Notes: generated by a model not told the origin, from the sequence alone. A DNA stretch of 64,000 nucleotides from Nitrospirota bacterium (GCA_963699545.1 CAVOUE010000006.1:1-64000); one strand, 5' to 3'. Shown: positions 1-64,000, numbered from the stretch's first letter. Program-made: numbers and translations.

Positions 1-980
1 AACACCTTTGAAAAGGGTTTTCCCCTTAAAAGGGTTCAGCCAACTTCAGGCAACCCTTGCAGATCTGGGCCTGCAAACCAACATCCTGGGGGTGGCTGAA
101 ACAACCCTGTCCGTTTCCGTTTTTAAAACGTTGGCCAAGGCGTTTCCAGGAGGGACGTTCACGGATATCAGCGCCCTATTGGGCATGATTCGGGCGGTGA
201 AGTCCGACTACGAAGTGGGGCTCATCCGAAAAGCCGGGGCACGGCACGAGATGGTCTATGACGCCATCCCTTCCATGATCCGCGAAGGGATGACGGAATG
301 GGAGCTCGGGGCTGAGATCCACAAGGAGATGATGGCGTTGGGATACACCGGGATTATACGGCTTGCAGCGTTTGGCGGGGAGATGTTTATGGGGATCGTC
401 AGTTTCGGCGAATCAGGAAACTATCCCACCGCTTCGGTAGGGCCGGGAGGTCTGATGGGGCTTTCTCCAGCCTTCCCCCTGGTTGGGGGAAAGAAGAAAC
501 TGGGAAGGGGCGAACCGATATTCGTGGATACCGGGTTTGGGTATGAGGGATATTTCACCGATAAAACGAGGGTCTTCTCCCTTGGCGACTCCGCCCGCTT
601 CGGCGCTCGATGCTCACAAGGTATGCCTGGACATACAGGAGGCCGTCCGGTGCCGCCTCAAGCCCGGCGCCATCCCGTCCCGGATATACGAGGAGGTCTA
701 CAACGAATTCGTTTATCCCCGTGGTTTTGAAAAGCACTTCATGGGTTTCGGCAGCAACCAGGTGCCTTTCCTTGGCCACGGTATCGGATTAGCTATTGAC
801 GAATTCCCGGCCATTGCAGGCAAGGTACATACCCCCCTTGAGGCCAACATGGTCATTGCCCTGGAGCCTAAGAAGGGATTGGAAGGCATCGGGTTGGTGG
901 GTGTGGAAAACACCTTTCTTGTCACCGATGAAGGAGGAGAGAAACTGACTACCGGATCGGACGGGATGACGATTGTGTGA
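1..980 (+). CDS. Xaa-Pro aminopeptidase family (M24) peptidase, 5'-partial, frameshift near 585
   Basis: ORFs 8-730 and 483-980 together give M24 motifs (VKSDYE, DTG..Y.TDKTR, GHGIGL.IDEFP, LEPK, GVENTF). Confidence 0.85.
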
Positions 981-1065
981 CCTGTTTTATTGAAGACCTG
1001 CCCCGCGAATAAAAAGGAAAATAGGGACAGCGCCCATAAAGCGCGGTTATCAAATGCGCATGGAT

Positions 1066-1113
1066 GTCCAACCAATCGTTCTAGCGACCATGCCGCTTAA
1101 CTCGCTGTTACCG
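1066..1113 (+). other. Degenerate integron attC-like site
   Basis: GTCCAAC-caatc-GTTCTAGCG...CGCTTAAC-tcgct-GTTACCG follows the R''/L''/L'/R' layout but is short. Confidence 0.35.
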
Positions 1114-1325
1114 CATATTTCTACCGTAAATCCTCACTAGTTGCGATTTCTTGAAAGTGTGGAGTTATCGGTGTGCTCCACAAAGAAGAAGGCCCCAGGT
1201 TTTCGCCGGGACCTTACAGTGTGCTATGGAGATTTCCAGAATCAGGACTACTTCCTTAAAACCGCATCTATGATATACTTTAAAAAAATGCAGACTTTAC
1301 GTGGTAATCAATTCCAGGGCGGATT

Positions 1326-1583
1326 ATGAAGAAAATATTGGATACAGTAGTTTTTGGTGAATACACTGCAGAAGATGTGTTCATTGTTGCCGGAGTTGTG
1401 CTTGCATTATTGATGATCTTTCCAATACTAATGAGAGTTTTCAAAAAACAAGAAAGCAGTCAATACGTCCAATCAGCTGATTGTCTGAACTGTGGTTGGC
1501 ACGGAAAAGTGAGCAAGCTTGCAGGGCGATGTCCCAAATGTAACGAACCGTTAGGGGATCAGAAAGTACATCGGATGAAATAG
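1326..1583 (+). CDS. Small membrane protein with C-terminal zinc ribbon
   Basis: One TM helix followed by CLNC...CPKC; AT-rich. Confidence 0.7.
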   Translation: MKKILDTVVFGEYTAEDVFIVAGVVLALLMIFPILMRVFKKQESSQYVQSADCLNCGWHGKVSKLAGRCPKCNEPLGDQKVHRMK

Positions 1584-1619
1584 AATAGGAATGAGGAGGA
1601 ATTATGTCAAGAACGAAGG

Positions 1620-2205
1620 ATGCATGCTCTTACGTCGGCTCTCTTTGCGCTTATTTCTGCGCTCTTGTTCATCTCCCTTCAGTCCCTGGCCGCTGAACAT
1701 CCAAAAGAACATCCTGCAGGGAAACCTTCTGCAGGCCAAGTGCCGAAACCTTTGACCAAGGCCGAGATGTCGGCGGCGATCCAGTCATACATTGAGAAAG
1801 AAGCGAAAAAGTACGGAGGGTATTACGAAATTTATCGATGACCTGCAGAAGAAGACAACTTTACCTCAAACTGAAACAAATCCACGATGACCGTCTTTCC
1901 CACGTCGGCAACGATGTCTACTTTCTTCTGCGTTGATCTTGTCGACAAGGACGGGAAGGTCTATGATCTCGATTTCTTCATGAAGAGAGGCCCCGGCGGT
2001 GGCCTCGAATGTCACCGAGGTGACGATCCACAAGCAGGAGGGCAAAGAGAGATACGCGTGGTACGAGGAAAAAGGCGTCTGGAAGAAGAAGTGGCTGGTT
2101 CCCATCCCTGCTCAGCCCACCCAGGGAGGTACACTGCCTGCAGGGAAATCTGACTATCGGAGATCACCCCAGTCCGCTGCCCCCTCGCTAAAGAGATCAT
2201 CCTGA
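1620..2205 (+). CDS. Secreted hypothetical protein, frameshifted across three ORFs
   Basis: Signal peptide and EHPKEHP, then pieces 1887-2153 and 1999-2205 in other frames. Confidence 0.5.
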
Positions 2206-2228
2206 ACAACTACAGAGCGGCAAGAGAA

Positions 2229-3031
2229 CTAGCCTTTCTGAAAGGGGGTCAGGAGCAGAGGGATGAATTTCATTGTTTCCGGCCCCCTCGGTCTCGACAC
2301 CCCGATGGGCTCCAACTCTGCTGTGTTCTCGGCCCAATGATAGGTCCCGAATAACCTGTCCCATACACTGAAGACCGTCGAATAGTTACTCAGCTGACAC
2401 CTGCCTTCAAAGACATGGTGGCAGCGATGCATCCTCGGGGTGACAATGACCCTTTCCCAGTCTGTCCTGGGAACTGAAGGGGATATCCAGATTACTGTGG
2501 TGGAATTGCGACGCAGCGGTCGAGAAGCGTTTCAAAGGCTACAATCCCCAGGAGAGAAGGCCCCCATAGGAGTATGAGCGCCCCCTTGATACTGTTGGTC
2601 AGCAGGAGTTCGCCGATATGGAACCTCGAGGCTGTCGTCACATCTATTTCCATGTCCGAATGATGCGCCTTGTGAAACCTCCAGAGAAGACCGATCCTGT
2701 GATTTGCCCGGTGCATCCAGTAGTCCCAGCAATCAAAAACCACAAAGGTCACGAGGACCTCTGTCCAGCCGCGGAGACCTAAAACGGATGCGAGACCAAA
2801 GGAGTGTAATTGAGTGAAACGGGCAGCGGCGTAGAGAGGCGAAAACAGAACGAAATAGAGGATGAGGGAGTTGAGAACGCTGACGCCGAAGTGAAAGACG
2901 ACGCGAAAGGCCTTATTCTGCTTGGACCGTACAAAGGGATGCCTCGCCTCGAACAAGAGCATGCAGGCAAAGAGCGAAAGATATACTGTTGATCTCACGA
3001 GAAAGGGATTCATCGTTCTATTATAGTCCAA
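2229..3031 (-). CDS. Sterol desaturase / fatty acid hydroxylase family, frameshifted
   Basis: His boxes YWMHRANH, FHKAHHSD and HRCHH; NYS....WDRLFGTY. Confidence 0.85.
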
Positions 3032-3113
3032 CCCGTATCCGGATGAACGGAGGAGAATAGAGCACCCCGCGGTAAGACTGGCTTTCCCTCACTATGTGAG
3101 CTAAAATGTCGCT

Positions 3114-4049
3114 ATGGAGAAGGATTTGATCTGCAGACCTATGATCATGTTCGGGGGCAAAGGCGGTGTGGGCAAGACCACGTGTTCGGCGGCCACTGCA
3201 GTGCGGCTCGCATCATCCGGACAGAGAACGTTGATCATCACGTCGGATGCAACCCCTTCCCTCTCCGACATCTTTGAACAGGAGATAGGAGACAGGATCA
3301 GATCGATAGAGGAGTGTCTCGATGCCGTTGAGATAGGTCATGACGCGATCCTGAACAAGTGGAAGAAGAAATTCGGCCCTGATTTTTACGAGATACTCTC
3401 CCACCTCATAGATGTGGAGGGGCTCGACAGCGAGTCACGCCACCAGTTGCTGGACTATATCGGGTCTGCGCCTTCCCTGAGGGAAGAGACCATGCTCGAC
3501 CTCATCGTGGATATGGCGGAGGCAGGCACCTATGATCGCATCGTCTGGGATACTGCGCCTGCAGGGGAAACACTGAATCTCCTCAATATGCCGGCATATA
3601 TACGAAACCATCTCAGCGCGGGCTCCAGGGTCTTCGAGGGGCTGGACAAGATCGGGAAGAAGATCACCGGGAGGAGGTCTATCGCACAGATCATGGAGGA
3701 ATGGATCATCGCATCGGAAAGGATCTCCCGGTATATCCACACGAGATCGGCCTTCATCCTCGTTGCCAACCCCGAAGCGCTTGTGGTCAAACAGGCCCGA
3801 AGGGTAGTGGAAACCCTCAGGGGGTACCATATCACTCTCCAGGGTATGATCATCAACAGGGTGATCAGGGACCCTGACTCCCGGTCCTTCAGGGCTCTGC
3901 AGGAAATGCAGGAAGGATATCTGGGAGATCTCATGAGGTTGGCAGACGGATTACCGGTCGCAACGCTGCCCTTCTCGCCGAAAGAGATAAAAGGCAAGAA
4001 TGCCTTGCGGGAAATAGGAGAAGGATTAATAAGGGATCTTGGACTGTAA
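3114..4049 (+). CDS. ArsA/GET3 family ATPase, single domain
   Basis: GGKGGVGKTT deviant Walker A; DTAPAGETL. Confidence 0.85.
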   Translation: MEKDLICRPMIMFGGKGGVGKTTCSAATAVRLASSGQRTLIITSDATPSLSDIFEQEIGDRIRSIEECLDAVEIGHDAILNKWKKKFGPDFYEILSHLIDVEGLDSESRHQLLDYIGSAPSLREETMLDLIVDMAEAGTYDRIVWDTAPAGETLNLLNMPAYIRNHLSAGSRVFEGLDKIGKKITGRRSIAQIMEEWIIASERISRYIHTRSAFILVANPEALVVKQARRVVETLRGYHITLQGMIINRVIRDPDSRSFRALQEMQEGYLGDLMRLADGLPVATLPFSPKEIKGKNALREIGEGLIRDLGL

Positions 4050-4172
4050 TACCTTCCAACAACAACGCGGTCCTCATTCTTTCCGTCAGAACAAGCCTGA
4101 CCTCCATGTGACTTCCCCGGTTTCGCGCTTCTTGACATGACCTCAAATGCTGATAGGATTGAATCATCGAGT

Positions 4173-4487
4173 ATGAAGAACGCTTTGAGAGCCATCGCGG
4201 CGGTTTTCGGATCCATCGTGTTTTCCGGCCTTGTTTCTTTTGCAGCCGAAACGGCGTACGAATACGTTGATGACGCGACGATCACCGCAAAAGCCAATGA
4301 GGTAATAGCCAGAGATCCGTATGCTTCTTATTCAAGGATCGAAGTGGACACCACGGGGGGAAATGTTGTACTTATGGGTTCCGTGAACAGCGTAGTGACC
4401 AAGGAAGAGCTCATAAGCAAGATCAAGATGATCAAAGGCGTTAAATCCGTCAGAAGCCTCCTGAAGGTGGAGGAGAAGAAGAAGTGA
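4173..4487 (+). CDS. BON (OsmY-like) domain protein
   Basis: Signal peptide; DDATITAK...V.L.GSV...IKGVKSV. Confidence 0.85.
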   Translation: MKNALRAIAAVFGSIVFSGLVSFAAETAYEYVDDATITAKANEVIARDPYASYSRIEVDTTGGNVVLMGSVNSVVTKEELISKIKMIKGVKSVRSLLKVEEKKK

Positions 4488-4600
4488 GGAGAAGCGTTTC
4501 CGGTGCACCGGTAACCAACACCACAAATGTGTTGAAATTATTCATGAATACTGGTAGAAATATAGTTATGGAGGAGAAAGAGGCTCGGATGGAAAGACAC

Positions 4601-4620
4601 GATGTGTCCCTAATTATTTC
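4601..4620 (+). repeat. GGGATGTGTCCCT-family motif, copy 1
   Basis: GATGTGTCCCTAATTATTTC; related copies at 5479, 9846, 13725 and inverted at 15821. Confidence 0.75.
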
Positions 4621-4635
4621 CCGGGAGGTAACACA

Positions 4636-5436
4636 ATGAAAAAGGTACTTCTTGGAACAATGCTTTTGGCGTTGCTCATTGCAGTTCCTGTTCCAACAAT
4701 GGCTAGGGTGGATATAAACATTGGTATTGGTCTGCCGCCGCCCGTCGCATTTGCCGCACCACCGGAGTTGATAGTGCTGCCCGGCACGTATGTCTACGTC
4801 GCCCCGGAAGTGGAGATGGACCTCTTCTTCTGGAATGGTTGGTGGTGGCGTCTATGGGAAGGCCGGTGGTATCGCTCGCATTATTATAACCGGGGCTGGG
4901 GTTATTATAATACTGTCCCCACCTTTTATTTTGATGTAGATCCGGGGTGGAGAGGATACTACAGATCCCATACCTGGTATGGGCGGCCATGGAACTATGA
5001 ACGGATCTCTAACCAGCGAGTCCAGCAGAACTGGAAGACCTGGCAAAGTAATCGGCATTGGGAAAGGCGGGGAACCTGGGGCGTCCAGAGCTATCAACCC
5101 CGATCACAACAGCAGAGACAGGACTTTAGACAGCAAAGGCAACAGGAATATCACCAGAGGCCCGAGGTTCAGCAACATCAGCAGTGGCAGCAGCAGCAGA
5201 GGCAGCAGCAACAAAGACAGCCTCAGGGGAACGTTCAGCAACAGCAACAGAGGCAGCAGCAACAAAGACAACCCCAGGGGAACGTTCAGCAACAGCAACA
5301 GAGGCAGCAGCAACAACAAAAACAACCTCAGGAGAAAGTTCAGCAGCAGCAAAGACATCAGGCTGAGCAACCACAGCACTCTCAGCCTCAGGGAAGATCG
5401 GGCAAAGGAGAGGAAGAGAAACAGGAGAGAAGGTAA
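4636..5436 (+). CDS. Secreted Trp/Tyr-rich protein with Gln-rich repeat tail
   Basis: RBS GGAGG, signal peptide, WNGWWW-rich core, Q-rich C-terminus. Confidence 0.8.
   Translation: MKKVLLGTMLLALLIAVPVPTMARVDINIGIGLPPPVAFAAPPELIVLPGTYVYVAPEVEMDLFFWNGWWWRLWEGRWYRSHYYNRGWGYYNTVPTFYFDVDPGWRGYYRSHTWYGRPWNYERISNQRVQQNWKTWQSNRHWERRGTWGVQSYQPRSQQQRQDFRQQRQQEYHQRPEVQQHQQWQQQQRQQQQRQPQGNVQQQQQRQQQQRQPQGNVQQQQQRQQQQQKQPQEKVQQQQRHQAEQPQHSQPQGRSGKGEEEKQERR
5186..5350 (+). repeat. 51-bp coding tandem repeat (RQPQGNVQQQQQRQQQQ), about 3 copies
   Basis: GGGGAACGTTCAGCAACAG at 5226 and 5277 (period 51). Confidence 0.85.
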
Positions 5437-5478
5437 GGCGGGGAAAGGTTCCTGCGCGGATCGAGCGCATGAAGCTCA

Positions 5479-5500
5479 GGATGTGTCCCTGTAATTTCCT
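5479..5500 (+). repeat. GGGATGTGTCCCT-family motif, copy 2
   Basis: GGATGTGTCCCTGTAATTTCC. Confidence 0.65.
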
Positions 5501-5519
5501 CGTGAGCTGACGTACTGTC

Positions 5520-6701
5520 TTGTTTGATGGCGATATGAAATATAAAGCGCTGGCCTCTTCAGCCCCCTATCAAAGCTTTCAGCCGTTGTTGGACAGATTG
5601 AAGCTCACAGAGAATGAGCTCCTCGTTCTCAGCCGACACCGGGATTTCTTTATACGTGAGAAGGACGAGTTTGCGAAGGTCTTCTACGAATCCTTCCGTG
5701 CGCTGCCGGAGACCCACATACTGCTCGAACATTTCGGGAAGCCCGAACTCATGAAGCTCACCTGGGCTACGTGGTTTGAAAGGCTTTTCCGCGAAAACCT
5801 CGACTCGAACTTTATTCACTATCTGTGGAGGATAGGCCTGAAGCATGTGGAGATAAACCTGGATCAGCGCTACACGAGCTTTGGCTTCTCCCTTGTGCGG
5901 AGGTTCTGTCACCGACTTGCCCTCGAGGGCTTCCCGCCGCAGGTTGCCGTGGAGATCTTACCCGTAGTGGATAAGCTTGTGGATTCCTGCATCGTTGTCG
6001 AAACCAGCGCTTACATAGAGGCCACCGTTCGCTGCGATGTGGAGATCCTCAAGGGGATAGCCGACAAGATCCGGAATCCCGTAACCATAATAGGAGGCAA
6101 CCTCAGAAGGCTTCAGAGACGTATAGATCCGGAAGACTCCCTCTATAAGGATTACGAATTTCTCATCTCTTCTACCAACCGCTGCGAGGACATGATAGAG
6201 GACATAAACACGTATATCGAAATGTTCCAGCGCGAGGCGAGCTTCGAGCAGTGCATGCTTGAAACCGTTATAGAGAATATGCTTGACAGGCTGGCGGTTC
6301 GAAAGAAACTCGAAGGAGTAAAAGTGGAAGTCCTCCTGAGCCCCGATGCCCGCTTCGTGAGGGGTGACCCGACCGACCTTCGCCACCTCTTCTACCACAT
6401 CATAGAGAACAGCGTAGAGGCATCCCACGCTGCACAAAGTCCCCTGGTGCGCATAAGCTCTGTTCCGCAGGAAGACCCTCCACACACCGTGCGGGTAGAG
6501 GTGTTCAATAATGGCGAGGTGATAAACCTTGCGAATATTTCAGATATTTTCGCCCCCTTTTATTCAACAAAGACCAAGGGCTCGGGCCTGGGGCTTTCGA
6601 TAGCAAAACTTGCCCTGCGCAAGAACTTCGGTGAGATAGATTTCGAGCCTCTCCCTCAGGAAGGGACAAAGGTGTACATAACCCTCGAACGGGCGGACTG
6701 A
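5520..6701 (+). CDS. Protoglobin-coupled histidine kinase-like sensor; H-box His replaced by Asp
   Basis: Globin signature WRIGLKHVEINL; HisKA IADKIRNP; HATPase IIENS, PFYSTK, GSGLGL. Confidence 0.85.
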   Translation: MFDGDMKYKALASSAPYQSFQPLLDRLKLTENELLVLSRHRDFFIREKDEFAKVFYESFRALPETHILLEHFGKPELMKLTWATWFERLFRENLDSNFIHYLWRIGLKHVEINLDQRYTSFGFSLVRRFCHRLALEGFPPQVAVEILPVVDKLVDSCIVVETSAYIEATVRCDVEILKGIADKIRNPVTIIGGNLRRLQRRIDPEDSLYKDYEFLISSTNRCEDMIEDINTYIEMFQREASFEQCMLETVIENMLDRLAVRKKLEGVKVEVLLSPDARFVRGDPTDLRHLFYHIIENSVEASHAAQSPLVRISSVPQEDPPHTVRVEVFNNGEVINLANISDIFAPFYSTKTKGSGLGLSIAKLALRKNFGEIDFEPLPQEGTKVYITLERAD

Positions 6702-6793
6702 TCTCTCTTTTCGATGGGAATTCCCCGGAGCACCCTGCCGCTTGCAGATATCGGGGCAAATAATGTATCCTTGTTGTAAGGAGGTAAGGAAAC

Positions 6794-7049
6794 ATGCTTG
6801 CTAAGAAGACATCGAAAAACCAACTCACGCTGCCGAAAGAGATCGTCAAGGCATTCCCGGACGCCGAGTACTTCGATGTGTCGGTGAAGGAGCAGGAAGA
6901 TAGTCCTCATGCCGGTCAAAATAACCCCTGCCGATACGACCCTTGACGGTATAAGGGAAAAGATGGCAAAGCTGGGCATTATTGAAGATGACGTTGCAAA
7001 GGCGATTAAGTGGGCAAGAAAGAGAAAGACGCGTAAGAGTCGTCCTTGA
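6794..7049 (+). CDS. AbrB/MazE-type antitoxin, frameshifted
   Basis: Read by hand: MLAKKTSKNQLTLPKEIV...KIVLMPV...KAIKWARK; RBS upstream. Confidence 0.7.
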
Positions 7050-7440
7050 TACGAATGTCCTTATTTCATCAATCCTCTTCAGAGGTGAGCTGGCCGGAAT
7101 AGTCGATCTGTGGAAAAGGGGCAGGATTGTGCCCGTTGTTCTCAAGAGAGACTTTCGATGAATTCAGGACCGTCCTTGAGTATCCGAAATTCAGGCTCAC
7201 AGAGAGCGAGATAAAATCGATTATTGAGGAAGAGGTGCTTCCTTTTGTCGAGATAGTTGAGATAGCAGGCGAGAAGATGCACGAGTGTGCAAAGATTCCG
7301 ATGACGACAAGTTCGTTGCATGCGCCCTGTCCGCGTCGGCTGATTTCATCGTCAGCCGGGATAAGGACTTCTGTGATGTTGCCGCATACGGGACGATCAA
7401 GATCATACGGGCTTCGGATCTGTTGCGCATGTTGGATTAA
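7010..7440 (+). CDS. PIN-family putative toxin, frameshifted
   Basis: Read by hand: VRVVLDTNVLISS...YPKF...CKDSDDDKFVACALSASADFIVSRDKD. Confidence 0.75.
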
Positions 7441-7466
7441 ACAGTACCCTCCCCTCTTTGCCTGCC

Positions 7467-7495
7467 TTGACAACAACGATGAGCAGTTATACAAT
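7467..7495 (+). promoter_or_regulatory. Sigma70-type promoter of the vapBC-like module
   Basis: TTGACA-17 bp-TACAAT upstream of 7539. Confidence 0.7.
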
Positions 7496-7538
7496 ATTGC
7501 AATAACGTTTAACATATTATGAGAAAGGTTGGAGGAAT

Positions 7539-7766
7539 ATGGCTACGGTAAAAACCCTGTCCAAAGGACAAATCGTCATTCCCGCTGAGATCAGGAAGAA
7601 GCACCACATTGAGCCGGGGACGGAGATGCAGATCATGGAATACGGAGGCATAATCTATCTCATACCCCCTGTCAACGATCCGGTCAAGGCAGCCTGCGGC
7701 ATCCTGCCGGCCAGGCCGTCGCTTGCCGGCCATCTCCTGAAAGGGCGCAAAGGCGATTTCAGATGA
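7539..7766 (+). CDS. AbrB/MazE/SpoVT-type antitoxin
   Basis: TLSKGQIVIPAEIRKK signature; overlaps the toxin start. Confidence 0.9.
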   Translation: MATVKTLSKGQIVIPAEIRKKHHIEPGTEMQIMEYGGIIYLIPPVNDPVKAACGILPARPSLAGHLLKGRKGDFR

Positions 7767-8170
7767 CCCTCAAAGGGGCATATCTCTTCGACAGTCATGC
7801 CCTGCTCAAGTTCTTTCAGGCCGAGGCAGGACATGAAAAGGTCATGCGCCTCCTCGATCAGATACGGAAAGCGGGCGCGCAGAAGTATCTCAACGCCATC
7901 AATCTGGGAGAGATCATCTATGCGACAAAACGGGAATTCGGGGATCAGAAGAAGATCGAGGTGCTCGCCCACATCGAGCGCCTGAATTTCACTGTTCTCC
8001 CGGTGCCGAACAGTCTTATCTTCCAGGCTGCGGAATACAAAGCCGAGTTCGGCATCTCCTATGCGGACTGCTTTGCGCTCGCCTCGGCTGTTGAGCATAA
8101 AGCTCCGATCGTAACGGGCGCTCCGGAGTTCAAGAAGGTGGAGCATCTTGTGGAGATAGTATGGGTGTGA
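7763..8170 (+). CDS. vapC: VapC-family PIN toxin
   Basis: YLFDSHALL, INLGE, ISYADCFA, IVTG. Confidence 0.85.
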   Translation: MTLKGAYLFDSHALLKFFQAEAGHEKVMRLLDQIRKAGAQKYLNAINLGEIIYATKREFGDQKKIEVLAHIERLNFTVLPVPNSLIFQAAEYKAEFGISYADCFALASAVEHKAPIVTGAPEFKKVEHLVEIVWV

Positions 8171-8230
8171 TAGACAGACCGAAGGGAGAAACCTTCAGCC
8201 TAATTACCTTTTACTCTTTTAGGACACATC

Positions 8231-8283
8231 ATGCGTGATCACACGAAACTTCGGGCGTTTGAGATGGCTGAAGCGGCAGATAA
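8231..8283 (+). pseudogene. Four-helix-bundle (23S-IVP/bAvd-like) protein, N-terminal remnant
   Basis: MRDHTKLRAFEMAE resembles the typical N-terminus of this family; CCTTCAGCCT upstream. Confidence 0.55.
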
Positions 8284-8790
8284 AGAGTTCGAAAACTTGA
8301 AGTCACAAATTGTGATTTCAAGGTAGAGGGATGATGAAAGAACTTATTCTCGTTGAGATGATCGAAAGAAAGATTTATCTGATTCGCGGCCATAAGGTCA
8401 TGCTCGACAGTGACCTTGCGGAACTTTACGGGGTGCCTACGAGACGATTGAATGAGCAATTCAAACGTAACATTTCATGATTCCCCTCGGATTTCATGTT
8501 TCAGTTATCACCCGAAGAAGCTGAAAACTTGAGATCGCAATTTGCGACCTCAAGTTCAAGACATGGCGGCAGAAGATACCTTCCTTACGTTTTTACTGAG
8601 CAGGGTGTTGCTATGCTGTCAAGTGTTCTCAACAGCGAACGCGCCATTCAGGTAAACATCGCGATCATGCGGGCTTTCGTCAAGTTGCGCGAGCTGATGG
8701 TCACGCACAAGGACCTTGCCCGTAAGCTCACTGACATAGAGAAGAAATATGATTCGCAGTTCAAGGTTGCTTTCGATGCGATCCGGCAGC

Positions 8791-9076
8791 TTTACCCCGT
8801 TAGAGATTACAGCCTATGTACTATACTTACGTAATTCAGAGTGAAAAGGATAAGCGATTCTATACGGGGTTCACAAGGGATTTACGGAACCGCTTGAACG
8901 AACATAATAATGGACAAGTCCCCTCGACAAAAAATAGAGGCCCTTCGAAATTGATTTATTATGAGGCATGCTTGATCAGCAGGATGCCACAGCGCGGGAG
9001 AAGTATCTAAAATCAGGGATGGGGAAGCGCTACCTGAAGAACAGGCTGAAGCGGTTCCTATCTCTAACGGGGTGAA
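8791..9076 (+). mobile_element. Inverted-repeat-bounded GIY-YIG mini-element
   Basis: TTTACCCCGTTAGAGAT (8791-8807) and ATCTCTAACGGGGTGAA (9060-9076), 16/17 inverted match; interrupts ORF6N. Confidence 0.75.
8816..9075 (+). CDS. Small GIY-YIG nuclease, frameshift near 8972
   Basis: MYYTYVIQS...FYTGFT.DL..RL.EHN.G...STK...YYEAC, then [26 protein letters not shown]. Confidence 0.85.
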
Positions 9077-9220
9077 TGATACCGCTGGAGAAGAAGAAGA
9101 GGAACGATCGGATTTCGGAGAGCGGATTGAGAGGATGCCTCAGCCTATGTGCCTGATTGCAGCCTTCAGCCTTTAGTCTATGTTCTAATTTACTTCAGTC
9201 TTCAGCCTATGTACCTTCTT

Positions 9221-9262
9221 AATTGCCAAAATTGTAACAATTAACTACAATAGGGCCGTTGG
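9221..9262 (+). repeat. Repeated promoter-like segment, copy 1 of 3
   Basis: AATTGCCAAAA...TACAATA.GGCCGT; also at 12392 and 13501; TTGCCA-17/18 bp-TACAAT. Confidence 0.65.
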
Positions 9263-9340
9263 GACTTTCATACGGGAAGGGTTGACGCATTGTCAATAAT
9301 GAATTAAAGGAATATAATAACTGAAGATCGGAGGTGCAGT

Positions 9341-9529
9341 ATGCCCAAGGCAAGAGGGATGACCGTGGATGAGATAGAACAGATAGTCGAGCAGAAAATG
9401 CTTGAAATTATTGGCGACCCGGATTCAGGGCTTCATCTAAAGAAGAAATTCAGGACACAGCTGGAACAGAGACTAAAGAAACCATCGAGAAGAATTTCCC
9501 ACGAAGAGGTATTAAGAAGATTTGCCTAA
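9341..9529 (+). CDS. Putative antitoxin
   Basis: Small ORF overlapping the RelE start; DPDSGL, ISHEEV. Confidence 0.75.
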   Translation: MPKARGMTVDEIEQIVEQKMLEIIGDPDSGLHLKKKFRTQLEQRLKKPSRRISHEEVLRRFA

Positions 9530-9776
9530 GGTTGAGTGGGACAAAGAAGCCTTAGAAGACCTCGACAAGATTGACCGACCGATTGTGAAACGTATCCTGA
9601 ACAAAATCTCCTGGTTTTCCCAATATTTCGAAGCAATCACACCTGAGCCGCTCTCTGCTGATATGGCCGGCTTGTTTAAGCTGCGGGTCGGAGACTGGAG
9701 AATAGTGTACGAAATAGAGAAGGATATGATCGTCATTAAAGCCGTTGGGCATAGAAGAGATATATATAAACTATGA
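9522..9776 (+). CDS. RelE/ParE family toxin
   Basis: EALEDLDKID...FKLRVGDWRIVYEI...VGHRRDIY. Confidence 0.9.
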   Translation: MPKVEWDKEALEDLDKIDRPIVKRILNKISWFSQYFEAITPEPLSADMAGLFKLRVGDWRIVYEIEKDMIVIKAVGHRRDIYKL

Positions 9777-9845
9777 CAAACTTGTTGTCAGGAACGGCGA
9801 AGAGGAACTATTCACGTCTCACGGCCGTTCCGGATAGAGGGGGGA

Positions 9846-9873
9846 AAAATGGGATGTGTCCCTAGTTATTTCC
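9846..9873 (+). repeat. GGGATGTGTCCCT-family motif, copy 3
   Basis: AAAATGGGATGTGTCCCTAGTTATTTCC. Confidence 0.75.
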
Positions 9874-9935
9874 TCCTCAGCGAGTCGCCCGAGGCGACCT
9901 GCGTGCGGACAGCCCTTATCCTGAACAACCCTTCT

Positions 9936-10923
9936 CTATTTAGCCGGTGTAGCAGGCGTTCGTTCCACCGTGCTCCATGTTTTGTCCGGGTCATATCGTG
10001 TGATCGCCTTAGCGACCTCCTCCGTCTCCCGGTCCCAGATTCTTCTCATACACTATGCCCGTCTGGTTTACCATGAAGGTCATAACCCCTGAAACACCAT
10101 GCTTGGCAGGGTATGCCACGAGTCCGAAACCTGCCACCATCTTTCCGTCTTTAATGTAATCGGTTTCGCCGACCGGGGCATTGTTCCCCTGGGCCTTCAG
10201 AACCTTAAAGTAATACCCGTGGTACGGCCTGGGCTTTCCTGTCCTCTCGACCGAATATCCCTCTTCCGAGGCATGGGCGACTAAAGGGCCCAGGGGACTC
10301 GTCTCCTCCCCGGATGCGGTTTGCCAGTACAGTCCGTCTTTCTTGTCCTTTTTGCTCAGAAAGTGCTGGGCGAACTGGAGCACCCCGTCGCCGTTACGGG
10401 CCTTCGCGGCATATTCGCGCTGTGCAGCCACGTACGCCAGACTAAACTGAATGGTATTCAATTCATTCCTGCCGATCCTCCGGGTGAGGATCTCGTCCTT
10501 TCCCTCCTTAGTGGAGAAGATCCATTCCTTGCCTGACTTCACCATAGGGACGGGGAAAGTCCACTTGTCCTTTCCGATCACCACCCTCACGGTCTTGTGG
10601 TCCGGCTTTGAGAACCTGGTCGCCTCGTCGGCCGCATTGACGAAACGTGCACGGGCCTTCACATCGGCAACCGCGTCGCCCGAGGAAATGATCTCATTGC
10701 CTTCGGGGCCGAAAATGGCCAGGAGTTCCGTGGTGTCGTTGCACCTGGCGGCCTCTACAAGCGCCCTGAATGCCTGTTTCGGAGACTTGAACGTCTTTTG
10801 TTTTATATCCTGAGCAGAGGCAATAACACCGACAGCGACGATCACAATAAAGCAGCCTGTGAAAGCAGCGAGTCCACGACGGAAACGCAAAGGCTTTTCT
10901 GAGCTGGTTCTATCTCTCAACAT
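9936..10923 (-). CDS. DUF2950 family protein, frameshift near the 3' end
   Basis: RRIGRNEL, AAQREYA, DGLYW, SPLGP, PYHGYYFKVL, GVMTF, then YDPDKTW after the shift. Confidence 0.85.
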
Positions 10924-10999
10924 CGTCAATTCCTCCATGTCTCGATGATCTCTATCCACCACGCGGTCTTGTTGTCCGGTCTTGAGCATAGTGGTCCGG

Positions 11000-12190
11000 T
11001 CAGCGACGCCCTCCACCACCACCGGATCCTCCACCTCGAACACCACCGGCTCCTCCGTCTCCACCGCTTCTGGCCCCTCCGCCTCCACTGTACGAACCCC
11101 CTGCAGCGCCTCCACGACCAGCGCCTCCGCTGACGGAGCTCCTGCTCGGGCTCTGTCCGGCATTCGTGCGGCTTTGGACTCCACGGTCGCCTGAAGACCG
11201 CTCAACTCGGCTGTTACCGGAACGATCAAACACACTCGACCTGGTACCAACAGAAGATCTTGGGCTGCCATAGCCCCTGTATTCCTGGCCGGTTGTTACG
11301 GCAGGCGTCCGACCGGTTGCGACCGCAGGTGTCCGACCGGTTGTTACGTCAGCTGTTCGGCCGGATGGAGCGCGGCGGATAATTGACTGTGCCCCGCTCT
11401 GTGCGGAAGGACTGGTCCATCTCTTGCGGTCTCCGGGAGGAAGCGTCCCGCCCCGGGATCTGTTTGTGGGATCGACACGTGACATCCTGCCCGATCCCGG
11501 ATCGCGGTGATGATTGCTGACAAATTCTCCATGGCCGCGTTCATGTTCGCCATGGCCATGGCCATGCCCGTGATCGTGGTCATGCACCCTCACATGAAAG
11601 TCTGTCAGGATAAAGAATCCCGGGAACCAAAAATTCCACCACCAGAACGGATAGGGGACCCAGGTATACAGATACGAATAATCAGGAGGCGGGGCATAAT
11701 ACGTGACCACCGGGGGACCCTCATCATAATAATACTCGTTCATGACCCTTGGGTCGGCATACTCCGCGCCGGATGTGTCACCCACCTCGCGACCTGAAGT
11801 ATCCATCTGCACCGCAAGGTTATTCTGGATTATCACGTTCTGAAATGCCTTAAAGGCCTCATCTCGACTCATAGCCAATCTCCCCGCATCTGCCGCTTCA
11901 CCCACGGCGGTCTGCAGTTCTCCGACAATATCAGGGGTGACCGGGTAATCCGCGATCCAGCCGTTACGGGGAGCTATCCCGCCCTGGTTTAACGCGCGCT
12001 CTGCTTCGATCTCGTCGGCCGCAGGGCCAAGCCTGAGCGCATCAGCCAGCGCCACGGCGAAATCGCCCTCGCGGACCAGAGGCTGTGACAGCGGAGGACT
12101 CGCCGATGCTCGGTCAGCCTGCGCATACGCCGGGGCCGACATCAAGACAAGGGCCATGAAAACAGCCAGTGTACTGCATAGAGTTTTCAT
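11000..12190 (-). CDS. Secreted hypothetical protein with His-rich and Gly/Arg-rich low-complexity tail
   Basis: Signal peptide, YYAPPP.Y..LY.WVPYP, TTGRTPAV 24-bp repeats, G-rich end. Confidence 0.75.
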   Translation of the reverse strand: MKTLCSTLAVFMALVLMSAPAYAQADRASASPPLSQPLVREGDFAVALADALRLGPAADEIEAERALNQGGIAPRNGWIADYPVTPDIVGELQTAVGEAADAGRLAMSRDEAFKAFQNVIIQNNLAVQMDTSGREVGDTSGAEYADPRVMNEYYYDEGPPVVTYYAPPPDYSYLYTWVPYPFWWWNFWFPGFFILTDFHVRVHDHDHGHGHGHGEHERGHGEFVSNHHRDPGSGRMSRVDPTNRSRGGTLPPGDRKRWTSPSAQSGAQSIIRRAPSGRTADVTTGRTPAVATGRTPAVTTGQEYRGYGSPRSSVGTRSSVFDRSGNSRVERSSGDRGVQSRTNAGQSPSRSSVSGGAGRGGAAGGSYSGGGGARSGGDGGAGGVRGGGSGGGGGRR

Positions 12191-12460
12191 TTCAGTTCCT
12201 CCATGCCGGCAAAATTTCGTTCTCCTTCAGGCCGGCAATTGCAAATCCTGATCGCCGGTTCTCTCCCTCATACTTATAGTATACCCCAAAAAGGTCTCCT
12301 CCGCATGCCTGCAAGATTCGCTTCGGCGGATCGACTGAAGTGAAGCTGTAGGCCTTCGGTCTTCAGCCGATTCACCTTAAGCGCGTGCGCAAATTGCCAA
12401 AACCATCGGTAATTTAATACAATACGACCGTGGAGAGACGGAAGGTGGTCAGACTGAAGG

Positions 12461-12610
12461 TGGTCACTGAGGGAACCGCACTATCAGCTGACTTTGTCGA
12501 AACGCCTGGGCTTCCTTTGCAACCAGGATGCTTTACTGATTGAACCAAAGATCGTCGAAACCGAGAAGATCGTGAATGGCTTGATCCGGGCATTGCGTGA
12601 AAGCGAATAG
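12461..12610 (+). pseudogene. Four-helix-bundle protein, C-terminal remnant
   Basis: SLREPHYQLTLSKRLGFL...ETEKIVNGLIRALRESE*; followed by CCTTCAG/CTTCAGT heptamer repeats 12625-12648. Confidence 0.65.
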
Positions 12611-12761
12611 ATGAAGGACTTTGGCCTTCAGCCTTCAGTCTTCAGTCTATGAACCTTTTGAGTTCATCCCCAGCCATTCTTGAACGGTTCAGGAAAAATG
12701 CAGAAGATGTTGGATTGAATAGAAACAGCCCTCTCTACCTGCCCGCCTTGTCGGCGACGCT

Positions 12762-13037
12762 TCAGGCGATCTTCACTTCCAGTCTCTTACCAAGGGCATG
12801 GGCGACCTTCTCCAGTGTGGATAGCTTGATATCCTCTGCATGGTTCTCGATCCGTGAGATAGCGGTCTTCTTAGTCTTCAGTCTCTGGGCAAGCTCTTCC
12901 TGTGTCAGTCCTGCCGTCTCACGGGCCTGCTTGAGCACCACGCCGATCTTGAACTGTTCGTACCCCTCGTCATAGCCTGCGGCGAATGCCTTGTCTCTCT
13001 TCTTTCTCTCATGGACATATTTCTTCAGATCGCTCAT
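12762..13037 (-). CDS. HigA-type Cro/C1 HTH antitoxin
   Basis: GLTQEELAQRLKTKKTAISRIEN...STLEKVA. Confidence 0.9.
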   Translation of the reverse strand: MSDLKKYVHERKKRDKAFAAGYDEGYEQFKIGVVLKQARETAGLTQEELAQRLKTKKTAISRIENHAEDIKLSTLEKVAHALGKRLEVKIA

Positions 13038-13389
13038 CTCTCTGTCCTCCTGTGCATATAGTTTTTCTGTAAGCCTCAGCCCGCTCAATCTCCCGCTGAG
13101 GAGTCTTCTGCGTCTTCTTGATCAAGCCGTGGGTTAGGACAACAACGGAATTCCCGTCGAAGAAGCAGAGTACTCGGTACGCATTTGAGCCAAGCTGTAT
13201 CCTGCACTCCCATATCTCCTCAGTGCTGACGAGTTTCTTGAAATATGTCGACGGCACGACATCGAGGTCCTCAACCAGGCTCAGCACCCATGCAACTTTC
13301 TGCGCCACCTTAGCGAACAGCGAATCGAGAAACTCCTGCATCGGGCATTTGCCGTCAGCTGTCCTGTAGAAGATTACTGCCTTACCCAC
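13009..13389 (-). CDS. HigB/Gp49-like RelE-superfamily toxin (toxin-first order)
   Basis: FYRT.DG.CP..EFL, IWECRI, YRV, LTHG..KKTQKTP..EIERA. Confidence 0.85.
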   Translation of the reverse strand: MGKAVIFYRTADGKCPMQEFLDSLFAKVAQKVAWVLSLVEDLDVVPSTYFKKLVSTEEIWECRIQLGSNAYRVLCFFDGNSVVVLTHGLIKKTQKTPQREIERAEAYRKTICTGGQRDERSEEICP

Positions 13390-13391
13390 GG

Positions 13392-13419
13392 CATATGTTA
13401 ACTTGCATGTTAACATATG
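13392..13419. promoter_or_regulatory. Perfect palindrome, likely higBA operator
   Basis: CATATGTTAAC-ttgcat-GTTAACATATG directly upstream of the toxin GTG. Confidence 0.65.
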
Positions 13420-13780
13420 TCAAGTCTGGCGTGAAAATTGTGGCCTTAAAGAGGGCCGCTGAGAGCATCGAAAATACTTGTCTGAACTCGGCACTAGTTG
13501 AATTGCCAAAACCATAGACAATTTAATACAATACGGCCGTGGGTAAGATTTATTCCGAATGTCGGAGTCGGTCTTAGGGGGTAAGGCAGATTGGATAATG
13601 AGTTAACATTTCTCACCTGCGGATCACACGCAGCTATCCTTGAACGAGTCAGAAAAAATATAGAAGATGGTGGATTAAATAGAAACAGCCGCCTTTTCAC
13701 CATCCATTGGAAAGGCTATCGAGAAAATGGGATGTGTCCCTAATTATGTCTCTAAATAGAAGCTGCCCCATTGCCCTGCC

Positions 13781-14209
13781 ATGAGTACCATTCTACGGCA
13801 AAATCTTGTTCAAGTGGCATTGGAGTGGCAGCGGCAATATGGAGTGGCACCGTCCATCACTTCAGCTCTTTCGGAATATGATGCAGCAAAATTGCTAGGA
13901 ATGTCTGACAAAGAATATTCAAGCTACATGCAAGATAAAACTGCCGTCAGCAGGGGCCATGATTTCATTTATGAAGGAATTCGTTACCAGATAAAAGCAC
14001 ATCGCCCAAGTGGCAAACGAGGCAGCTTCATTACAAACGCTGGCAAAGCTCGCAATTATGACTGGGACAGGCTGATATGGATCCGCTACAACACAGAATA
14101 TGAAATTCAGGAGGCGTGGTCTTGGGACCGAGACAGATACGCTGAGGCCTTCAGTGCAGTTAAGCGAATATCTCCTGCAGATTTGAGGAAGGGGAGAAAG
14201 TTAGCATAA
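13781..14209 (+). CDS. Hypothetical protein, possibly PD-(D/E)XK nuclease-like
   Basis: SEYDA...GHDF....RYQIK spacing resembles an E..D..QxK catalytic set. Confidence 0.55.
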   Translation: MSTILRQNLVQVALEWQRQYGVAPSITSALSEYDAAKLLGMSDKEYSSYMQDKTAVSRGHDFIYEGIRYQIKAHRPSGKRGSFITNAGKARNYDWDRLIWIRYNTEYEIQEAWSWDRDRYAEAFSAVKRISPADLRKGRKLA

Positions 14210-14270
14210 TTATCATGGTGATACTAACTTTTTTCTGTGTAGAACCTGAACCAAGATCTATGACTGTGAT

Positions 14271-14456
14271 ATGGCAAAGAAGAAGATAACTGTAGGAGAT
14301 TACGACAATTTCATTAGGATAGCTGATAACAGGATATGCCATGTGAGGCCTAAGGGAACGGACGGTACGGACCTTATGGAAACACCTCAGGGGACCTGGG
14401 AAAAGAAGAAATGTTACTGGCTCAACGCTAGCTACATTCTGAAGCAAGTTCAGTAA
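14271..14456 (+). pseudogene. C-terminal remnant of a Sau3AI/MutH-like endonuclease
   Basis: ICHVRPKG....METPQG...KKCYWLNASYI resembles the C-terminus of that family. Confidence 0.5.
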
Positions 14457-14496
14457 CACTAATCGAGCAGAATAAGGGGACAGGCTACTTCACTAA

Positions 14497-14865
14497 ATGA
14501 CAACCGCCACCCTTAGAGTTATCTTCTCCCGCACCGCCGGCCACTGCCACTTCTGCGGTGACCCGCTCATCTTCGGCAAGCGTGGGCTGAAACACCGCAA
14601 AAACGAAAACGGGGCGTGGGAGGTTGATCACATCATCCAGAAGGACAAGGGCGGCAAGAGTTTAGTCGACAATTACCTCCCCGCCTGCGTCCGCTGCAAT
14701 CGCCTCCGCTGGCACCGAAAGGGTAAGGATTTGCGAGAGCTTCTCCTCCTCGGTATCATAGGCACAGGAGAGATTAGGAAAGGGACCAAAACGGGGGAAA
14801 GGATTCTGGAATTGAAGGATAAGAGGAACAAAGAGAATAAGAAAAGGAGAACACAAGTCAAGTGA
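14497..14865 (+). CDS. HNH endonuclease
   Basis: CHFCG...WEVDHII...GG....NYLPACVRCN. Confidence 0.9.
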   Translation: MTTATLRVIFSRTAGHCHFCGDPLIFGKRGLKHRKNENGAWEVDHIIQKDKGGKSLVDNYLPACVRCNRLRWHRKGKDLRELLLLGIIGTGEIRKGTKTGERILELKDKRNKENKKRRTQVK

Positions 14866-15764
14866 TCATCAAGAAAAGAGACTCAAAAGAATCAGATATT
14901 AAAGAACTCACTTCGCTCTTGACCTTGCCTCTTCCGGACTTCAAGAGATTTCTTATCGAGCGTGAATTACGCTTTGTCAAATCCGGTGACCGGGGCGAGA
15001 CCGACGCGGCATATTTTATCGATTTCCATTTTGCTTCATCCAAAAGATGGGCAGTCATTCACGACTTGCGCCTTGAGCATCGAGATCGCGTCGCCCAGAT
15101 CGATCACCTGCTCATCAATCGGTGTTTTGATATTTACATTCTCGAAACCAAGAACTTCTCTTACGGTGTGAAAATCACGGAAACGGGAGAATTCCTGGTC
15201 AACTACAACAACAAATACTTTGCCATCGAATCACCTATCGAACAGAACAAACGTCATCAGATTGTTCTTGAGCAGGTCTTAAAAAAATATGACGTAATGC
15301 CACAACGCCTTGGTATTCCAATTTCACCTTCCTTTCACCCCTATGTTCTTGTGTCTCCGAAATCGCAGGTGAGCCGCCCCTCTAAAGCTGCATTTGATAC
15401 CAGCATGGTGATCGCGGCGGACACCCTCAGGACTGCCATTGATAAGAGAATAGACGAGATGAATAACATTTCAGTGTTAACCACAGCGAGCAAGTTCTCA
15501 TCATTTGAGTCAGTGGTGGAAGCGGCTAAACGGCTTGCCTCACTTCACAAGCCAATGAAGATAGATTATCGGAAACGCTTTGGTATCGAAGATAATCCGC
15601 AGCACAGCCGAACGCCTGAATTAGTTCAACCAGAATCTGCTAAACGAAATTACTGTTTTAAGTGCAAAAAGCCCGTCACCGAGAAGGTGGCTAACTACTG
15701 CGCGGACTTTAAGAAGAAATTCGGCGGCAAAGTCTATTGTTTCGATTGTCAAAAAGAAATTTAG
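14862..15764 (+). CDS. NERD nuclease-related domain protein with C-terminal Cys cluster
   Basis: GDRGE, IHDLRL, AQIDHLLI, LETKN, SPIEQN.RH; CFKC...CFDCQ. Confidence 0.9.
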   Translation: MIIKKRDSKESDIKELTSLLTLPLPDFKRFLIERELRFVKSGDRGETDAAYFIDFHFASSKRWAVIHDLRLEHRDRVAQIDHLLINRCFDIYILETKNFSYGVKITETGEFLVNYNNKYFAIESPIEQNKRHQIVLEQVLKKYDVMPQRLGIPISPSFHPYVLVSPKSQVSRPSKAAFDTSMVIAADTLRTAIDKRIDEMNNISVLTTASKFSSFESVVEAAKRLASLHKPMKIDYRKRFGIEDNPQHSRTPELVQPESAKRNYCFKCKKPVTEKVANYCADFKKKFGGKVYCFDCQKEI

Positions 15765-15860
15765 CCCTCCCAAGGAGGCATAATGCCGTACACGCTGCAT
15801 CCTTCAGAAAATGAATTATAAATTAGGGACACATCCCATTTATCTTGGAAATCAAAAAAT

Positions 15861-15956
15861 GGGACAGGCTTCTCTAAATCACTCTGCCTTGATCTCTATC
15901 AGGTTCCCGAAAAAATCCCTGAGAAAATAAACTGTCTTCTCTCCCGCCCTGCCCTC
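15861..15956 (-). repeat. Copy A of the VOC gene 3' end plus GGGACAGGCT motif
   Basis: 15879-15956 matches 17562-17639 at 72/78 with no indels. Confidence 0.95.
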
Positions 15957-16036
15957 GGCGAAGTTTCAGTCTTTGGCACTATAGAGAAGGGACAGGGTTT
16001 AAACTGGCCATTTTTGGTATACTTATCGATAGGTAG

Positions 16037-16297
16037 ATGGGTAAAGACACCTTAGATAAAGTGCTGTCGGGGCTCTCCGACAAGAATATCAGGTTCGAGG
16101 ATTTGAAGAAGATCATCATGGATTTTGGTTTTGGTTGCCGCATAAAAGGCGGTCATCATATTTTCGCGAAGGAAGGTATTGCCGAGATTATCAATCTTCA
16201 ACCGCTTAAAGACGGAAAGGCAAAACCATATCAGGTCAAACAGGCGAGGAATCTGATACTGAAATATAAACTCCATAAGGGGGTAAAGAATGTATAA
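16037..16297 (+). CDS. hicA: HicA family toxin
   Basis: RIKGGHHIF, INLQP, GKAKPYQVKQ. Confidence 0.85.
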   Translation: MGKDTLDKVLSGLSDKNIRFEDLKKIIMDFGFGCRIKGGHHIFAKEGIAEIINLQPLKDGKAKPYQVKQARNLILKYKLHKGVKNV

Positions 16298-16499
16298 GTA
16301 CGAAGTGATCGTTTACTGGAGCGACGAGGATGAGGCGTATATCGCCGAAGTTCCTGAACTGCCCGGATGCATGGCAGACGGCCCAACCTATGAAGAGGCC
16401 ATAAAAAACGCCCAGGTTGTTATCTCAGAGTGGATTGAAACGGCAAAAAAACTGAAGCGCGAGATACCAATACCAAAAGGCAAATTGACCTACGCATAG
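16290..16499 (+). CDS. hicB: HicB family antitoxin
   Basis: YWSDEDEAYIAEVPELPGCMADG.T.EEA...IPIPKG. Confidence 0.9.
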   Translation: MYKYEVIVYWSDEDEAYIAEVPELPGCMADGPTYEEAIKNAQVVISEWIETAKKLKREIPIPKGKLTYA

Positions 16500-16539
16500 G
16501 GAATAAACCGCCCTGAAACTGTTATAAGGGCATGCAAAA

Positions 16540-16652
16540 GGGACAGGCTGCTTTCAATCACTGTGCCTTGATCTCTATCAGGTTCCCGGAAAGATCCCTG
16601 AGGAAATAAACTCTCTTCTCTCCCGCCCTGCCCTCTATAGCTTCGACTCCCG
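16540..16652 (-). repeat. Copy B of the VOC gene 3' end plus GGGACAGGCT motif
   Basis: 16558-16652 matches 17562-17656 at 89/95 with no indels. Confidence 0.95.
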
Positions 16653-16671
16653 ATCAATGCTATAATTTGTT

Positions 16672-17325
16672 ATGAAAACATCCGGTCGTTATGACGCATC
16701 GGGGCTGAGCGAATCCCAATTCGAGCCGGGCTCGCGCGGGCGTGTACTCAGAAACTTCTTGCACATAACTCGCAAGCGCGAGATGGATATCATTGAGGCT
16801 GAACGATATGCCCTTGTCCAGCCAAAACTCATGGGCATGTTCACGAAAGGTCATCGTTTTACTGCAGCGGATATCTGCGAGGTCCATAGAGCATGGCTCG
16901 GTGACGTGTATGAGTGGGCTGGCCGATGCAGGCAGGTGAACGTATCAAAGGGCGGTTTTCCCTTTGCCACGGCGCGGCATGTCCCAAAACTTATGAAGGA
17001 CTTCGAGAAAGGGCCGCTAAAGAAATATACCCCGTGCCTCTTCAAACCGGATGAGGAGATTGTCACAGCACTTGCTGTCGTCCATACCGAACTCATGCTG
17101 ATCCACCCTTTCCGCGAAGGTAATGGCAGGGTTGGAAGATTACTTTCCGTTCTGATGGCATTTCAGGCAGGGCTGCCCGGTCTCGATTTTACCGGGATTC
17201 GTGGGAAGAAGAGAAAAGAATATATTGCAGCTGTTCAGTCAGGCTTAGATCAAAATTATGAGCCTATGAAGAAGGTGTTTAGGCCTGTTCTTTCCCGGAC
17301 GAGGCGCACGCTTGCGCAGCGCTGA
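16672..17325 (+). CDS. fic: Fic family AMPylase toxin
   Basis: Canonical HPFREGNGRVGR motif. Confidence 0.9.
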   Translation: MKTSGRYDASGLSESQFEPGSRGRVLRNFLHITRKREMDIIEAERYALVQPKLMGMFTKGHRFTAADICEVHRAWLGDVYEWAGRCRQVNVSKGGFPFATARHVPKLMKDFEKGPLKKYTPCLFKPDEEIVTALAVVHTELMLIHPFREGNGRVGRLLSVLMAFQAGLPGLDFTGIRGKKRKEYIAAVQSGLDQNYEPMKKVFRPVLSRTRRTLAQR

Positions 17326-17485
17326 AAGCAGTCTTGTGTTTCGTGACATTTTTCATGGCCTGCTTGGCAGCGGCCTGGACCCCTTCGATAGATGCCGAAG
17401 AAACAGTCACGGTCTCAACGATCTTCATACGCGTTTCGGGGTCTTTAAGAAAAGGGTTGGTTTCAAGTAATGATTTCTTGGACAT
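17279..17485 (-). CDS. Putative Fic antitoxin (VbhA/FicA-like), convergent
   Basis: 68 aa containing SASIEG, matching the (S/T)xxxE(G/N) inhibitory helix. Confidence 0.6.
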   Translation of the reverse strand: MSKKSLLETNPFLKDPETRMKIVETVTVSSASIEGVQAAAKQAMKNVTKHKTAFSAAQACASSGKEQA

Positions 17486-17561
17486 ACAGTATTATACCAT
17501 TTAATAGTCGCACCCCGAAAGACAGAAATAAAAGAGAAAGAAGGAAACAGGCTTCTCTAAA

Positions 17562-17984
17562 TCACTGTGCCTTGATCTCTATCAGGTTCCCGGAAAGATC
17601 CTTGAGGAAATAAACCGTCTTCTCTCCCGCCCTGCCCTCTATCACTTCCACTCCCGCCCTGCGTGCCTTCTCCAGGGTCCCGGGAAAGTCCTCGACGAGT
17701 AAGCCGATGTGCCTGAGCTCCGGTGAAGGAGGCAGGCATTCCGGACAGATGAAAACCTCGACCTTTATCCCTTGTCCTTCGAAGACAAGCACCTTTATCT
17801 CCCGGGACACAGAAAATAGCTGTTCCGCAAGCACGGCGGCAACAATGAATTCCCTCGTCTTTTCGAGCCCGAGAAGGTCGGCGTAGAACCTCACCGCCTT
17901 CTCTTCGCTCTCATTGACTATGCCGACATGATTCAAGACCATACAATTATATGTAGTATACCCCATAATCTCTGAAGCGCACAT
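17562..17984 (-). CDS. VOC/glyoxalase family protein
   Basis: LNHVGI...FY.DLLGL...VEVF...HIGL...YFLKD.SGNLIEI; true start probably near 17942. Confidence 0.85.
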   Translation of the reverse strand: MCASEIMGYTTYNCMVLNHVGIVNESEEKAVRFYADLLGLEKTREFIVAAVLAEQLFSVSREIKVLVFEGQGIKVEVFICPECLPPSPELRHIGLLVEDFPGTLEKARRAGVEVIEGRAGEKTVYFLKDLSGNLIEIKAQ

Positions 17985-18088
17985 TCGACCGGGAGAAACA
18001 AAGATAACTTACCGCCATTGCCGCATTGAGTCACGCGACAACAGCATATGGTATAATTCATCAAATACATTTCTGGCGAGGGAAGAAG

Positions 18089-18274
18089 ATGGGAGTTGCA
18101 GCGAAAAAGATAAACCCCGAGGATTTCATCCTCTCTGCCCTTTCTCCTGAAGACCGGCTGAACGCAGCCTTTGACGTGGCCCGGGAGGCATTCAGGAAAA
18201 GCAAGCTGTCGGTGAAGGACATTGACAACGCGGTGAAATCGGTAAGGAGAAAGGCCTACGAGAAGAAGAAGTAA
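18089..18274 (+). CDS. Putative antitoxin
   Basis: Small basic ORF (DIDNAVKSVRRK) directly upstream of a PIN gene. Confidence 0.65.
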   Translation: MGVAAKKINPEDFILSALSPEDRLNAAFDVAREAFRKSKLSVKDIDNAVKSVRRKAYEKKK

Positions 18275-18638
18275 GGTTGTCGTAGACACCGGCGTCCTTA
18301 TCTCCGCGTTTGCCTTTGGAGGTGTTCCTGCGTCAGCGTTAAAGAGGGTATTTGCTGAGTCAACTATCTTTGTATCACCGGCGCTTCTCAACGAGTACCG
18401 CGAAGTTCCACTAAAGCTTGAATCAGAAGGGAAGATCGATCACCTCCAGCTCAAAGCTCTGCTTGCCGGTATCGCGGCCTTCGTAACGTCAGTGACGCTC
18501 GTTCATCCAGGACAGAAGCTCCTCATCTGCAGGGACCCTAAGGACGACTTCCTCATCACCGGAGATAAGGACCTCGTCGAAATAGATACCCTGCCTTTTA
18601 GACTGAAGATTCTATCGCCGGGCGCATTTTTGAAATAA
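18258..18638 (+). pseudogene. PIN-family toxin with lost start codon and probable internal deletion
   Basis: Open frame from ACG: RRRSKVVVDTGVLISA...ICRDPKD/DFLITGDKDL; absent from the ORF track. Confidence 0.7.
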
Positions 18639-18855
18639 CAAGCCAGCCTGTAAAAGGGCTGTGGGGACAGACTTGCTTATTGACATTCACCCCTATTGGA
18701 GGGAACTGTCGGCTAAGCCTCCTCGATGCCACATTGTATTCCTACACTCTTCCCACCTTTCCTTCCTCCAGGTCTCGCAGCGCCGGAGACACAGCTTCAA
18801 ATAGGCCTGTCTCAAAGAACGAAAAAACGCTATAATGTTCCCTGAGGACGGTACG

Positions 18856-19227
18856 ATGGACGCTCATGAAACACAGGGCCAGGGAACACCTTCCCCGGCA
18901 GACCCGCTCAAGCAGGCAAAGACGGTCACGATGATCGTCTACGCCCTCCAGGCAGGCTCCTTCGTCCTTGGCGTCACGATCATCGCGGCGATCATCATCA
19001 ACTATCTCAAAAGAGAAGATGTTCAGGGCACCTGGCTTGCCTCCCACTTTCGCTGGCAGATCAGGACCTTCTGGTTCGGCCTCCTCTGGGGCGCAGTCGG
19101 CGCCCTCACCGCGCTGGCGGGCATAGGCTTCGTTCTCCTCGGCGTCGACCTTATCTGGGTCATCTACAGGATCGTGAAGGGCTGGCTGCGGCTGAGCGAG
19201 GGAAGGGAAATGTACGCCGCGGCCTGA
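18856..19227 (+). CDS. DUF4870-like membrane protein
   Basis: IINYLKR....TWLASHFRWQIRTFW...YRIVKGW. Confidence 0.85.
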   Translation: MDAHETQGQGTPSPADPLKQAKTVTMIVYALQAGSFVLGVTIIAAIIINYLKREDVQGTWLASHFRWQIRTFWFGLLWGAVGALTALAGIGFVLLGVDLIWVIYRIVKGWLRLSEGREMYAAA

Positions 19228-19403
19228 ACGATCAGGGGCACCTCCCCTTTATTGTAAACCAAGGTTTTGCCGGGTTTCTCTTGTCAATCTGATTCTTAAA
19301 TTGTTATTCTTATAAAATATGACGATCTCTATCAATTCACTTGGCAATGACATTCCCGCGCGGCATGCGGTGAGTGTCGCCATACAATGCAAAGGACGAT
19401 GAT

Positions 19404-20579
19404 ATGTTACACCTGAAACGGCAGCTGCCCTACCGGCCCACGGAAAGGATGAACGTCGTAAGCTACCCGATACGCGACATCGTAATGGAGGCGAAGCGCG
19501 AGGAGGCAAAGGGCAAGAAGATGATCTATCTCAACATCGGCGACCCGCCCCAGTACGGCTTCCCGCCGTTCCGGGTGATAGCCGAGAGGGTGAAAAACGC
19601 GCTCGACGAGAACTGGAAAGGGTACGCCCCTTCCGAGGGCGACGAGGAGCTCAGGAATACCGTGGCAAAGATCGAGAAGTGCAGACCCGAGGATGTGTTT
19701 GCCGTTGCCGGCCTCACCGAGGGAATAGACTTCTTCTTCCATTCGTTCATCGGTTTCGGGGAGAAGGTGCTTCTTCCGAACCCGGTATATCCCCTCTACC
19801 TGAGCAAGGCGAAGCAGTTCGAGGGCGACAGCGTATTCTACCGGCACGATGAGAAGGGTCAGATAGACGTGGGAAATCTGGCGAAGAAGATCGAGGGCGC
19901 AAAGGCGATGGTGATCATCAACCCGAACAACCCGTTGGGCTCCGTCTACTCGGAAAAGAACCTCTCGGAGGTCGTGAAGCTCTGCGCTGAGTTCGATGTC
20001 CCCATATTTTACGACGGCTCCTATGACCAGTTGATACTGGAAGGCAGACAGGTGGACTTCAGAAAGATAGCAAGGGGCAAGGTGCCCTTTATATACGGCA
20101 GTTCGCTCTCAAAAGACTTCAGCTATACCGGCGCACGACTGGGATGGGTGACGTTCCATGGCGATAGATGGGCGGAGGTCAAGAATGCATTCTTTCTGCT
20201 CTGCAACCAGCGCCTCTCCGTAAACTGGGAGTACCAGAAGGCGGCTGCTGCCGCGCTGGTGCACCCGTCATATCCGGCATACATCGCAAACATAAAGGCG
20301 AAGCTCATCGAACGAAGGGACACGTTTGTGAAAATGGCAGGGAAGCTGCCGCTCTCATTCCCCGTTCCAAAGGGCGCGTTCTACGCATTCATTAAGATAG
20401 AGACAACGAAATGGAAGAAGGACGTGCACTTTGTGCGGGCTGCGCTGAAAGAAGGCGTCGTCTTTGTCCCTGGTTCAGGATTCGGACGGCAGGAGGATGG
20501 AGTGTATTTCAGGACCACGTTCCTGCCTGAGCCGCGCATAATAGAAGAGGCCTTCGCTAAGATCAGACGGATACTATGA
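19404..20579 (+). CDS. Class I/II PLP aminotransferase (AlaA/AspAT-like)
   Basis: LNIGDP, INPNNP.G, SLSK...TGARLGW, PKGAFY, VPGSGF. Confidence 0.9.
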   Translation: MLHLKRQLPYRPTERMNVVSYPIRDIVMEAKREEAKGKKMIYLNIGDPPQYGFPPFRVIAERVKNALDENWKGYAPSEGDEELRNTVAKIEKCRPEDVFAVAGLTEGIDFFFHSFIGFGEKVLLPNPVYPLYLSKAKQFEGDSVFYRHDEKGQIDVGNLAKKIEGAKAMVIINPNNPLGSVYSEKNLSEVVKLCAEFDVPIFYDGSYDQLILEGRQVDFRKIARGKVPFIYGSSLSKDFSYTGARLGWVTFHGDRWAEVKNAFFLLCNQRLSVNWEYQKAAAAALVHPSYPAYIANIKAKLIERRDTFVKMAGKLPLSFPVPKGAFYAFIKIETTKWKKDVHFVRAALKEGVVFVPGSGFGRQEDGVYFRTTFLPEPRIIEEAFAKIRRIL

Positions 20580-20637
20580 ACAGCTTCTTTACGGGATCGT
20601 AGAATACAGAGGGGCACAGAGCCGGCCATGCCTGCAC

Positions 20638-21375
20638 TTATAGTTTCATCCCCTTGAGCACCGCTTTTTTCCCGCCAAACCCAGGGCGCTGCTCGACAGA
20701 AAACCCCGCAGCGGTAAGCCCCCGCCGAACAGCTCCGGCAACAGTAAAGGTGGCGCAGGTCCCGCCGGTCACTGTTTTTTCTCCTATCGCCATAAGAAGC
20801 TCACGCCGCCACATGTCAGGGTTCTTCTTCGGTCCATGACCATCAAGGAACCATGCGTCACAGGGAATGGTGAGTGCATGGACCATTTCGAGGGCCTCCC
20901 CGATCCAGAGATTCAAGGTCAGGATGCCGAAAGGCCGGGTGAGTTGTATCCGGTGCCACCCCGGTCTGGAAATCTCGACGCGGCGGTAGGCCCGGACAAG
21001 CAGATCAATAAGCGGACCGGCCTCTGTTCTGAATCCCCCGAGAATGGACGCCATCCGCTCGGAAGTGACCGGATGCAGCTCAACGGAATTGTAGGTGATC
21101 GCCCTCTCCGTGATGCCGCGACTTGTCCAGAAAATCCATCAGGGCGATGAGGAGACGGCCCGCGCCGAAGCCTGTTTCACCTATCCTGAGCTCTTTCCTC
21201 CCCGGCCGGGCGGAAAGGATATCCATGATGCCGGCGCCCTGAAAGAAGATGTGCTTCGCTTCTTCAAGGGCATTGACCACGTCGAAATAGCGGTCGTCAT
21301 ACTGTTCGTTCACAAGATAGGGAGGGATCTGCACGGTCAGGTCAGGGAGATGATCATTGTCTGGGTCTCGGTCAT
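20638..21375 (-). CDS. Stand-alone MnmC methyltransferase domain (MnmD-like), frameshifted
   Basis: YDDRYF, IGETGFGAG, DAWFLDG..P.KNPDMW, ATFT.AG.VRRGL. Confidence 0.8.
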
Positions 21376-21437
21376 AGAAACCTCACATGCAATTTTACCA
21401 CGGGAGAAACAAAAAGGGGACAGGCTGTTTTAACAGG

Positions 21438-21498
21438 GGACGCAGCATCACACCTTTCATCACTCTTTAAGCTCCTCCTTGCCTCGTACTATCCCTGC
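21438..21498 (+). repeat. Direct repeat left of the relBE-like module (partner at 22278-22340)
   Basis: First 37 bp match at 33/37; GGGACAGGCT at 21417 just upstream. Confidence 0.85.
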
Positions 21499-21632
21499 TC
21501 TGCCAATAGTGTGAATATAGATTCGTGTACATGGTGTTCCGTCTGACAGGAATATGCGTGTTTACCTCTTTCCCTGTCTTTTGTATGGTGTGCTATTTGT
21601 GTTACACTATGAAAAAGACAAAGGAGGTGTGT

Positions 21633-21860
21633 ATGCCTACGAAAAACCCCCGCATAAATGTCGTTTTGAATCCGCGTATTTATGCTGATGTGCAGACCCT
21701 TTCAGAAGCAAGAGGGCTTTCGATGTCTTCCGTTGTCGAGGACCTCATCGAAGACGCGCTGGAGATTCAGGAGGACCTCGCTTTGGCTGCGCTTGCGGAT
21801 GAGAGGAAGAAGTCTCTCAAAAAGTCGGAGCTTGTTTCTCATAAAAAGGCCTGGAGCTGA
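21633..21860 (+). CDS. RHH-type antitoxin
   Basis: MPTKNPRINVVL...SMSSVV.DLI..ALE..ED. Confidence 0.8.
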   Translation: MPTKNPRINVVLNPRIYADVQTLSEARGLSMSSVVEDLIEDALEIQEDLALAALADERKKSLKKSELVSHKKAWS

Positions 21861-21861
21861 A

Positions 21862-22143
21862 GTGTCGTTTACTATCAGCTATCACAAGGAAGTTGTGAAG
21901 CATGATATCCCTGCGTTACCCGCTGCTATGAAGCTTCGGATAAAGAGCACTATCGAAACAAAGCTTACCACGCATCCCGAACAGTATGCCGTGCCGTTGA
22001 GAAGGACGCTGAAAGGATACTGGAAGCTCCGCGTCGGCGACTACCGTGTTGTTTTTGAATTCGACCGTTCGATAATCATAGTTCTTGGTATCGGCCACCG
22101 GAAGGACATCTATGATCGAGTGAAAAGCCGCATCGGTGCTTAA
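21862..22143 (+). CDS. RelE/StbE family toxin
   Basis: PLRRTLKGYWKLRVGDYRVVF...IGHRKDIY. Confidence 0.9.
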   Translation: MSFTISYHKEVVKHDIPALPAAMKLRIKSTIETKLTTHPEQYAVPLRRTLKGYWKLRVGDYRVVFEFDRSIIIVLGIGHRKDIYDRVKSRIGA

Positions 22144-22385
22144 ATTGGATGTTCTTTCACTTGTCAGCAGTGCTTGTTCGAATGGATACTGAGAGTATTC
22201 GCGCCAAAATAAACAACGCCGCCTGAAAAGAGCTATCCCGCTGCTTCTCCGTCCATCAGGGAGAAGAGCCGTCCAGAGGACGCAGGATCACACCCTTCAT
22301 TCCTCTTTAAGCTCTCCCCCTCTTCTGCTACTATATCTGCAATGACTCCCAAGAATACATATATCTGCTTCCCCTGTCTCGCACG

Positions 22386-22880
22386 ATGAGCCCGAACAAG
22401 ATATGTCCTGGTTGCGGTACCGAGTACCTCCCGCACGTCGGAAAGTGCGCTGACTGCGGCGCGGTCCTCCTCTTTCCCGGGGAGCTCAAGGAGGCGCAGG
22501 AGGAGAAGGAACGGCTCATGGAGAAGGCCGTTGAGGACGAGGTCGTGGTCCGGGAAGGTGACCTGAAGTGGATGAGTGAATTGTACGCGGTCCTCATCGA
22601 CGCCGGCATTCCCTGCACCGTCCGTTCCGATGCGGGCTGCAGGAAAAGCCGCTGCGGCGATAAATGCCGTTTGGTCGTGTCGCGGGAGGACTATGAACAG
22701 GCGCAGGAGCGGATTGAGGAATACTTCATGGAAATGCATCCCGAGATCCGCGCTTCCCACGAACTGGTCAGCGCGGGCAAATGCCCTGCCTGTGGTTCCT
22801 CCGTCGGCCCCGGCGACCGCGAGTGCACCGATTGCGGCCTGACGCTCGTCATTATTGAGGAAGACGGAGAGAAAAGCTGA
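22386..22880 (+). CDS. Double zinc-ribbon protein
   Basis: CPGC..CADC at the N-terminus; CPAC..CTDC at the C-terminus. Confidence 0.75.
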   Translation: MSPNKICPGCGTEYLPHVGKCADCGAVLLFPGELKEAQEEKERLMEKAVEDEVVVREGDLKWMSELYAVLIDAGIPCTVRSDAGCRKSRCGDKCRLVVSREDYEQAQERIEEYFMEMHPEIRASHELVSAGKCPACGSSVGPGDRECTDCGLTLVIIEEDGEKS

Positions 22881-22934
22881 GCAGCTGATCCGTGTTCTCG
22901 TGAAACACAGCCTGCCGTCACGGTATAATACCCT

Positions 22935-23930
22935 ATGGACAGGATCGTGCGGATCGCGTCGGTGGTGCTCCTGTTGTTCTCTGCAGCGTTCGGCACGGCA
23001 TCCGACAACATCTATTCCAATCCCGTCCTCGTCGATACATACTCAATTAACCGTCCAAAGCCCGCGCGATACGTCGGCACGCTCGGCATAGGCGATCCGG
23101 CCGTCATTTTGTACGGAGGAAGATATTATCTCTACCCGACCGGGGACAACCACAGCTACCACGTCTACCTGTCCGACGACCTGGTCCACTGGTCCAAGGG
23201 GCCGAAGGTGTTCCGGAGCAGCGAGACCGGAGTATGGGCGCCTGACGTCTTCTTCAACCGGGATGACGGCATGTTCTATCTCTACTACACGGTGAACGGC
23301 AGGATCGGCATTGCTGAAGCAGACCGTCCCGACCGGGAGTTCAGAGACCTGGGGGACCTGATCAGCAACGGGATAGACGCGCACATGTTTCGCGACGACG
23401 ACGGTTCATATTTCCTCTATTACGCCCGGTACCCGGAATTCGCGATATTTGTCCAGCCCATGGCGACCCCTGTCCGGAAGAAGGGTGAGCCCGTTCAGGT
23501 CATCTCCCCTTCCGAGGCATGGGAGATGAGAAATGTACCGGTCACCGAGGCCCCATGGCTGCTCAAACACCAGAGCGTCTATTACCTCCTGTACTCCGGG
23601 GGCAGTGCGGATACGGAGCATTACGCCATCGGGTACGCAACGGCAAAGAACCCTTCCGGTCCCTTCACCAAGTATCCGGGAAATCCTATCATCCGAACGG
23701 AGGGCGGCGTCCTCGGGCCGGGGCACGTGAGCGTCACACGGGACCGGGAGGGGAAACTCTGGATGGTCTATCACCAGCAGAAGGATAAGACACCGGGCTG
23801 GAACAGGATAATCTGCATCGACCCTCTCTGGTTCGACGAGAAGGGTGTCCTCCATGGGAAGGCCTCACGGGCGACGCCCCGGCTCGCGCCTGTGACGGCA
23901 GGGAAGACCGGGGAAACGGCACGGAAATGA
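22935..23930 (+). CDS. Glycoside hydrolase family 43
   Basis: GDPAVI, WAPDV, IDAHMF.DDDG, TEAPW, GPGH. Confidence 0.9.
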   Translation: MDRIVRIASVVLLLFSAAFGTASDNIYSNPVLVDTYSINRPKPARYVGTLGIGDPAVILYGGRYYLYPTGDNHSYHVYLSDDLVHWSKGPKVFRSSETGVWAPDVFFNRDDGMFYLYYTVNGRIGIAEADRPDREFRDLGDLISNGIDAHMFRDDDGSYFLYYARYPEFAIFVQPMATPVRKKGEPVQVISPSEAWEMRNVPVTEAPWLLKHQSVYYLLYSGGSADTEHYAIGYATAKNPSGPFTKYPGNPIIRTEGGVLGPGHVSVTRDREGKLWMVYHQQKDKTPGWNRIICIDPLWFDEKGVLHGKASRATPRLAPVTAGKTGETARK

Positions 23931-23951
23931 ATGGTGACACAAACCGCTCCG

Positions 23952-24482
23952 CTACTTTTTGGGTAATGCCGGCCGTCTTTGGTAGAGCCTTCCGACTTCT
24001 CTCAGAATATCTTCTTTCAGCTTCGCGAGTTCTTCCCTGAAGGCTTCGTTCGCCAGTATCTCATCAGGAAGCGAGTCGAACCTCCTGGCGATCGCCTCCT
24101 CGAGAAGCTCACTGGCCTGCCTCCCCTGCTGGTCGATTGACGCCTGGGTATTTGCCGTTACTTCGATGAGCAGGTTCATCTGTTCGTTGTTCACGGCCAG
24201 CCTCTGGTCGATCGAGCCGAGCGCAAAGAGCATCTGGTCGAGCCTGTCGGCGCTCAGCCTTGAGGAGATCGCGGTGAACTGGGCGATATCCACGATCTGC
24301 CCCTCGCAGACGCCGGGCAACGCAACATCTCTCGACGGTACCCAGTTGCCGATACAGACCTGCGATCCTCCCGGACCGGTCAAAAAGGTATACCCCTCGG
24401 CTATTTGAGCCTCGGACCTGACCGGAAATGCACCCCCGATAAAAACAACCATCCAGATCGCAGCTATGTAGATCGTCTTCAT
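23952..24482 (-). CDS. Secreted hypothetical protein
   Basis: RBS GGAGG, signal peptide MKTIYIAA, coiled-coil-like C-terminus. Confidence 0.6.
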   Translation of the reverse strand: MKTIYIAAIWMVVFIGGAFPVRSEAQIAEGYTFLTGPGGSQVCIGNWVPSRDVALPGVCEGQIVDIAQFTAISSRLSADRLDQMLFALGSIDQRLAVNNEQMNLLIEVTANTQASIDQQGRQASELLEEAIARRFDSLPDEILANEAFREELAKLKEDILREVGRLYQRRPALPKK

Positions 24483-24619
24483 TGTCCCTCCAGCCAGATT
24501 TGAAACGCTGGGCAGCGCACTGACCAGCCTCTTATACTTACTTATACCACAGAACAGGTGCCTTGTCTTCAGGTGCGGAAGAGGCGACACGGTCTGACCG
24601 GACCTGATACAATGGGCAT

Positions 24620-25282
24620 ATGGCAACGTATCACTGGCCCGGGGATATTCCATCTGCAAGGCGGCTGCAGAACGAGCTGAGCAAAAAGGTAAGGATACAT
24701 CCTCTTCAGAAGCGCCCCTCATACATAGCAGGGGTCGATGCCGCATTTCATGGAGAATTGGTCATCGCTGTCGCTTCTCTTTTTGCGTATCCTTCACTGC
24801 TCCCCATAGTCGATGCTGTTTCACGAGAACCTGTCGGGTTCCCTTATGTTCCGGGGTTTCTCAGCTTCAGGGAAGGTCACGCGTTCATCAGTGCGATAAG
24901 GAAATTAAGGCCTGTTCCCGATGTAATCATTGTTGACGGACATGGGATCGCCCATCCTCTGAGGTGCGGTATCGCATCACATATCGGGGTGCTGCTTGAC
25001 ATCCCTGCGATCGGCTGCGCAAAGTCAAGGCTTGTAGGTGAGTATTCCGACCCCGGCCGGGAAAAGGGACAATGGACACCCCTCATGTACAAAAAGGAAC
25101 GGGTCGGAGCGGTGCTGAGGACGCGGGATAATGTTAAACCGGTCTTTGTTTCACCGGGGCATCGTATAGACCTGCACTCATCCGTGGCGATCGTGCTTCA
25201 GTCCCTGACCCAGTACAGGCTTCCGGAGCCGATGAGGAGGGCCGACCGTCGTACAAAGGAATTGATCAGAGAAACCACATAG
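24620..25282 (+). CDS. nfi: Endonuclease V
   Basis: IAGVD, PYVPGFLSFRE, DGHGIAHP, GCAKS, VSPGH. Confidence 0.95.
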   Translation: MATYHWPGDIPSARRLQNELSKKVRIHPLQKRPSYIAGVDAAFHGELVIAVASLFAYPSLLPIVDAVSREPVGFPYVPGFLSFREGHAFISAIRKLRPVPDVIIVDGHGIAHPLRCGIASHIGVLLDIPAIGCAKSRLVGEYSDPGREKGQWTPLMYKKERVGAVLRTRDNVKPVFVSPGHRIDLHSSVAIVLQSLTQYRLPEPMRRADRRTKELIRETT

Positions 25283-25349
25283 GGTCATTCTGTTCGGAAA
25301 CGACACATCACGGACAGTATGAGCGGTTTGTGCTAGAATAATCCAGACT

Positions 25350-26276
25350 ATGCAAGCAGCCGCCATTGACGTAGGCTCCAACACGCTCAGACTGCTCATC
25401 GGTGATGTTCACGGCAACACCCTCTCCCGCATACACACTGATCGCGCCGTCACACGGCTTGCCGAAGGGATCGGGGATACGGGGATCCTGAGACAGGAGA
25501 ACATCAGGAGATCCGTCGCTGTCCTGAAGGCCTTCTCGCGTTCCATCTCGGAACACGGGGTGACCCGTGTGGAAGCGGTGGGCACCAGCGCCCTCAGGGA
25601 TGCAGGGAACAGCCGTGAGCTTCTGGATATGGCCTTGCAGGAAACAGGGATAGGGATCAGGGTCATATCAGGGATGAGGGAAGCGGAGCTCACGGTCAAG
25701 GGGATACTCATGGGAGCACAAGGGGAGAACGGCGTTTCGCTGATCATCGACATCGGCGGCGGGAGTACGGAATGGATACTCTCTCATGAGTCTCCCCTCT
25801 GCGGTTCCCTTCATATCGGCGTGGTCGGTCTCTCTGAGCGGTTCATCACGTCAGATCCCCCGTCCTCTGCCGACATCGCATCGGTCATCAGGGAGATCGA
25901 TGCACACCTCCTTCCCCTGAAGCGGGAGATCACCGGCCGCGCCCTCCCGGTGAAGGACTTCATCGGGACAGGCGGGACCATCACCACCCTGGCGGCGATG
26001 GACCTTCAGCTGAGAGAGTACGACCCCGGAAAAGTGCATCTGCACAGAATACCGCTCCGGCGGCTTTCCTCTCTCAGGGACATGCTCGTCTCGCTGCCCG
26101 TGGACAGGAGGCGGGATGTCAGGGGCCTTGAACCGGAAAGGGCCGACTTGATTATCCCCGGCATTCTGCTTACAATTAGACTCATGGATTTTGGCGGGTT
26201 CCGTGAGGTCATCGTGAGCGACCACGGACTGCTTGAGGGACTTATAAAGGAGATGAACGATGAAAACGGTGTTTAA
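25350..26276 (+). CDS. ppx: Ppx/GppA phosphatase
   Basis: AAIDVGSNT.RL, TSALRDA.N, DIGGGSTE, RADLI. Confidence 0.9.
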   Translation: MQAAAIDVGSNTLRLLIGDVHGNTLSRIHTDRAVTRLAEGIGDTGILRQENIRRSVAVLKAFSRSISEHGVTRVEAVGTSALRDAGNSRELLDMALQETGIGIRVISGMREAELTVKGILMGAQGENGVSLIIDIGGGSTEWILSHESPLCGSLHIGVVGLSERFITSDPPSSADIASVIREIDAHLLPLKREITGRALPVKDFIGTGGTITTLAAMDLQLREYDPGKVHLHRIPLRRLSSLRDMLVSLPVDRRRDVRGLEPERADLIIPGILLTIRLMDFGGFREVIVSDHGLLEGLIKEMNDENGV

Positions 26277-27009
26277 CAGACCGAAGAGCCTGAAACCTGC
26301 ACCCTTCAGATACTGTCCGGGGTGCGGACACAGCCTCATCCACAGGCTTATCGCAGAGTGCATCGACGTCCTCGGATACGGGAGCGCGTGATCGGGATCG
26401 CGCCCGTCGGCTGCGCCGTCTTTGCGTACGATTACTTCAATTTCGATATGCTGGAGGTCGCCCATGGCAGGCCACCGGCGGCGGCTACGGGGATGAAACG
26501 GGTCTTGCAGGACAGGATAATCTTCTCCTATCAGGGTGACGGGAGATCTGGCAGCGATCGGGACAGGCGAGATCATACACGCGGCAGCGCGGGGGGAGAA
26601 CATTACCGTGTTCTTTGTCAATAACGCCACCTACGGCATGACCGGCGGCCAGATGGCCCCCACAACGCTTCTTGGCCAGAGGACCACCACGACCACCAGG
26701 GGAAGGGAAGCGGCCCACGCCGGATATCCCCTTCGCGTGTCGGAAATGCTCGCCACCATCGAGGGCGCATCGCTCATTGCCAGGACCTCGGTGGATTCGC
26801 CGAAGAACCTGCTGAAGACAAGATCGCTCATCGAGAAGGCGTTCAGATATCAGATGGACAACAAGGGGTTCAGTCTGGTGGAGATACTGTCACCCTGCCC
26901 CACGGACTGGGGGCTCTCCCCTGAAGACTCGGCGAAATGGATCCGGTCGGATATGATGTCGGTTTACCCGCTCGGCACCCTGAAGGACAAATACGCGGAG
27001 GAAGGGTGA
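26260..27009 (+). CDS. 2-oxoacid:ferredoxin oxidoreductase beta subunit, frameshifted
   Basis: [48 protein letters not shown]. Confidence 0.9.
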
Positions 27010-27605
27010 AAGAGGTCACGATACTGGTGGCGGGTTTCGGAGGGCAGGGAGTGCTCCTCCTGGGAAGGCTGATCGCCTACGGGGGGATGATGGAGGGCAA
27101 GGATGTCACCTGTTTCCCTTCCTACGGAGCGGAGATGCGCGGAGGAACTGCCAATTCAACGGTCATTGTTTCGGATGAGATGATAGGCTCTCCCATTGTG
27201 GGCAACCCCGATATCTTCATCGCCATGAACGAGGCGTCCCTGAAACGGTTCCAGCCGAAGGTCAGGGTGAACGGGCTGCTCATCTATGATTCTTCCCTGA
27301 TAAAGTCGCCGGAGATCCGGCATGACCTGTCTGCCGTGGGTATCCCTGCGACGGTGATCGCAGCATCGGTCGGGGGGAAAGAGCCCTCCCACAAGGCGGC
27401 TCTTTCCGCCACTCAGGTGAGGTCCGCCAATATGGTCATGCTCGGCGCGCTGCTGGGCGAGACCGGGATACTGAAGACGGAGAGCGTGATGAACGCTCTG
27501 GAGCGGTTAACGTCCGCAAAGAACAGGAAGACCCTGGACGGCAACAAAGAGGCCATCAGGAAGGGGATACAGTACATTGAAGATAAGAAAAGCGACCATC
27601 GCTGA
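27006..27605 (+). CDS. 2-oxoacid:ferredoxin oxidoreductase gamma subunit
   Basis: AGFGGQG, PSYGAEMRGG, ANMVMLGA. Confidence 0.9.
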   Translation: MKEVTILVAGFGGQGVLLLGRLIAYGGMMEGKDVTCFPSYGAEMRGGTANSTVIVSDEMIGSPIVGNPDIFIAMNEASLKRFQPKVRVNGLLIYDSSLIKSPEIRHDLSAVGIPATVIAASVGGKEPSHKAALSATQVRSANMVMLGALLGETGILKTESVMNALERLTSAKNRKTLDGNKEAIRKGIQYIEDKKSDHR

Positions 27606-28050
27606 CGCACGATCCATTCACCGGCTGATCAACGGGTTCGCAAAGCAGGGAGAGATGATACCCCGGTCCCTGAACGACCTGTACGAGAACATACGGGACA
27701 TCTTCGTCTGTGAAGACCGGGGAGAGATCAAGGGAGCCTGCGCCCTCCATATCCTATGGGAAGACCTGGCGGAGATACGGTCCCTTTCCGTGACACTGGA
27801 CTCCCAGGGAACCGGCATCGGCAGGCGGCTCGTGGACGCCTGCGTGAAAGAGGCGGAGAAGCTCGGCATCGGGAAGATCTTCGCCCTCACTTATCACGCC
27901 GACTTCTTCAGGAAGATCGGCTTCGCAGAGATCGACAAGTCAGAGCTTCCCCAGAAGATATGGGGAGAGTGCCTGAGATGTCCGAAGTTCCCGGAGTGTG
28001 ACGAGACCACGGTGATACGGGTGCTGCGGGGGAAAAAAGTCACCGCGTAA
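27577..28050 (+). CDS. GNAT acetyltransferase (short ArgA-like)
   Basis: LAEIRSLSV...G.GIG, FALTY, LPQKIW.EC..CPKFP.CDE. Confidence 0.85.
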   Translation: MKIRKATIADARSIHRLINGFAKQGEMIPRSLNDLYENIRDIFVCEDRGEIKGACALHILWEDLAEIRSLSVTLDSQGTGIGRRLVDACVKEAEKLGIGKIFALTYHADFFRKIGFAEIDKSELPQKIWGECLRCPKFPECDETTVIRVLRGKKVTA

Positions 28051-28060
28051 GACGCACCGA

Positions 28061-28942
28061 TCACCGGTATCCGATGACCGGATTACGTATCGTGCCAATC
28101 CTCTCGATCTCGACCTCAACAATGTCGCCCGCTTTGAGAAAGACCGGAGGCTGCCGCTTGAACCCCACCCCGGAGGGGGTTCCCGTCGCGATGAGATCTC
28201 CCGGCTCAAGCGTCATCAGGGAACTGAGGAACGCAACCGTGCGGCTCACCGGAAAGATCATGTCGCGCGTATTTCCTTCCTGAAGAGTGACTCCGTTGAC
28301 TCGCGTTGTGATCTGCAAGGTCTGCGGCTCCGGGATATCGGAGGCCGGTACGATCCCCGGGCCCATCGGCGCAAAGGAATCGAGCGTCTTTCCTGCCGTC
28401 CATTGACTGGTTTGCATTTGAAGATCACGGGCGCTGACATCATTCATGATCGTGTAGCCCGCAACACAGGCGAGGGCCTCGCGCTCGGGGACTTCCCTGC
28501 ACCGCCGGCCAATGACGATCGTCAGTTCGCCCTCATAGTCGATCTGCTTACTGAGCCGTGGCAGGACAATGGGACTGGTCGGTCCACACAGCGCATTGCG
28601 GAACTTGGCAAAGAGCGGGGGGACCTGGAACGTGCCCATCTGCAGTTCGGTCGCGTGCTCACGGTAGTTAAGCCCCAGGCAAATGATCTTGTCGGGGTCG
28701 GGGACAGGAGGCCCGACCTCAACCGTTTCAAGGGGCGTAAGCGGCTCATTCCTGTTGTCAAAGGCACGCCGTGCACGGTGCAGCACCTGATCAACAGCAT
28801 CCGGCCCTGCCTCGAGAAGGGCGCGTACCGTTGACGGGGCGTCATGAGGCACGGTTTTCAGCGCAGCAACATCCACAAGAAGAGAATCGTGCACGACCCC
28901 TGCACGCCATGGTCCCTGCGTCCGGTAGCTGACAATGTACAT
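28061..28942 (-). CDS. Fumarylacetoacetate hydrolase family protein
   Basis: KIICLGLNY, DYEGEL, NDVSARD, TGTPSGVG. Confidence 0.9.
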   Translation of the reverse strand: MYIVSYRTQGPWRAGVVHDSLLVDVAALKTVPHDAPSTVRALLEAGPDAVDQVLHRARRAFDNRNEPLTPLETVEVGPPVPDPDKIICLGLNYREHATELQMGTFQVPPLFAKFRNALCGPTSPIVLPRLSKQIDYEGELTIVIGRRCREVPEREALACVAGYTIMNDVSARDLQMQTSQWTAGKTLDSFAPMGPGIVPASDIPEPQTLQITTRVNGVTLQEGNTRDMIFPVSRTVAFLSSLMTLEPGDLIATGTPSGVGFKRQPPVFLKAGDIVEVEIERIGTIRNPVIGYR

Positions 28943-28957
28943 AGCTCCTCCCTTTTC

Positions 28958-29521
28958 CTACAGTCCCTGCATCACGATCTTCACGTATGCCTTCGCCCGC
29001 AGCTCGGCGATCTGCATCTTCAGGAGCCTGTTGATCTCCTTCTCCGCCAGGTAATCTTCGATCTTGTCTCTCACCGACTCGAACGCCGCTCCCCCGAACT
29101 CCTTCTCGTTGTTCCTGTAATAGTCCTCTATGTCCTCGTCCTTCACCCGGATGAAGGCCCTCACCTTGAATTCCATGTATTCACTGAGGACCTCCTCGTC
29201 GGTCTTCGCCTCGATCTTCAGTCTCCTCGCATCGGTCAGAAGCAAAAGCCTGTTGATCATGGTATTCAGGACTTCCCCCATCGAAATATCCGGCTGCACC
29301 TTCTGCGTCCGTTCATAGGTCTCGCGGAGCTCGCTCAGGGTGATGGCACGGTCATTCACATAGGCAACGACCCGGTCGATGAGCTCCGCCTGGGAGACCG
29401 CCACAAGTGAAGCAAACAGCGTGAGGAGCAAAAGACAGAACAGGAAGACACTTCTCGCGCGGCAAAGTCCCCTGTCCTGCGCTTCTCCTCTTCTCCGTTT
29501 CATAGGGAACATATCACTCAT
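28958..29521 (-). CDS. SurA N-terminal domain protein
   Basis: IDRVVAYVND.AITLSEL...LRAKAYVK. Confidence 0.75.
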   Translation of the reverse strand: MSDMFPMKRRRGEAQDRGLCRARSVFLFCLLLLTLFASLVAVSQAELIDRVVAYVNDRAITLSELRETYERTQKVQPDISMGEVLNTMINRLLLLTDARRLKIEAKTDEEVLSEYMEFKVRAFIRVKDEDIEDYYRNNEKEFGGAAFESVRDKIEDYLAEKEINRLLKMQIAELRAKAYVKIVMQGL

Positions 29522-29527
29522 CCCTTC

Positions 29528-32221
29528 TTAGAACGCCTGCCCGATGCTGAAGAATATCTCGCTCCGGCTCAGGCCCTCCTCTTTCTTCAGTTTATACCCG
29601 TAATCCAGACGCAGCGGGCCCACCGGTGTGTCGTACCGGACACCGGCTCCGACCGCGTGTTTCAGGGACCAGTCGATGTCACTTGTTCTTTGCCAGACAT
29701 TCCCGCTGTCCAGGAACGTTACGAGCCCTATCCCCTTCCCGAGAGAGGTCCGGAGCTCGACGTTCGTCTCGATGAACGCATTACCGCCCGTGGGGTTATT
29801 TTCAGAGCCTCTTGGTCCAAGGGTGTCCTGCGCATACCCCCTCACCGAACTCCTGCCGCCAAGGAAGAATCTTTCCGCCAGAGGGATAATGTCGGAAGAC
29901 CCCCCCCACGCCCGGCCGACTCCGGCGCGCACTGCAGCGGCAAAGACGAACGGCTTGGAGATCTCATGATAGAGACTGCCGTTGAATATGACCTTTGCGA
30001 AATCGGTCTCCGAGAGGAGCGCAGCAGACGCCACTTTCATCGTTAACCCCAGCAGGATGCCATTCCTCGGATTAAAGGGATTGTCCCTCGTATCGTACGT
30101 GATACCCGGCCGTATGCTGCTGATGACAAGACGCCCCTCGTCCTGGTCGGTGAGAAGTATGTCGGGCTGGACCTCCGACGTGTCGGCGAGGACGCCTTCA
30201 TAATACAGCTCACCACGGACCGTTTTGCTGTATTGCTTCTCGACCCCCAGAGAGACCCCCCGCCTCTTGTACTTGTACATGATCACCCCGGTGTCGATAT
30301 TCTTTTCCTCTCGTTCATTGAAGAAGACCGTTCCTTTCAACTGGAGCTGTTTTTCCAGGAACCAGGGGTCAAGATAATTGACCGCATAGAGTTTTTCGAG
30401 CGAATTATACCCGATCCTGAGCGAGACCTGTCTGTTCATCCCGAAAACGTTCTTATAGCCGATGTCGACAAAACCGGTGAACTTGTCAAAGTTGCTGTAC
30501 CCAAAGCCGAACTCCACCCACCCTGCGTTCCCTTCGGCAAGGTCGATGTGGATGTCGCGCTGATGGTCATATTCCTCGAGGGGCTCGATGCGCACATCGC
30601 TGAAGAGTCCGAGCTTATAGAGATTCTGCCGTTCCTTCGCAAGCAGGCCGTAACTGAACTGAGCGGATTCCCTCTGGAGCAATTCCCTCTCCACGACCTC
30701 CCTCCGCGTCCTTTTATTCCCGGTTATGATCGTCTTGCCGAAGAACGTCCTCTCCCCCTCCTGTATCTCAAAGGTGATCCGCGCCTTTTCTCCTGAAAAA
30801 TCCACCTTCGTACTCACGACCGCATCGAGGAATCCCCTCTCCTGGTAAATATCGATCACCCTCAGACGCGCGTCCGCGATATCCACTTCATTGTACGGAC
30901 CGTCCTGCGTTAACCCTATCGCCTTCCGTATCTCATCCGGCGGGACCGAACCGGCATTCGTTATCTCCACCCCGTCGATAAGCGTTCTCGGGCCTTCCCT
31001 GAACGGTATCGTTATGATCGCCTTATCTTGGTCCAGCCGCACCTCAGGCGATCCCACTTCCACAGCCAGATATCCCAGGGCGATAGAGAACTCCCGCACG
31101 ACGTCAGCATCAGGGGACAAGAGCTCCGGATTGTAGTCGTCACCCTCCTTAAGGGGCAGTACCTCCTTCAGTCTCTTATCCGGCAGTGTCATGCCGGGGA
31201 ATTTCAGGGCGTCCACCTTAATGCGTTCCCCTTCAAAAATAAAAAAAGTCAGTTCTGCCATATCCTCAACCGTCGCCGGTGCGACCGGCGCCACCTGCGC
31301 AAGCGCATATCCTTTGTTGCGGTAAAGAAGGGTTATCTTCCGGGCCGCATCTTCGATAAGATCGTCCCTCACCTCACCCGAATCAAGGAAAGGCATCTCC
31401 TTCATGAGCTGCCGGGAACTGAAGACGGTGTTGCCCTCAAAGTTCACGGTCAGCTTCTTTCCCCTGGTCACCTCCACGGCAAGGCTCCCGTCCGAGAACC
31501 GGTACGCAACAACGGGATGGAGGTAGCTGAGCTTTTTATAATGCACCCTGATCCTCTCCATGTCCTTTTCCACCATCTTCTGGTCGTATATCTCTCCCTC
31601 CCTGATGTGCATCACACCGGTGATCTCGTCAGGCGGTGCCCCGTGAACAACGATCCGCTCTATCAGGAGAGGTTTCCCCTCGCTCACCACGATCGTGAGG
31701 TCTTTCGCATACGGTTTCGCTGCCGGAGAGACTTCGATGGATACGGCGGCATGGGGGAATCCCCTCTCCGCAAGCGCCGATTGCAGGAGCTTGACCGCCT
31801 CGCCGAACAGGTCATAGCGCACAACCGCACCTTCTTTCAGGGAGAACATGGCGCGGATGTCACGATCCGGGAGATACTCGTTCCCTGTGACCAGGATCTT
31901 CCGGATACGCTCTCTCTCCTTCACGAGGATGCTCACCCTTGTCCTGTCGGGATCGGCATGCACTTCGATGTCCTCGAATATCCCCTTCACGAATGCACGT
32001 TTTATCCCTTTCCGCACCTTCTGGGGATCGAGGACCTCTCCAGCCTTTATGCCGAGCAGGTAAAGGAGCTCTTCATTGCCTATGGAAGAGAGACCTTCAA
32101 CGCTGATGTCTTGTATCCTGCTGTCGGGTACGGTATCAGCCGGCACAGGGGAAGCGAAAGCACATAAGAATGCACAGTGAAGAAGAACGAACGGGAACAG
32201 GGAGAACATCACTTTCCTCAT
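29528..32221 (-). CDS. bamA: Omp85 outer-membrane assembly factor (BamA/TamA)
   Basis: POTRA repeats, RFFLGG..SVRGY, TPVGPLRLDYG, C-terminal IGQAF. Confidence 0.85.
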   Translation of the reverse strand: MRKVMFSLFPFVLLHCAFLCAFASPVPADTVPDSRIQDISVEGLSSIGNEELLYLLGIKAGEVLDPQKVRKGIKRAFVKGIFEDIEVHADPDRTRVSILVKERERIRKILVTGNEYLPDRDIRAMFSLKEGAVVRYDLFGEAVKLLQSALAERGFPHAAVSIEVSPAAKPYAKDLTIVVSEGKPLLIERIVVHGAPPDEITGVMHIREGEIYDQKMVEKDMERIRVHYKKLSYLHPVVAYRFSDGSLAVEVTRGKKLTVNFEGNTVFSSRQLMKEMPFLDSGEVRDDLIEDAARKITLLYRNKGYALAQVAPVAPATVEDMAELTFFIFEGERIKVDALKFPGMTLPDKRLKEVLPLKEGDDYNPELLSPDADVVREFSIALGYLAVEVGSPEVRLDQDKAIITIPFREGPRTLIDGVEITNAGSVPPDEIRKAIGLTQDGPYNEVDIADARLRVIDIYQERGFLDAVVSTKVDFSGEKARITFEIQEGERTFFGKTIITGNKRTRREVVERELLQRESAQFSYGLLAKERQNLYKLGLFSDVRIEPLEEYDHQRDIHIDLAEGNAGWVEFGFGYSNFDKFTGFVDIGYKNVFGMNRQVSLRIGYNSLEKLYAVNYLDPWFLEKQLQLKGTVFFNEREEKNIDTGVIMYKYKRRGVSLGVEKQYSKTVRGELYYEGVLADTSEVQPDILLTDQDEGRLVISSIRPGITYDTRDNPFNPRNGILLGLTMKVASAALLSETDFAKVIFNGSLYHEISKPFVFAAAVRAGVGRAWGGSSDIIPLAERFFLGGRSSVRGYAQDTLGPRGSENNPTGGNAFIETNVELRTSLGKGIGLVTFLDSGNVWQRTSDIDWSLKHAVGAGVRYDTPVGPLRLDYGYKLKKEEGLSRSEIFFSIGQAF

Positions 32222-35200
32222 TTGAACCCAAAGCGGAATTTGATACTTCCGCCCAGTGCTCCGACTTCGTCCCTCACCCCGATGAGAGAGACGTTGTTCC
32301 CCACGTTATACTCCAGCTTTATGATATCGGTGGCAACCGAGCCAAGAGCGGTGGAATAGGTCACCGAGAGCCTGTCCCCCAGGAGCCTCTTCGAGACCGT
32401 CAGCCGTTGTTCCGACTTTCCCGTCACCCGTGAAACAGAAGAGTCCACTCCGATCCTGTCGATGCCCGTGATGCTCCGCAGCCTCTCCTGAGCGATGTTC
32501 TGGACCTGGCCGGAGAGAAATGACGTCGCAACACTTCCCCCCAGCCCGCCCTGAATACCCTGAGGTGTCTTTGAAAGAGTGCCGACGGTGAGCAGGCTGA
32601 GGATCTCGATCTGTTCAAGGGAAGGCGTCGAACTCAGGGACAGGTTGAAATGCTCGATCTGTCCCTCAAGGACCATCCGTATGGTATATCCCTCGATGAG
32701 CGTCTCTGCAACGATATTCATCGTCGGGTTGATCCTTTTCGGGTCTGCGAAGTCGGCGGTTGCATTGAGTATCCTGAACTCATTGTTCCTGAAGTACACG
32801 ATGCCGCTCTTCGTTTCGGCCCTGCCGAAAAGCAGGGGATTGGACGCAGCTCCTCTCACCATCAGGTCGGTGCCCAGAGACGCCCGGGCGATGTTGTTAT
32901 TGATAAAGAGGTTGTCACTGCCGTGTACCCTCACATTCAGCTGTGTCTTCTCGAACGTCCCTATCTCGCCCCGCGGCCTTTCCTTTGCTTTTGCCTTGAG
33001 GGGCCAGATCTGCCACTGGACGGGTTCCTTGTACAGGGCGCGATTGATCGTGATCTCTCCGCTCAGTCTCTGGGAATCCTGCGTTCCCGTATAGAGAAGG
33101 TTGCCGTTGAAATTGACCGTGAAATCCTTGGAGATGTTCACTCCGATGGCGTTCATCGCGGCATTGACATAGAATCGCTTCATCGTGAACCCATCGAGAA
33201 GGGCAACCCCGGAGACCTCTACTTCCCCGCCTCCCAGTTTGCCCGAAAGCTTCTGAATGACGATCCTGTCCTCATCGATGTAGACGTATCCGTTCATGGT
33301 GCTGAGCCGGTAGGGCACATCCTTGACCCCGAATGTGACGTTCGATATGGTTATACCGCCGTTGATCCGCGGGGCCTCCCATTTCCCCGTCACGGAACAA
33401 ACGAATCCCGCGTCGCCCCTGATGGTATCGATCCTCTTTGACAGCCCCTTTAACGGCAACAGGCTTGAACTGCCCTCCATGACGAGATTGTATTCCCTGC
33501 CTATCTCCATTTCTCCCGAGACCTTGAACGACGCGGTTCCGCTTCGCACCTTCACGGCAGAGAGCGTCATGGTCCTGTCTTTTACTTCGAACCGTATGTC
33601 GGAGTCGTTCGAGAAATTGTTTCCAAAGAGCGTCGTATTCAGCTGGCTGATAACGGCTCCGGCCGAGAAATGTTTTCTGTCGCCCGACAACTCCGCATAC
33701 CCCTTCATGCTGATGAGCAGGTCTTCGGGCACGTCCTTGAGAACAGCGGCGAGGAGGATATCATATCTCCCTGATTTCATATCCAGCCGGGCTGTCCACG
33801 GCAGGTCACCTCTCAGGTCCGCCTTCCCGGTCAATGACGTCTTGCCGTCAAGAAGGAGGACATCGAAGAGCATCGTTTTGTTCTTCATCGAGACCCTGAT
33901 GTTCCCGTCTCCGAGGGACGAGTCCTTGAATGTTCCCCCGTGCACCATGCCGTCCAGCTCCATCCGGGGGTCATCAAGGGTCCCCTTCCCCTCTGCCTTG
34001 AAGGTGACATATGCGTCAGCCGGCGCGCCTCTGAGCGGTACATCTTTCAGGTAGATCCTGTTCCCGGATGCGGCGAAGCTGAACCGGTCATCATAGGTTA
34101 AGCTTCCCTTTCCCGTCAGAAGAGAGTCCCCTTTTCTCACCAGCACATCTTCCAGTGTCAGGGTATCGTAGTCGTACGCATACGAGAGAGAGGCCAGATC
34201 AAGCGCGACACCCTCCAGGGTTCCATTGGCCATCCGGGCAGACCCCTTGAACAGGGGCTTCGGACCGGGACCGGTAATGCTCAGGTCGGTATCGAACCTT
34301 CCCCTGGGCTGGGGTTTCAGGGGCTTCTTGTAAATTACTTTCAATGCCTTTTCCACGTCGGCATTCTTCATCGAGACAGAAAGGCCGTAGAGGGGTTTCT
34401 TCAGATCGAACAGCTCTCTGGCCTCCGGAAATTTGACCGTGCCCTTCATCGTAATGGCGGCGTTGCCGCCGGCCTGGGAACCGGCCATTGAGGAAAGCTC
34501 TCTCAGTTCGAGAAGGTCTTTTCCGTACCGCAGGTCGCTCGTCACCTCCCCGAGAACGAATTCCCCGTAGGAAGCGGCGTGCAGCTTCACCTTCCCGGCG
34601 ATCACAGGGTTCTTGAACTTCCCTGCCAGGGTCCCGGAGAACTCCCCGGAACCGGTCAGTTCGTGAACATACGGCAGCGTCACATCCGTCAGGTCCCCGG
34701 TCCTGCCCTGGATGCCAAGGGACAGGTCCGACGCCTTCAGGTCGACCGTGCCGCCGAAGTTCATGACCGACCTGTCGGTACTGGCAACGGATTCAGACAG
34801 GGTGATCACGTCGTCCCGGACGTCAAAGGAGCCCGTCACTTTCCTCACCCTTCCCAGGACATCAGTGCCCCTGCCGGAACTCTCATAGGAATACCGGCCC
34901 GAAGGGTTAAACCCGGCGCCTTTGGTACTCAGCTCACCCTTCACCTTTCCCCTGGGAATCCCGGGATCCCACCCTATGAGCTTAAAGGCAGCAGGACTGT
35001 CCACATCAGAAAAAGAGACCTTCAGGGAGTAGTATTCCTCGCCGGTGACCGAGAGAGTCGCCTCGGCGTCAGCGCGTCCGTTGTACAACGTGCCCTTCCC
35101 TTCTGTGAAATACAGGATCCCTTCCCTGTATGCAATGCTGCACCGGAGGTCGTCCACATCAACGTCGAAGAGGTTTCCCCTTTGCAGGTGCGCATGTGCA

Positions 35201-36226
35201 GTGCCGGTGATCCGGTCCAGTGGACCTTTTACGGCGCCGGTGAAATCAATGCGGCCTTCCACACGCTCTTTCACCTTCAGGAGTTCCATCAGTGTCTCGA
35301 TAGAAAAGTTCTCCTTTCAGCTTCACGTCCACGACGGAGCGGAGGGGGTCATCGGTGAGGAGGTGAATGGTGCCCTTTGCAGACAGCCCTCCTTCACCCG
35401 GCTGTTTCAGAGAGAAGATATTCCTGAAAGTCTCCACGAGCAGGGAGAAGCCCATTTGCAGGTCTCCGTACAGGCCACGGGACGTCTTTGCCTGAGTCTT
35501 CTCCTTCGTCGGGAAGAGCCCGCTTGCGGTGATCTTTGAGCCAAGGAACCCTATCTGAAGCCCCTTCACCTCGACCGCATCATCCCTTATCGCAAGCGCA
35601 CCCTTGATCTCGCCCTTTAATTCCGGCCAGCCCTTGATGGACGCAGAGAGCTCCTTCATGGTGAAATTGACGCGCGGCACCGCGCGCCTCCCGACAACGA
35701 TCTCCTTTGGGTTCAGCACGGCCTCGATGCCGAACCCCGCTCCCTGAAAGGACATGTCCTTGTAACCAAGGGCGAACATACCGTCATCCAGCGCAATGCC
35801 TCTTACCACAACCTTGATCGGTGCCTTCCTTTCCATAGCGAGATACTTCCTGACGTTTGCCGCGATCTCCTCCAGCTGGGAAGCATGAGCACTTGCGTGG
35901 GGCTTCCTCACTACGAGCCTCCTCAGAACAAGTTCCTTCCTCAACAGCCCTGAGAGCTCCACGTATCCCTTCAGGCGGGGAATGTGCACGATCTCGACGC
36001 CCTTGTCAAAGACCTTAACCTCCTTTGCCTCAACAAAAAGGGGGAAGATGTTCACGTATATCTTCTGCGCCATTACCTCTTTGCCCGTTGCGGCAGAGAG
36101 CTCGGGCAGGATGAGCTTCTTCAGGATGTTCGAGACGTGAGGTCCCCTGAGAACGACGGTCACGAGGACGACCGCCGCAACCAGGGCCGTGAAGAGCAGT
36201 ATCTTCTTTATCGTAATCTTTCCCAT
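32218..36226 (-). CDS. tamB: TamB/AsmA family protein, frameshift near 35300
   Basis: Two abutting beta-rich ORFs; TamB-like C-terminus (LSSTPSL...ILSLL.VG); adjacent to Omp85. Confidence 0.8.
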
Positions 36227-38817
36227 AATGCCGTGAGCAGCCCGGTCACGCCTTCTCCCTGCATCTTGCCTCCGTCCTTCTGGATCGAGAAGATGTCATG
36301 GGCCAGACCTGATTCGGTGTTTATCCTTGCTGATATTATATCAATACCCATATCGTGCATGAGGCTCGTGGCGTCATACAGAAGTCCCATCCTGTCGCCT
36401 GCAAAGAACTCAAGGATGCTGCACTCTGCCGAGGTCTCGTTGTCCAGCTCGATGAAGGGCTCGAACCTCCCGAATATTTCAGGGGGCGGGACGGTGTATC
36501 CCTGAGAGTCCCTGATGTTCCGGATCAGGCTCTCGTACGCGTCCTTCCCAAGATCGTCCCGGACAGCGCTGCCGATCCTTTCTTCCAGCACCTGCACGAT
36601 CCCCTTCCACTCAAGGTCCTTCCAGTTCGAGACCTGGATTTTGTCAAGAATGATTCCGTCCTTCGCGGTATATGCCCTCGCCCGGTAAATATTCATCTTC
36701 ATTGATGAGAGGATCCCCACAATCCTCGAAAAGATGCCCGGCCTGTCCCGGGCGCCTATGCAGACCTCGGACGTGCCGTCCTCATCTTCCCTCACCCTGA
36801 GCCCGAAGCCCCTTTCCGCAACCTCCTTGTAGGTCCTGTAATCTTCGGAAAGTCGTTCGGGAGTGGTCGAGATCACATATCTCTCCGGCATCAGGGAAAG
36901 AAAATTCCTGGTCCTTTCCTTTTCGCCGGCGGAAAGGAACGTCCTGTCGAGCAGCGCCTGCCGGGCTTCGGCGAAGTCTTTCGTAAAGCCTTCAAGATAC
37001 CGGGCGACCGTCTCGTAGAAGTCTCTGAGCAGACTGGCCTTCCACTCCGACCAGAACCCGTCGCTCACGGCGGCCATATCGGCATAGGTGATCAGGTAAA
37101 GGGCGTCCAGGGTCTCCCGGTCCCCCACCTCGTCAGCAAAACGGGCGATACCCTCGGGAAACTCGGAATCCATCGTGAGGGCTGCCGAGGACATCACCAG
37201 ATGGTTCTTTACAAGGAACTCTATTTCGGACCGCAGCTCAGGAGAGAGATTGAACCGCTCCGCAACGTTCTTCATCTCACGATACCCGACTTCATCATGG
37301 TGTCCCGGCCCGGAGCCGTAACGGTAGCTCTGTGCAATGCCCCTCTTCCCGACGTCATGGAGAAGGAGGGTCAGGACGATGGCCTCACGGCGACGCACCC
37401 TTTTGTACACCCCGGAGAGATGCTCAAGGTTCCTGTATTTTGTGCTTCGCAGTTCCTCGACCTTCCTGACCGCGTGCAATGAATGTTCGTCCACGGTAAA
37501 CCGGTGGTAGGGCTCGTAGACGACCAGGAAGCTCAGTGCATCAAATTCGGGGATGAACCTTCCCAGCACGCCGCAGGAATGCATCTCCCGCAATGTTTCA
37601 TACACCCTTTCACCTTTTACAATATTCATGAACGATTCGACGGCACGCTGCGATCTCCTCGTCGTCCTGCCGATGCGGAAGAGGTTCTTCTTTATGTCCT
37701 CCCTCAGCTTCGGACTGAACCGCTTCCCCGTCCTTGACATGACCGCAAAGGCCTCGATGATCTTTTCGGGGCTCCGAATAACGTCGGCCCCGGTCGCAAC
37801 GATCCGGTTCCTCGAGAGAGAGAAGTCGCCGGTTATCTTCCGTTTTGCATAAAAGAAATGGGCGGCTCTGCTCTCCCTCCCTTCTTCGGGGTCCTTGTAG
37901 GGCATGCTGAACATATCAAGGGTGCGTGAGGTGATATCATCGACAACCGACGCCTTGAGATAGAGATAACGCATAAACCGCTCCGACGAAAGGAAACGCC
38001 TGGACGCCTTGAAATTCAGCATCCCGGCGGTCCGCTCATGGAATTCAAAAGACAGGACGTCGTTCCTGCGTCCGCTGAGGAGGTGGAGGCAGAACCTCAC
38101 CTTCAGGAGAAAGTCATAGGCACGTTCAAGCTTCCGGAAGTCGTCCGGCACAAGGATCTTCGAGAGCCCGTCAAAAGACCTGCTTCTCAGTTTGACACTC
38201 GTAAGCCATATGAGGGTATGGACGTCCCGCAACATGCCCCTGCCCTCCTTGATATGCGGTTCGAGCATAAAGACCGAAGAGCTTATCTTCCGGTGGCGCT
38301 GCTCCACCTCGCGCAGTTTCTCTGTCATGAAGTTCTTCGACTCCCTGTAGGCGATATCGGGAAACACATTCTCCATAAAATACCGGTAGAGGGCCTCGTC
38401 CCCTGAGATAAACCGGTGTTCAAGAAGGGAGGTCCTTGTCTTCACGTCCCTTCTCGCCTCGCTGATGCAATCGGAAGGGGTCCTGAAGGAATGGCCGATC
38501 ACAAGGTTGGTGTCCCAGAGCCTGTAGAGGAACTCCGAGGCCTTTGCCGAAGCGGACCTGTCCTTCGCAAAGAGCATGATATCGATGTCGGAGAACGGCG
38601 CCAGTTCCCCTCTTCCATACCCCCCGATCGCCATGAGACAGAGACCTGAGGCGGATTCGGTCCCGGAGAAGAGATCCCTGAGAAAGGAGTCGGTCCTCTC
38701 GGTGAAATGGTCCGTCAGCTGTCTGCCGCTGTACCCCTTCCCAAGGAGGTCGCAGAGTTCGTGTATATCCATTCTTTGCCCGGCGGAATAGTCCTGCTTG
38801 AACAACAGTGTATGCAT
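36208..38817 (-). CDS. glnD: PII uridylyltransferase
   Basis: AIGGYGRGELAPFSDID, EPHIKEG.G.LRD, H.FTVDEH, LLHDVGK, ACT domains. Confidence 0.95.
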   Translation of the reverse strand: MHTLLFKQDYSAGQRMDIHELCDLLGKGYSGRQLTDHFTERTDSFLRDLFSGTESASGLCLMAIGGYGRGELAPFSDIDIMLFAKDRSASAKASEFLYRLWDTNLVIGHSFRTPSDCISEARRDVKTRTSLLEHRFISGDEALYRYFMENVFPDIAYRESKNFMTEKLREVEQRHRKISSSVFMLEPHIKEGRGMLRDVHTLIWLTSVKLRSRSFDGLSKILVPDDFRKLERAYDFLLKVRFCLHLLSGRRNDVLSFEFHERTAGMLNFKASRRFLSSERFMRYLYLKASVVDDITSRTLDMFSMPYKDPEEGRESRAAHFFYAKRKITGDFSLSRNRIVATGADVIRSPEKIIEAFAVMSRTGKRFSPKLREDIKKNLFRIGRTTRRSQRAVESFMNIVKGERVYETLREMHSCGVLGRFIPEFDALSFLVVYEPYHRFTVDEHSLHAVRKVEELRSTKYRNLEHLSGVYKRVRRREAIVLTLLLHDVGKRGIAQSYRYGSGPGHHDEVGYREMKNVAERFNLSPELRSEIEFLVKNHLVMSSAALTMDSEFPEGIARFADEVGDRETLDALYLITYADMAAVSDGFWSEWKASLLRDFYETVARYLEGFTKDFAEARQALLDRTFLSAGEKERTRNFLSLMPERYVISTTPERLSEDYRTYKEVAERGFGLRVREDEDGTSEVCIGARDRPGIFSRIVGILSSMKMNIYRARAYTAKDGIILDKIQVSNWKDLEWKGIVQVLEERIGSAVRDDLGKDAYESLIRNIRDSQGYTVPPPEIFGRFEPFIELDNETSAECSILEFFAGDRMGLLYDATSLMHDMGIDIISARINTESGLAHDIFSIQKDGGKMQGEGVTGLLTALWERLR

Positions 38818-39196
38818 CTCCCTCTTATCATTGTCTCGCGGACAGCCGCAGACCCGAAAGCCGCCGGGACTGCGTCCTGCGTGATATTATAGCTTAAAAT
38901 ATGCATTAATGAGGGTAAACAAACGCCAGGCGCGTTGCTCTCAGACCGTGGAATTCATCGACAAGCAAACTGTCTTTACTTATATCCCGGTGGTGTTCAG
39001 GAGGGATTCGGAAATGTTCTTACAGTTGCCATACTCTATTTGCGTCCCTTGATCAGATGTTTCCCTTTGCTCAGAAGAAATCTTGCAAGAGTATAGATGA
39101 GAAAGGTGAAGATGCCTGCTAAAGCAATAATACCTATTCTTCCTATCCACAAAGCCAAAACTTCTCGTGAATCACCTGATGGAACAGCCATATAGC

Positions 39197-41308
39197 CTAT
39201 CTCCTCCTCCTCAGGAAATCCCTGGGCTTTCCGGCCCCCTTGGGCGGGCCTACAAGGCCATCCTCCTCAAGAAGTTCCATGATCCTCGCCGCCCTGTTAT
39301 ACCCGATCCTGAACCTTCGCTGAATGGACGATATCGACATCTCCCCCATGGATTCGCCGAATTCCACTACCTTCTGGTACACGTCGTCCCTCTCAAGGGA
39401 GAGGTCATCACGGTCGGGCTCTTCAACAACGATAGACGCGAAGAGGGCATAGTCGGGTACCCCCTGGGCAGTGATGAACTCAGTGACCGCCCGTATCTCT
39501 TCCACCGTAACAAGGGCTCCGTGGATCCTCTCTATCCTCTTTCCCGGAAGCATGAGGAGCATATCCCCCTTGCCCAAGAGTTGTTCCGCGCCCTGGCCAT
39601 CGATGATGGTGCGTGAATCGATCCTTGAAGTGACATGGAAGGATATCCTCGCAGGGAAGTTCGCCTTGATCACCCCCGTAATAACGTCCACCGACGGTCT
39701 CTGGGTCGCAAGGATAAGGTGAATGCCCGAGGCCCGCGCCATCTGGGCAAGCCGCGCAATGGAGTCCTCGACCTCATTGGCGGACGCGAACATGAGATCT
39801 GCCAGTTCATCGATGAACACGACGATATAGGGGATCTGTTCCTCATCAGGCACCATCCTGTTAAAGGCTTCTATGTTCCGCACCCCTTTTTCCGCGAGGA
39901 GCCTGTACCGCCTCTCCATCTCGAAGACCATCTTTCTCAGGGCCTCTGCCGCTTCCTTCGCCCCTGTTATTACTGGCGAGATGAGATGGGGGATATTCTC
40001 ATATGAAGACAGCTCCAGCAGCTTCGGGTCTATCATCAGCATCTTCACTTCCTTCGGCGTTGCCTTGTAGAGGATGCTCATGATCATGGAGTTGATGGAG
40101 ACGCTCTTTCCTGCGCCTGTGGCCCCCGCCACAAGAAGGTGGGGCATCTTCAAAAGGTCCTCCACAACAGGCGTGCCAAAGATGTCCTTGCCAAGGGCAA
40201 GGCTCAGCTTGGAATGGCTCTTCTGGAAAACCTCCGACGAAATGATCTCCCTGATGCTGACCGTTTCGCGATCCCTGTTGGGAACTTCTATCCCCAGGAC
40301 CGACTTCCCCGGCATAGTGGTCACCCGTACGCTCTGGGCCTTGAGGGAAAGGGCGAGGTCATCCGAGAGAGAGACCACACGGTTGATCTTCACTCCCGCC
40401 GCCGGCTCAAATTCATACATCGTCACCACAGGGCCCGAATGCACCTGGGTCACCTTCCCCTCCACGTCAAAATCCTTCAGCTTTCTCTCAAGGAGGGTCG
40501 AACTCGAAAGGATATCTTCCCTCGTGGGTCTCGTGGAAGTGAATGCGGGAAGATGCAGGAATTCGATGTGCGGCAGTTCATATTCTCCTTTCCGGGCCGG
40601 TGTATTCCGGCGGGGCAACGGCCGGTCCTCCGGCGGGAACGCTTTTTCCCTGATTATCTCCCTCTCATGCATGACGATCGGGATTCCCCCTGTTTCTGTT
40701 GCGCCCTGCAGCATCTTAAGGGCTGCCGAAGGTTCACCCAGGATGATGGGTTCTTCACCACGAGGCGCGACAGCGCGACCGGTTCTTTCCTCGGGCTTTC
40801 TTGCCACGAGAGATTCGATGGAAACAGGACTGAAGATGACGAGAGAAATGACGAGGACGGCCAATGAGAATATATATGCACCGGGGAGGGAAAGCAGGCC
40901 CAGGAGAAGGTCTGACAGCTGCAGTCCTACAATGCCCCCTGCCTTGCCCACGGGATCAAGATGAAAGGTCGCCGTTATCAGGGAAGCGAGCGTCGAAGCT
41001 GAAAGCATGAGAAGAAAGAGACCGAGGAGGTAGATCCTGTGGCATTCCCTGCCCAGCACCCTCCTGATGCCGTATATAACAAAGACGGCGGGGAGAATAT
41101 ACGTGACCAGACCGACAGAGGAGATGAGAAAATCAGCGATGTAAGAGCCGATAATGCCCCCATAGTTCCTGGTGGGAAGGGTGGTGAACACAAACAGCGA
41201 AGAGTCCCACTCAGAATAGGTCGCCAGGCTCAGACCGGTGTAGATGCCGGCAAAGACCGATACCACTCCTACGATATCCTGCCTTATTTTCGTCAAACGC
41301 TCACTCAT
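39197..41308 (-). CDS. ftsK: DNA translocase FtsK
   Basis: N-terminal TM helices, MPHLLVAGATGAGKS, DELADLM, ATQRPS, gamma domain IGYNRAAR. Confidence 0.95.
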   Translation of the reverse strand: MSERLTKIRQDIVGVVSVFAGIYTGLSLATYSEWDSSLFVFTTLPTRNYGGIIGSYIADFLISSVGLVTYILPAVFVIYGIRRVLGRECHRIYLLGLFLLMLSASTLASLITATFHLDPVGKAGGIVGLQLSDLLLGLLSLPGAYIFSLAVLVISLVIFSPVSIESLVARKPEERTGRAVAPRGEEPIILGEPSAALKMLQGATETGGIPIVMHEREIIREKAFPPEDRPLPRRNTPARKGEYELPHIEFLHLPAFTSTRPTREDILSSSTLLERKLKDFDVEGKVTQVHSGPVVTMYEFEPAAGVKINRVVSLSDDLALSLKAQSVRVTTMPGKSVLGIEVPNRDRETVSIREIISSEVFQKSHSKLSLALGKDIFGTPVVEDLLKMPHLLVAGATGAGKSVSINSMIMSILYKATPKEVKMLMIDPKLLELSSYENIPHLISPVITGAKEAAEALRKMVFEMERRYRLLAEKGVRNIEAFNRMVPDEEQIPYIVVFIDELADLMFASANEVEDSIARLAQMARASGIHLILATQRPSVDVITGVIKANFPARISFHVTSRIDSRTIIDGQGAEQLLGKGDMLLMLPGKRIERIHGALVTVEEIRAVTEFITAQGVPDYALFASIVVEEPDRDDLSLERDDVYQKVVEFGESMGEMSISSIQRRFRIGYNRAARIMELLEEDGLVGPPKGAGKPRDFLRRRR

Positions 41309-41490
41309 CTCTCGCTATGACCACCCTTCCTGGACTGCCCTGTAGATTATAACAGATTGAACCGGACAGGGTCCTTCATTTTGAAAGACGCCGGTGGCAT
41401 CAGGGATGCGCAGGATCTCACCCTGAGAGGGAAGAAGGTTTCCGGGAGACATTAAGACAGTACGGGGAAGAACCGGCAGCGGCCCCTCAA

Positions 41491-43183
41491 CTACACCTCA
41501 ACAATGATCGGCATGATCATGGGACGGCGTTCCATGGTGTTGCGGAGATATTTCTTGAGGGTGCTTCTCAGTTTTGCCTGGAGCAGGGACGAATCGGTGA
41601 TCATCTCCTTGTCCATCTGCCTGAGCGTATTCAATACCAGCTCCTTCACATCGTTCATCACGTCCGGCGAGGCGTCCTCGAAGACGAATCCACGGGAGAT
41701 GATGTCAGGACCGGATATGATATTCCCGGTGAGCTTCTCAACAGCGATGTGCACGAGGACGATGCCGTCGTGGGCGAGCCTTCGCCTGTCACGCAGCACC
41801 ATATCCTCCACGTCCCCCATGCCTTTCCCGTCAATGAAGACGCGTCCTGAACTCACCGAACCGTTCTTTGCAGCGCCTGCTTCGGAGATCTCCAGGACCT
41901 CTCCGTTTTCAAGGATGAAGATGTTTTCTCTGGGCACCACGGTCTTTTCCGCAAGCATCCCGTGATATCTGAGATGCCGGTATTCTCCGTGGACCGGCAT
42001 GAAGTATTTCGGCCTCACCATGTTCAGCATCAGCTTCAGCTCTTCCTTTGAAGCATGGCCGGAGACATGGATCTCCGAAACTTTTTCATAGATCACGTTC
42101 GCCCCGCGCCTGAAGAGGTGATTGATGATCTTGCCGATGGAGCGCTCGTTGCCGGGGATGATCTTCGCCGAAAGGATGACGGTGTCGCCGTCCTTTATCT
42201 GTATGGCCTTATGCTCACCCATGGCGATCCTTGAAAGCACGCTCATGGGCTCGCCCTGGCTCCCGGTGGTGATGATAACTACTTCTTCATCCTTCAGTTT
42301 GTTCAGGTCTTCGAGCCTCAGCCACGTGTCTGCAGGCATCCTGAGATACCCGAGGTCAAGGGCTATCTGGGAATTGGAGACGATGCTCTTGCCGCAGAGG
42401 ATGACCTTCTTGCCGTACATCACCGCCACATCGATGGCCTGCTGTATCCTGTGGATATTCGAAGCGAAGGTGGAGATGATGATCCTGCCCTTTACCTTCG
42501 AGAATATGTCCTCAAAGGCCCTCCTCACCTCTTTTTCGGAGAACGTGAACCCACCCTTTTCCGCGTTCGTGCTGTCGGAGAGCAGGAGAAGGGTCCCTTT
42601 TTCCCCGTACTCCGAAAATCTGTGGAAGTCCATCAACTGGCCGTCCACAGGGGTGGGGTCGAGCTTGAAGTCACCGGTATGCACAACTCTTCCCAAGGGG
42701 AGTTGCAATGCAGAGTCCTACACCGTCCACAATGCTGTGCGTGACCCTCACAAATTCAATGTTGAACGCCCCCAGGTGGATAATGTCCCTCGGTCTGACC
42801 GCGATAAGCCTGATATGCTCGAGGTGGTGTTCCTTCAGCTTCTCCCTTATCAGCCCGATGGTGAGGGGGGTGCCATAAACAGGGACATCGATCTCCTTCA
42901 ACAGAAAAGGGAGAGCCCCGGTGTGGTCCTCATGTCCGTGGGTAATGATTATCCCTCTTATCTTTTCCCTGTTTTCAAGGACGTAGGAATAATCGGGGAT
43001 AACGAAGTCCACGCCGAGCATGTCTTCTTCCGGGAACATGAGACCGGCATCCACGATGATCATGTCGTCGGAATACTCAAATACCGTTGAGTTGAGGCCG
43101 ATCTCCTCGACCCCTCCAAGGGGAATTATGGAAAGAGAGTTATTCACCTCTGTTTGTCCGACCCTGATGAGCATTGGCAGCAA
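41491..43183 (-). CDS. rnj: Ribonuclease J, frameshift near 42710
   Basis: PLGGVEEIG, THGHEDH, HTGDFK.D, DSTNA, HVSGHA, PVHGE. Confidence 0.95.
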
Positions 43184-43198
43184 TGCTTGTCATAAACG

Positions 43199-44117
43199 TC
43201 ATGACCGGGATTCGCCGAGCAGAAATTCCAGAAGTGCCTTCTGTGAATGGAGCCGGTTCTCCGCCTGATCAAAGACCGCGCTGCGGGGCCCATCCATGAC
43301 CTCATCCGTTATCTCTTCTCCGCGCTGGGCAGGAAGACAGTGAAGAACGACGGCATCCTTCCTGGCACAGGAGAGGAGCGCATCATTCACCTGATACGGT
43401 CCGAACCTCCGCTTCCTCTCCTCGCCCTCCCGTTCCTGCCCCATGCTCACCCACACATCCGTGTAGATGACATCGGCCCTGCCTGCAGCCTCACGGGGAT
43501 CCCGGAGGATGACGATCTCGCTCTTTGCGCTATCCCTCGCCCTTTCAAGGACATCTGCGTCCGGCTCGTATCCCTCGGGACACGCCATGACCAGGTTGAT
43601 CTCCATTTTCGCTGCGGCCTCTATCAGCGAATTCGCCACATTGTTGCCGTCTCCTATGAACGCGAGGTGAATACCCTTAAGCCTGCCCTTCTTCTCCCGG
43701 ACCGTCATGAGGTCGGCAAGGGCCTGACACGGATGATGCCGGTTCGAAAGACCATTGATCACCGGGACGGATGCACGGGATGCAAATTCCTCAAGCCTCG
43801 AGTGCTCAGAGGTCCTTATGACAACGGCGCTCAAGTACCGCGAAAGGGTCCGCGCGGTGTCTCCGATGGTTTCACCCCTTCCCATCTGGAGTTCCCGAAG
43901 GGTTCATGATAGATGGCCTGGGCGCCCAACTGGTAGATCCCCGCCTCGAAGGACACCCTGGTCCGCGTGGATGCCTTCTCGAAGAGAAGACCGATACTTT
44001 TCCCTATGAGGGGACAGCGGTTCGGCGTCCTTCCCGGATCTTGAGTTCCAGGGCCCTCATGATGATTGAGTCGTATCTCTCCGGAGGATAGGTCCCATAC
44101 CGTAAGAAAATCCCTTT

Positions 44118-44121
<4 letters not shown>
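43199..44121 (-). CDS. argF: Ornithine carbamoyltransferase, frameshifted
   Basis: [34 protein letters not shown]. Confidence 0.95.
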
Positions 44122-45321
<1,200 letters not shown>

Positions 45322-45409
45322 AGAGAAATGATAACGAAAAACCCGATAAAAATCAAATAAATAGCGGGGTCGCGAGGGAAAATGCCGGCTTCTGCCGACG
45401 TGGTCCCCG

Positions 45410-46525
45410 TCACCGCCCCATGATCTGGACGTATTTGGCGATACCGTTTCTCGTGATCAGCCCGAGAAGCTTACCCTTCTCCAGCACCGCGAGCCTTCCC
45501 TGGTCCTCACTGATCATCAGTTCCAGGGCCTTCAGCGCGTCGTCACTTTCGGGGACCTCCCATTTCCTGTCATGCGGTGTCAGGATTTCGGAAACGCGCA
45601 CCGTTCCCCACCTTTCCCTCGGCACATCTTTGACCTCTTTCAGCGTCACAAATCCAAGGAACCCCTCGTTTGCCATAACGGGAAAACCACCGAAGCCGTA
45701 CCTGAGAAAGTACTCGTTGACCGCGGTTTCCACTGTCATATCAGAGGGCATGGTAATGATCCCCCGCGTCATGATATCCCTGACCTTCACACCGGCAAGG
45801 GTCTGCTGAAGACTCGCCTGCTGATAGCTTGCCTGGGCAGCGGTGTGGAGAAACCATCCGATAAGCATGAGCCATAGCCCGCCGGTAAGTCCGGCGAACA
45901 AGGAGAAAAGACCGAAAAAAACGAAAAAAAGGGCGATCTTCTGGCCGTAGCCGGATGCCTTCCGGGTTGCATAGAAGAAGTCACTGCTCCTCTTCCAGAT
46001 AAATGCCCTTACCACCCTTCCGCCATCCATGGGAAAACCGGGAACAAGGTTGAACAATCCCAGTATGAGATTCAGCTGGGCAAGATACGAAAAAAGTGCC
46101 CTTGCCAGTTCCCCTGTTACTGCGAAGTAAAGGAGAAGGAACAGGAAGGAGAGAACGAAGCTCGAGAGCGGCCCCGCAACAGCAATCCTGAACTCCGCCC
46201 CCGGGTCCGGCGGCTCCTCCTTCATCTGTGACACGCCTCCGAAGATATACAGGGTGATACTGACTATGGGGAGGCCGTATCTGAGGGCTATGAGGGAGTG
46301 AGCGAGCTCATGAAACGCCACGGATATGAAGAGGAGTATGGCGGCAAGGGCGCCCGCACTCCAATAGGAGATGGCCGGCAACTGACGGGCAGCCTTCGGA
46401 AAATAAAAGGTGGCCAGCGACCATGTGATCAGGCCGAAGATGATAAGCCATGAGAAATGCACCCTTACGGGGATTCCCATGACCGTCGCAATTTTCCATG
46501 AACCGTGGTGTAACGGTGTTTCCAT
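45410..46525 (-). CDS. Site-2 (M50) protease with CBS domains
   Basis: HELAH, NLVPGFPMDGG, CBS pair. Confidence 0.9.
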   Translation of the reverse strand: METPLHHGSWKIATVMGIPVRVHFSWLIIFGLITWSLATFYFPKAARQLPAISYWSAGALAAILLFISVAFHELAHSLIALRYGLPIVSITLYIFGGVSQMKEEPPDPGAEFRIAVAGPLSSFVLSFLFLLLYFAVTGELARALFSYLAQLNLILGLFNLVPGFPMDGGRVVRAFIWKRSSDFFYATRKASGYGQKIALFFVFFGLFSLFAGLTGGLWLMLIGWFLHTAAQASYQQASLQQTLAGVKVRDIMTRGIITMPSDMTVETAVNEYFLRYGFGGFPVMANEGFLGFVTLKEVKDVPRERWGTVRVSEILTPHDRKWEVPESDDALKALELMISEDQGRLAVLEKGKLLGLITRNGIAKYVQIMGR

Positions 46526-46704
46526 GAGCTTTCCCTGAAAGATCTACCCTAAAGATATACTACCATTCCCCTGTGATATTTCAAGCAAAATAGCAGGAGA
46601 TCAGCGGTCTCGGCCGTGATTTTGTTGATCCGATGTTGAAACCAGCTCCCTTTTGGTGTATTATGAGCAGTAGGAACTTCATTCTAGGGGAAGGAGGTGA
46701 GACA

Positions 46705-46878
46705 ATGAAAATCGTTCTTGTCCTTATTATGACACTTTTTGTAGTTGGGTGTGCTTCAAAGGAGTATGTGCGGCAGCAAATAGATCCCTTGGTGGATAAG
46801 ATCAATAAGTGTCAGGCTTGTTGCGACCAGAATCAGAAAGCGATGAAGAAGTCGTTTGAATTGCAGCAGAAGAAATAG
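46705..46878 (+). CDS. Small lipoprotein
   Basis: RBS AAGGAGG; lipobox VVGC; helical tail. Confidence 0.7.
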   Translation: MKIVLVLIMTLFVVGCASKEYVRQQIDPLVDKINKCQACCDQNQKAMKKSFELQQKK

Positions 46879-47120
46879 TACTTACAAAGGGGGGGAGCCC
46901 AGAGACTTTTGCGTTTGGGCTCCTGCGCTTAACCACACTGAGTCGCACTTTCTGTGGATCCCCCTCTCCCCTTCCCCATGACGAGGACGCCGGCTAAAGC
47001 AAGCGAGAAAGTCCCTTGACTTCTCGCAGCAACGGAAGAGTTTTTTCTTGACATTGTTTTGCATATGTGGTAATAATTGGAAGGTTTAAGGAGTCCTAAA
47101 AGGAAGGAGGTGACAGTTCA

Positions 47121-47315
47121 ATGAAGAAGATTATCGCCTTGTTACTTTCATTATTGCTCATAGTGGCCTTTACCATGACTGTGGGCTGCAAGAAGGCTGA
47201 GGAACCGAAGCCAATGCCGGCTCCGGCACCAACTGCTCCGGCACCAGAGAAGCCGGCAGAGGGAGGAGCACCGGCACCTGGAGCACCAGCTCCGGCACCA
47301 GCACCGGGCAAATAG
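47121..47315 (+). CDS. Small Pro/Ala-rich lipoprotein
   Basis: RBS AAGGAGG; lipobox TVGC; APAP repeats. Confidence 0.75.
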   Translation: MKKIIALLLSLLLIVAFTMTVGCKKAEEPKPMPAPAPTAPAPEKPAEGGAPAPGAPAPAPAPGK

Positions 47316-47326
47316 TTATTCATCGG

Positions 47327-47365
47327 ACATCAGGGGTAGGAAACTGCCCCTGATGTTGCTTTTTT
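47327..47365 (+). terminator. Rho-independent terminator
   Basis: ACATCAGGGG...CCCCTGATGT stem followed by a T tract. Confidence 0.75.
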
Positions 47366-47408
47366 CCGGCAATCATTTTATCATATATAGAGAGCGGTTC
47401 TTTACTTG

Positions 47409-47436
47409 AAGAGTGGTCAAACCACTTTTTTTTTTG
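47409..47436 (+). promoter_or_regulatory. rimP leader-like hairpin/attenuator
   Basis: AAGAGTGGTCAAACCACTTTTTTTT immediately before rimP. Confidence 0.6.
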
Positions 47437-47440
47437 GTTC

Positions 47441-47908
47441 ATGGAAAGAAATGTGGAGCAGAAAATTCAGGCTCTGGCGGCGCAGGCGGCCGATGAGTGC
47501 GGTTATGAGCTTGTGGAAGTGAGCCTGCTCGGCAGGGGAAAGAGAACCCTGCTCAGGGTGTTCATTGACAGGGAGGGAGGAGTAACCCTGAATGACTGCG
47601 AGGTATTCAGCAGGAGGCTTGAGTCCCTCCTTGATGTGGAGGACCCGCTTGCAGGTTCATATACACTGGAGGTCTCGTCTCCGGGCCTCGACAGGCCGCT
47701 GAAGGACCCGAAGGATTTCAGGAGAAGTATAGGAAAACTGGTGAGGATCGTGACAAGGGAGGACATTAACAACCGCACCTTCTTCGCGGGCAGGCTTGTC
47801 GGAGTCGACGGTGATCTCGTCAGGTTGTCCGTTTCAGAAGGCGGGGAGGAAGTCGTCATTCCCTTTGACATCATATCAAGAGCGAGGCTGGAGATTGAGC
47901 TGAAATGA
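47441..47908 (+). CDS. rimP: Ribosome maturation factor RimP
   Basis: LRVFID, DC, Y.LEVSSPGLDRPL. Confidence 0.95.
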   Translation: MERNVEQKIQALAAQAADECGYELVEVSLLGRGKRTLLRVFIDREGGVTLNDCEVFSRRLESLLDVEDPLAGSYTLEVSSPGLDRPLKDPKDFRRSIGKLVRIVTREDINNRTFFAGRLVGVDGDLVRLSVSEGGEEVVIPFDIISRARLEIELK

Positions 47909-49041
47909 CAAAGGAACTCTGTTTTATCGTCGAGCAGTTGAGCAGGGAGAAGGGTATCCCCAAGGATATGCTCATTGCCACCCTCGAGTCCGCACTGCTG
48001 TCTGCCGCCAGGAAAAAATACGGAGGCAGGACGAACGTCAACCTCAGGATCGATCCCAAGACCTGTGCGATCACGGTCTTTGAATCAAAGAAGATCGTTG
48101 AGACGGTAAACGATAAGAACGAAGAGATAACAGCGCAGGATGCTGCAAAGATCTCCCCGGGAAAATCATTGGGCGACGAGGTCGAGGTCCCCATTTTCCT
48201 TCAGGACTTCGGAAGGATCGCAGCCCAAACCGCCAAGCAGGTCATCTTTCAGCGGGTGAGAGAGGCAGAGAGAGACGTCATATTCAAGGAATACAAAGAC
48301 AAGGTCGGCCGTATCATCAGCGGGATAGTGATGCGCAAGGAGCGGGGCATGTACTTCCTGAATGTCGGCAAGACCGAGGCGATCCTCATTCAGAAGGAGT
48401 CCCTTCCCGGAGAGAACCTCAAGAGGGGGGATACGGTCAGGGCGTATATCGAAGACGTCAGGGTTACCCCAAAAGGACCTGTTATCTACCTTTCGAGGAC
48501 CAACCCGAAATTCGTCCTGGAGCTCTTTGTGATGGAGGTACCCGAGATATCAGAAGGGCTCGTGGTAATAAAGAATATCGTTCGCGAGCCGGGGGAAAGG
48601 ACGAAGATCGCGGTATTCTCCAAAGACCACACCATAGACCCTGTGGGCGCATGCGTCGGTATGAAAGGCACGAGGGTGCAGTCCATCGTGCGTGAACTGC
48701 GCGGTGAGAGGATAGACATCATCCCCTGGACCGATGACCCGAGGATCCTGATCTCCCGGGCGCTGAGTCCGGCCACCGTGGACAAGATCGGGATAAACGA
48801 AGAGGAAAAAACCGCCATGGTGGTGGTCAATGACCAGCAGTTGTCCCTGGCCATCGGCAAGAAGGGACAGAACGTGAAGCTCGCAATGAAGCTCACCGGG
48901 TGGGATATCGATATCCTGAGCGATTCCGAATACTCAAAGATGAGGAGCGAAGAGTCCGACGCAGTCCTTCCGGACGGTCTCAGGAAGGGACCATCAAGAA
49001 CGGACAAGGATCCGGGGAAATCAGAAGATTCACCGGAATAA
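47905..49041 (+). CDS. nusA: Transcription factor NusA
   Basis: FGRIAAQTAKQV, EVPEI, REPG.RTKIAV, LSLAIGKKGQNVKLA. Confidence 0.95.
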   Translation: MTKELCFIVEQLSREKGIPKDMLIATLESALLSAARKKYGGRTNVNLRIDPKTCAITVFESKKIVETVNDKNEEITAQDAAKISPGKSLGDEVEVPIFLQDFGRIAAQTAKQVIFQRVREAERDVIFKEYKDKVGRIISGIVMRKERGMYFLNVGKTEAILIQKESLPGENLKRGDTVRAYIEDVRVTPKGPVIYLSRTNPKFVLELFVMEVPEISEGLVVIKNIVREPGERTKIAVFSKDHTIDPVGACVGMKGTRVQSIVRELRGERIDIIPWTDDPRILISRALSPATVDKIGINEEEKTAMVVVNDQQLSLAIGKKGQNVKLAMKLTGWDIDILSDSEYSKMRSEESDAVLPDGLRKGPSRTDKDPGKSEDSPE

Positions 49042-49059
49042 CCCCTTCACACCGCCTCT

Positions 49060-51150
49060 ATGGATAGGGACCCTTCAGAATTCCCGATCCAGTACATAAA
49101 AGGTGTAGGCCCCCAAAGGGCGAGATTGCTTGGCCGCCTGGATATAAGGACCGCCCGGGACGCCCTGTACTACCTGCCCTACCGTTATGAAGACCGCAGG
49201 AACATCAAGAAGATATGCCATCTGAGCTATGGCGCCATGGAGACCACGACCGGGAAGATCGTCTCCATGGACGTGGTAAAGCTCCCCAGAAGCCGCTTCA
49301 GGATATTTGAGCTCGTCATCTCAGACGGGACTGGTGTGCTGAAGGGCAAATGGTTCAATCAGCCTTTCATGAAGAAGAACTTTTCTCTCGGGCGGGAAGT
49401 GATCCTGAGCGGAGTGGTGAAACGTAACCCCTATTGGGGCATCGGCCTCGAGATCGAAAACCCCGAATTCGAATTCACTGATGACGACGCTGAAAACCTC
49501 ATTCACACCTCCCGGGTCGTGCCGGTGTACCGAACCACCGCCGGGATGAGCGTCAGGCTCCTGCGTTCCATCATGTTCAATGTCGTCAGCGCATGTGCAG
49601 AGCACCTGGAAGATCCGCTCCCTGGAGAACTCCCTCCAAAATACCACCTTCCCCCCCTGAAGGACAGCATCTGCAATATCCATTTCCCCGACCAGGAAGC
49701 CGACATAGAGCGTCTGAACAGTGGCACGAGTGATTACCAGAGGAGGCTTTCCTTTGACGAACTCTTTCACCTCGAACTCGGCATCGCGGTCATGAAGAAG
49801 GGCGAGACGAGGGAAAAGGGCATCGCCTTTACCCCGGAAGGCAGACTGGTGAAGAGGCTCATCGAAGGGCTCTCCTTCAGGCTGACCGCGGCCCAGGAGA
49901 GGGTCTTCGGGGAGATACTGGAGGATATGAAGAAACCCTACCCCATGAACCGGCTGATCCAGGGGGACGTTGGCTGCGGCAAGACGATCGTGGCACTCAT
50001 GGCCATGCTCTCTGCTGTCGAATGCGGGTATCAGGCCGCCATAATGGCACCCACGGAGATACTCGCGGAGCAGCATTACCTGAACATCCGCAGGCTCGTG
50101 GAAGATCTTGGTCTCGGCATATGCCTGCTCACCGCCAGCACAAAAGGGGGCCCGGCGGAAGAGATCGCTTCAGGCGGCATGCACATCGTCGTCGGCACCC
50201 ATGCCCTGATACAGGCAGGGGTGAAGTTCAGGAAACTCGGACTTGTGGTGATCGACGAACAGCACCGCTTCGGAGTAATGCAACGGGCGCTGCTCCGCAA
50301 AAAAGCCCGGAACCCCGACGTCCTTGTCATGACCGCCACTCCCATTCCGAGAACTCTGGCCATGACCGTATACGGGGATCTGGACTACTCGGTGGTCGAT
50401 GAACTCCCCCCCCGGAGAAGCCCCGTGCTCACACGGCTCTTCTACGAGAACCGGAAGCAGCTCATCTATCAGGCCATCGCGTCGGAGGTGAACAAGGGAA
50501 GACAGGTGTATGCGGTCTATCCTGTTATCGAAGAATCGGAGAACTCTGACCTGAAATCCGCAATGCTCGGCAAGGCCGCCCTGGAAAGGATGTTCCCCGG
50601 CTACAGAACAGGACTTATTCATGGTAAGATGAAGACTGCGGAAAGGGAGAAGGTAATGGCGTCCTTCAAGGACGGGGAGATTGACATCCTTGTGAGCACC
50701 ACGGTCATTGAGGTCGGGGTGGACGTGCCCAATGCGACCATGATGCTCATCGTCCATGCCGAACGGTTCGGCCTTGCCCAGCTTCACCAGTTGAGAGGGA
50801 GGGTCGGCAGAGGCAGCGACCAGTCCTGTTGCCTCCTCCTCGCATATCCGCCCGTGGGGGAGGAAGCGAAAAAGAGACTGGATATCATGGTGAAGACGAC
50901 CGACGGGTTCAGGATCGCCGAGGAGGACCTTGACATCAGAGGACCGGGGGAGTTCTTTGGAACACGGCAGTCCGGGATACCTGATCTCAAGGTCGCGAGC
51001 ATCGTGAGGGATGCACGGCTTCTGGAACAGGCGCGGAAAGAGGCCTTCGCCATGATCGACCGTGATCCTTATCTCGAAAAATCACCCCGCCTGAAAAAGA
51101 CCGTGGAGAGGTTCTGGCAGGGGAAAATGGACATATTCAGGACAGGCTGA
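49060..51150 (+). CDS. recG: ATP-dependent DNA helicase RecG
   Basis: QGDVGCGKT, DEQHRFGV, MTATPIPRT, QLHQLRGRVGRG. Confidence 0.95.
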   Translation: MDRDPSEFPIQYIKGVGPQRARLLGRLDIRTARDALYYLPYRYEDRRNIKKICHLSYGAMETTTGKIVSMDVVKLPRSRFRIFELVISDGTGVLKGKWFNQPFMKKNFSLGREVILSGVVKRNPYWGIGLEIENPEFEFTDDDAENLIHTSRVVPVYRTTAGMSVRLLRSIMFNVVSACAEHLEDPLPGELPPKYHLPPLKDSICNIHFPDQEADIERLNSGTSDYQRRLSFDELFHLELGIAVMKKGETREKGIAFTPEGRLVKRLIEGLSFRLTAAQERVFGEILEDMKKPYPMNRLIQGDVGCGKTIVALMAMLSAVECGYQAAIMAPTEILAEQHYLNIRRLVEDLGLGICLLTASTKGGPAEEIASGGMHIVVGTHALIQAGVKFRKLGLVVIDEQHRFGVMQRALLRKKARNPDVLVMTATPIPRTLAMTVYGDLDYSVVDELPPRRSPVLTRLFYENRKQLIYQAIASEVNKGRQVYAVYPVIEESENSDLKSAMLGKAALERMFPGYRTGLIHGKMKTAEREKVMASFKDGEIDILVSTTVIEVGVDVPNATMMLIVHAERFGLAQLHQLRGRVGRGSDQSCCLLLAYPPVGEEAKKRLDIMVKTTDGFRIAEEDLDIRGPGEFFGTRQSGIPDLKVASIVRDARLLEQARKEAFAMIDRDPYLEKSPRLKKTVERFWQGKMDIFRTG

Positions 51151-51162
51151 AGGGAGGAACCG

Positions 51163-51477
51163 ATGTGGAGAAGAGTGAAGGACAATCTCGATTCGGGCAT
51201 CGAGAAGGTGAAATGGTTTTCGTCTCTGCTGAACGAGAGGATGAAGATAGAGGTCTCTCTCTTCAAACTCCTCTATCAGTCCGCTGAGATGGAGAAAAAA
51301 AAGGCTGCGCTTCTGAAGACGGTCGGGGAAAGGGTCTTTGAACTGAAGAGCGGCCCGGAAAAACGGGTACTCAGGGATCCCGTGATAGTGGATGCGCTGA
51401 AGGACCTGGAGGAACTGAATGCAGAGATAGAGGATGTGAGGAAAAGTGCTTCCGAGATCGAAAAAATAGAAGCATGA
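51163..51477 (+). CDS. Hypothetical coiled-coil protein
   Basis: RBS; overlaps the pilD start. Confidence 0.65.
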   Translation: MWRRVKDNLDSGIEKVKWFSSLLNERMKIEVSLFKLLYQSAEMEKKKAALLKTVGERVFELKSGPEKRVLRDPVIVDALKDLEELNAEIEDVRKSASEIEKIEA

Positions 51478-52259
51478 TCGCGATCTACGCCATAACAGCC
51501 GTAGTGGGCTCTGTCGTTGGCTCTTTCCTGAACGTCTGCATCTACCGCTTGCCCAGGGATTTGTCCATCATCCTCCCCCCTTCCCGGTGTCCGGCATGCA
51601 GCGCGCCCGTCAGACCATACGATAACATTCCTCTGATAAGCTTTATCCTCCTCAGAGGAAGATGCAGACATTGCAGGGCAAGGATATCGCTCCGATATCC
51701 CCTCGTGGAAGGCCTGAACGCCCTTCTCTTCGTCATTGTGGTCTGGCGCTTCGGGCTGGGAGGACACACTCCCTTCCTCTTTGCATTCTGCTCCGCGATG
51801 ATCGTCATCACCTTCGTCGACCTTGACTTCCAGATCATCCCCGACGCCATAACCCTTCCGGGAATAATCGTCGGTCTTATTGCGGGTTCACTTGTCCTTC
51901 CCGACCCTTTTCACAGGTTCGCGATCCTTGGCTTCCAGGGGTCGATCATCGGAGCTGTGTCGGGCGGGGCTGTTTTTTTTCTCATTGCTGAAGTCAGTTA
52001 CAGGATCTTACGGCAGGAAGCAATGGGAGGGGGAGATATAAAGATGATGGCCATGGTCGGTTCCTTCATGGGCTGGAAATCCGTGCTCCTGACGACTTTT
52101 TCCGGAAGCCTGCTGGGTTCCGTAGCGGGTATTTCTCTCATGGTCCTGAAGGGCAAGGGCAGGAGGACGAAGATACCTTTCGGACCTTTTCTTGCTGCAG
52201 GTGCGCTCATAAGCCTCTTTTACGGGCAGGAGCTCGCCTCTCTTTACCTGAAGAGATGA
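51474..52259 (+). CDS. pilD: Prepilin peptidase
   Basis: GSFLNVCIYRLP, two CxxC motifs, MGGGDIK, IPFGPFLA. Confidence 0.95.
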   Translation: MIAIYAITAVVGSVVGSFLNVCIYRLPRDLSIILPPSRCPACSAPVRPYDNIPLISFILLRGRCRHCRARISLRYPLVEGLNALLFVIVVWRFGLGGHTPFLFAFCSAMIVITFVDLDFQIIPDAITLPGIIVGLIAGSLVLPDPFHRFAILGFQGSIIGAVSGGAVFFLIAEVSYRILRQEAMGGGDIKMMAMVGSFMGWKSVLLTTFSGSLLGSVAGISLMVLKGKGRRTKIPFGPFLAAGALISLFYGQELASLYLKR

Positions 52260-53500
52260 CCGAGAGTATCGTAGTTATAACATCCTCCCTGCTCCTCGCT
52301 GTATTCATTGCCTTATTCCTGTTCCGCGTGGCCGGAATGCTCAGGAAGAAAAGGGAAAGCACAAAGAAGGAAGGGGAGACGCAGGTCGGCTTCATCGTAG
52401 GCACATTCCATGAACTGGTGGCGAAGCTCAAAGAAAAGGAAAAGGAGCTGGAGAACCTCCGGAAGAGAGCGGAGGAACGCGCCGACGTGGTCGAGAGTTA
52501 CAGCGAGTATATCCTCCAGAGCGTTCCCAGCGGCGTCATCAGCCTTGACCGCGATCTCGTCATCACAAAGGTGAACGCTGCCGCCGAGAGGATCCTCGGT
52601 CTCAAGGCCCAGGATGCCATAGGGAAAAGTTACAAAGAGATATTCAGGGAACCCATCAGGAGCATCCTTGACGGCACAATGAGCATCCAGCGCGGGGAAA
52701 TCCATTACACGTCGCATTCGGGCAAGGTAGTTCCCGTCGGCCTTACCGTTACTCCCCTTCTGAACGAGGCGAGGGAAACCATCGGCCGGCTGATGGTCTT
52801 TACCGATCGTACGGAACTGAAGGCCCTGGAGTCGCAGGCAGTCCTTCGGGACAGGTTGTCAAGTCTCGGAGAGATGGCTGCAGGAATGGCCCACGAACTG
52901 AGGAATCCCATGGCGGTCATCGCAGGGTACGCGAAGATGCTCTCGAAGAAAGCTGATCCCTCCCTTCTCCACGTTGTGGATTCCGTTGCATCAGAGGTTG
53001 CGGTGATGGACAGGATAATCACTGATTTTCTCTCCTTTGCAAGACCGACGGAACTGAACGTCTCCCCTGTGGACCTGGACCAGCTCATCAGAACATGTGT
53101 CACGCGCATTGCAGGGGAGAGAAAAGACATCGGGGTGCGCTTCAATATGCAGGCCGATTCCGCTCGTACCCGGTGATGAGATATTGCTGAGACAGGCCTT
53201 CACCAACCTGATACAGAATGCAGCGGATTCCATGCCCAAGGGAGGAGATCTGCGATTCGGGTTCGCACAACGAGGGCATTCTGGAGATCACCGTCTCGGA
53301 TTCAGGTCACGGCATCCCCGAGACGATTCACGACAAGATATTCCTGCCCTTTTATACCACAAAGGACAGAGGAACGGGACTAGGCCTGGCCATTGCTCAC
53401 AAAATCGTGGTGTCCCACCGGGTCTCTTTCACGTGGAGAGCAGCGAAAAAGGAACGACCTTCAGGGTGAAGCTTCCTCTGCCGAACGGAACGAGCAGTGA
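52256..53500 (+). CDS. PAS-domain sensor histidine kinase, frameshifted; end approximate
   Basis: AHELRNP, NLIQNA, DSGHGI, PFYTTK..GTGLGL spread across frames. Confidence 0.85.
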
Positions 53501-53551
53501 GCGACGGGAACAGACACCCACTTTCCGACGTATTTCCGACGTATACCTGGT

Positions 53552-53680
53552 TCAATGTCCGCCGTGTATCAGCACCGGCAGGCAGCGGGCGCAGACAAGC
53601 TTGTCCTCGCCTTCGTGGACGCACTTGAGATACACCGCACTCTTCTCACTCTTTCCGCACACAAAGCACTTGACTTCCAT
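53552..53680 (-). CDS. 42-aa Cys-rich (zinc-finger-like) protein
   Basis: Read by hand: MEVKCFVCGKSEKSAVYLKCVHEGEDKLVCARCLPVLIHGGH*; RBS GAGG. Confidence 0.7.
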   Translation of the reverse strand: MEVKCFVCGKSEKSAVYLKCVHEGEDKLVCARCLPVLIHGGH

Positions 53681-53682
53681 CC

Positions 53683-53907
53683 TCATCCCTCCAGTTCGTT
53701 CAGTTCTTTGACGATCTTCTCAGGGTCCATGTTGTGCATCATGGCTCCGAAGGAGATAGACTCCATCTTTACCCCGGGACAGGTGAAGCATCCGTTGCCG
53801 AAATGTTTCTCGATGACCTTTTTTGCTGCAGGGCTTGAATTGATGGCATCGCCGATGAGGGAGTCCTTAGTAAATTTCATCTTTGCCGCTTCTTTTGTTC
53901 CTTCCAT
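53683..53907 (-). CDS. DUF1858-like protein
   Basis: GCFTCP....ESI..GA.MH..D. Confidence 0.75.
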   Translation of the reverse strand: MEGTKEAAKMKFTKDSLIGDAINSSPAAKKVIEKHFGNGCFTCPGVKMESISFGAMMHNMDPEKIVKELNELEG

Positions 53908-53973
53908 TGGTATCCTCCTTTTGAACCGGTTATAGCATCTTGTCTTACTATATCCCGGAATCCGTCAAACGGG

Positions 53974-53989
53974 TATGACAGAGGTCATA
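53974..53989. promoter_or_regulatory. Crp/Fnr-type box
   Basis: TATGA-cagagg-TCATA; TATAGT -10 on the minus strand at 53947-53952. Confidence 0.7.
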
Positions 53990-53992
53990 CCC

Positions 53993-54214
53993 TTAATGCT
54001 TTGTAATCTTCACCCTCCATTCCGCGGGTCCTTCTTCCAGATACTGCCATGCAAACAGACCCTCCCTTTCGTGGAGGAACTGGTAATAGAGCGGCTTTGG
54101 GTCGTGGTCATTGACGAGGACAAAAGAATTCCCCTTTTCCATCTCGTCAAAGGTCCGGAATATCAAGGGATGCCGCTCCCTGGGGATAATCTCAGCTACA
54201 TTGAGCTCTTTCAT
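53993..54214 (-). CDS. DUF2249 family protein
   Basis: RHPLIF..F...LVNDHDPKPLYYQF...YLEEGP..WRVKI. Confidence 0.9.
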   Translation of the reverse strand: MKELNVAEIIPRERHPLIFRTFDEMEKGNSFVLVNDHDPKPLYYQFLHEREGLFAWQYLEEGPAEWRVKITKH

Positions 54215-54225
54215 CGTTTCTCCTT

Positions 54226-54687
54226 TCATCCGGCAATGGTCCTTTCGCCGAGAAGGTCTCCCTTCACCCCGATTATGGTCTCAGTAAAGGGGATGCTCTT
54301 CCCTGACCTGTTGATGGCTTCCTTCAAGACTGCCGTCATTCCCCCACAGCACGGGACCTCCATTCTGAGACATGATACACTCTTGATGGGTATGTTGCTG
54401 AATATCTCGGTGAACTTGTCCACGTAGTTCATAGCGTCATCCAGCTTTGGACAGCCGATCAGGACCTTCTTGTCCTTCAGAAATCTCTTGTGGAAATCAT
54501 GGACCGCAAAGGCAGTGCAGTCAGCAGCCACAAGGAGATCCGCGTCATTGAGAAAAGGAGCCACCGCCCCGATAAGTTTGATCTGTATCGGCCAGTGCGA
54601 GAGCCTCGGGTTCGCCTCGCTTTCACTGACCGCTATAGGCCCGATGCTGGAACACGACGGGCATTCATCGTTCATATACGTGCTCAT
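54226..54687 (-). CDS. Cys-rich putative iron-sulfur protein (type often found near hcp)
   Basis: WPIQIKL, AADC, IGCPKLD, MEVPCCGG. Confidence 0.75.
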   Translation of the reverse strand: MSTYMNDECPSCSSIGPIAVSESEANPRLSHWPIQIKLIGAVAPFLNDADLLVAADCTAFAVHDFHKRFLKDKKVLIGCPKLDDAMNYVDKFTEIFSNIPIKSVSCLRMEVPCCGGMTAVLKEAINRSGKSIPFTETIIGVKGDLLGERTIAG

Positions 54688-54750
54688 GTTTCCCTCCTCC
54701 TGTTTCTTTGATTGTCATGCTTAAGCATACCGCTTCGCTGCGGCACTTGC

Positions 54751-54811
54751 TATGACGTACATCATATGGGTGGCAAGAATACGTAATCATCCTCGTATGA
54801 CGGCAATCATA
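54751..54811. promoter_or_regulatory. Two Crp/Fnr-type boxes in a divergent promoter
   Basis: TATGA-cgtaca-TCATA (54751-54766) and TATGA-cggcaa-TCATA (54796-54811). Confidence 0.75.
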
Positions 54812-54870
54812 GCAGTGGGAGCCGGCTTTGCTATAATGTAATTATAAATAAAAAGAAGAGGAGGAATTGT

Positions 54871-55281
54871 ATGGATCGGTTCGTGAAGAATTTTATCGGG
54901 ATGAGTATCATCTATCTCTTTATCGCGTCACTCTTCGGCATCGCGATGCTTGCTCAGCCTTCCCTGCTTGCGATGAAGTTTGTCCATTCCCACCTGAACA
55001 TGCTCGGATGGGTATCCATGATGATCTTTGGTGTCGGCTATCACATCCTGCCGAGGTTCACCGGAAAGCCCCTCAAGAGCCCGAGGACAGGAGAGGTACA
55101 GTTCTGGCTTGCCAACATCGGTCTCATCGGGATGCTCCTTTTCTACGCCCTCATGAGCCTTCATCCGGAAGTGAGTATGTACAAAGGGTTGACCGTTGCC
55201 TTCGGTCTTGTCGAGACGGTTTCCGTGTTCTTATTCTTCTACAATATGCTCGCAACGATCTACGCACCATCAGAGGCGTAA
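54871..55281 (+). CDS. Four-TM membrane protein (heme-copper oxidase subunit I fragment-like)
   Basis: VHSHLNMLGW...GVGYHILPRF. Confidence 0.7.
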   Translation: MDRFVKNFIGMSIIYLFIASLFGIAMLAQPSLLAMKFVHSHLNMLGWVSMMIFGVGYHILPRFTGKPLKSPRTGEVQFWLANIGLIGMLLFYALMSLHPEVSMYKGLTVAFGLVETVSVFLFFYNMLATIYAPSEA

Positions 55282-55323
55282 CACAGAACAGGTAGCGGTG
55301 GGGCTAGGGTTACGCCCACCGCC

Positions 55324-55635
55324 TCACTTTGTCCGCTGAAATATCTCTATACTGTCGTCGAACTCCAGAGGGTCCAAACTCTTGACCGCCCTGCCGTTTC
55401 GCGTAAATTCCATCCCGTTGCTGAGTGAGATGATATCGCCTTCACGCTTACCCGTAACTCCGGATATGCCGCAGACATCCAGGATATAATCCACGGCGTA
55501 CAATTCACCGATCAAGAAAAAATCGTCAAGGTTCCTGATCTCGGACGATCCGGCGCAAACGGCGATGCCGGATAAAGCGAACGTGATCACAAGTAAAGAT
55601 GCAATGGTTCTAGCCTTCATCCGATCCTTCTCCAT
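55324..55635 (-). CDS. Hypothetical protein
   Basis: ORF with an N-terminal hydrophobic segment. Confidence 0.45.
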   Translation of the reverse strand: MEKDRMKARTIASLLVITFALSGIAVCAGSSEIRNLDDFFLIGELYAVDYILDVCGISGVTGKREGDIISLSNGMEFTRNGRAVKSLDPLEFDDSIEIFQRTK

Positions 55636-55652
55636 GAAAAAGAAGCTGTCCA

Positions 55653-56510
55653 CTATGTCCTGTTCTCATCATTCTTGTCTTCCATCCATCTATTATATGC
55701 TCCGGGGTCTTCCTTTTTCAGACATTCGGGGCAAATGCCGTGCGTGAAATCTGCGTCGGAACGTTGACGGATATAGTTTTCGAGCTTATCCCAGTAGCCT
55801 CTGTCATCGCGCACCTTCTTGCACCAGGCGCAGACAGGAAGAAGGCCCTTCAATGTTTTGACATTGGCGAGCGCATCCTGAAGCTTGCTAATAAGTTTTT
55901 CCCGCTCCTTCTCGGCCAGCCTGCGCTCAGTGACATTCCTGGTTATTCCCAATGAAGCGTATATGTCGCCGTTCGTGTTACGTAGCGGCACCGCATGGGT
56001 CTCCAGCCGGAGACGTCCACCCTTCAGACCGATCATCTCAAACTCCATGATACCCGACTCGCCCGAGAAATTTCTTTCTGTGAGCGATCTGAATTCCTCC
56101 CGATATTCCGGAGCGATCAACGCATAGACAGATTGACTCTTCACATCGTCGAAAGAATCGGCTTCAATCATCGCGAGGCCTGCGCGGTTCATGTGAAGCA
56201 GGCTTCCATCCCGGGAAAGAAGCTTAACGCACTCAGGCTCCGTCTCAATGATCGTCTGAAGATGGTTTTGGCTCTTTCGCAGTTCTTCCTCGGCGCGCCG
56301 CTGCTTGGAGAAAGCCCGCGCGGTGAAGATACCATAGGCGATAAAACAGGCGGAAGCAAGCAAACGAAAAGTAACTTCTTTCCTGTTGAATAATAAGACG
56401 TACACAAATGGCTCGCCATAATGCTCTGAATAATCGACTATGGCATCGGCTATCCAGAAAGTCAACGCAATAATAACCGAAACGATGATTATGCTGTGCT
56501 CACTCTTCAT
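55653..56510 (-). CDS. Membrane PAS protein with C-terminal Cys-rich domain
   Basis: Two TM helices, PAS, LLPVCAWCKKVRD..GYW...THGICPEC. Confidence 0.8.
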   Translation of the reverse strand: MKSEHSIIIVSVIIALTFWIADAIVDYSEHYGEPFVYVLLFNRKEVTFRLLASACFIAYGIFTARAFSKQRRAEEELRKSQNHLQTIIETEPECVKLLSRDGSLLHMNRAGLAMIEADSFDDVKSQSVYALIAPEYREEFRSLTERNFSGESGIMEFEMIGLKGGRLRLETHAVPLRNTNGDIYASLGITRNVTERRLAEKEREKLISKLQDALANVKTLKGLLPVCAWCKKVRDDRGYWDKLENYIRQRSDADFTHGICPECLKKEDPGAYNRWMEDKNDENRT

Positions 56511-57091
56511 CGCTGCGACCCAGAAGAGAGTAGACGGTGAATCGTACTACAATACCCTTCAGTCACCGGGTGCACGTTTCTTGTCCTTCGTTGTCTTCAC
56601 ACCTGTCTGCACCTTAGTTATAGCTTACTAATGCCGGTCTGATATGCTTATGATCCGGCAGGAATGACGTAGTACGCCCGAGAATGCCATTTCTTTCCAA
56701 TATCCTTAGGAGAGTGCTTTGATCGATACAGCTCATCCCGGCCATCCCGGCAGCCAGCGTGAACGCTTCTCCGGCAAAGAATTCCCCACTTTCTCGCCTG
56801 AAAACGGGACTCCACAGATCTTCGATCGCTTGCAAGATGATCGCCGCTGCAAGATTTCTTACCCTCATAGCGTTCATTCCCCCTCCGCGCAAATGATTGC
56901 AAGAGATATACCAGCTGCTGCATGACAGGTGAGCATTTGAGGAACTCATTAGATTCTCTACGTATTTTGCGTTTCTTACTCCTTTTTTGCCGGTGCAGCC
57001 GCATCGGGCTGCAAAGAAAGGTACTCAAGAGATGGGGGTTTTCCCGATTTCCGTGTGAAATTCTCGCGCTTCGCCCTTTGAGCGAACGCCG

Positions 57092-57763
57092 TTAGTAGCA
57101 GAGGGCTGTGAGCTTTTCGAGGTTCCTTATGATGATCCTGCCTTCCTTCTCGGCCACAATCCCCATCTTCTTTAGCTTGGACATGGTTCGTATGGAGGTC
57201 TCGACCGTAGTGCCGACCATCTCGGCGATATCCTGCTTGGTGAGTTTCATATCGATAACAGTTCCCTCGTCGGTTTTTTGCCCGGTCTTATCGCCCAACT
57301 TAAGAAGAAGGGATGCGATGCGCGCCTCTACCCGTTCCAGCGCTATGTTCTTCAAGGTCTCATGAGATTCCTTCATCCTGTCCCCCACCTGCTGCGCCAT
57401 GCAATACATGAGATTCGGGAAGCGGTCCAGGACCCGCATGAGATTGGACCGGGAGATCTTCAGGAGCCTGGTGTCCTCCATGGCGACGGCATTGGCGGGA
57501 TAGGGGAATCCACGGATCACTGCAAGCCCTCCGAAGAAATCCATGGGATGGATAAGCTCAAGGATGATCTCCTTGCCGTCTTGGGAGAGTTTTGTGATCT
57601 TCACCTTCCCTTCGGTGACAATGTAGAGCCACTCCGAGGGATCTCCCTCGGAAAAGATCACCTCTTTTTTCCTGACCGATGCAGCAATGAGATAAGGGGT
57701 GAGTTCTTTGAGTTCAGAGGGGCTGAGGGCGCTGAATAGGGATATCTTGCCGAGGTCGATCAT
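57092..57763 (-). CDS. Crp/Fnr family regulator (HcpR/DNR-like)
   Basis: cNMP-fold IFSEGD; HTH LTKQDIAEMVGTTVETSIR. Confidence 0.9.
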   Translation of the reverse strand: MIDLGKISLFSALSPSELKELTPYLIAASVRKKEVIFSEGDPSEWLYIVTEGKVKITKLSQDGKEIILELIHPMDFFGGLAVIRGFPYPANAVAMEDTRLLKISRSNLMRVLDRFPNLMYCMAQQVGDRMKESHETLKNIALERVEARIASLLLKLGDKTGQKTDEGTVIDMKLTKQDIAEMVGTTVETSIRTMSKLKKMGIVAEKEGRIIIRNLEKLTALCY

Positions 57764-57779
57764 CAGGGCGTACAGGGAC

Positions 57780-58268
57780 TCATTTTTTCTTTACGCCTTC
57801 CCGGGCAATGGCAACCTTTCCCGTTCTTACAAACTCCTTAATGCCCATAGGCTTCATCAGCTCGATGAACGCCTCTGTCTTTTTCTCGTCTCCCGTAATC
57901 TCTATGGTATAGGTCTTTTGGCTTGAGTCCACTATGCGGCCGCGGAAGATCTCGGTAATACTCAAGACCTCAGCCTTATCCTGCTGCCTCGGGGCGACCT
58001 TTACCAGCACCATCTCCCGCTCCACATGCTCCAGTTCTTTCATATCGGTGACCTTGATCACATCAATGAGCTTGTTAAGCTGTTTCGTAATCTGCTCGAT
58101 GATCTGGTCATCTCCCGTGGTCACGATGGTCATGACAGAGACCTGGGGGTCTATGGTCTCACCCACGGACAGGCTTTCGATATTGTAGCCCCTTCCGCTA
58201 AAGAGACCTGAAACTCTCGACAGGACGCCGAATTTGTTCTCCACAAGAACGGATATTGTATGTCTCAT
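57780..58268 (-). CDS. ilvN: Acetolactate synthase small subunit
   Basis: [26 protein letters not shown]. Confidence 0.95.
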
Positions 58269-58278
58269 GCGGTTCTCC

Positions 58279-60009
58279 TTACTTCACTGCCTTGAGCTTC
58301 TTCTCAGGCTTCTTCTCCGGTTCCTCAAAAAGCATATGGTCGATGGGTGCGCCGGCAGGCACCATGGGATAAACCTTTTCCTTCCAGTTGATCACGAAGT
58401 CCATGAACACGGGCTTATGTATCTTGAACGCTTCCTTCAGCACGGGCTCAACCTCGGAGGGTTTGGTTGCCCGCAGGCCCACAGCAGTGTATGCGTGGGC
58501 GATCTCTACGAAATCGGGCACCACGTCGAGGTGGCTGTATGAATACCTCTCGTTATAGAAGAGCTCCTGCCACTGCCTCACCATTCCCAGGTACCGGTTG
58601 TTCAGAATCGCCACTTTTACCGGGAGTTTGTTTATCACCGCTGTCGCAAGTTCCTGGATGTTCATCTGGATGCTCCCGTCACCTGCGATATCGATCACCA
58701 GTTTGTTCGGGAAGGCAAGCTGGGCGCCGATGGCAGCGGGGAACCCATAGCCCATGGTCCCAAGCCCTCCGGAGCTCAACCACGTCCGGGGCTTGTCGTA
58801 CTTGTAGAACTGGGCTGCCCACATCTGGTTCTGGCCGACCTCTGTGGTTATGATCGCGTCACCCTTGGTGAGCTCGTAGATCTTTTCCACTACAAACTGC
58901 GGTTTTATCAACTCATCGCTCCAGGTGTAGGTCATGGGCCTCTCGGCCTTCCAATCCTCCATCTGTTTGAGCCATACCTTCCTCACTTCACCCCACTGTT
59001 CCTTCACCTCTTCCTTGAGTACCTTGTTCAGCACGGTAAGGACCCTCTTTACATCGCCCACAATGGGAACATCCACCCGTATGTTCTTTCTGATGGATGT
59101 CGGGTCTATATCGATATGCACGATCTTCGCGTGGGGAGCAAAGGCATCTACCTTCCCGGTGACCCTGTCGTCAAAGCGCATTCCGATGGCTATGAGGAGA
59201 TCGGATTCCTGGACCGCCTTGTTCGCATAGTAGGTCCCGTGCATACCGAGCATGCCCAGGGAAAGGTCGTGGGTTCCTGGAAAGCCGCCAAGGCCCATGA
59301 GGGTCATGGTCACGGGTACCTCGGCATGTTCGGCAAGCTCCCTGAGCTCCTTGTGAGCGCCGGAGGAGATCACGCCGCCGCCTGCAATGATCACCGGCTT
59401 CTTTGCCTTGGCAATGGCGTGGGCTGCCTGGGTGATCATCCACTTGTTGCCTTCGTAGGTCGGTTTATAGCTCCTCATGTCCAGCTCAGGCCAGGTAAAC
59501 TCTGTCTTGCCGGACGTCACATCCTTGGGAAGGTCTATGAGCACCGGCCCGGGCCTTCCGGTGGTTGCAATGTGGAAGGCCTCTTTGATGATCCTCGACA
59601 GGTCGTTCACATCTTTTACCAGGTAATTATATTTTGTGCACGGCCTCGTAATGCCGACGATGTCCGCCTCCTGGAACGCGTCATTCCCGATAAGCATGGT
59701 CGGCACCTGGCCGGACAACACCACAAGGGGGATCGAGTCCATGGAGGCCGTTGCGATCCCGGTCACGGTATTGGTGGCGCCGGGTCCCGATGTGACAAGG
59801 GCAACCCCGGCCTTTCCGGTTGCCCTTGCATAGCCGTCGGCTGCGTGAATGGCGCCCTGTTCATGCCGCGTAAGGATCAGCTGGATATCCTTGTTGTCAT
59901 AAAGAAAGTCGAAGAGATGCAGCACTACACCGCCGGGATAGCCGAAGATATGCCTGACCCCTTCTCTTTTCAGAGACTCGATAATGATTTCAGATCCCGT
60001 GACCTTCAT
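58279..60009 (-). CDS. ilvB: Acetolactate synthase large subunit
   Basis: [26 protein letters not shown]. Confidence 0.95.
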
Positions 60010-60145
60010 GGATAATATGCTCCTTTAAAGTTTAACCATTGTAACAAAACACCGGGCAAAATGGAATACACGTCTGATCCTTTCGGCTGAACGAATACAA
60101 ATCCTGGATACCACACACACGAACCATTCGTGGCATGCCCTTTCC

Positions 60146-61798
60146 TATTTCATCACTGCCCCTTTTCCCGCTGAAGTGACCATCCTCGCGTATCGTGAGA
60201 GATACCCCTTCGTTATCTTCGGTTTCGGCGCCCTCCACCGGGAAAGCCTCTTCTTGATCTCTTCGTCGGGAACCAGCAGGTCTATCTTCCTCTTTGTAAT
60301 ATCAATGCGGATCCTGTTCTCCATCGCGGATCACTGCAATGGGCCCGCCTTCCATGGCCTCAGGTGAGATATGTCCTATGCAGGGGCCCCTTGTACCGCC
60401 CGAGAACCTGCCGTCAGTGATAAGGGCAACCGATTCGCTCAGCCCCATCCCGGCAATGGTTGCCGTGGGGGACAGCATCTCTCTCATGCCCGGACCTCCC
60501 CTCGGCCCCTCGTATCTGATGACCACAACGTCCCCGGACCGGATCTTTCCTGCGAGGATCGCCTTCATGCCTGCATCCTCGGAGTTGTAGACCTTTGCGG
60601 TCCCTTCGAATTGCATCACGTTTTCCGACACGGCGGACTGCTTCACCACAGCGCCGTCAGGGGCGAGGTTTCCGCGGAGAATGGCGATACCGCCCTGTTT
60701 ATGATAGGCCTTATTCAAAGGCCTGATCACGTCCTCGTCAAAAACGACGGCCGAATCCGCTATCTCGAATATCCGCTTCCCGCTGACAGTAATAGCGTCG
60801 TTGAGGCCTTGTCTGAGCCTCTTCAGGACAGCAGGGATGCCCCCCGCATGATCAAGGTCTTCCATATAGTGTTGCCCGCCGGGGATCATGTTCGCAATAT
60901 GAGGGGTCTTTCTGCCGATCGCATCAAAGGTCTCAAGGGGAAGGCCGATGCCGGCCTCGTGGGCCATGGCAGGGATATGCAGGGCAGTGTTGGTCGAGCC
61001 GCCCAGGGCAAGGTCCACCATGATGGCGTTCTCGAAGGCCTTCTTTGTCATGATCTTCCTCGGTGTTATGTTCTTCCTCACAAGCTCCACTACCCGCCTC
61101 CCGCTCTCAAAGGCTATCCTCCTCTTGTTCGCGGAGACGGCCAGCTCCGTAGCGCATTTCGGAAGGCTCATGCCGAGGGCTTCCGTGACACACGCCATGG
61201 TGTTCGCCGTGTACATCCCCTGACAGGAACCGGCTCCCGGGCAGGCGCACATCTCCAGGGCCTGCATTTCTTCGTCCTTTATCAATCCCTTCTTGTATTT
61301 CCCGACCGCCTCAAAAGTGTCGCTGGTAAGGTTAAGTCTCCTGTTCTTGTAATGGCCGGAGAGCATCGGACCCGCTGTGACCACAATGGACGGAATATTG
61401 ATCCTCGCCGCGGCCATGAGCATGCCAGGGGTTATCTTGTCACAATTGGTCAGGAGTACCAGTCCGTCCAGCTGATGGGCCTGTGCAACGGTCTCGACCA
61501 TGTCAGCAATGAGTTCCCGGGAAGGCAACGAATAGTGCATCCCCGAATGCCCCATGGCTATGCCGTCGCAAATGCCCGGAATGCCGAAAAAAAAGGGCCA
61601 GCCGCCGCCCGTATGGACGCCTTTCTCGATAAATCGCTCAAGGTCCCGCATGCCTATGTGGCCGGGAATGATGTCGGTAAAACTCGTTGCGACACCGATG
61701 AACGGCTTGTTCATCTCTGTCTTCGGAATTCCGGTGGCGTATAACAGCGCCCTATGCGGAACCCGCTCAAGCCCCTTTTTGATCTTCGCGCTTCTCAC
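60146..61798 (-). CDS. ilvD: Dihydroxy-acid dehydratase, frameshifted near the 3' end
   Basis: [36 protein letters not shown]. Confidence 0.95.
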
Positions 61799-61951
61799 AG
61801 TAAAAGATACCTCCTCTGCTTTATTATGAAAAACTGACCTTCCCCTTTGATAAAGAATAGGGTTCGAGGGGTCGGTGTCTCTTTTCGCTTCAGCGAATCA
61901 GCCGAGGCTGAGAATCCCTGCCCCTTGAACCCTTCTTCCTGCCGCCGTCCT

Positions 61952-62179
61952 TTAATGTGCGTGGCTCTTCCTGTACTCCCTGATACACTCCGCCATCCTG
62001 TCTTTTTTGCTTAATTTGAGTTTCTGAAGCTTTTTCCGCTCCATCTCTTCATCCGCCGAAAGATACACCTTCCTGTCCATCTCTGCCAGGAGCGACTTGA
62101 GGCTCTTGTGTTCTTCATCCAGTTTCTTGAATTCCTCGTTTTCCCTCCTGAGCAGTTCCTTGATTTCCTCGTCGTTCAA
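61952..62179 (-). CDS. DUF465/YdcH family protein
   Basis: EFKKL.EEH...LQKLKL.KKD. Confidence 0.8.
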   Translation of the reverse strand: MNDEEIKELLRRENEEFKKLDEEHKSLKSLLAEMDRKVYLSADEEMERKKLQKLKLSKKDRMAECIREYRKSHAH

Positions 62180-62212
62180 TGCATCCTCCTTTCCTGCCAG
62201 AGGGTGAACCCC

Positions 62213-63592
62213 TCAGGCACCCTTGTTTTTTGTTCCTGCCGTCAATTCCCCTGCAAGCCTGTTTGAATTCTCTATGCAGTCATTCACGCTTATACCACGG
62301 TATGAGTTGCCCGCAAGATAGAGCCCTTTGTATCGGACCAGCAGCCTCTCCAGGGTCTCAAGTCTTCCCTGATGCCCAATGGTGTATTGAGGGATCGCCT
62401 TCTCATGGACATAGACCCTTGCGAAATCAGGTTGTACCCTTATGCCCATAATATCTCCCAGCTCCGCCGTAACGGTGTCGATGAGCTTATTTTCATCCTG
62501 CATTGCCACCTGAGATGCCCGGGTCCCGCCCAGCATCGATCTCAGGAGGACATATCCCTCGGGCGCCCTGTTCGGGAAAATACTGGAGTCCCACAGCGTC
62601 CCAAGGATTCTCCTCCCTTCCCTGAAGGGCACAAGGAAACCAAAACCGTCCAGGCTGCGTCCGATCCTCTCCTTTTTGTAGCCGACACAGACGACAGACA
62701 CCGTCGGATAGGGAATCTCCGAAAGGGTCCGGGAAAGAGAATGGTCGAAGTCCTTGACTATCTCGGATGTGGCATGTGCGGGTGATGCTATCACCACACA
62801 ATCCGATTCCAGGCTCGACCCATCCTGAAGATGCACTGTATAGCGACCCCCGTTCCTGGCCAATGACGTAACTTTGCTGCGAGGTCTGACCCTTTCACCA
62901 AGGGAATCTCTCAGGGCGAGAATGAAGGTTCCCATACCATCAAAAAAGGAGGTCAATACCCCACCGGGCCCAGGCCCGGGGCCGGTCCGCCCCTCTTTTT
63001 TTGCCTTTATCTGGAGCCTGATCAACGCCCCGATGAGGCTGCCGTATTCGGTTTCCAGCTGGTTGATCCTGGGGAAACAACTCTTCAGACTCAACGCCTC
63101 GGGATCTCCCGCATAGATCCCTGATGCCATCGGGTCGATCAATTTTTCAAAGGCCTCTTTCCCGAGTCTCCTTCTCCCGAACTCGGCAAGGCTTTCGTCC
63201 GCCTTCGTGCCCCTGGGCGCAAACATCTCGTAGAGTATCCTGAGCCGGCCCCATACACTCAACAGATCCGACTTAAAAAAGGCAGGAGGCGATTCGGGAA
63301 GGGGATGCAGTTTCCCGTTGGAGAAGATGAAACGTTTTCTCGCTGCGTCATTGCTCTTGATGGGGCTCAATGACAGGGATGCTGCAAGTTCAAGGGTCCT
63401 GGGCTTGTTGTTCAGGAAGCCGTTCACTCCACCTTCGCACAGGAATCCGTCCGCCCTGTCGGTCCATATCTTGCCTCCCAGACGTCCCCCGGCCTCCAGT
63501 ACGACGAGATCCGGAGACGGATCCCGTTTGTGCAACAGGTACGCGAGGGATAATCCTGATATCCCCCCTCCCACAATGATTATCCTGTCCAT
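62213..63592 (-). CDS. hemG: Protoporphyrinogen/coproporphyrinogen oxidase (HemY type)
   Basis: GGGISGL, GIYAGDP..LS, GFGFL, AIPQY..GH. Confidence 0.9.
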   Translation of the reverse strand: MDRIIIVGGGISGLSLAYLLHKRDPSPDLVVLEAGGRLGGKIWTDRADGFLCEGGVNGFLNNKPRTLELAASLSLSPIKSNDAARKRFIFSNGKLHPLPESPPAFFKSDLLSVWGRLRILYEMFAPRGTKADESLAEFGRRRLGKEAFEKLIDPMASGIYAGDPEALSLKSCFPRINQLETEYGSLIGALIRLQIKAKKEGRTGPGPGPGGVLTSFFDGMGTFILALRDSLGERVRPRSKVTSLARNGGRYTVHLQDGSSLESDCVVIASPAHATSEIVKDFDHSLSRTLSEIPYPTVSVVCVGYKKERIGRSLDGFGFLVPFREGRRILGTLWDSSIFPNRAPEGYVLLRSMLGGTRASQVAMQDENKLIDTVTAELGDIMGIRVQPDFARVYVHEKAIPQYTIGHQGRLETLERLLVRYKGLYLAGNSYRGISVNDCIENSNRLAGELTAGTKNKGA

Positions 63593-64000
63593 CCCAGCTT
63601 CCTGGTTCTTGTCATCACGATCTCCTTTAGGGCCCGGATAAACAAAGGATTCGTATTCAGGGACCCTGCCCTGATGAGTTTCATACCGAACATGTCAGCC
63701 AGCCGCTTATATAATATATCAATTTCATAGAGGGTTTCTATATGGTCCGATACAAAACTTATGGGCACCACCAGAAGGTTCTTCACTCCTTCCCCGGCAA
63801 GTTCCTTAATCTTCTCTTCAGTGGACGGACCGAGCCACTTTACCGGGCCGCTTTTGCTCTGGTACGAAAGGTGCCACCTGCCCCCCGTCTCTTTCACTAC
63901 CTCTTCAATAGTGGCCTTTATGTGGGAAACATAGGGGTCGCCGGCTTCCACGATGCTCATGGGCAGACTGTGGGCGCTGAAGAGCACCTCTGCACCGTCC
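63580..64000 (-). CDS. hemH: Ferrochelatase, 5'-partial
   Basis: FSAHSLP, GDPY, YQS..GP..WL.P, FVSDHIETLYEID. Confidence 0.95.
   Translation of the reverse strand, partial: DGAEVLFSAHSLPMSIVEAGDPYVSHIKATIEEVVKETGGRWHLSYQSKSGPVKWLGPSTEEKIKELAGEGVKNLLVVPISFVSDHIETLYEIDILYKRLADMFGMKLIRAGSLNTNPLFIRALKEIVMTRTRKLGWTG

Follow-up and report, generated by a model that had tools for sequence, protein, structure and literature searches.

RAYT-associated repeats and block junctions in a variable toxin-antitoxin and nuclease island of a Nitrospirota genome

The closest described relatives of the repeats considered here are those of the REPtron, in which a RAYT (TnpA-REP) gene is flanked by its own REPs and which Nunvar in 2010 and Ton-Hoang in 2012 are said to have described from E. 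coli and Pseudomonas. Sedentary integrons typically hold TA-rich arrays of units of about 1 kb, and the HUH elements of the IS91/ISCR type carry out one-ended rolling-circle capture, joining a fixed end to variable adjoining DNA. The repeats that flank RAYT or TIRYT genes have a published consensus, GGGGWSAS (Di Nocera et al. 2013, PMC3733652). According to one account, the REPs of Pseudomonas avoid mobile and strain-specific regions (PMC3390384), and another describes ISPpu9, an IS110-family element of Pseudomonas putida, as inserting into REPs and making modular circles (PMC12288879).

The window analysed here is a stretch of 64,000 nucleotides (C6:1-64000) from a sulfate-reducer-like Nitrospirota MAG, and its first base is a contig end. 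The assembly (G000) is 87% complete with 5% contamination, and many genes of the window show frameshift-like splits. The region of interest is a variable toxin-antitoxin/nuclease island, for which eight TA-type modules and several nuclease genes had been claimed. Pfam and NCBIfam profiles, from which the modules were called, confirmed them in place:

6794..7522, + strand, antitoxin-PIN_3 module, PIN gene split or truncated (PIN_3 27.2 bits on 6982-7158; span in the module list 6982-7522)
7539..8170, + strand, AbrB/MazE-PIN module (profile match; TIGR01439)
9341..9776, + strand, RelB-like/RelE module (Pfam/NCBIfam)
12762..13416, - strand, HigB (Gp49)/HTH antitoxin module (Pfam/NCBIfam)
14497..15764, + strand, HNH and NERD nuclease genes (left border B; right border inverted A plus B)
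16037..16499, + strand, HicAB module (Pfam/NCBIfam)
16672..17325, + strand, Fic gene (Pfam/NCBIfam)
17562-17981, - strand, glyoxalase gene (Glyoxalase domain at residues 16-136 of 139)
18026..18638, + strand, antitoxin-PIN_3 module (PIN_3 28.2 bits)
21525..22143, + strand, RHH-ParE (ParDE) module (Pfam/NCBIfam)

The PIN frame of the module at 18026..18638 is open from 18246, its first ATG, GTG or TTG start coming no earlier than 18492, and the GIY-YIG gene in the island is a 64-aa fragment. The Phage_integrase and Y1_Tnp profiles had no match in the window, and no transposase or integrase family was found among 61 ORFs of the first part (1-24.7 kb) and 40 ORFs of the rest (24-64 kb), which bears out the description of these 64 kb as recombinase-free.

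The junctions of the island carry two short motifs. Motif A (GGGATGTGTCCC), scanned in the window as the 13-mer GGGATGTGTCCCT, gave 8 matches with at most 2 mismatches where 2.3 were expected, and motif B (GGGGACAGGCT), scanned as GGGACAGGCT, gave 20 with at most 1 mismatch where 5.0 were expected; none of 100 shuffles reached either number. The A sites of the original prediction were recovered, exactly at 9851(+), 13729(+) and 15825(-), with one mismatch at 5478 and with two at 4599. Its B sites were exact at 14477, 15861, 16540 and 21417, carried one mismatch at 15989 and 18664 and two at 17543, and dwindled to a looser look-alike at 1024. A further exact B at 14064, which had been missed, lies inside an ORF and is without the extended consensus, and another at 32369(-), likewise missed, lies in the housekeeping half. 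The copies are as follows:

4599..4621, + strand, truncated REP A, flanked by a BON-domain gene and a Q-rich ORF (13-mer with 2 mismatches; nhmmer E 0.01)
5478..5492, + strand, partial motif A 5' of the protoglobin histidine-kinase gene (1 mismatch; nhmmer E 1.9, weak)
9844..9873, + strand, REP A in the gap between convergent RelE and DUF2950 (exact 13-mer; nhmmer E 8e-8; small hairpin, z -1.8)
13721..13751, + strand, REP A with 12 nt of 5' flank common to an A sub-family (13-mer and nhmmer)
14468..14497, + strand, B directly upstream of the HNH gene (motif scan and profile)
15818..15845, - strand, inverted REP A 3' of the NERD gene (13-mer and nhmmer)
15852..15880, + strand, B opening repeat D1 copy 1 (motif scan and profile)
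16532..16560, + strand, B opening repeat D1 copy 2 (motif scan; left breakpoint of a metagenome indel, 16529, 10 nt to its left)
17543..17563, + strand, degenerate B 10 nt past the glyoxalase stop codon (E 8.8, weak)
18640..18673, + strand, B-like inverted doublet (AGCCTGT...GGGGACAGACT) right behind the PIN_3 stop (right metagenome breakpoint, 18701, 28 nt further)
21407..21435, + strand, B abutting the left 41-nt ParDE repeat (motif scan and profile)

Each of the two motifs represents a family of small selfish repeats associated with transposases of a known kind, as had been guessed. An intact RAYT gene at another place in the genome has motif A as its REP. The A 12-mer has 32 exact copies in G000 (reversed control, 0; about 0.4 expected by arithmetic), and inverted copies at C3:267478 and 268223 bracket a 223-aa Y1_Tnp ORF (C3:267.5-268.2k) in which HVH and SRYHS motifs can be read. 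This gene, RAYT1, scores 73.6 bits on the NCBIfam model of REP-associated tyrosine transposases versus 24.9 on IS200. Of 41 genomes, namely G000 and 40 relatives, 27 contain the 12-mer; outside G000, with its 32 copies and an apparently intact RAYT1, no genome has more than 13. Inverted A pairs 699-733 bp apart number 8, in 7 relatives, and Y1_Tnp was confirmed in 2 of the 3 pairs checked. A copy consists of an A-run, a small hairpin and a T-run and usually stands 3' of a stop codon. Sub-families share 5' flanks, including the R110 element of about 110 nt (8 copies), and inverted pairs 126-177 bp apart sit between housekeeping genes, their spacers not conserved.

Motif B flanks the genes of a second RAYT clade, one seen in relatives, and is an orphan in this genome. 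Among 301 genomes of the order, 55 contain its 18-mer. Inverted B pairs about 710 bp apart enclose Y1_Tnp ORFs of 222-226 aa in all 4 relatives checked, and the one of these that was scored, in G061, reached 87 bits on the NCBIfam RAYT model (cut-off 80). A truncated RAYT in G040 is likewise B-flanked, and inverted doublets 27-45 bp apart occur in G259 and G031. No B-flanked RAYT was found in the 87%-complete assembly (best tblastn identities 30% and 39%), which does hold a second RAYT at C6:294k.

Both families are mainly extragenic. ORFs of at least 100 aa cover 86.5% of the genome, and 32 of 38 A copies and 10 of 12 B copies fall outside them. The 17.7-kb span holds 4 of the 38 profile-defined A copies (0.22 expected) and 4 of the 12 B copies (0.07 expected), with Poisson P of about 8e-5 and 9e-7; the genome scan that had been proposed as a check thus finds the motifs clustered in the island instead of evenly spread.

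As in the REPtron portrayed in PMC3733652, the repeat is short and extragenic with a small hairpin, occurs in dozens of copies, often as inverted pairs, brackets a single-copy Y1/HUH transposase gene with inverted copies, and peaks in number in the genome with the intact RAYT. Set against that portrayal, there are about 40 copies here rather than hundreds, the stem is of only 4 bp, A has nTAG in place of GTAG, B has GTAG only in its GGCTAC variants, and the copies are concentrated in TA and defence islands. The TIRtron/TIRYT of the same account is matched by repeat motif, since B (GGGGACAG) and the flank of the second RAYT (GGGGTCAG) both fit GGGGWSAS, with which the GGGACA core that had been seen in both motifs also agrees, and by a moderate abundance as singles, dimers and clusters, but here B occurs scattered and without a transposase of its own. 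The inverted doublets of A and B recall the REPINs of Pseudomonas fluorescens as these are presented in PMC3116915 and PMC3390384, although the island copies are mostly singles in one orientation and the A-pair spacers vary. ISPpu9, going by PMC12288879, likewise has REPs as targets and passenger modules that a transposase encoded at another site mobilises in trans, but its enzyme is a DEDD transposase. The present genome has an IS110 in two identical copies, of which one lies at a distance of 43 nt from a REP A; beyond that it has no link to the island.

Four modules are flanked, as had been claimed, by diverged direct repeats. These mostly consist of a REP and 40-120 nt of adjoining DNA, with the REP end fixed and the far end variable:

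12392..12730, + strand, P190 copy a, left HigBA repeat, middle interrupted or diverged (12392-12433 and 12664-12730 match copy b)
13501..13700, + strand, P190 copy b, right HigBA repeat (promoter-like TTGCCA-18 nt-TACAAT, then a conserved element of about 150 nt)
15864..15973, + strand, D1 copy 1, B and glyoxalase 3'-end fragment, read on the - strand (repeat search)
16543..16652, + strand, D1 copy 2, B and glyoxalase 3'-end fragment (repeat search)
17547..17656, + strand, D1 copy 3, genuine glyoxalase 3' end and degenerate B (repeat search)
21434..21474, + strand, left 41-nt ParDE direct repeat (88% identical to 22274-22314)
22274..22314, + strand, right 41-nt ParDE direct repeat (repeat search)

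D1 (110 nt, three copies around HicAB and Fic) is made up of B and 93-110 nt. The repeats around HigBA, of 42 nt plus 67 nt, belong to the dispersed element P190 and are without a REP, and B adjoins only one copy of the ParDE repeat. B and the first 65 nt of HNH occur a second time at C1:47840-47766. At C4, the 3' end of fdhD is found five times in tandem, as one intact end and 4 fragments of 45-121 nt; the four fragments share 60 nt past the stop codon, which the intact gene copy does not have. Like IS91/ISCR elements, the copies join a fixed end to neighbouring DNA of varying length, but the flanks carried here are only 40-120 nt, and IS91/ISCR enzymes are large, of Y2-type or otherwise distinct HUH, and encoded inside the element. 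The 40-110-nt repeats are copied from the ends of adjacent genes or from P190, and we know of no Y1/HUH cut-and-paste enzyme that generates such duplications.

Several of the breakpoints expected at the motifs do fall there. In two soil-metagenome contigs, X1 (619 nt) and X2 (570 nt), the 2,171-bp segment 16530..18700, containing B, D1, Fic, glyoxalase, antitoxin-PIN_3 and the B doublet, is replaced by 55 other letters, so that 16529 is joined to 18701, each end less than 40 nt from a B copy. Metagenome contigs also begin to match the window at 13709, near the REP A at 13721..13751. The HicAB unit occurs in the window, at C1:47124-47634 and at G009:C266 (the latter two 89-90% identical to the window copy), and homology among the three stops at REP-A-like sequences. 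The REP A at 15818..15845 is the counterpart of the REP upstream of HicAB in the two other contexts, where it is contiguous with the HicAB upstream region; in the window, B and D1 lie between them. In G012, where the aminotransferase is conserved but followed by another gene, B lies between the two, and a 1.27-kb block found at C4 and C5 (97.7% identical) ends exactly at REP A. The ParDE duplication departs from this, as its copy at C3:617556-618151 (92% identical) has breakpoints 45-150 nt from any motif.

The reading that we favour, with a probability of roughly 0.55, is that REPs of two RAYT-type families have colonised the intergenic gaps of the variable island and act there as portable homology and breakpoints. 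We infer that a Y1/HUH transposase would nick and rejoin single-stranded repeat copies, spreading them, and that new copies would settle mostly just past stop codons, in dispensable DNA. They may often take along 40-120 nt beside them, with the repeat end fixed and the other variable, which would account for the majority of the diverged direct repeats, for example B with the glyoxalase 3' end or with the HNH 5' end. The scattered repeats could then provide portable homology, or fragile sites, and the blocks between them would be swapped, deleted or duplicated by host recombination, so that repeats would end up at block junctions. Against this reading, whatever is intergenic falls at a module junction by default when the modules of an island measure 1 kb, and the indel that supports a junction role comes from contigs of one soil sample. 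The lack of a hairpin in B and of a B-flanked RAYT in the assembly, the REP-free P190 repeats and the one-sided B at the ParDE repeats count against it too. The tandem gene-end repeats of glyoxalase and fdhD also resemble att-site duplications from serial site-specific integration, as discussed below.

In the model that follows from the original prediction, a RAYT in trans would excise REP-bounded segments and re-insert them beside other REPs to build an integron-like cassette array. On the sequence, RAYT-driven cassette capture is possible, and same-orientation B copies from 14477 to 18664 do delimit units of 1384, 679, 1004 and 1121 bp, exactly two of which, B(16540) to the B doublet (18664), are missing from the soil contigs. 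On either side of HicAB, in its three contexts, REP-A-like sequences stand at conserved distances and homology goes no further, and the 1.27-kb block, of two genes, sits between the R110 left part and REP A, which are contiguous in four other R110 copies. An apparently intact RAYT1 in the genome richest in A also favours this model. We nevertheless consider it rather unlikely. The data contained neither a circular junction nor a RAYT-dependent event, the cognate B RAYT is absent from the assembly, and the ParDE duplicate has sharp ends away from motifs. Module homologues in other genera mostly lack the motifs, 28 of 29 HicAB loci of other genomes being without one near the module and 18 of 20 loci of relatives with homologues of other modules being without an A-like match. 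A copies also lie among housekeeping genes (mutL/miaA, HAD/tgt, behind an ABC-F gene). To our knowledge, RAYTs and IS200/IS605 enzymes move their elements without duplicating 40-110 nt of target. The RAYT link, the clustering and several breakpoints of the prediction hold, but module-by-module addition by a RAYT is not supported, and "integron-like without attC/IntI" describes a layout, not a mechanism.

It is also conceivable, if unlikely, that CIME-like elements lacking an integrase integrated serially into att sites at the 3' ends of glyoxalase and, at C4, fdhD, served by a tyrosine recombinase encoded elsewhere, with REPs as bystanders or part of att. Each array has the intact gene at one end and same-orientation 3'-end copies at each later junction (three for glyoxalase; one intact end and the 4 fragments for fdhD), and the genome has six Phage_integrase-family matches elsewhere. 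However, no integrase lies in or beside either array, two distinct att sequences would need two specificities, and none of the 40 relatives carries more than one copy of D1 or of the fdhD-end repeat. A simple attL/attR series would not predict the 60 nt confined to the fdhD fragments.

An improbable alternative is that the motifs are immobile here and, as terminator- or operator-like signals, form part of the modules and are carried along with them. The A-run, hairpin and T-run after stop codons would suit such a role, as would the place of B behind the stop codon of a PIN toxin gene at three sites (C4:87343, C5:351230 and 18640 in the window), and REPs are reported in the account of PMC3733652 mainly downstream of coding regions and as RNA elements. 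In many genomes, however, inverted pairs of each motif bracket RAYT genes, module homologues of other genera are without them, the A stem has only 4 bp, and motif B alone gave no hairpin in folding. A chromosomal integron remnant (CALIN) with its integrase off the contig, for which TA-rich units of about 1 kb, a recurring junction sequence, the lack of a nearby recombinase and a window beginning at a contig end might speak, is largely refuted, as no integron integrase (IntI) was found in the assembly (best model match 70.8 bits, cut-off 265), D1, the junction repeat that was folded, showed no attC-like fold and did no better than shuffles (z 0.1-0.5), the modules lie on both strands, and the junction motifs are RAYT-linked.

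If Pseudomonas is a guide, where REPs are described as avoiding mobile and strain-specific regions (PMC3390384), passive accumulation in such an island would not be what one expects by default. As for the modules, they are ordinary TA and defence genes with promoters of their own. On the favoured reading, the gaps between them would have been colonised by two RAYT-type repeat families acting as portable homology, and the motifs mark several spots of gene-block swapping in this variable island.

The toxin-antitoxin (TA) island at window 4601-22340 lies at one end of a contig, C6, whose first 64 kb form the window; the metagenome-assembled genome has 3.04 Mb in 13 contigs, with 87% completeness and 5% contamination. 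Profile searches confirm that the island contains the eight TA-type modules first read from the sequence, together with HNH and NERD genes and a GIY-YIG fragment. No integrase, Y1, or other transposase family is seen by these searches in the 64-kb window, as originally proposed. The region from 24 to 64 kb is a housekeeping stretch (BamA, TamB, GlnD, FtsK, RNase J, NusA, RecG, IlvBHD, etc.), and none of its 40 ORFs of at least 80 aa belongs to a recombinase or transposase family. An Rfam scan of the first 24 kb at E<=1 gives no match. For several ordinary genes, encoding RNase J, ornithine carbamoyltransferase, a histidine kinase, and a fatty-acid hydroxylase, the reading frame is broken into two overlapping ORFs (window 41494-44253, 52256-53708, and 2229-3031), which are more likely assembly indel errors than pseudogenes. 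As these splits fit assembly frameshifts, split genes in the island are not taken as decay. A 61-aa ORF at 14271-14456, just left of a motif B copy at 14477, has a match (E 1.4e-9) to Sau3AI-family restriction endonucleases in their C-terminal end only and is a gene remnant.

Two short repeats, motifs A and B, mark the junctions of the island. Motif A is exact at window 9851, 13729, and 15825 (minus strand) and degenerate at 5478 and 4599. The 12-mer GGGATGTGTCCC, within the longer consensus gAAAAaT-GGGATGTGTCCC-yAnTTATTT, has 32 exact copies in the genome, and a profile search with nhmmer returns 38 copies at E<=0.01, 32 of which fall outside ORFs of at least 100 aa. With its flanks, the motif can fold (z about -1.8) into a GGGA/TCCC stem closed by a TGTG loop, and where REPtron repeats have GTAG at one end it carries ATAG, TTAG, CTAG, or GGGG. 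Two inverted copies on contig C3, at 267478 and 268223, enclose a 223-aa Y1_Tnp ORF, RAYT1 (C3:267512-268180). This protein scores 73.6 bits on NF047646, the NCBIfam model of the REP-associated tyrosine transposase (RAYT), just below the cut-off of 80, and 24.9 bits on IS200. The HVH/HFH (HUH) and RY (catalytic Tyr) motifs can be read in the RAYT proteins, with HVH and RY in RAYT1, which has no match in the PDB at E<=0.001 by phmmer. Relatives repeat the arrangement, as eight inverted A pairs 699 to 733 bp apart occur in seven of them, and two of the three intervals checked encode Y1_Tnp. Inverted A copies around RAYT1, recurring in relatives, show that motif A is a REP with its RAYT, i.e., a "REPtron" arrangement, and the motif-flanked transposase gene that the original prediction had envisaged is present on another contig. 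The likeness to REPtrons extends to a short, many-copy, mostly extragenic repeat, a Y1 transposase gene between inverted copies, and a better score on the RAYT model than on IS200. The exact 12-mer is found in 27 of 41 genomes (this one and 40 relatives; reversed control, 0-1), and relatives carry at most 13 copies, so that the copy number is highest here. Motif A also sits between housekeeping genes (mutL/miaA, HAD/tgt, and after an ABC-F gene), often as inverted pairs 126 to 177 bp apart, and its sub-families have common one-sided flanks such as R110, an element of about 110 nt in eight copies.

Motif B is exact at window 14477, 15861, 16540, and 21417. Further exact copies lie inside an ORF at 14064 and inside the TamB gene at 32369 (minus strand), both without the longer consensus; the first reading of the sequence had noticed none of the motifs in the housekeeping half. 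A supposed variant at 15989 was rejected as a junction motif, being part of the HicA promoter region that is conserved on contig C1 and in the relative G009. The consensus GAAAAG-GGGACAGGCT-ryTTT has about 12 copies in the genome, 10 of the 12 outside ORFs of at least 100 aa and, likewise, 10 of 12 in clusters that also hold A, and across the order the B 18-mer is present in 55 of 301 genomes. The opposite strand reads GTAGCCTGTCCCC in the GGCTAC variants of B and GCAG or similar in the others. The motif alone forms no hairpin; long hairpins appear only as inverted doublets in relatives. Inverted B pairs about 710 bp apart in relatives encode a 222- to 226-aa Y1_Tnp protein in all four intervals checked, and a truncated RAYT in G040 is likewise flanked by B. 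The only B-type protein scored, from G061, reaches 87 bits on NF047646 (cut-off 80) and at most 25 on IS200. The expectation of a B-flanked RAYT is thus borne out in relatives, but none is found in this 87%-complete genome, where the closest homologues have 30% and 39% identity. Given the lack of a close homologue, either motif B is an orphan here or its gene lies in the missing 13% of the genome.

A second transposase gene of this genome, RAYT2 at 294 kb of contig C6, is flanked by GGGGTCAGGTCTTGT and scores 93 bits on NF047646 (cut-off 80) and at most 25 on IS200. Its 282-aa ORF, with inverted GGGGTCAGGTCTTGT flanks, lies within C6:292800-295500 in an insertion of about 2.4 kb, which carries a second copy of the 3' end of a P-type ATPase gene; the DNA immediately past that gene shows 76% similarity to window 1092-1182. 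For RAYT-like "TIRYT" genes, Di Nocera et al. (PMC3733652) give GGGGWSAS as a motif of the flanking repeats. This motif is fitted by GGGGACAG in B, by GGGGTCAG in the RAYT2 flank, and by GGGGACAC on the other strand of the CCCC variant of A, a likeness to TIRtrons that explains the GGGACA core first noticed as common to A and B. Both motifs are genuine, their occurrence is not random, and they are accounted for by two RAYT-linked repeat families, A flanking RAYT1 in this genome and B flanking RAYTs in relatives.

The two motifs are not evenly spread, in line with the original prediction; 8 of 50 A and B copies are in this one island, and other clusters fall in TA/defence stretches. In the Pseudomonas fluorescens group, by contrast, mobile elements and strain-specific genes are described as lying in "REP deserts" (PMC3390384). 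Pseudomonas REPs thus avoid mobile regions, whereas the REPs here do the opposite and cluster in the island.

Diverged direct repeats do flank four modules, as the first reading of the sequence held. Around HicAB and Fic, the 110-nt repeat D1 (window 15864, 16543, and 17547) combines motif B with the final ~95 nt of the minus-strand glyoxalase gene, whose Glyoxalase domain extends to residue 136 of 139. The D1 copies have the B end in common and vary at the other (93 vs 110 nt). The unit of motif B and the first 65 nt of HNH is present again at the end of contig C1, with an Mrr-type nuclease gene between it and a second HNH fragment. That contig end (C1:46800-48748) is a paralogous island piece with an HNH 5' fragment, the Mrr-type nuclease, B with an HNH 5' fragment, and then HicAB; the nuclease and the NERD protein have their C-terminal zinc ribbon in common, and the assembly probably broke in repeats there. 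The upstream region of HicAB directly follows REP-A-like sequence on C1 and in G009, while B and D1 are interposed in the window. HigBA lies between copies of P190, which consists of a promoter-like box, TTGCCA-18 nt-TACAAT, and, after it, a conserved element of about 150 nt ending in GTCCCyTTTT.

Copies of P190 in this genome and in relatives
Window 13501-13700, P190 copy
Window 12392-12730, P190 copy
Contig C5:415030-415148 of this genome, P190 copy
G001, contigs C24, C70, and C79, P190
G002, contig C235, P190 copy
G014, contig C30, P190 copy
G009, contig C271, P190 copy

This genome has three copies (two in the window), G001 four, and G002, G009, and G014 one each; P190 is multi-copy in several genera of the family. 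It has no Rfam match, and no similarity to the non-coding end of IS110 is listed. P190 may represent either a small RNA gene or a mobile promoter-leader; a structured RNA was rejected, as there is only a modest 5' hairpin and little covariation. A short repeat, CTTCAGyCTTCAGyCTATG, lies upstream of RelBE and around the first P190 copy (window 9160-9226, 12354-12378, and 12629-12666).

Similar architecture is seen elsewhere in the genome. A second array, C4:85722-91250, begins with intact fdhD, followed by four copies of its 3' end (45 to 121 nt) plus 60 shared nt, one per junction; its modules are Phd-PIN_3, NTP_transf_8, BrnT, and AbiTii, and REP A or inverted B abuts the fdhD-end copies. A block of 1.27 kb, made up of a 120-aa ORF and an NTP_transf_8 gene, is 97.7% identical at C4:87541-88810 and C5:353578-354850. 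It lies between the left part of R110 and REP A, two parts that are contiguous in four other R110 copies. Because the junction repeats have one fixed end at the REP and a variable other end, and because B and D1 are interposed before HicAB, most are read as themselves the mobile or duplicated unit, a REP plus short flank, as opposed to target duplications from module arrival.

The prediction that gain and loss breakpoints coincide with the motifs holds in part. Soil-metagenome contigs from one sample join 16529 to 18701 with 55 other letters, so that Fic, glyoxalase, and a PIN_3 module are absent, and both ends of the joint are within 40 nt of B copies. In G012, motif B stands 17 nt past a conserved aminotransferase gene, and a gene other than the window's lies between it and a conserved zinc-ribbon gene. 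Three HicAB copies, 89-90% identical, lose homology at REP-A-like sequences, and the C4/C5 block ends at REP A. The coincidence fails for the ParDE copies (92% identical), whose sharp ends lie 45 to 150 nt from the nearest motif, and for most loci in relatives; an A-like match is absent at 18 of 20 relatives' loci with module homologues, and a motif near the module is absent at 28 of 29 HicAB loci in other genomes. Only contig C110 of G012 was usable for flank comparison in the search for synteny or empty sites among relatives. G001 and G002, of the same genus, and 38 other relatives are fragmented; individual modules, at 65-91% identity and scattered over their contigs, are all that they have in common with the window. 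In G001, G040, and G013, there is no synteny between the conserved small gene at 18026 and the glyoxalase gene. In no sequencing run does the share of sampled words reach a tenth (0.05-0.08), and uncovered parts were not counted as absence. Three joints, 13746 to 15821, 15841 to 13723, and 15843 to 9844, involve REP copies only, with sides of 20 to 26 nt, and were discounted as cross-matches between repeats.

The island is a REP-punctuated mosaic. Our best reading, with a probability of about 0.55, is that the repeats are colonisers that later serve as breakpoints; RAYT-linked repeats would colonise the island and afterwards provide portable homology. Alternatively, Y1/HUH transposases acting in trans on dispersed repeats may assemble and reshuffle TA and defence genes into REP-delimited arrays, as originally proposed, which would be a single-strand-DNA analogue of the integron. 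ISPpu9 (PMC12288879) is an example of REPs serving as targets and of modules carried in trans by a transposase. Within the terms and library searched, no paper was found on RAYT- or REP-bounded TA cassettes. We consider such RAYT-driven cassette capture unlikely. An IS110-family element (DEDD transposase, 361 aa) has two 100% identical copies, C3:425000-426546 and C6:403383-404929; it was rejected as the trans enzyme, the C3 copy starting 43 nt from REP A, the other having no nearby REP, and neither showing a link to the island. Slightly less likely is serial site-specific integration at gene 3' ends, similar to CIMEs. A target gene 3' end is indeed copied at junctions, three times for glyoxalase in the window and five times for fdhD on C4, but neither the 64-kb window nor the surroundings of the C4 array yielded a cognate tyrosine or serine recombinase; among 40 relatives the glyoxalase-end and fdhD-end repeats have no extra copies, and for fdhD relatives have the single gene end only. 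The remaining probability goes to minor readings. An integron or CALIN, and with it the "integron-like" label, is rejected, since the best TIGR02249 (IntI) match in the 87%-complete assembly is 70.8 bits against a cut-off of 265, D1, the one repeat folded, is no more structured than its shuffles, whichever strand is taken (z 0.13-0.53), and so shows no attC-like fold, and the modules, on both strands and with upstream regions of their own for the TA pairs, are not the co-oriented promoterless cassettes of integrons.

This island is a concrete place to test one answer to the question of how small TA and defence genes pile up in islands without a recombinase of their own. Its block junctions are occupied by two families of RAYT-linked repeats, and for one family an intact transposase is encoded in the genome. 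At least one natural indel ends at these repeats, as does a module found in three contexts. Should the repeats do no more than mark permissive DNA, the case would be one of an ordinary REP system from a new phylum, yet with behaviour opposite to that in Pseudomonas. If the transposase or the repeats drive exchange, the island would represent a new route of gene capture.
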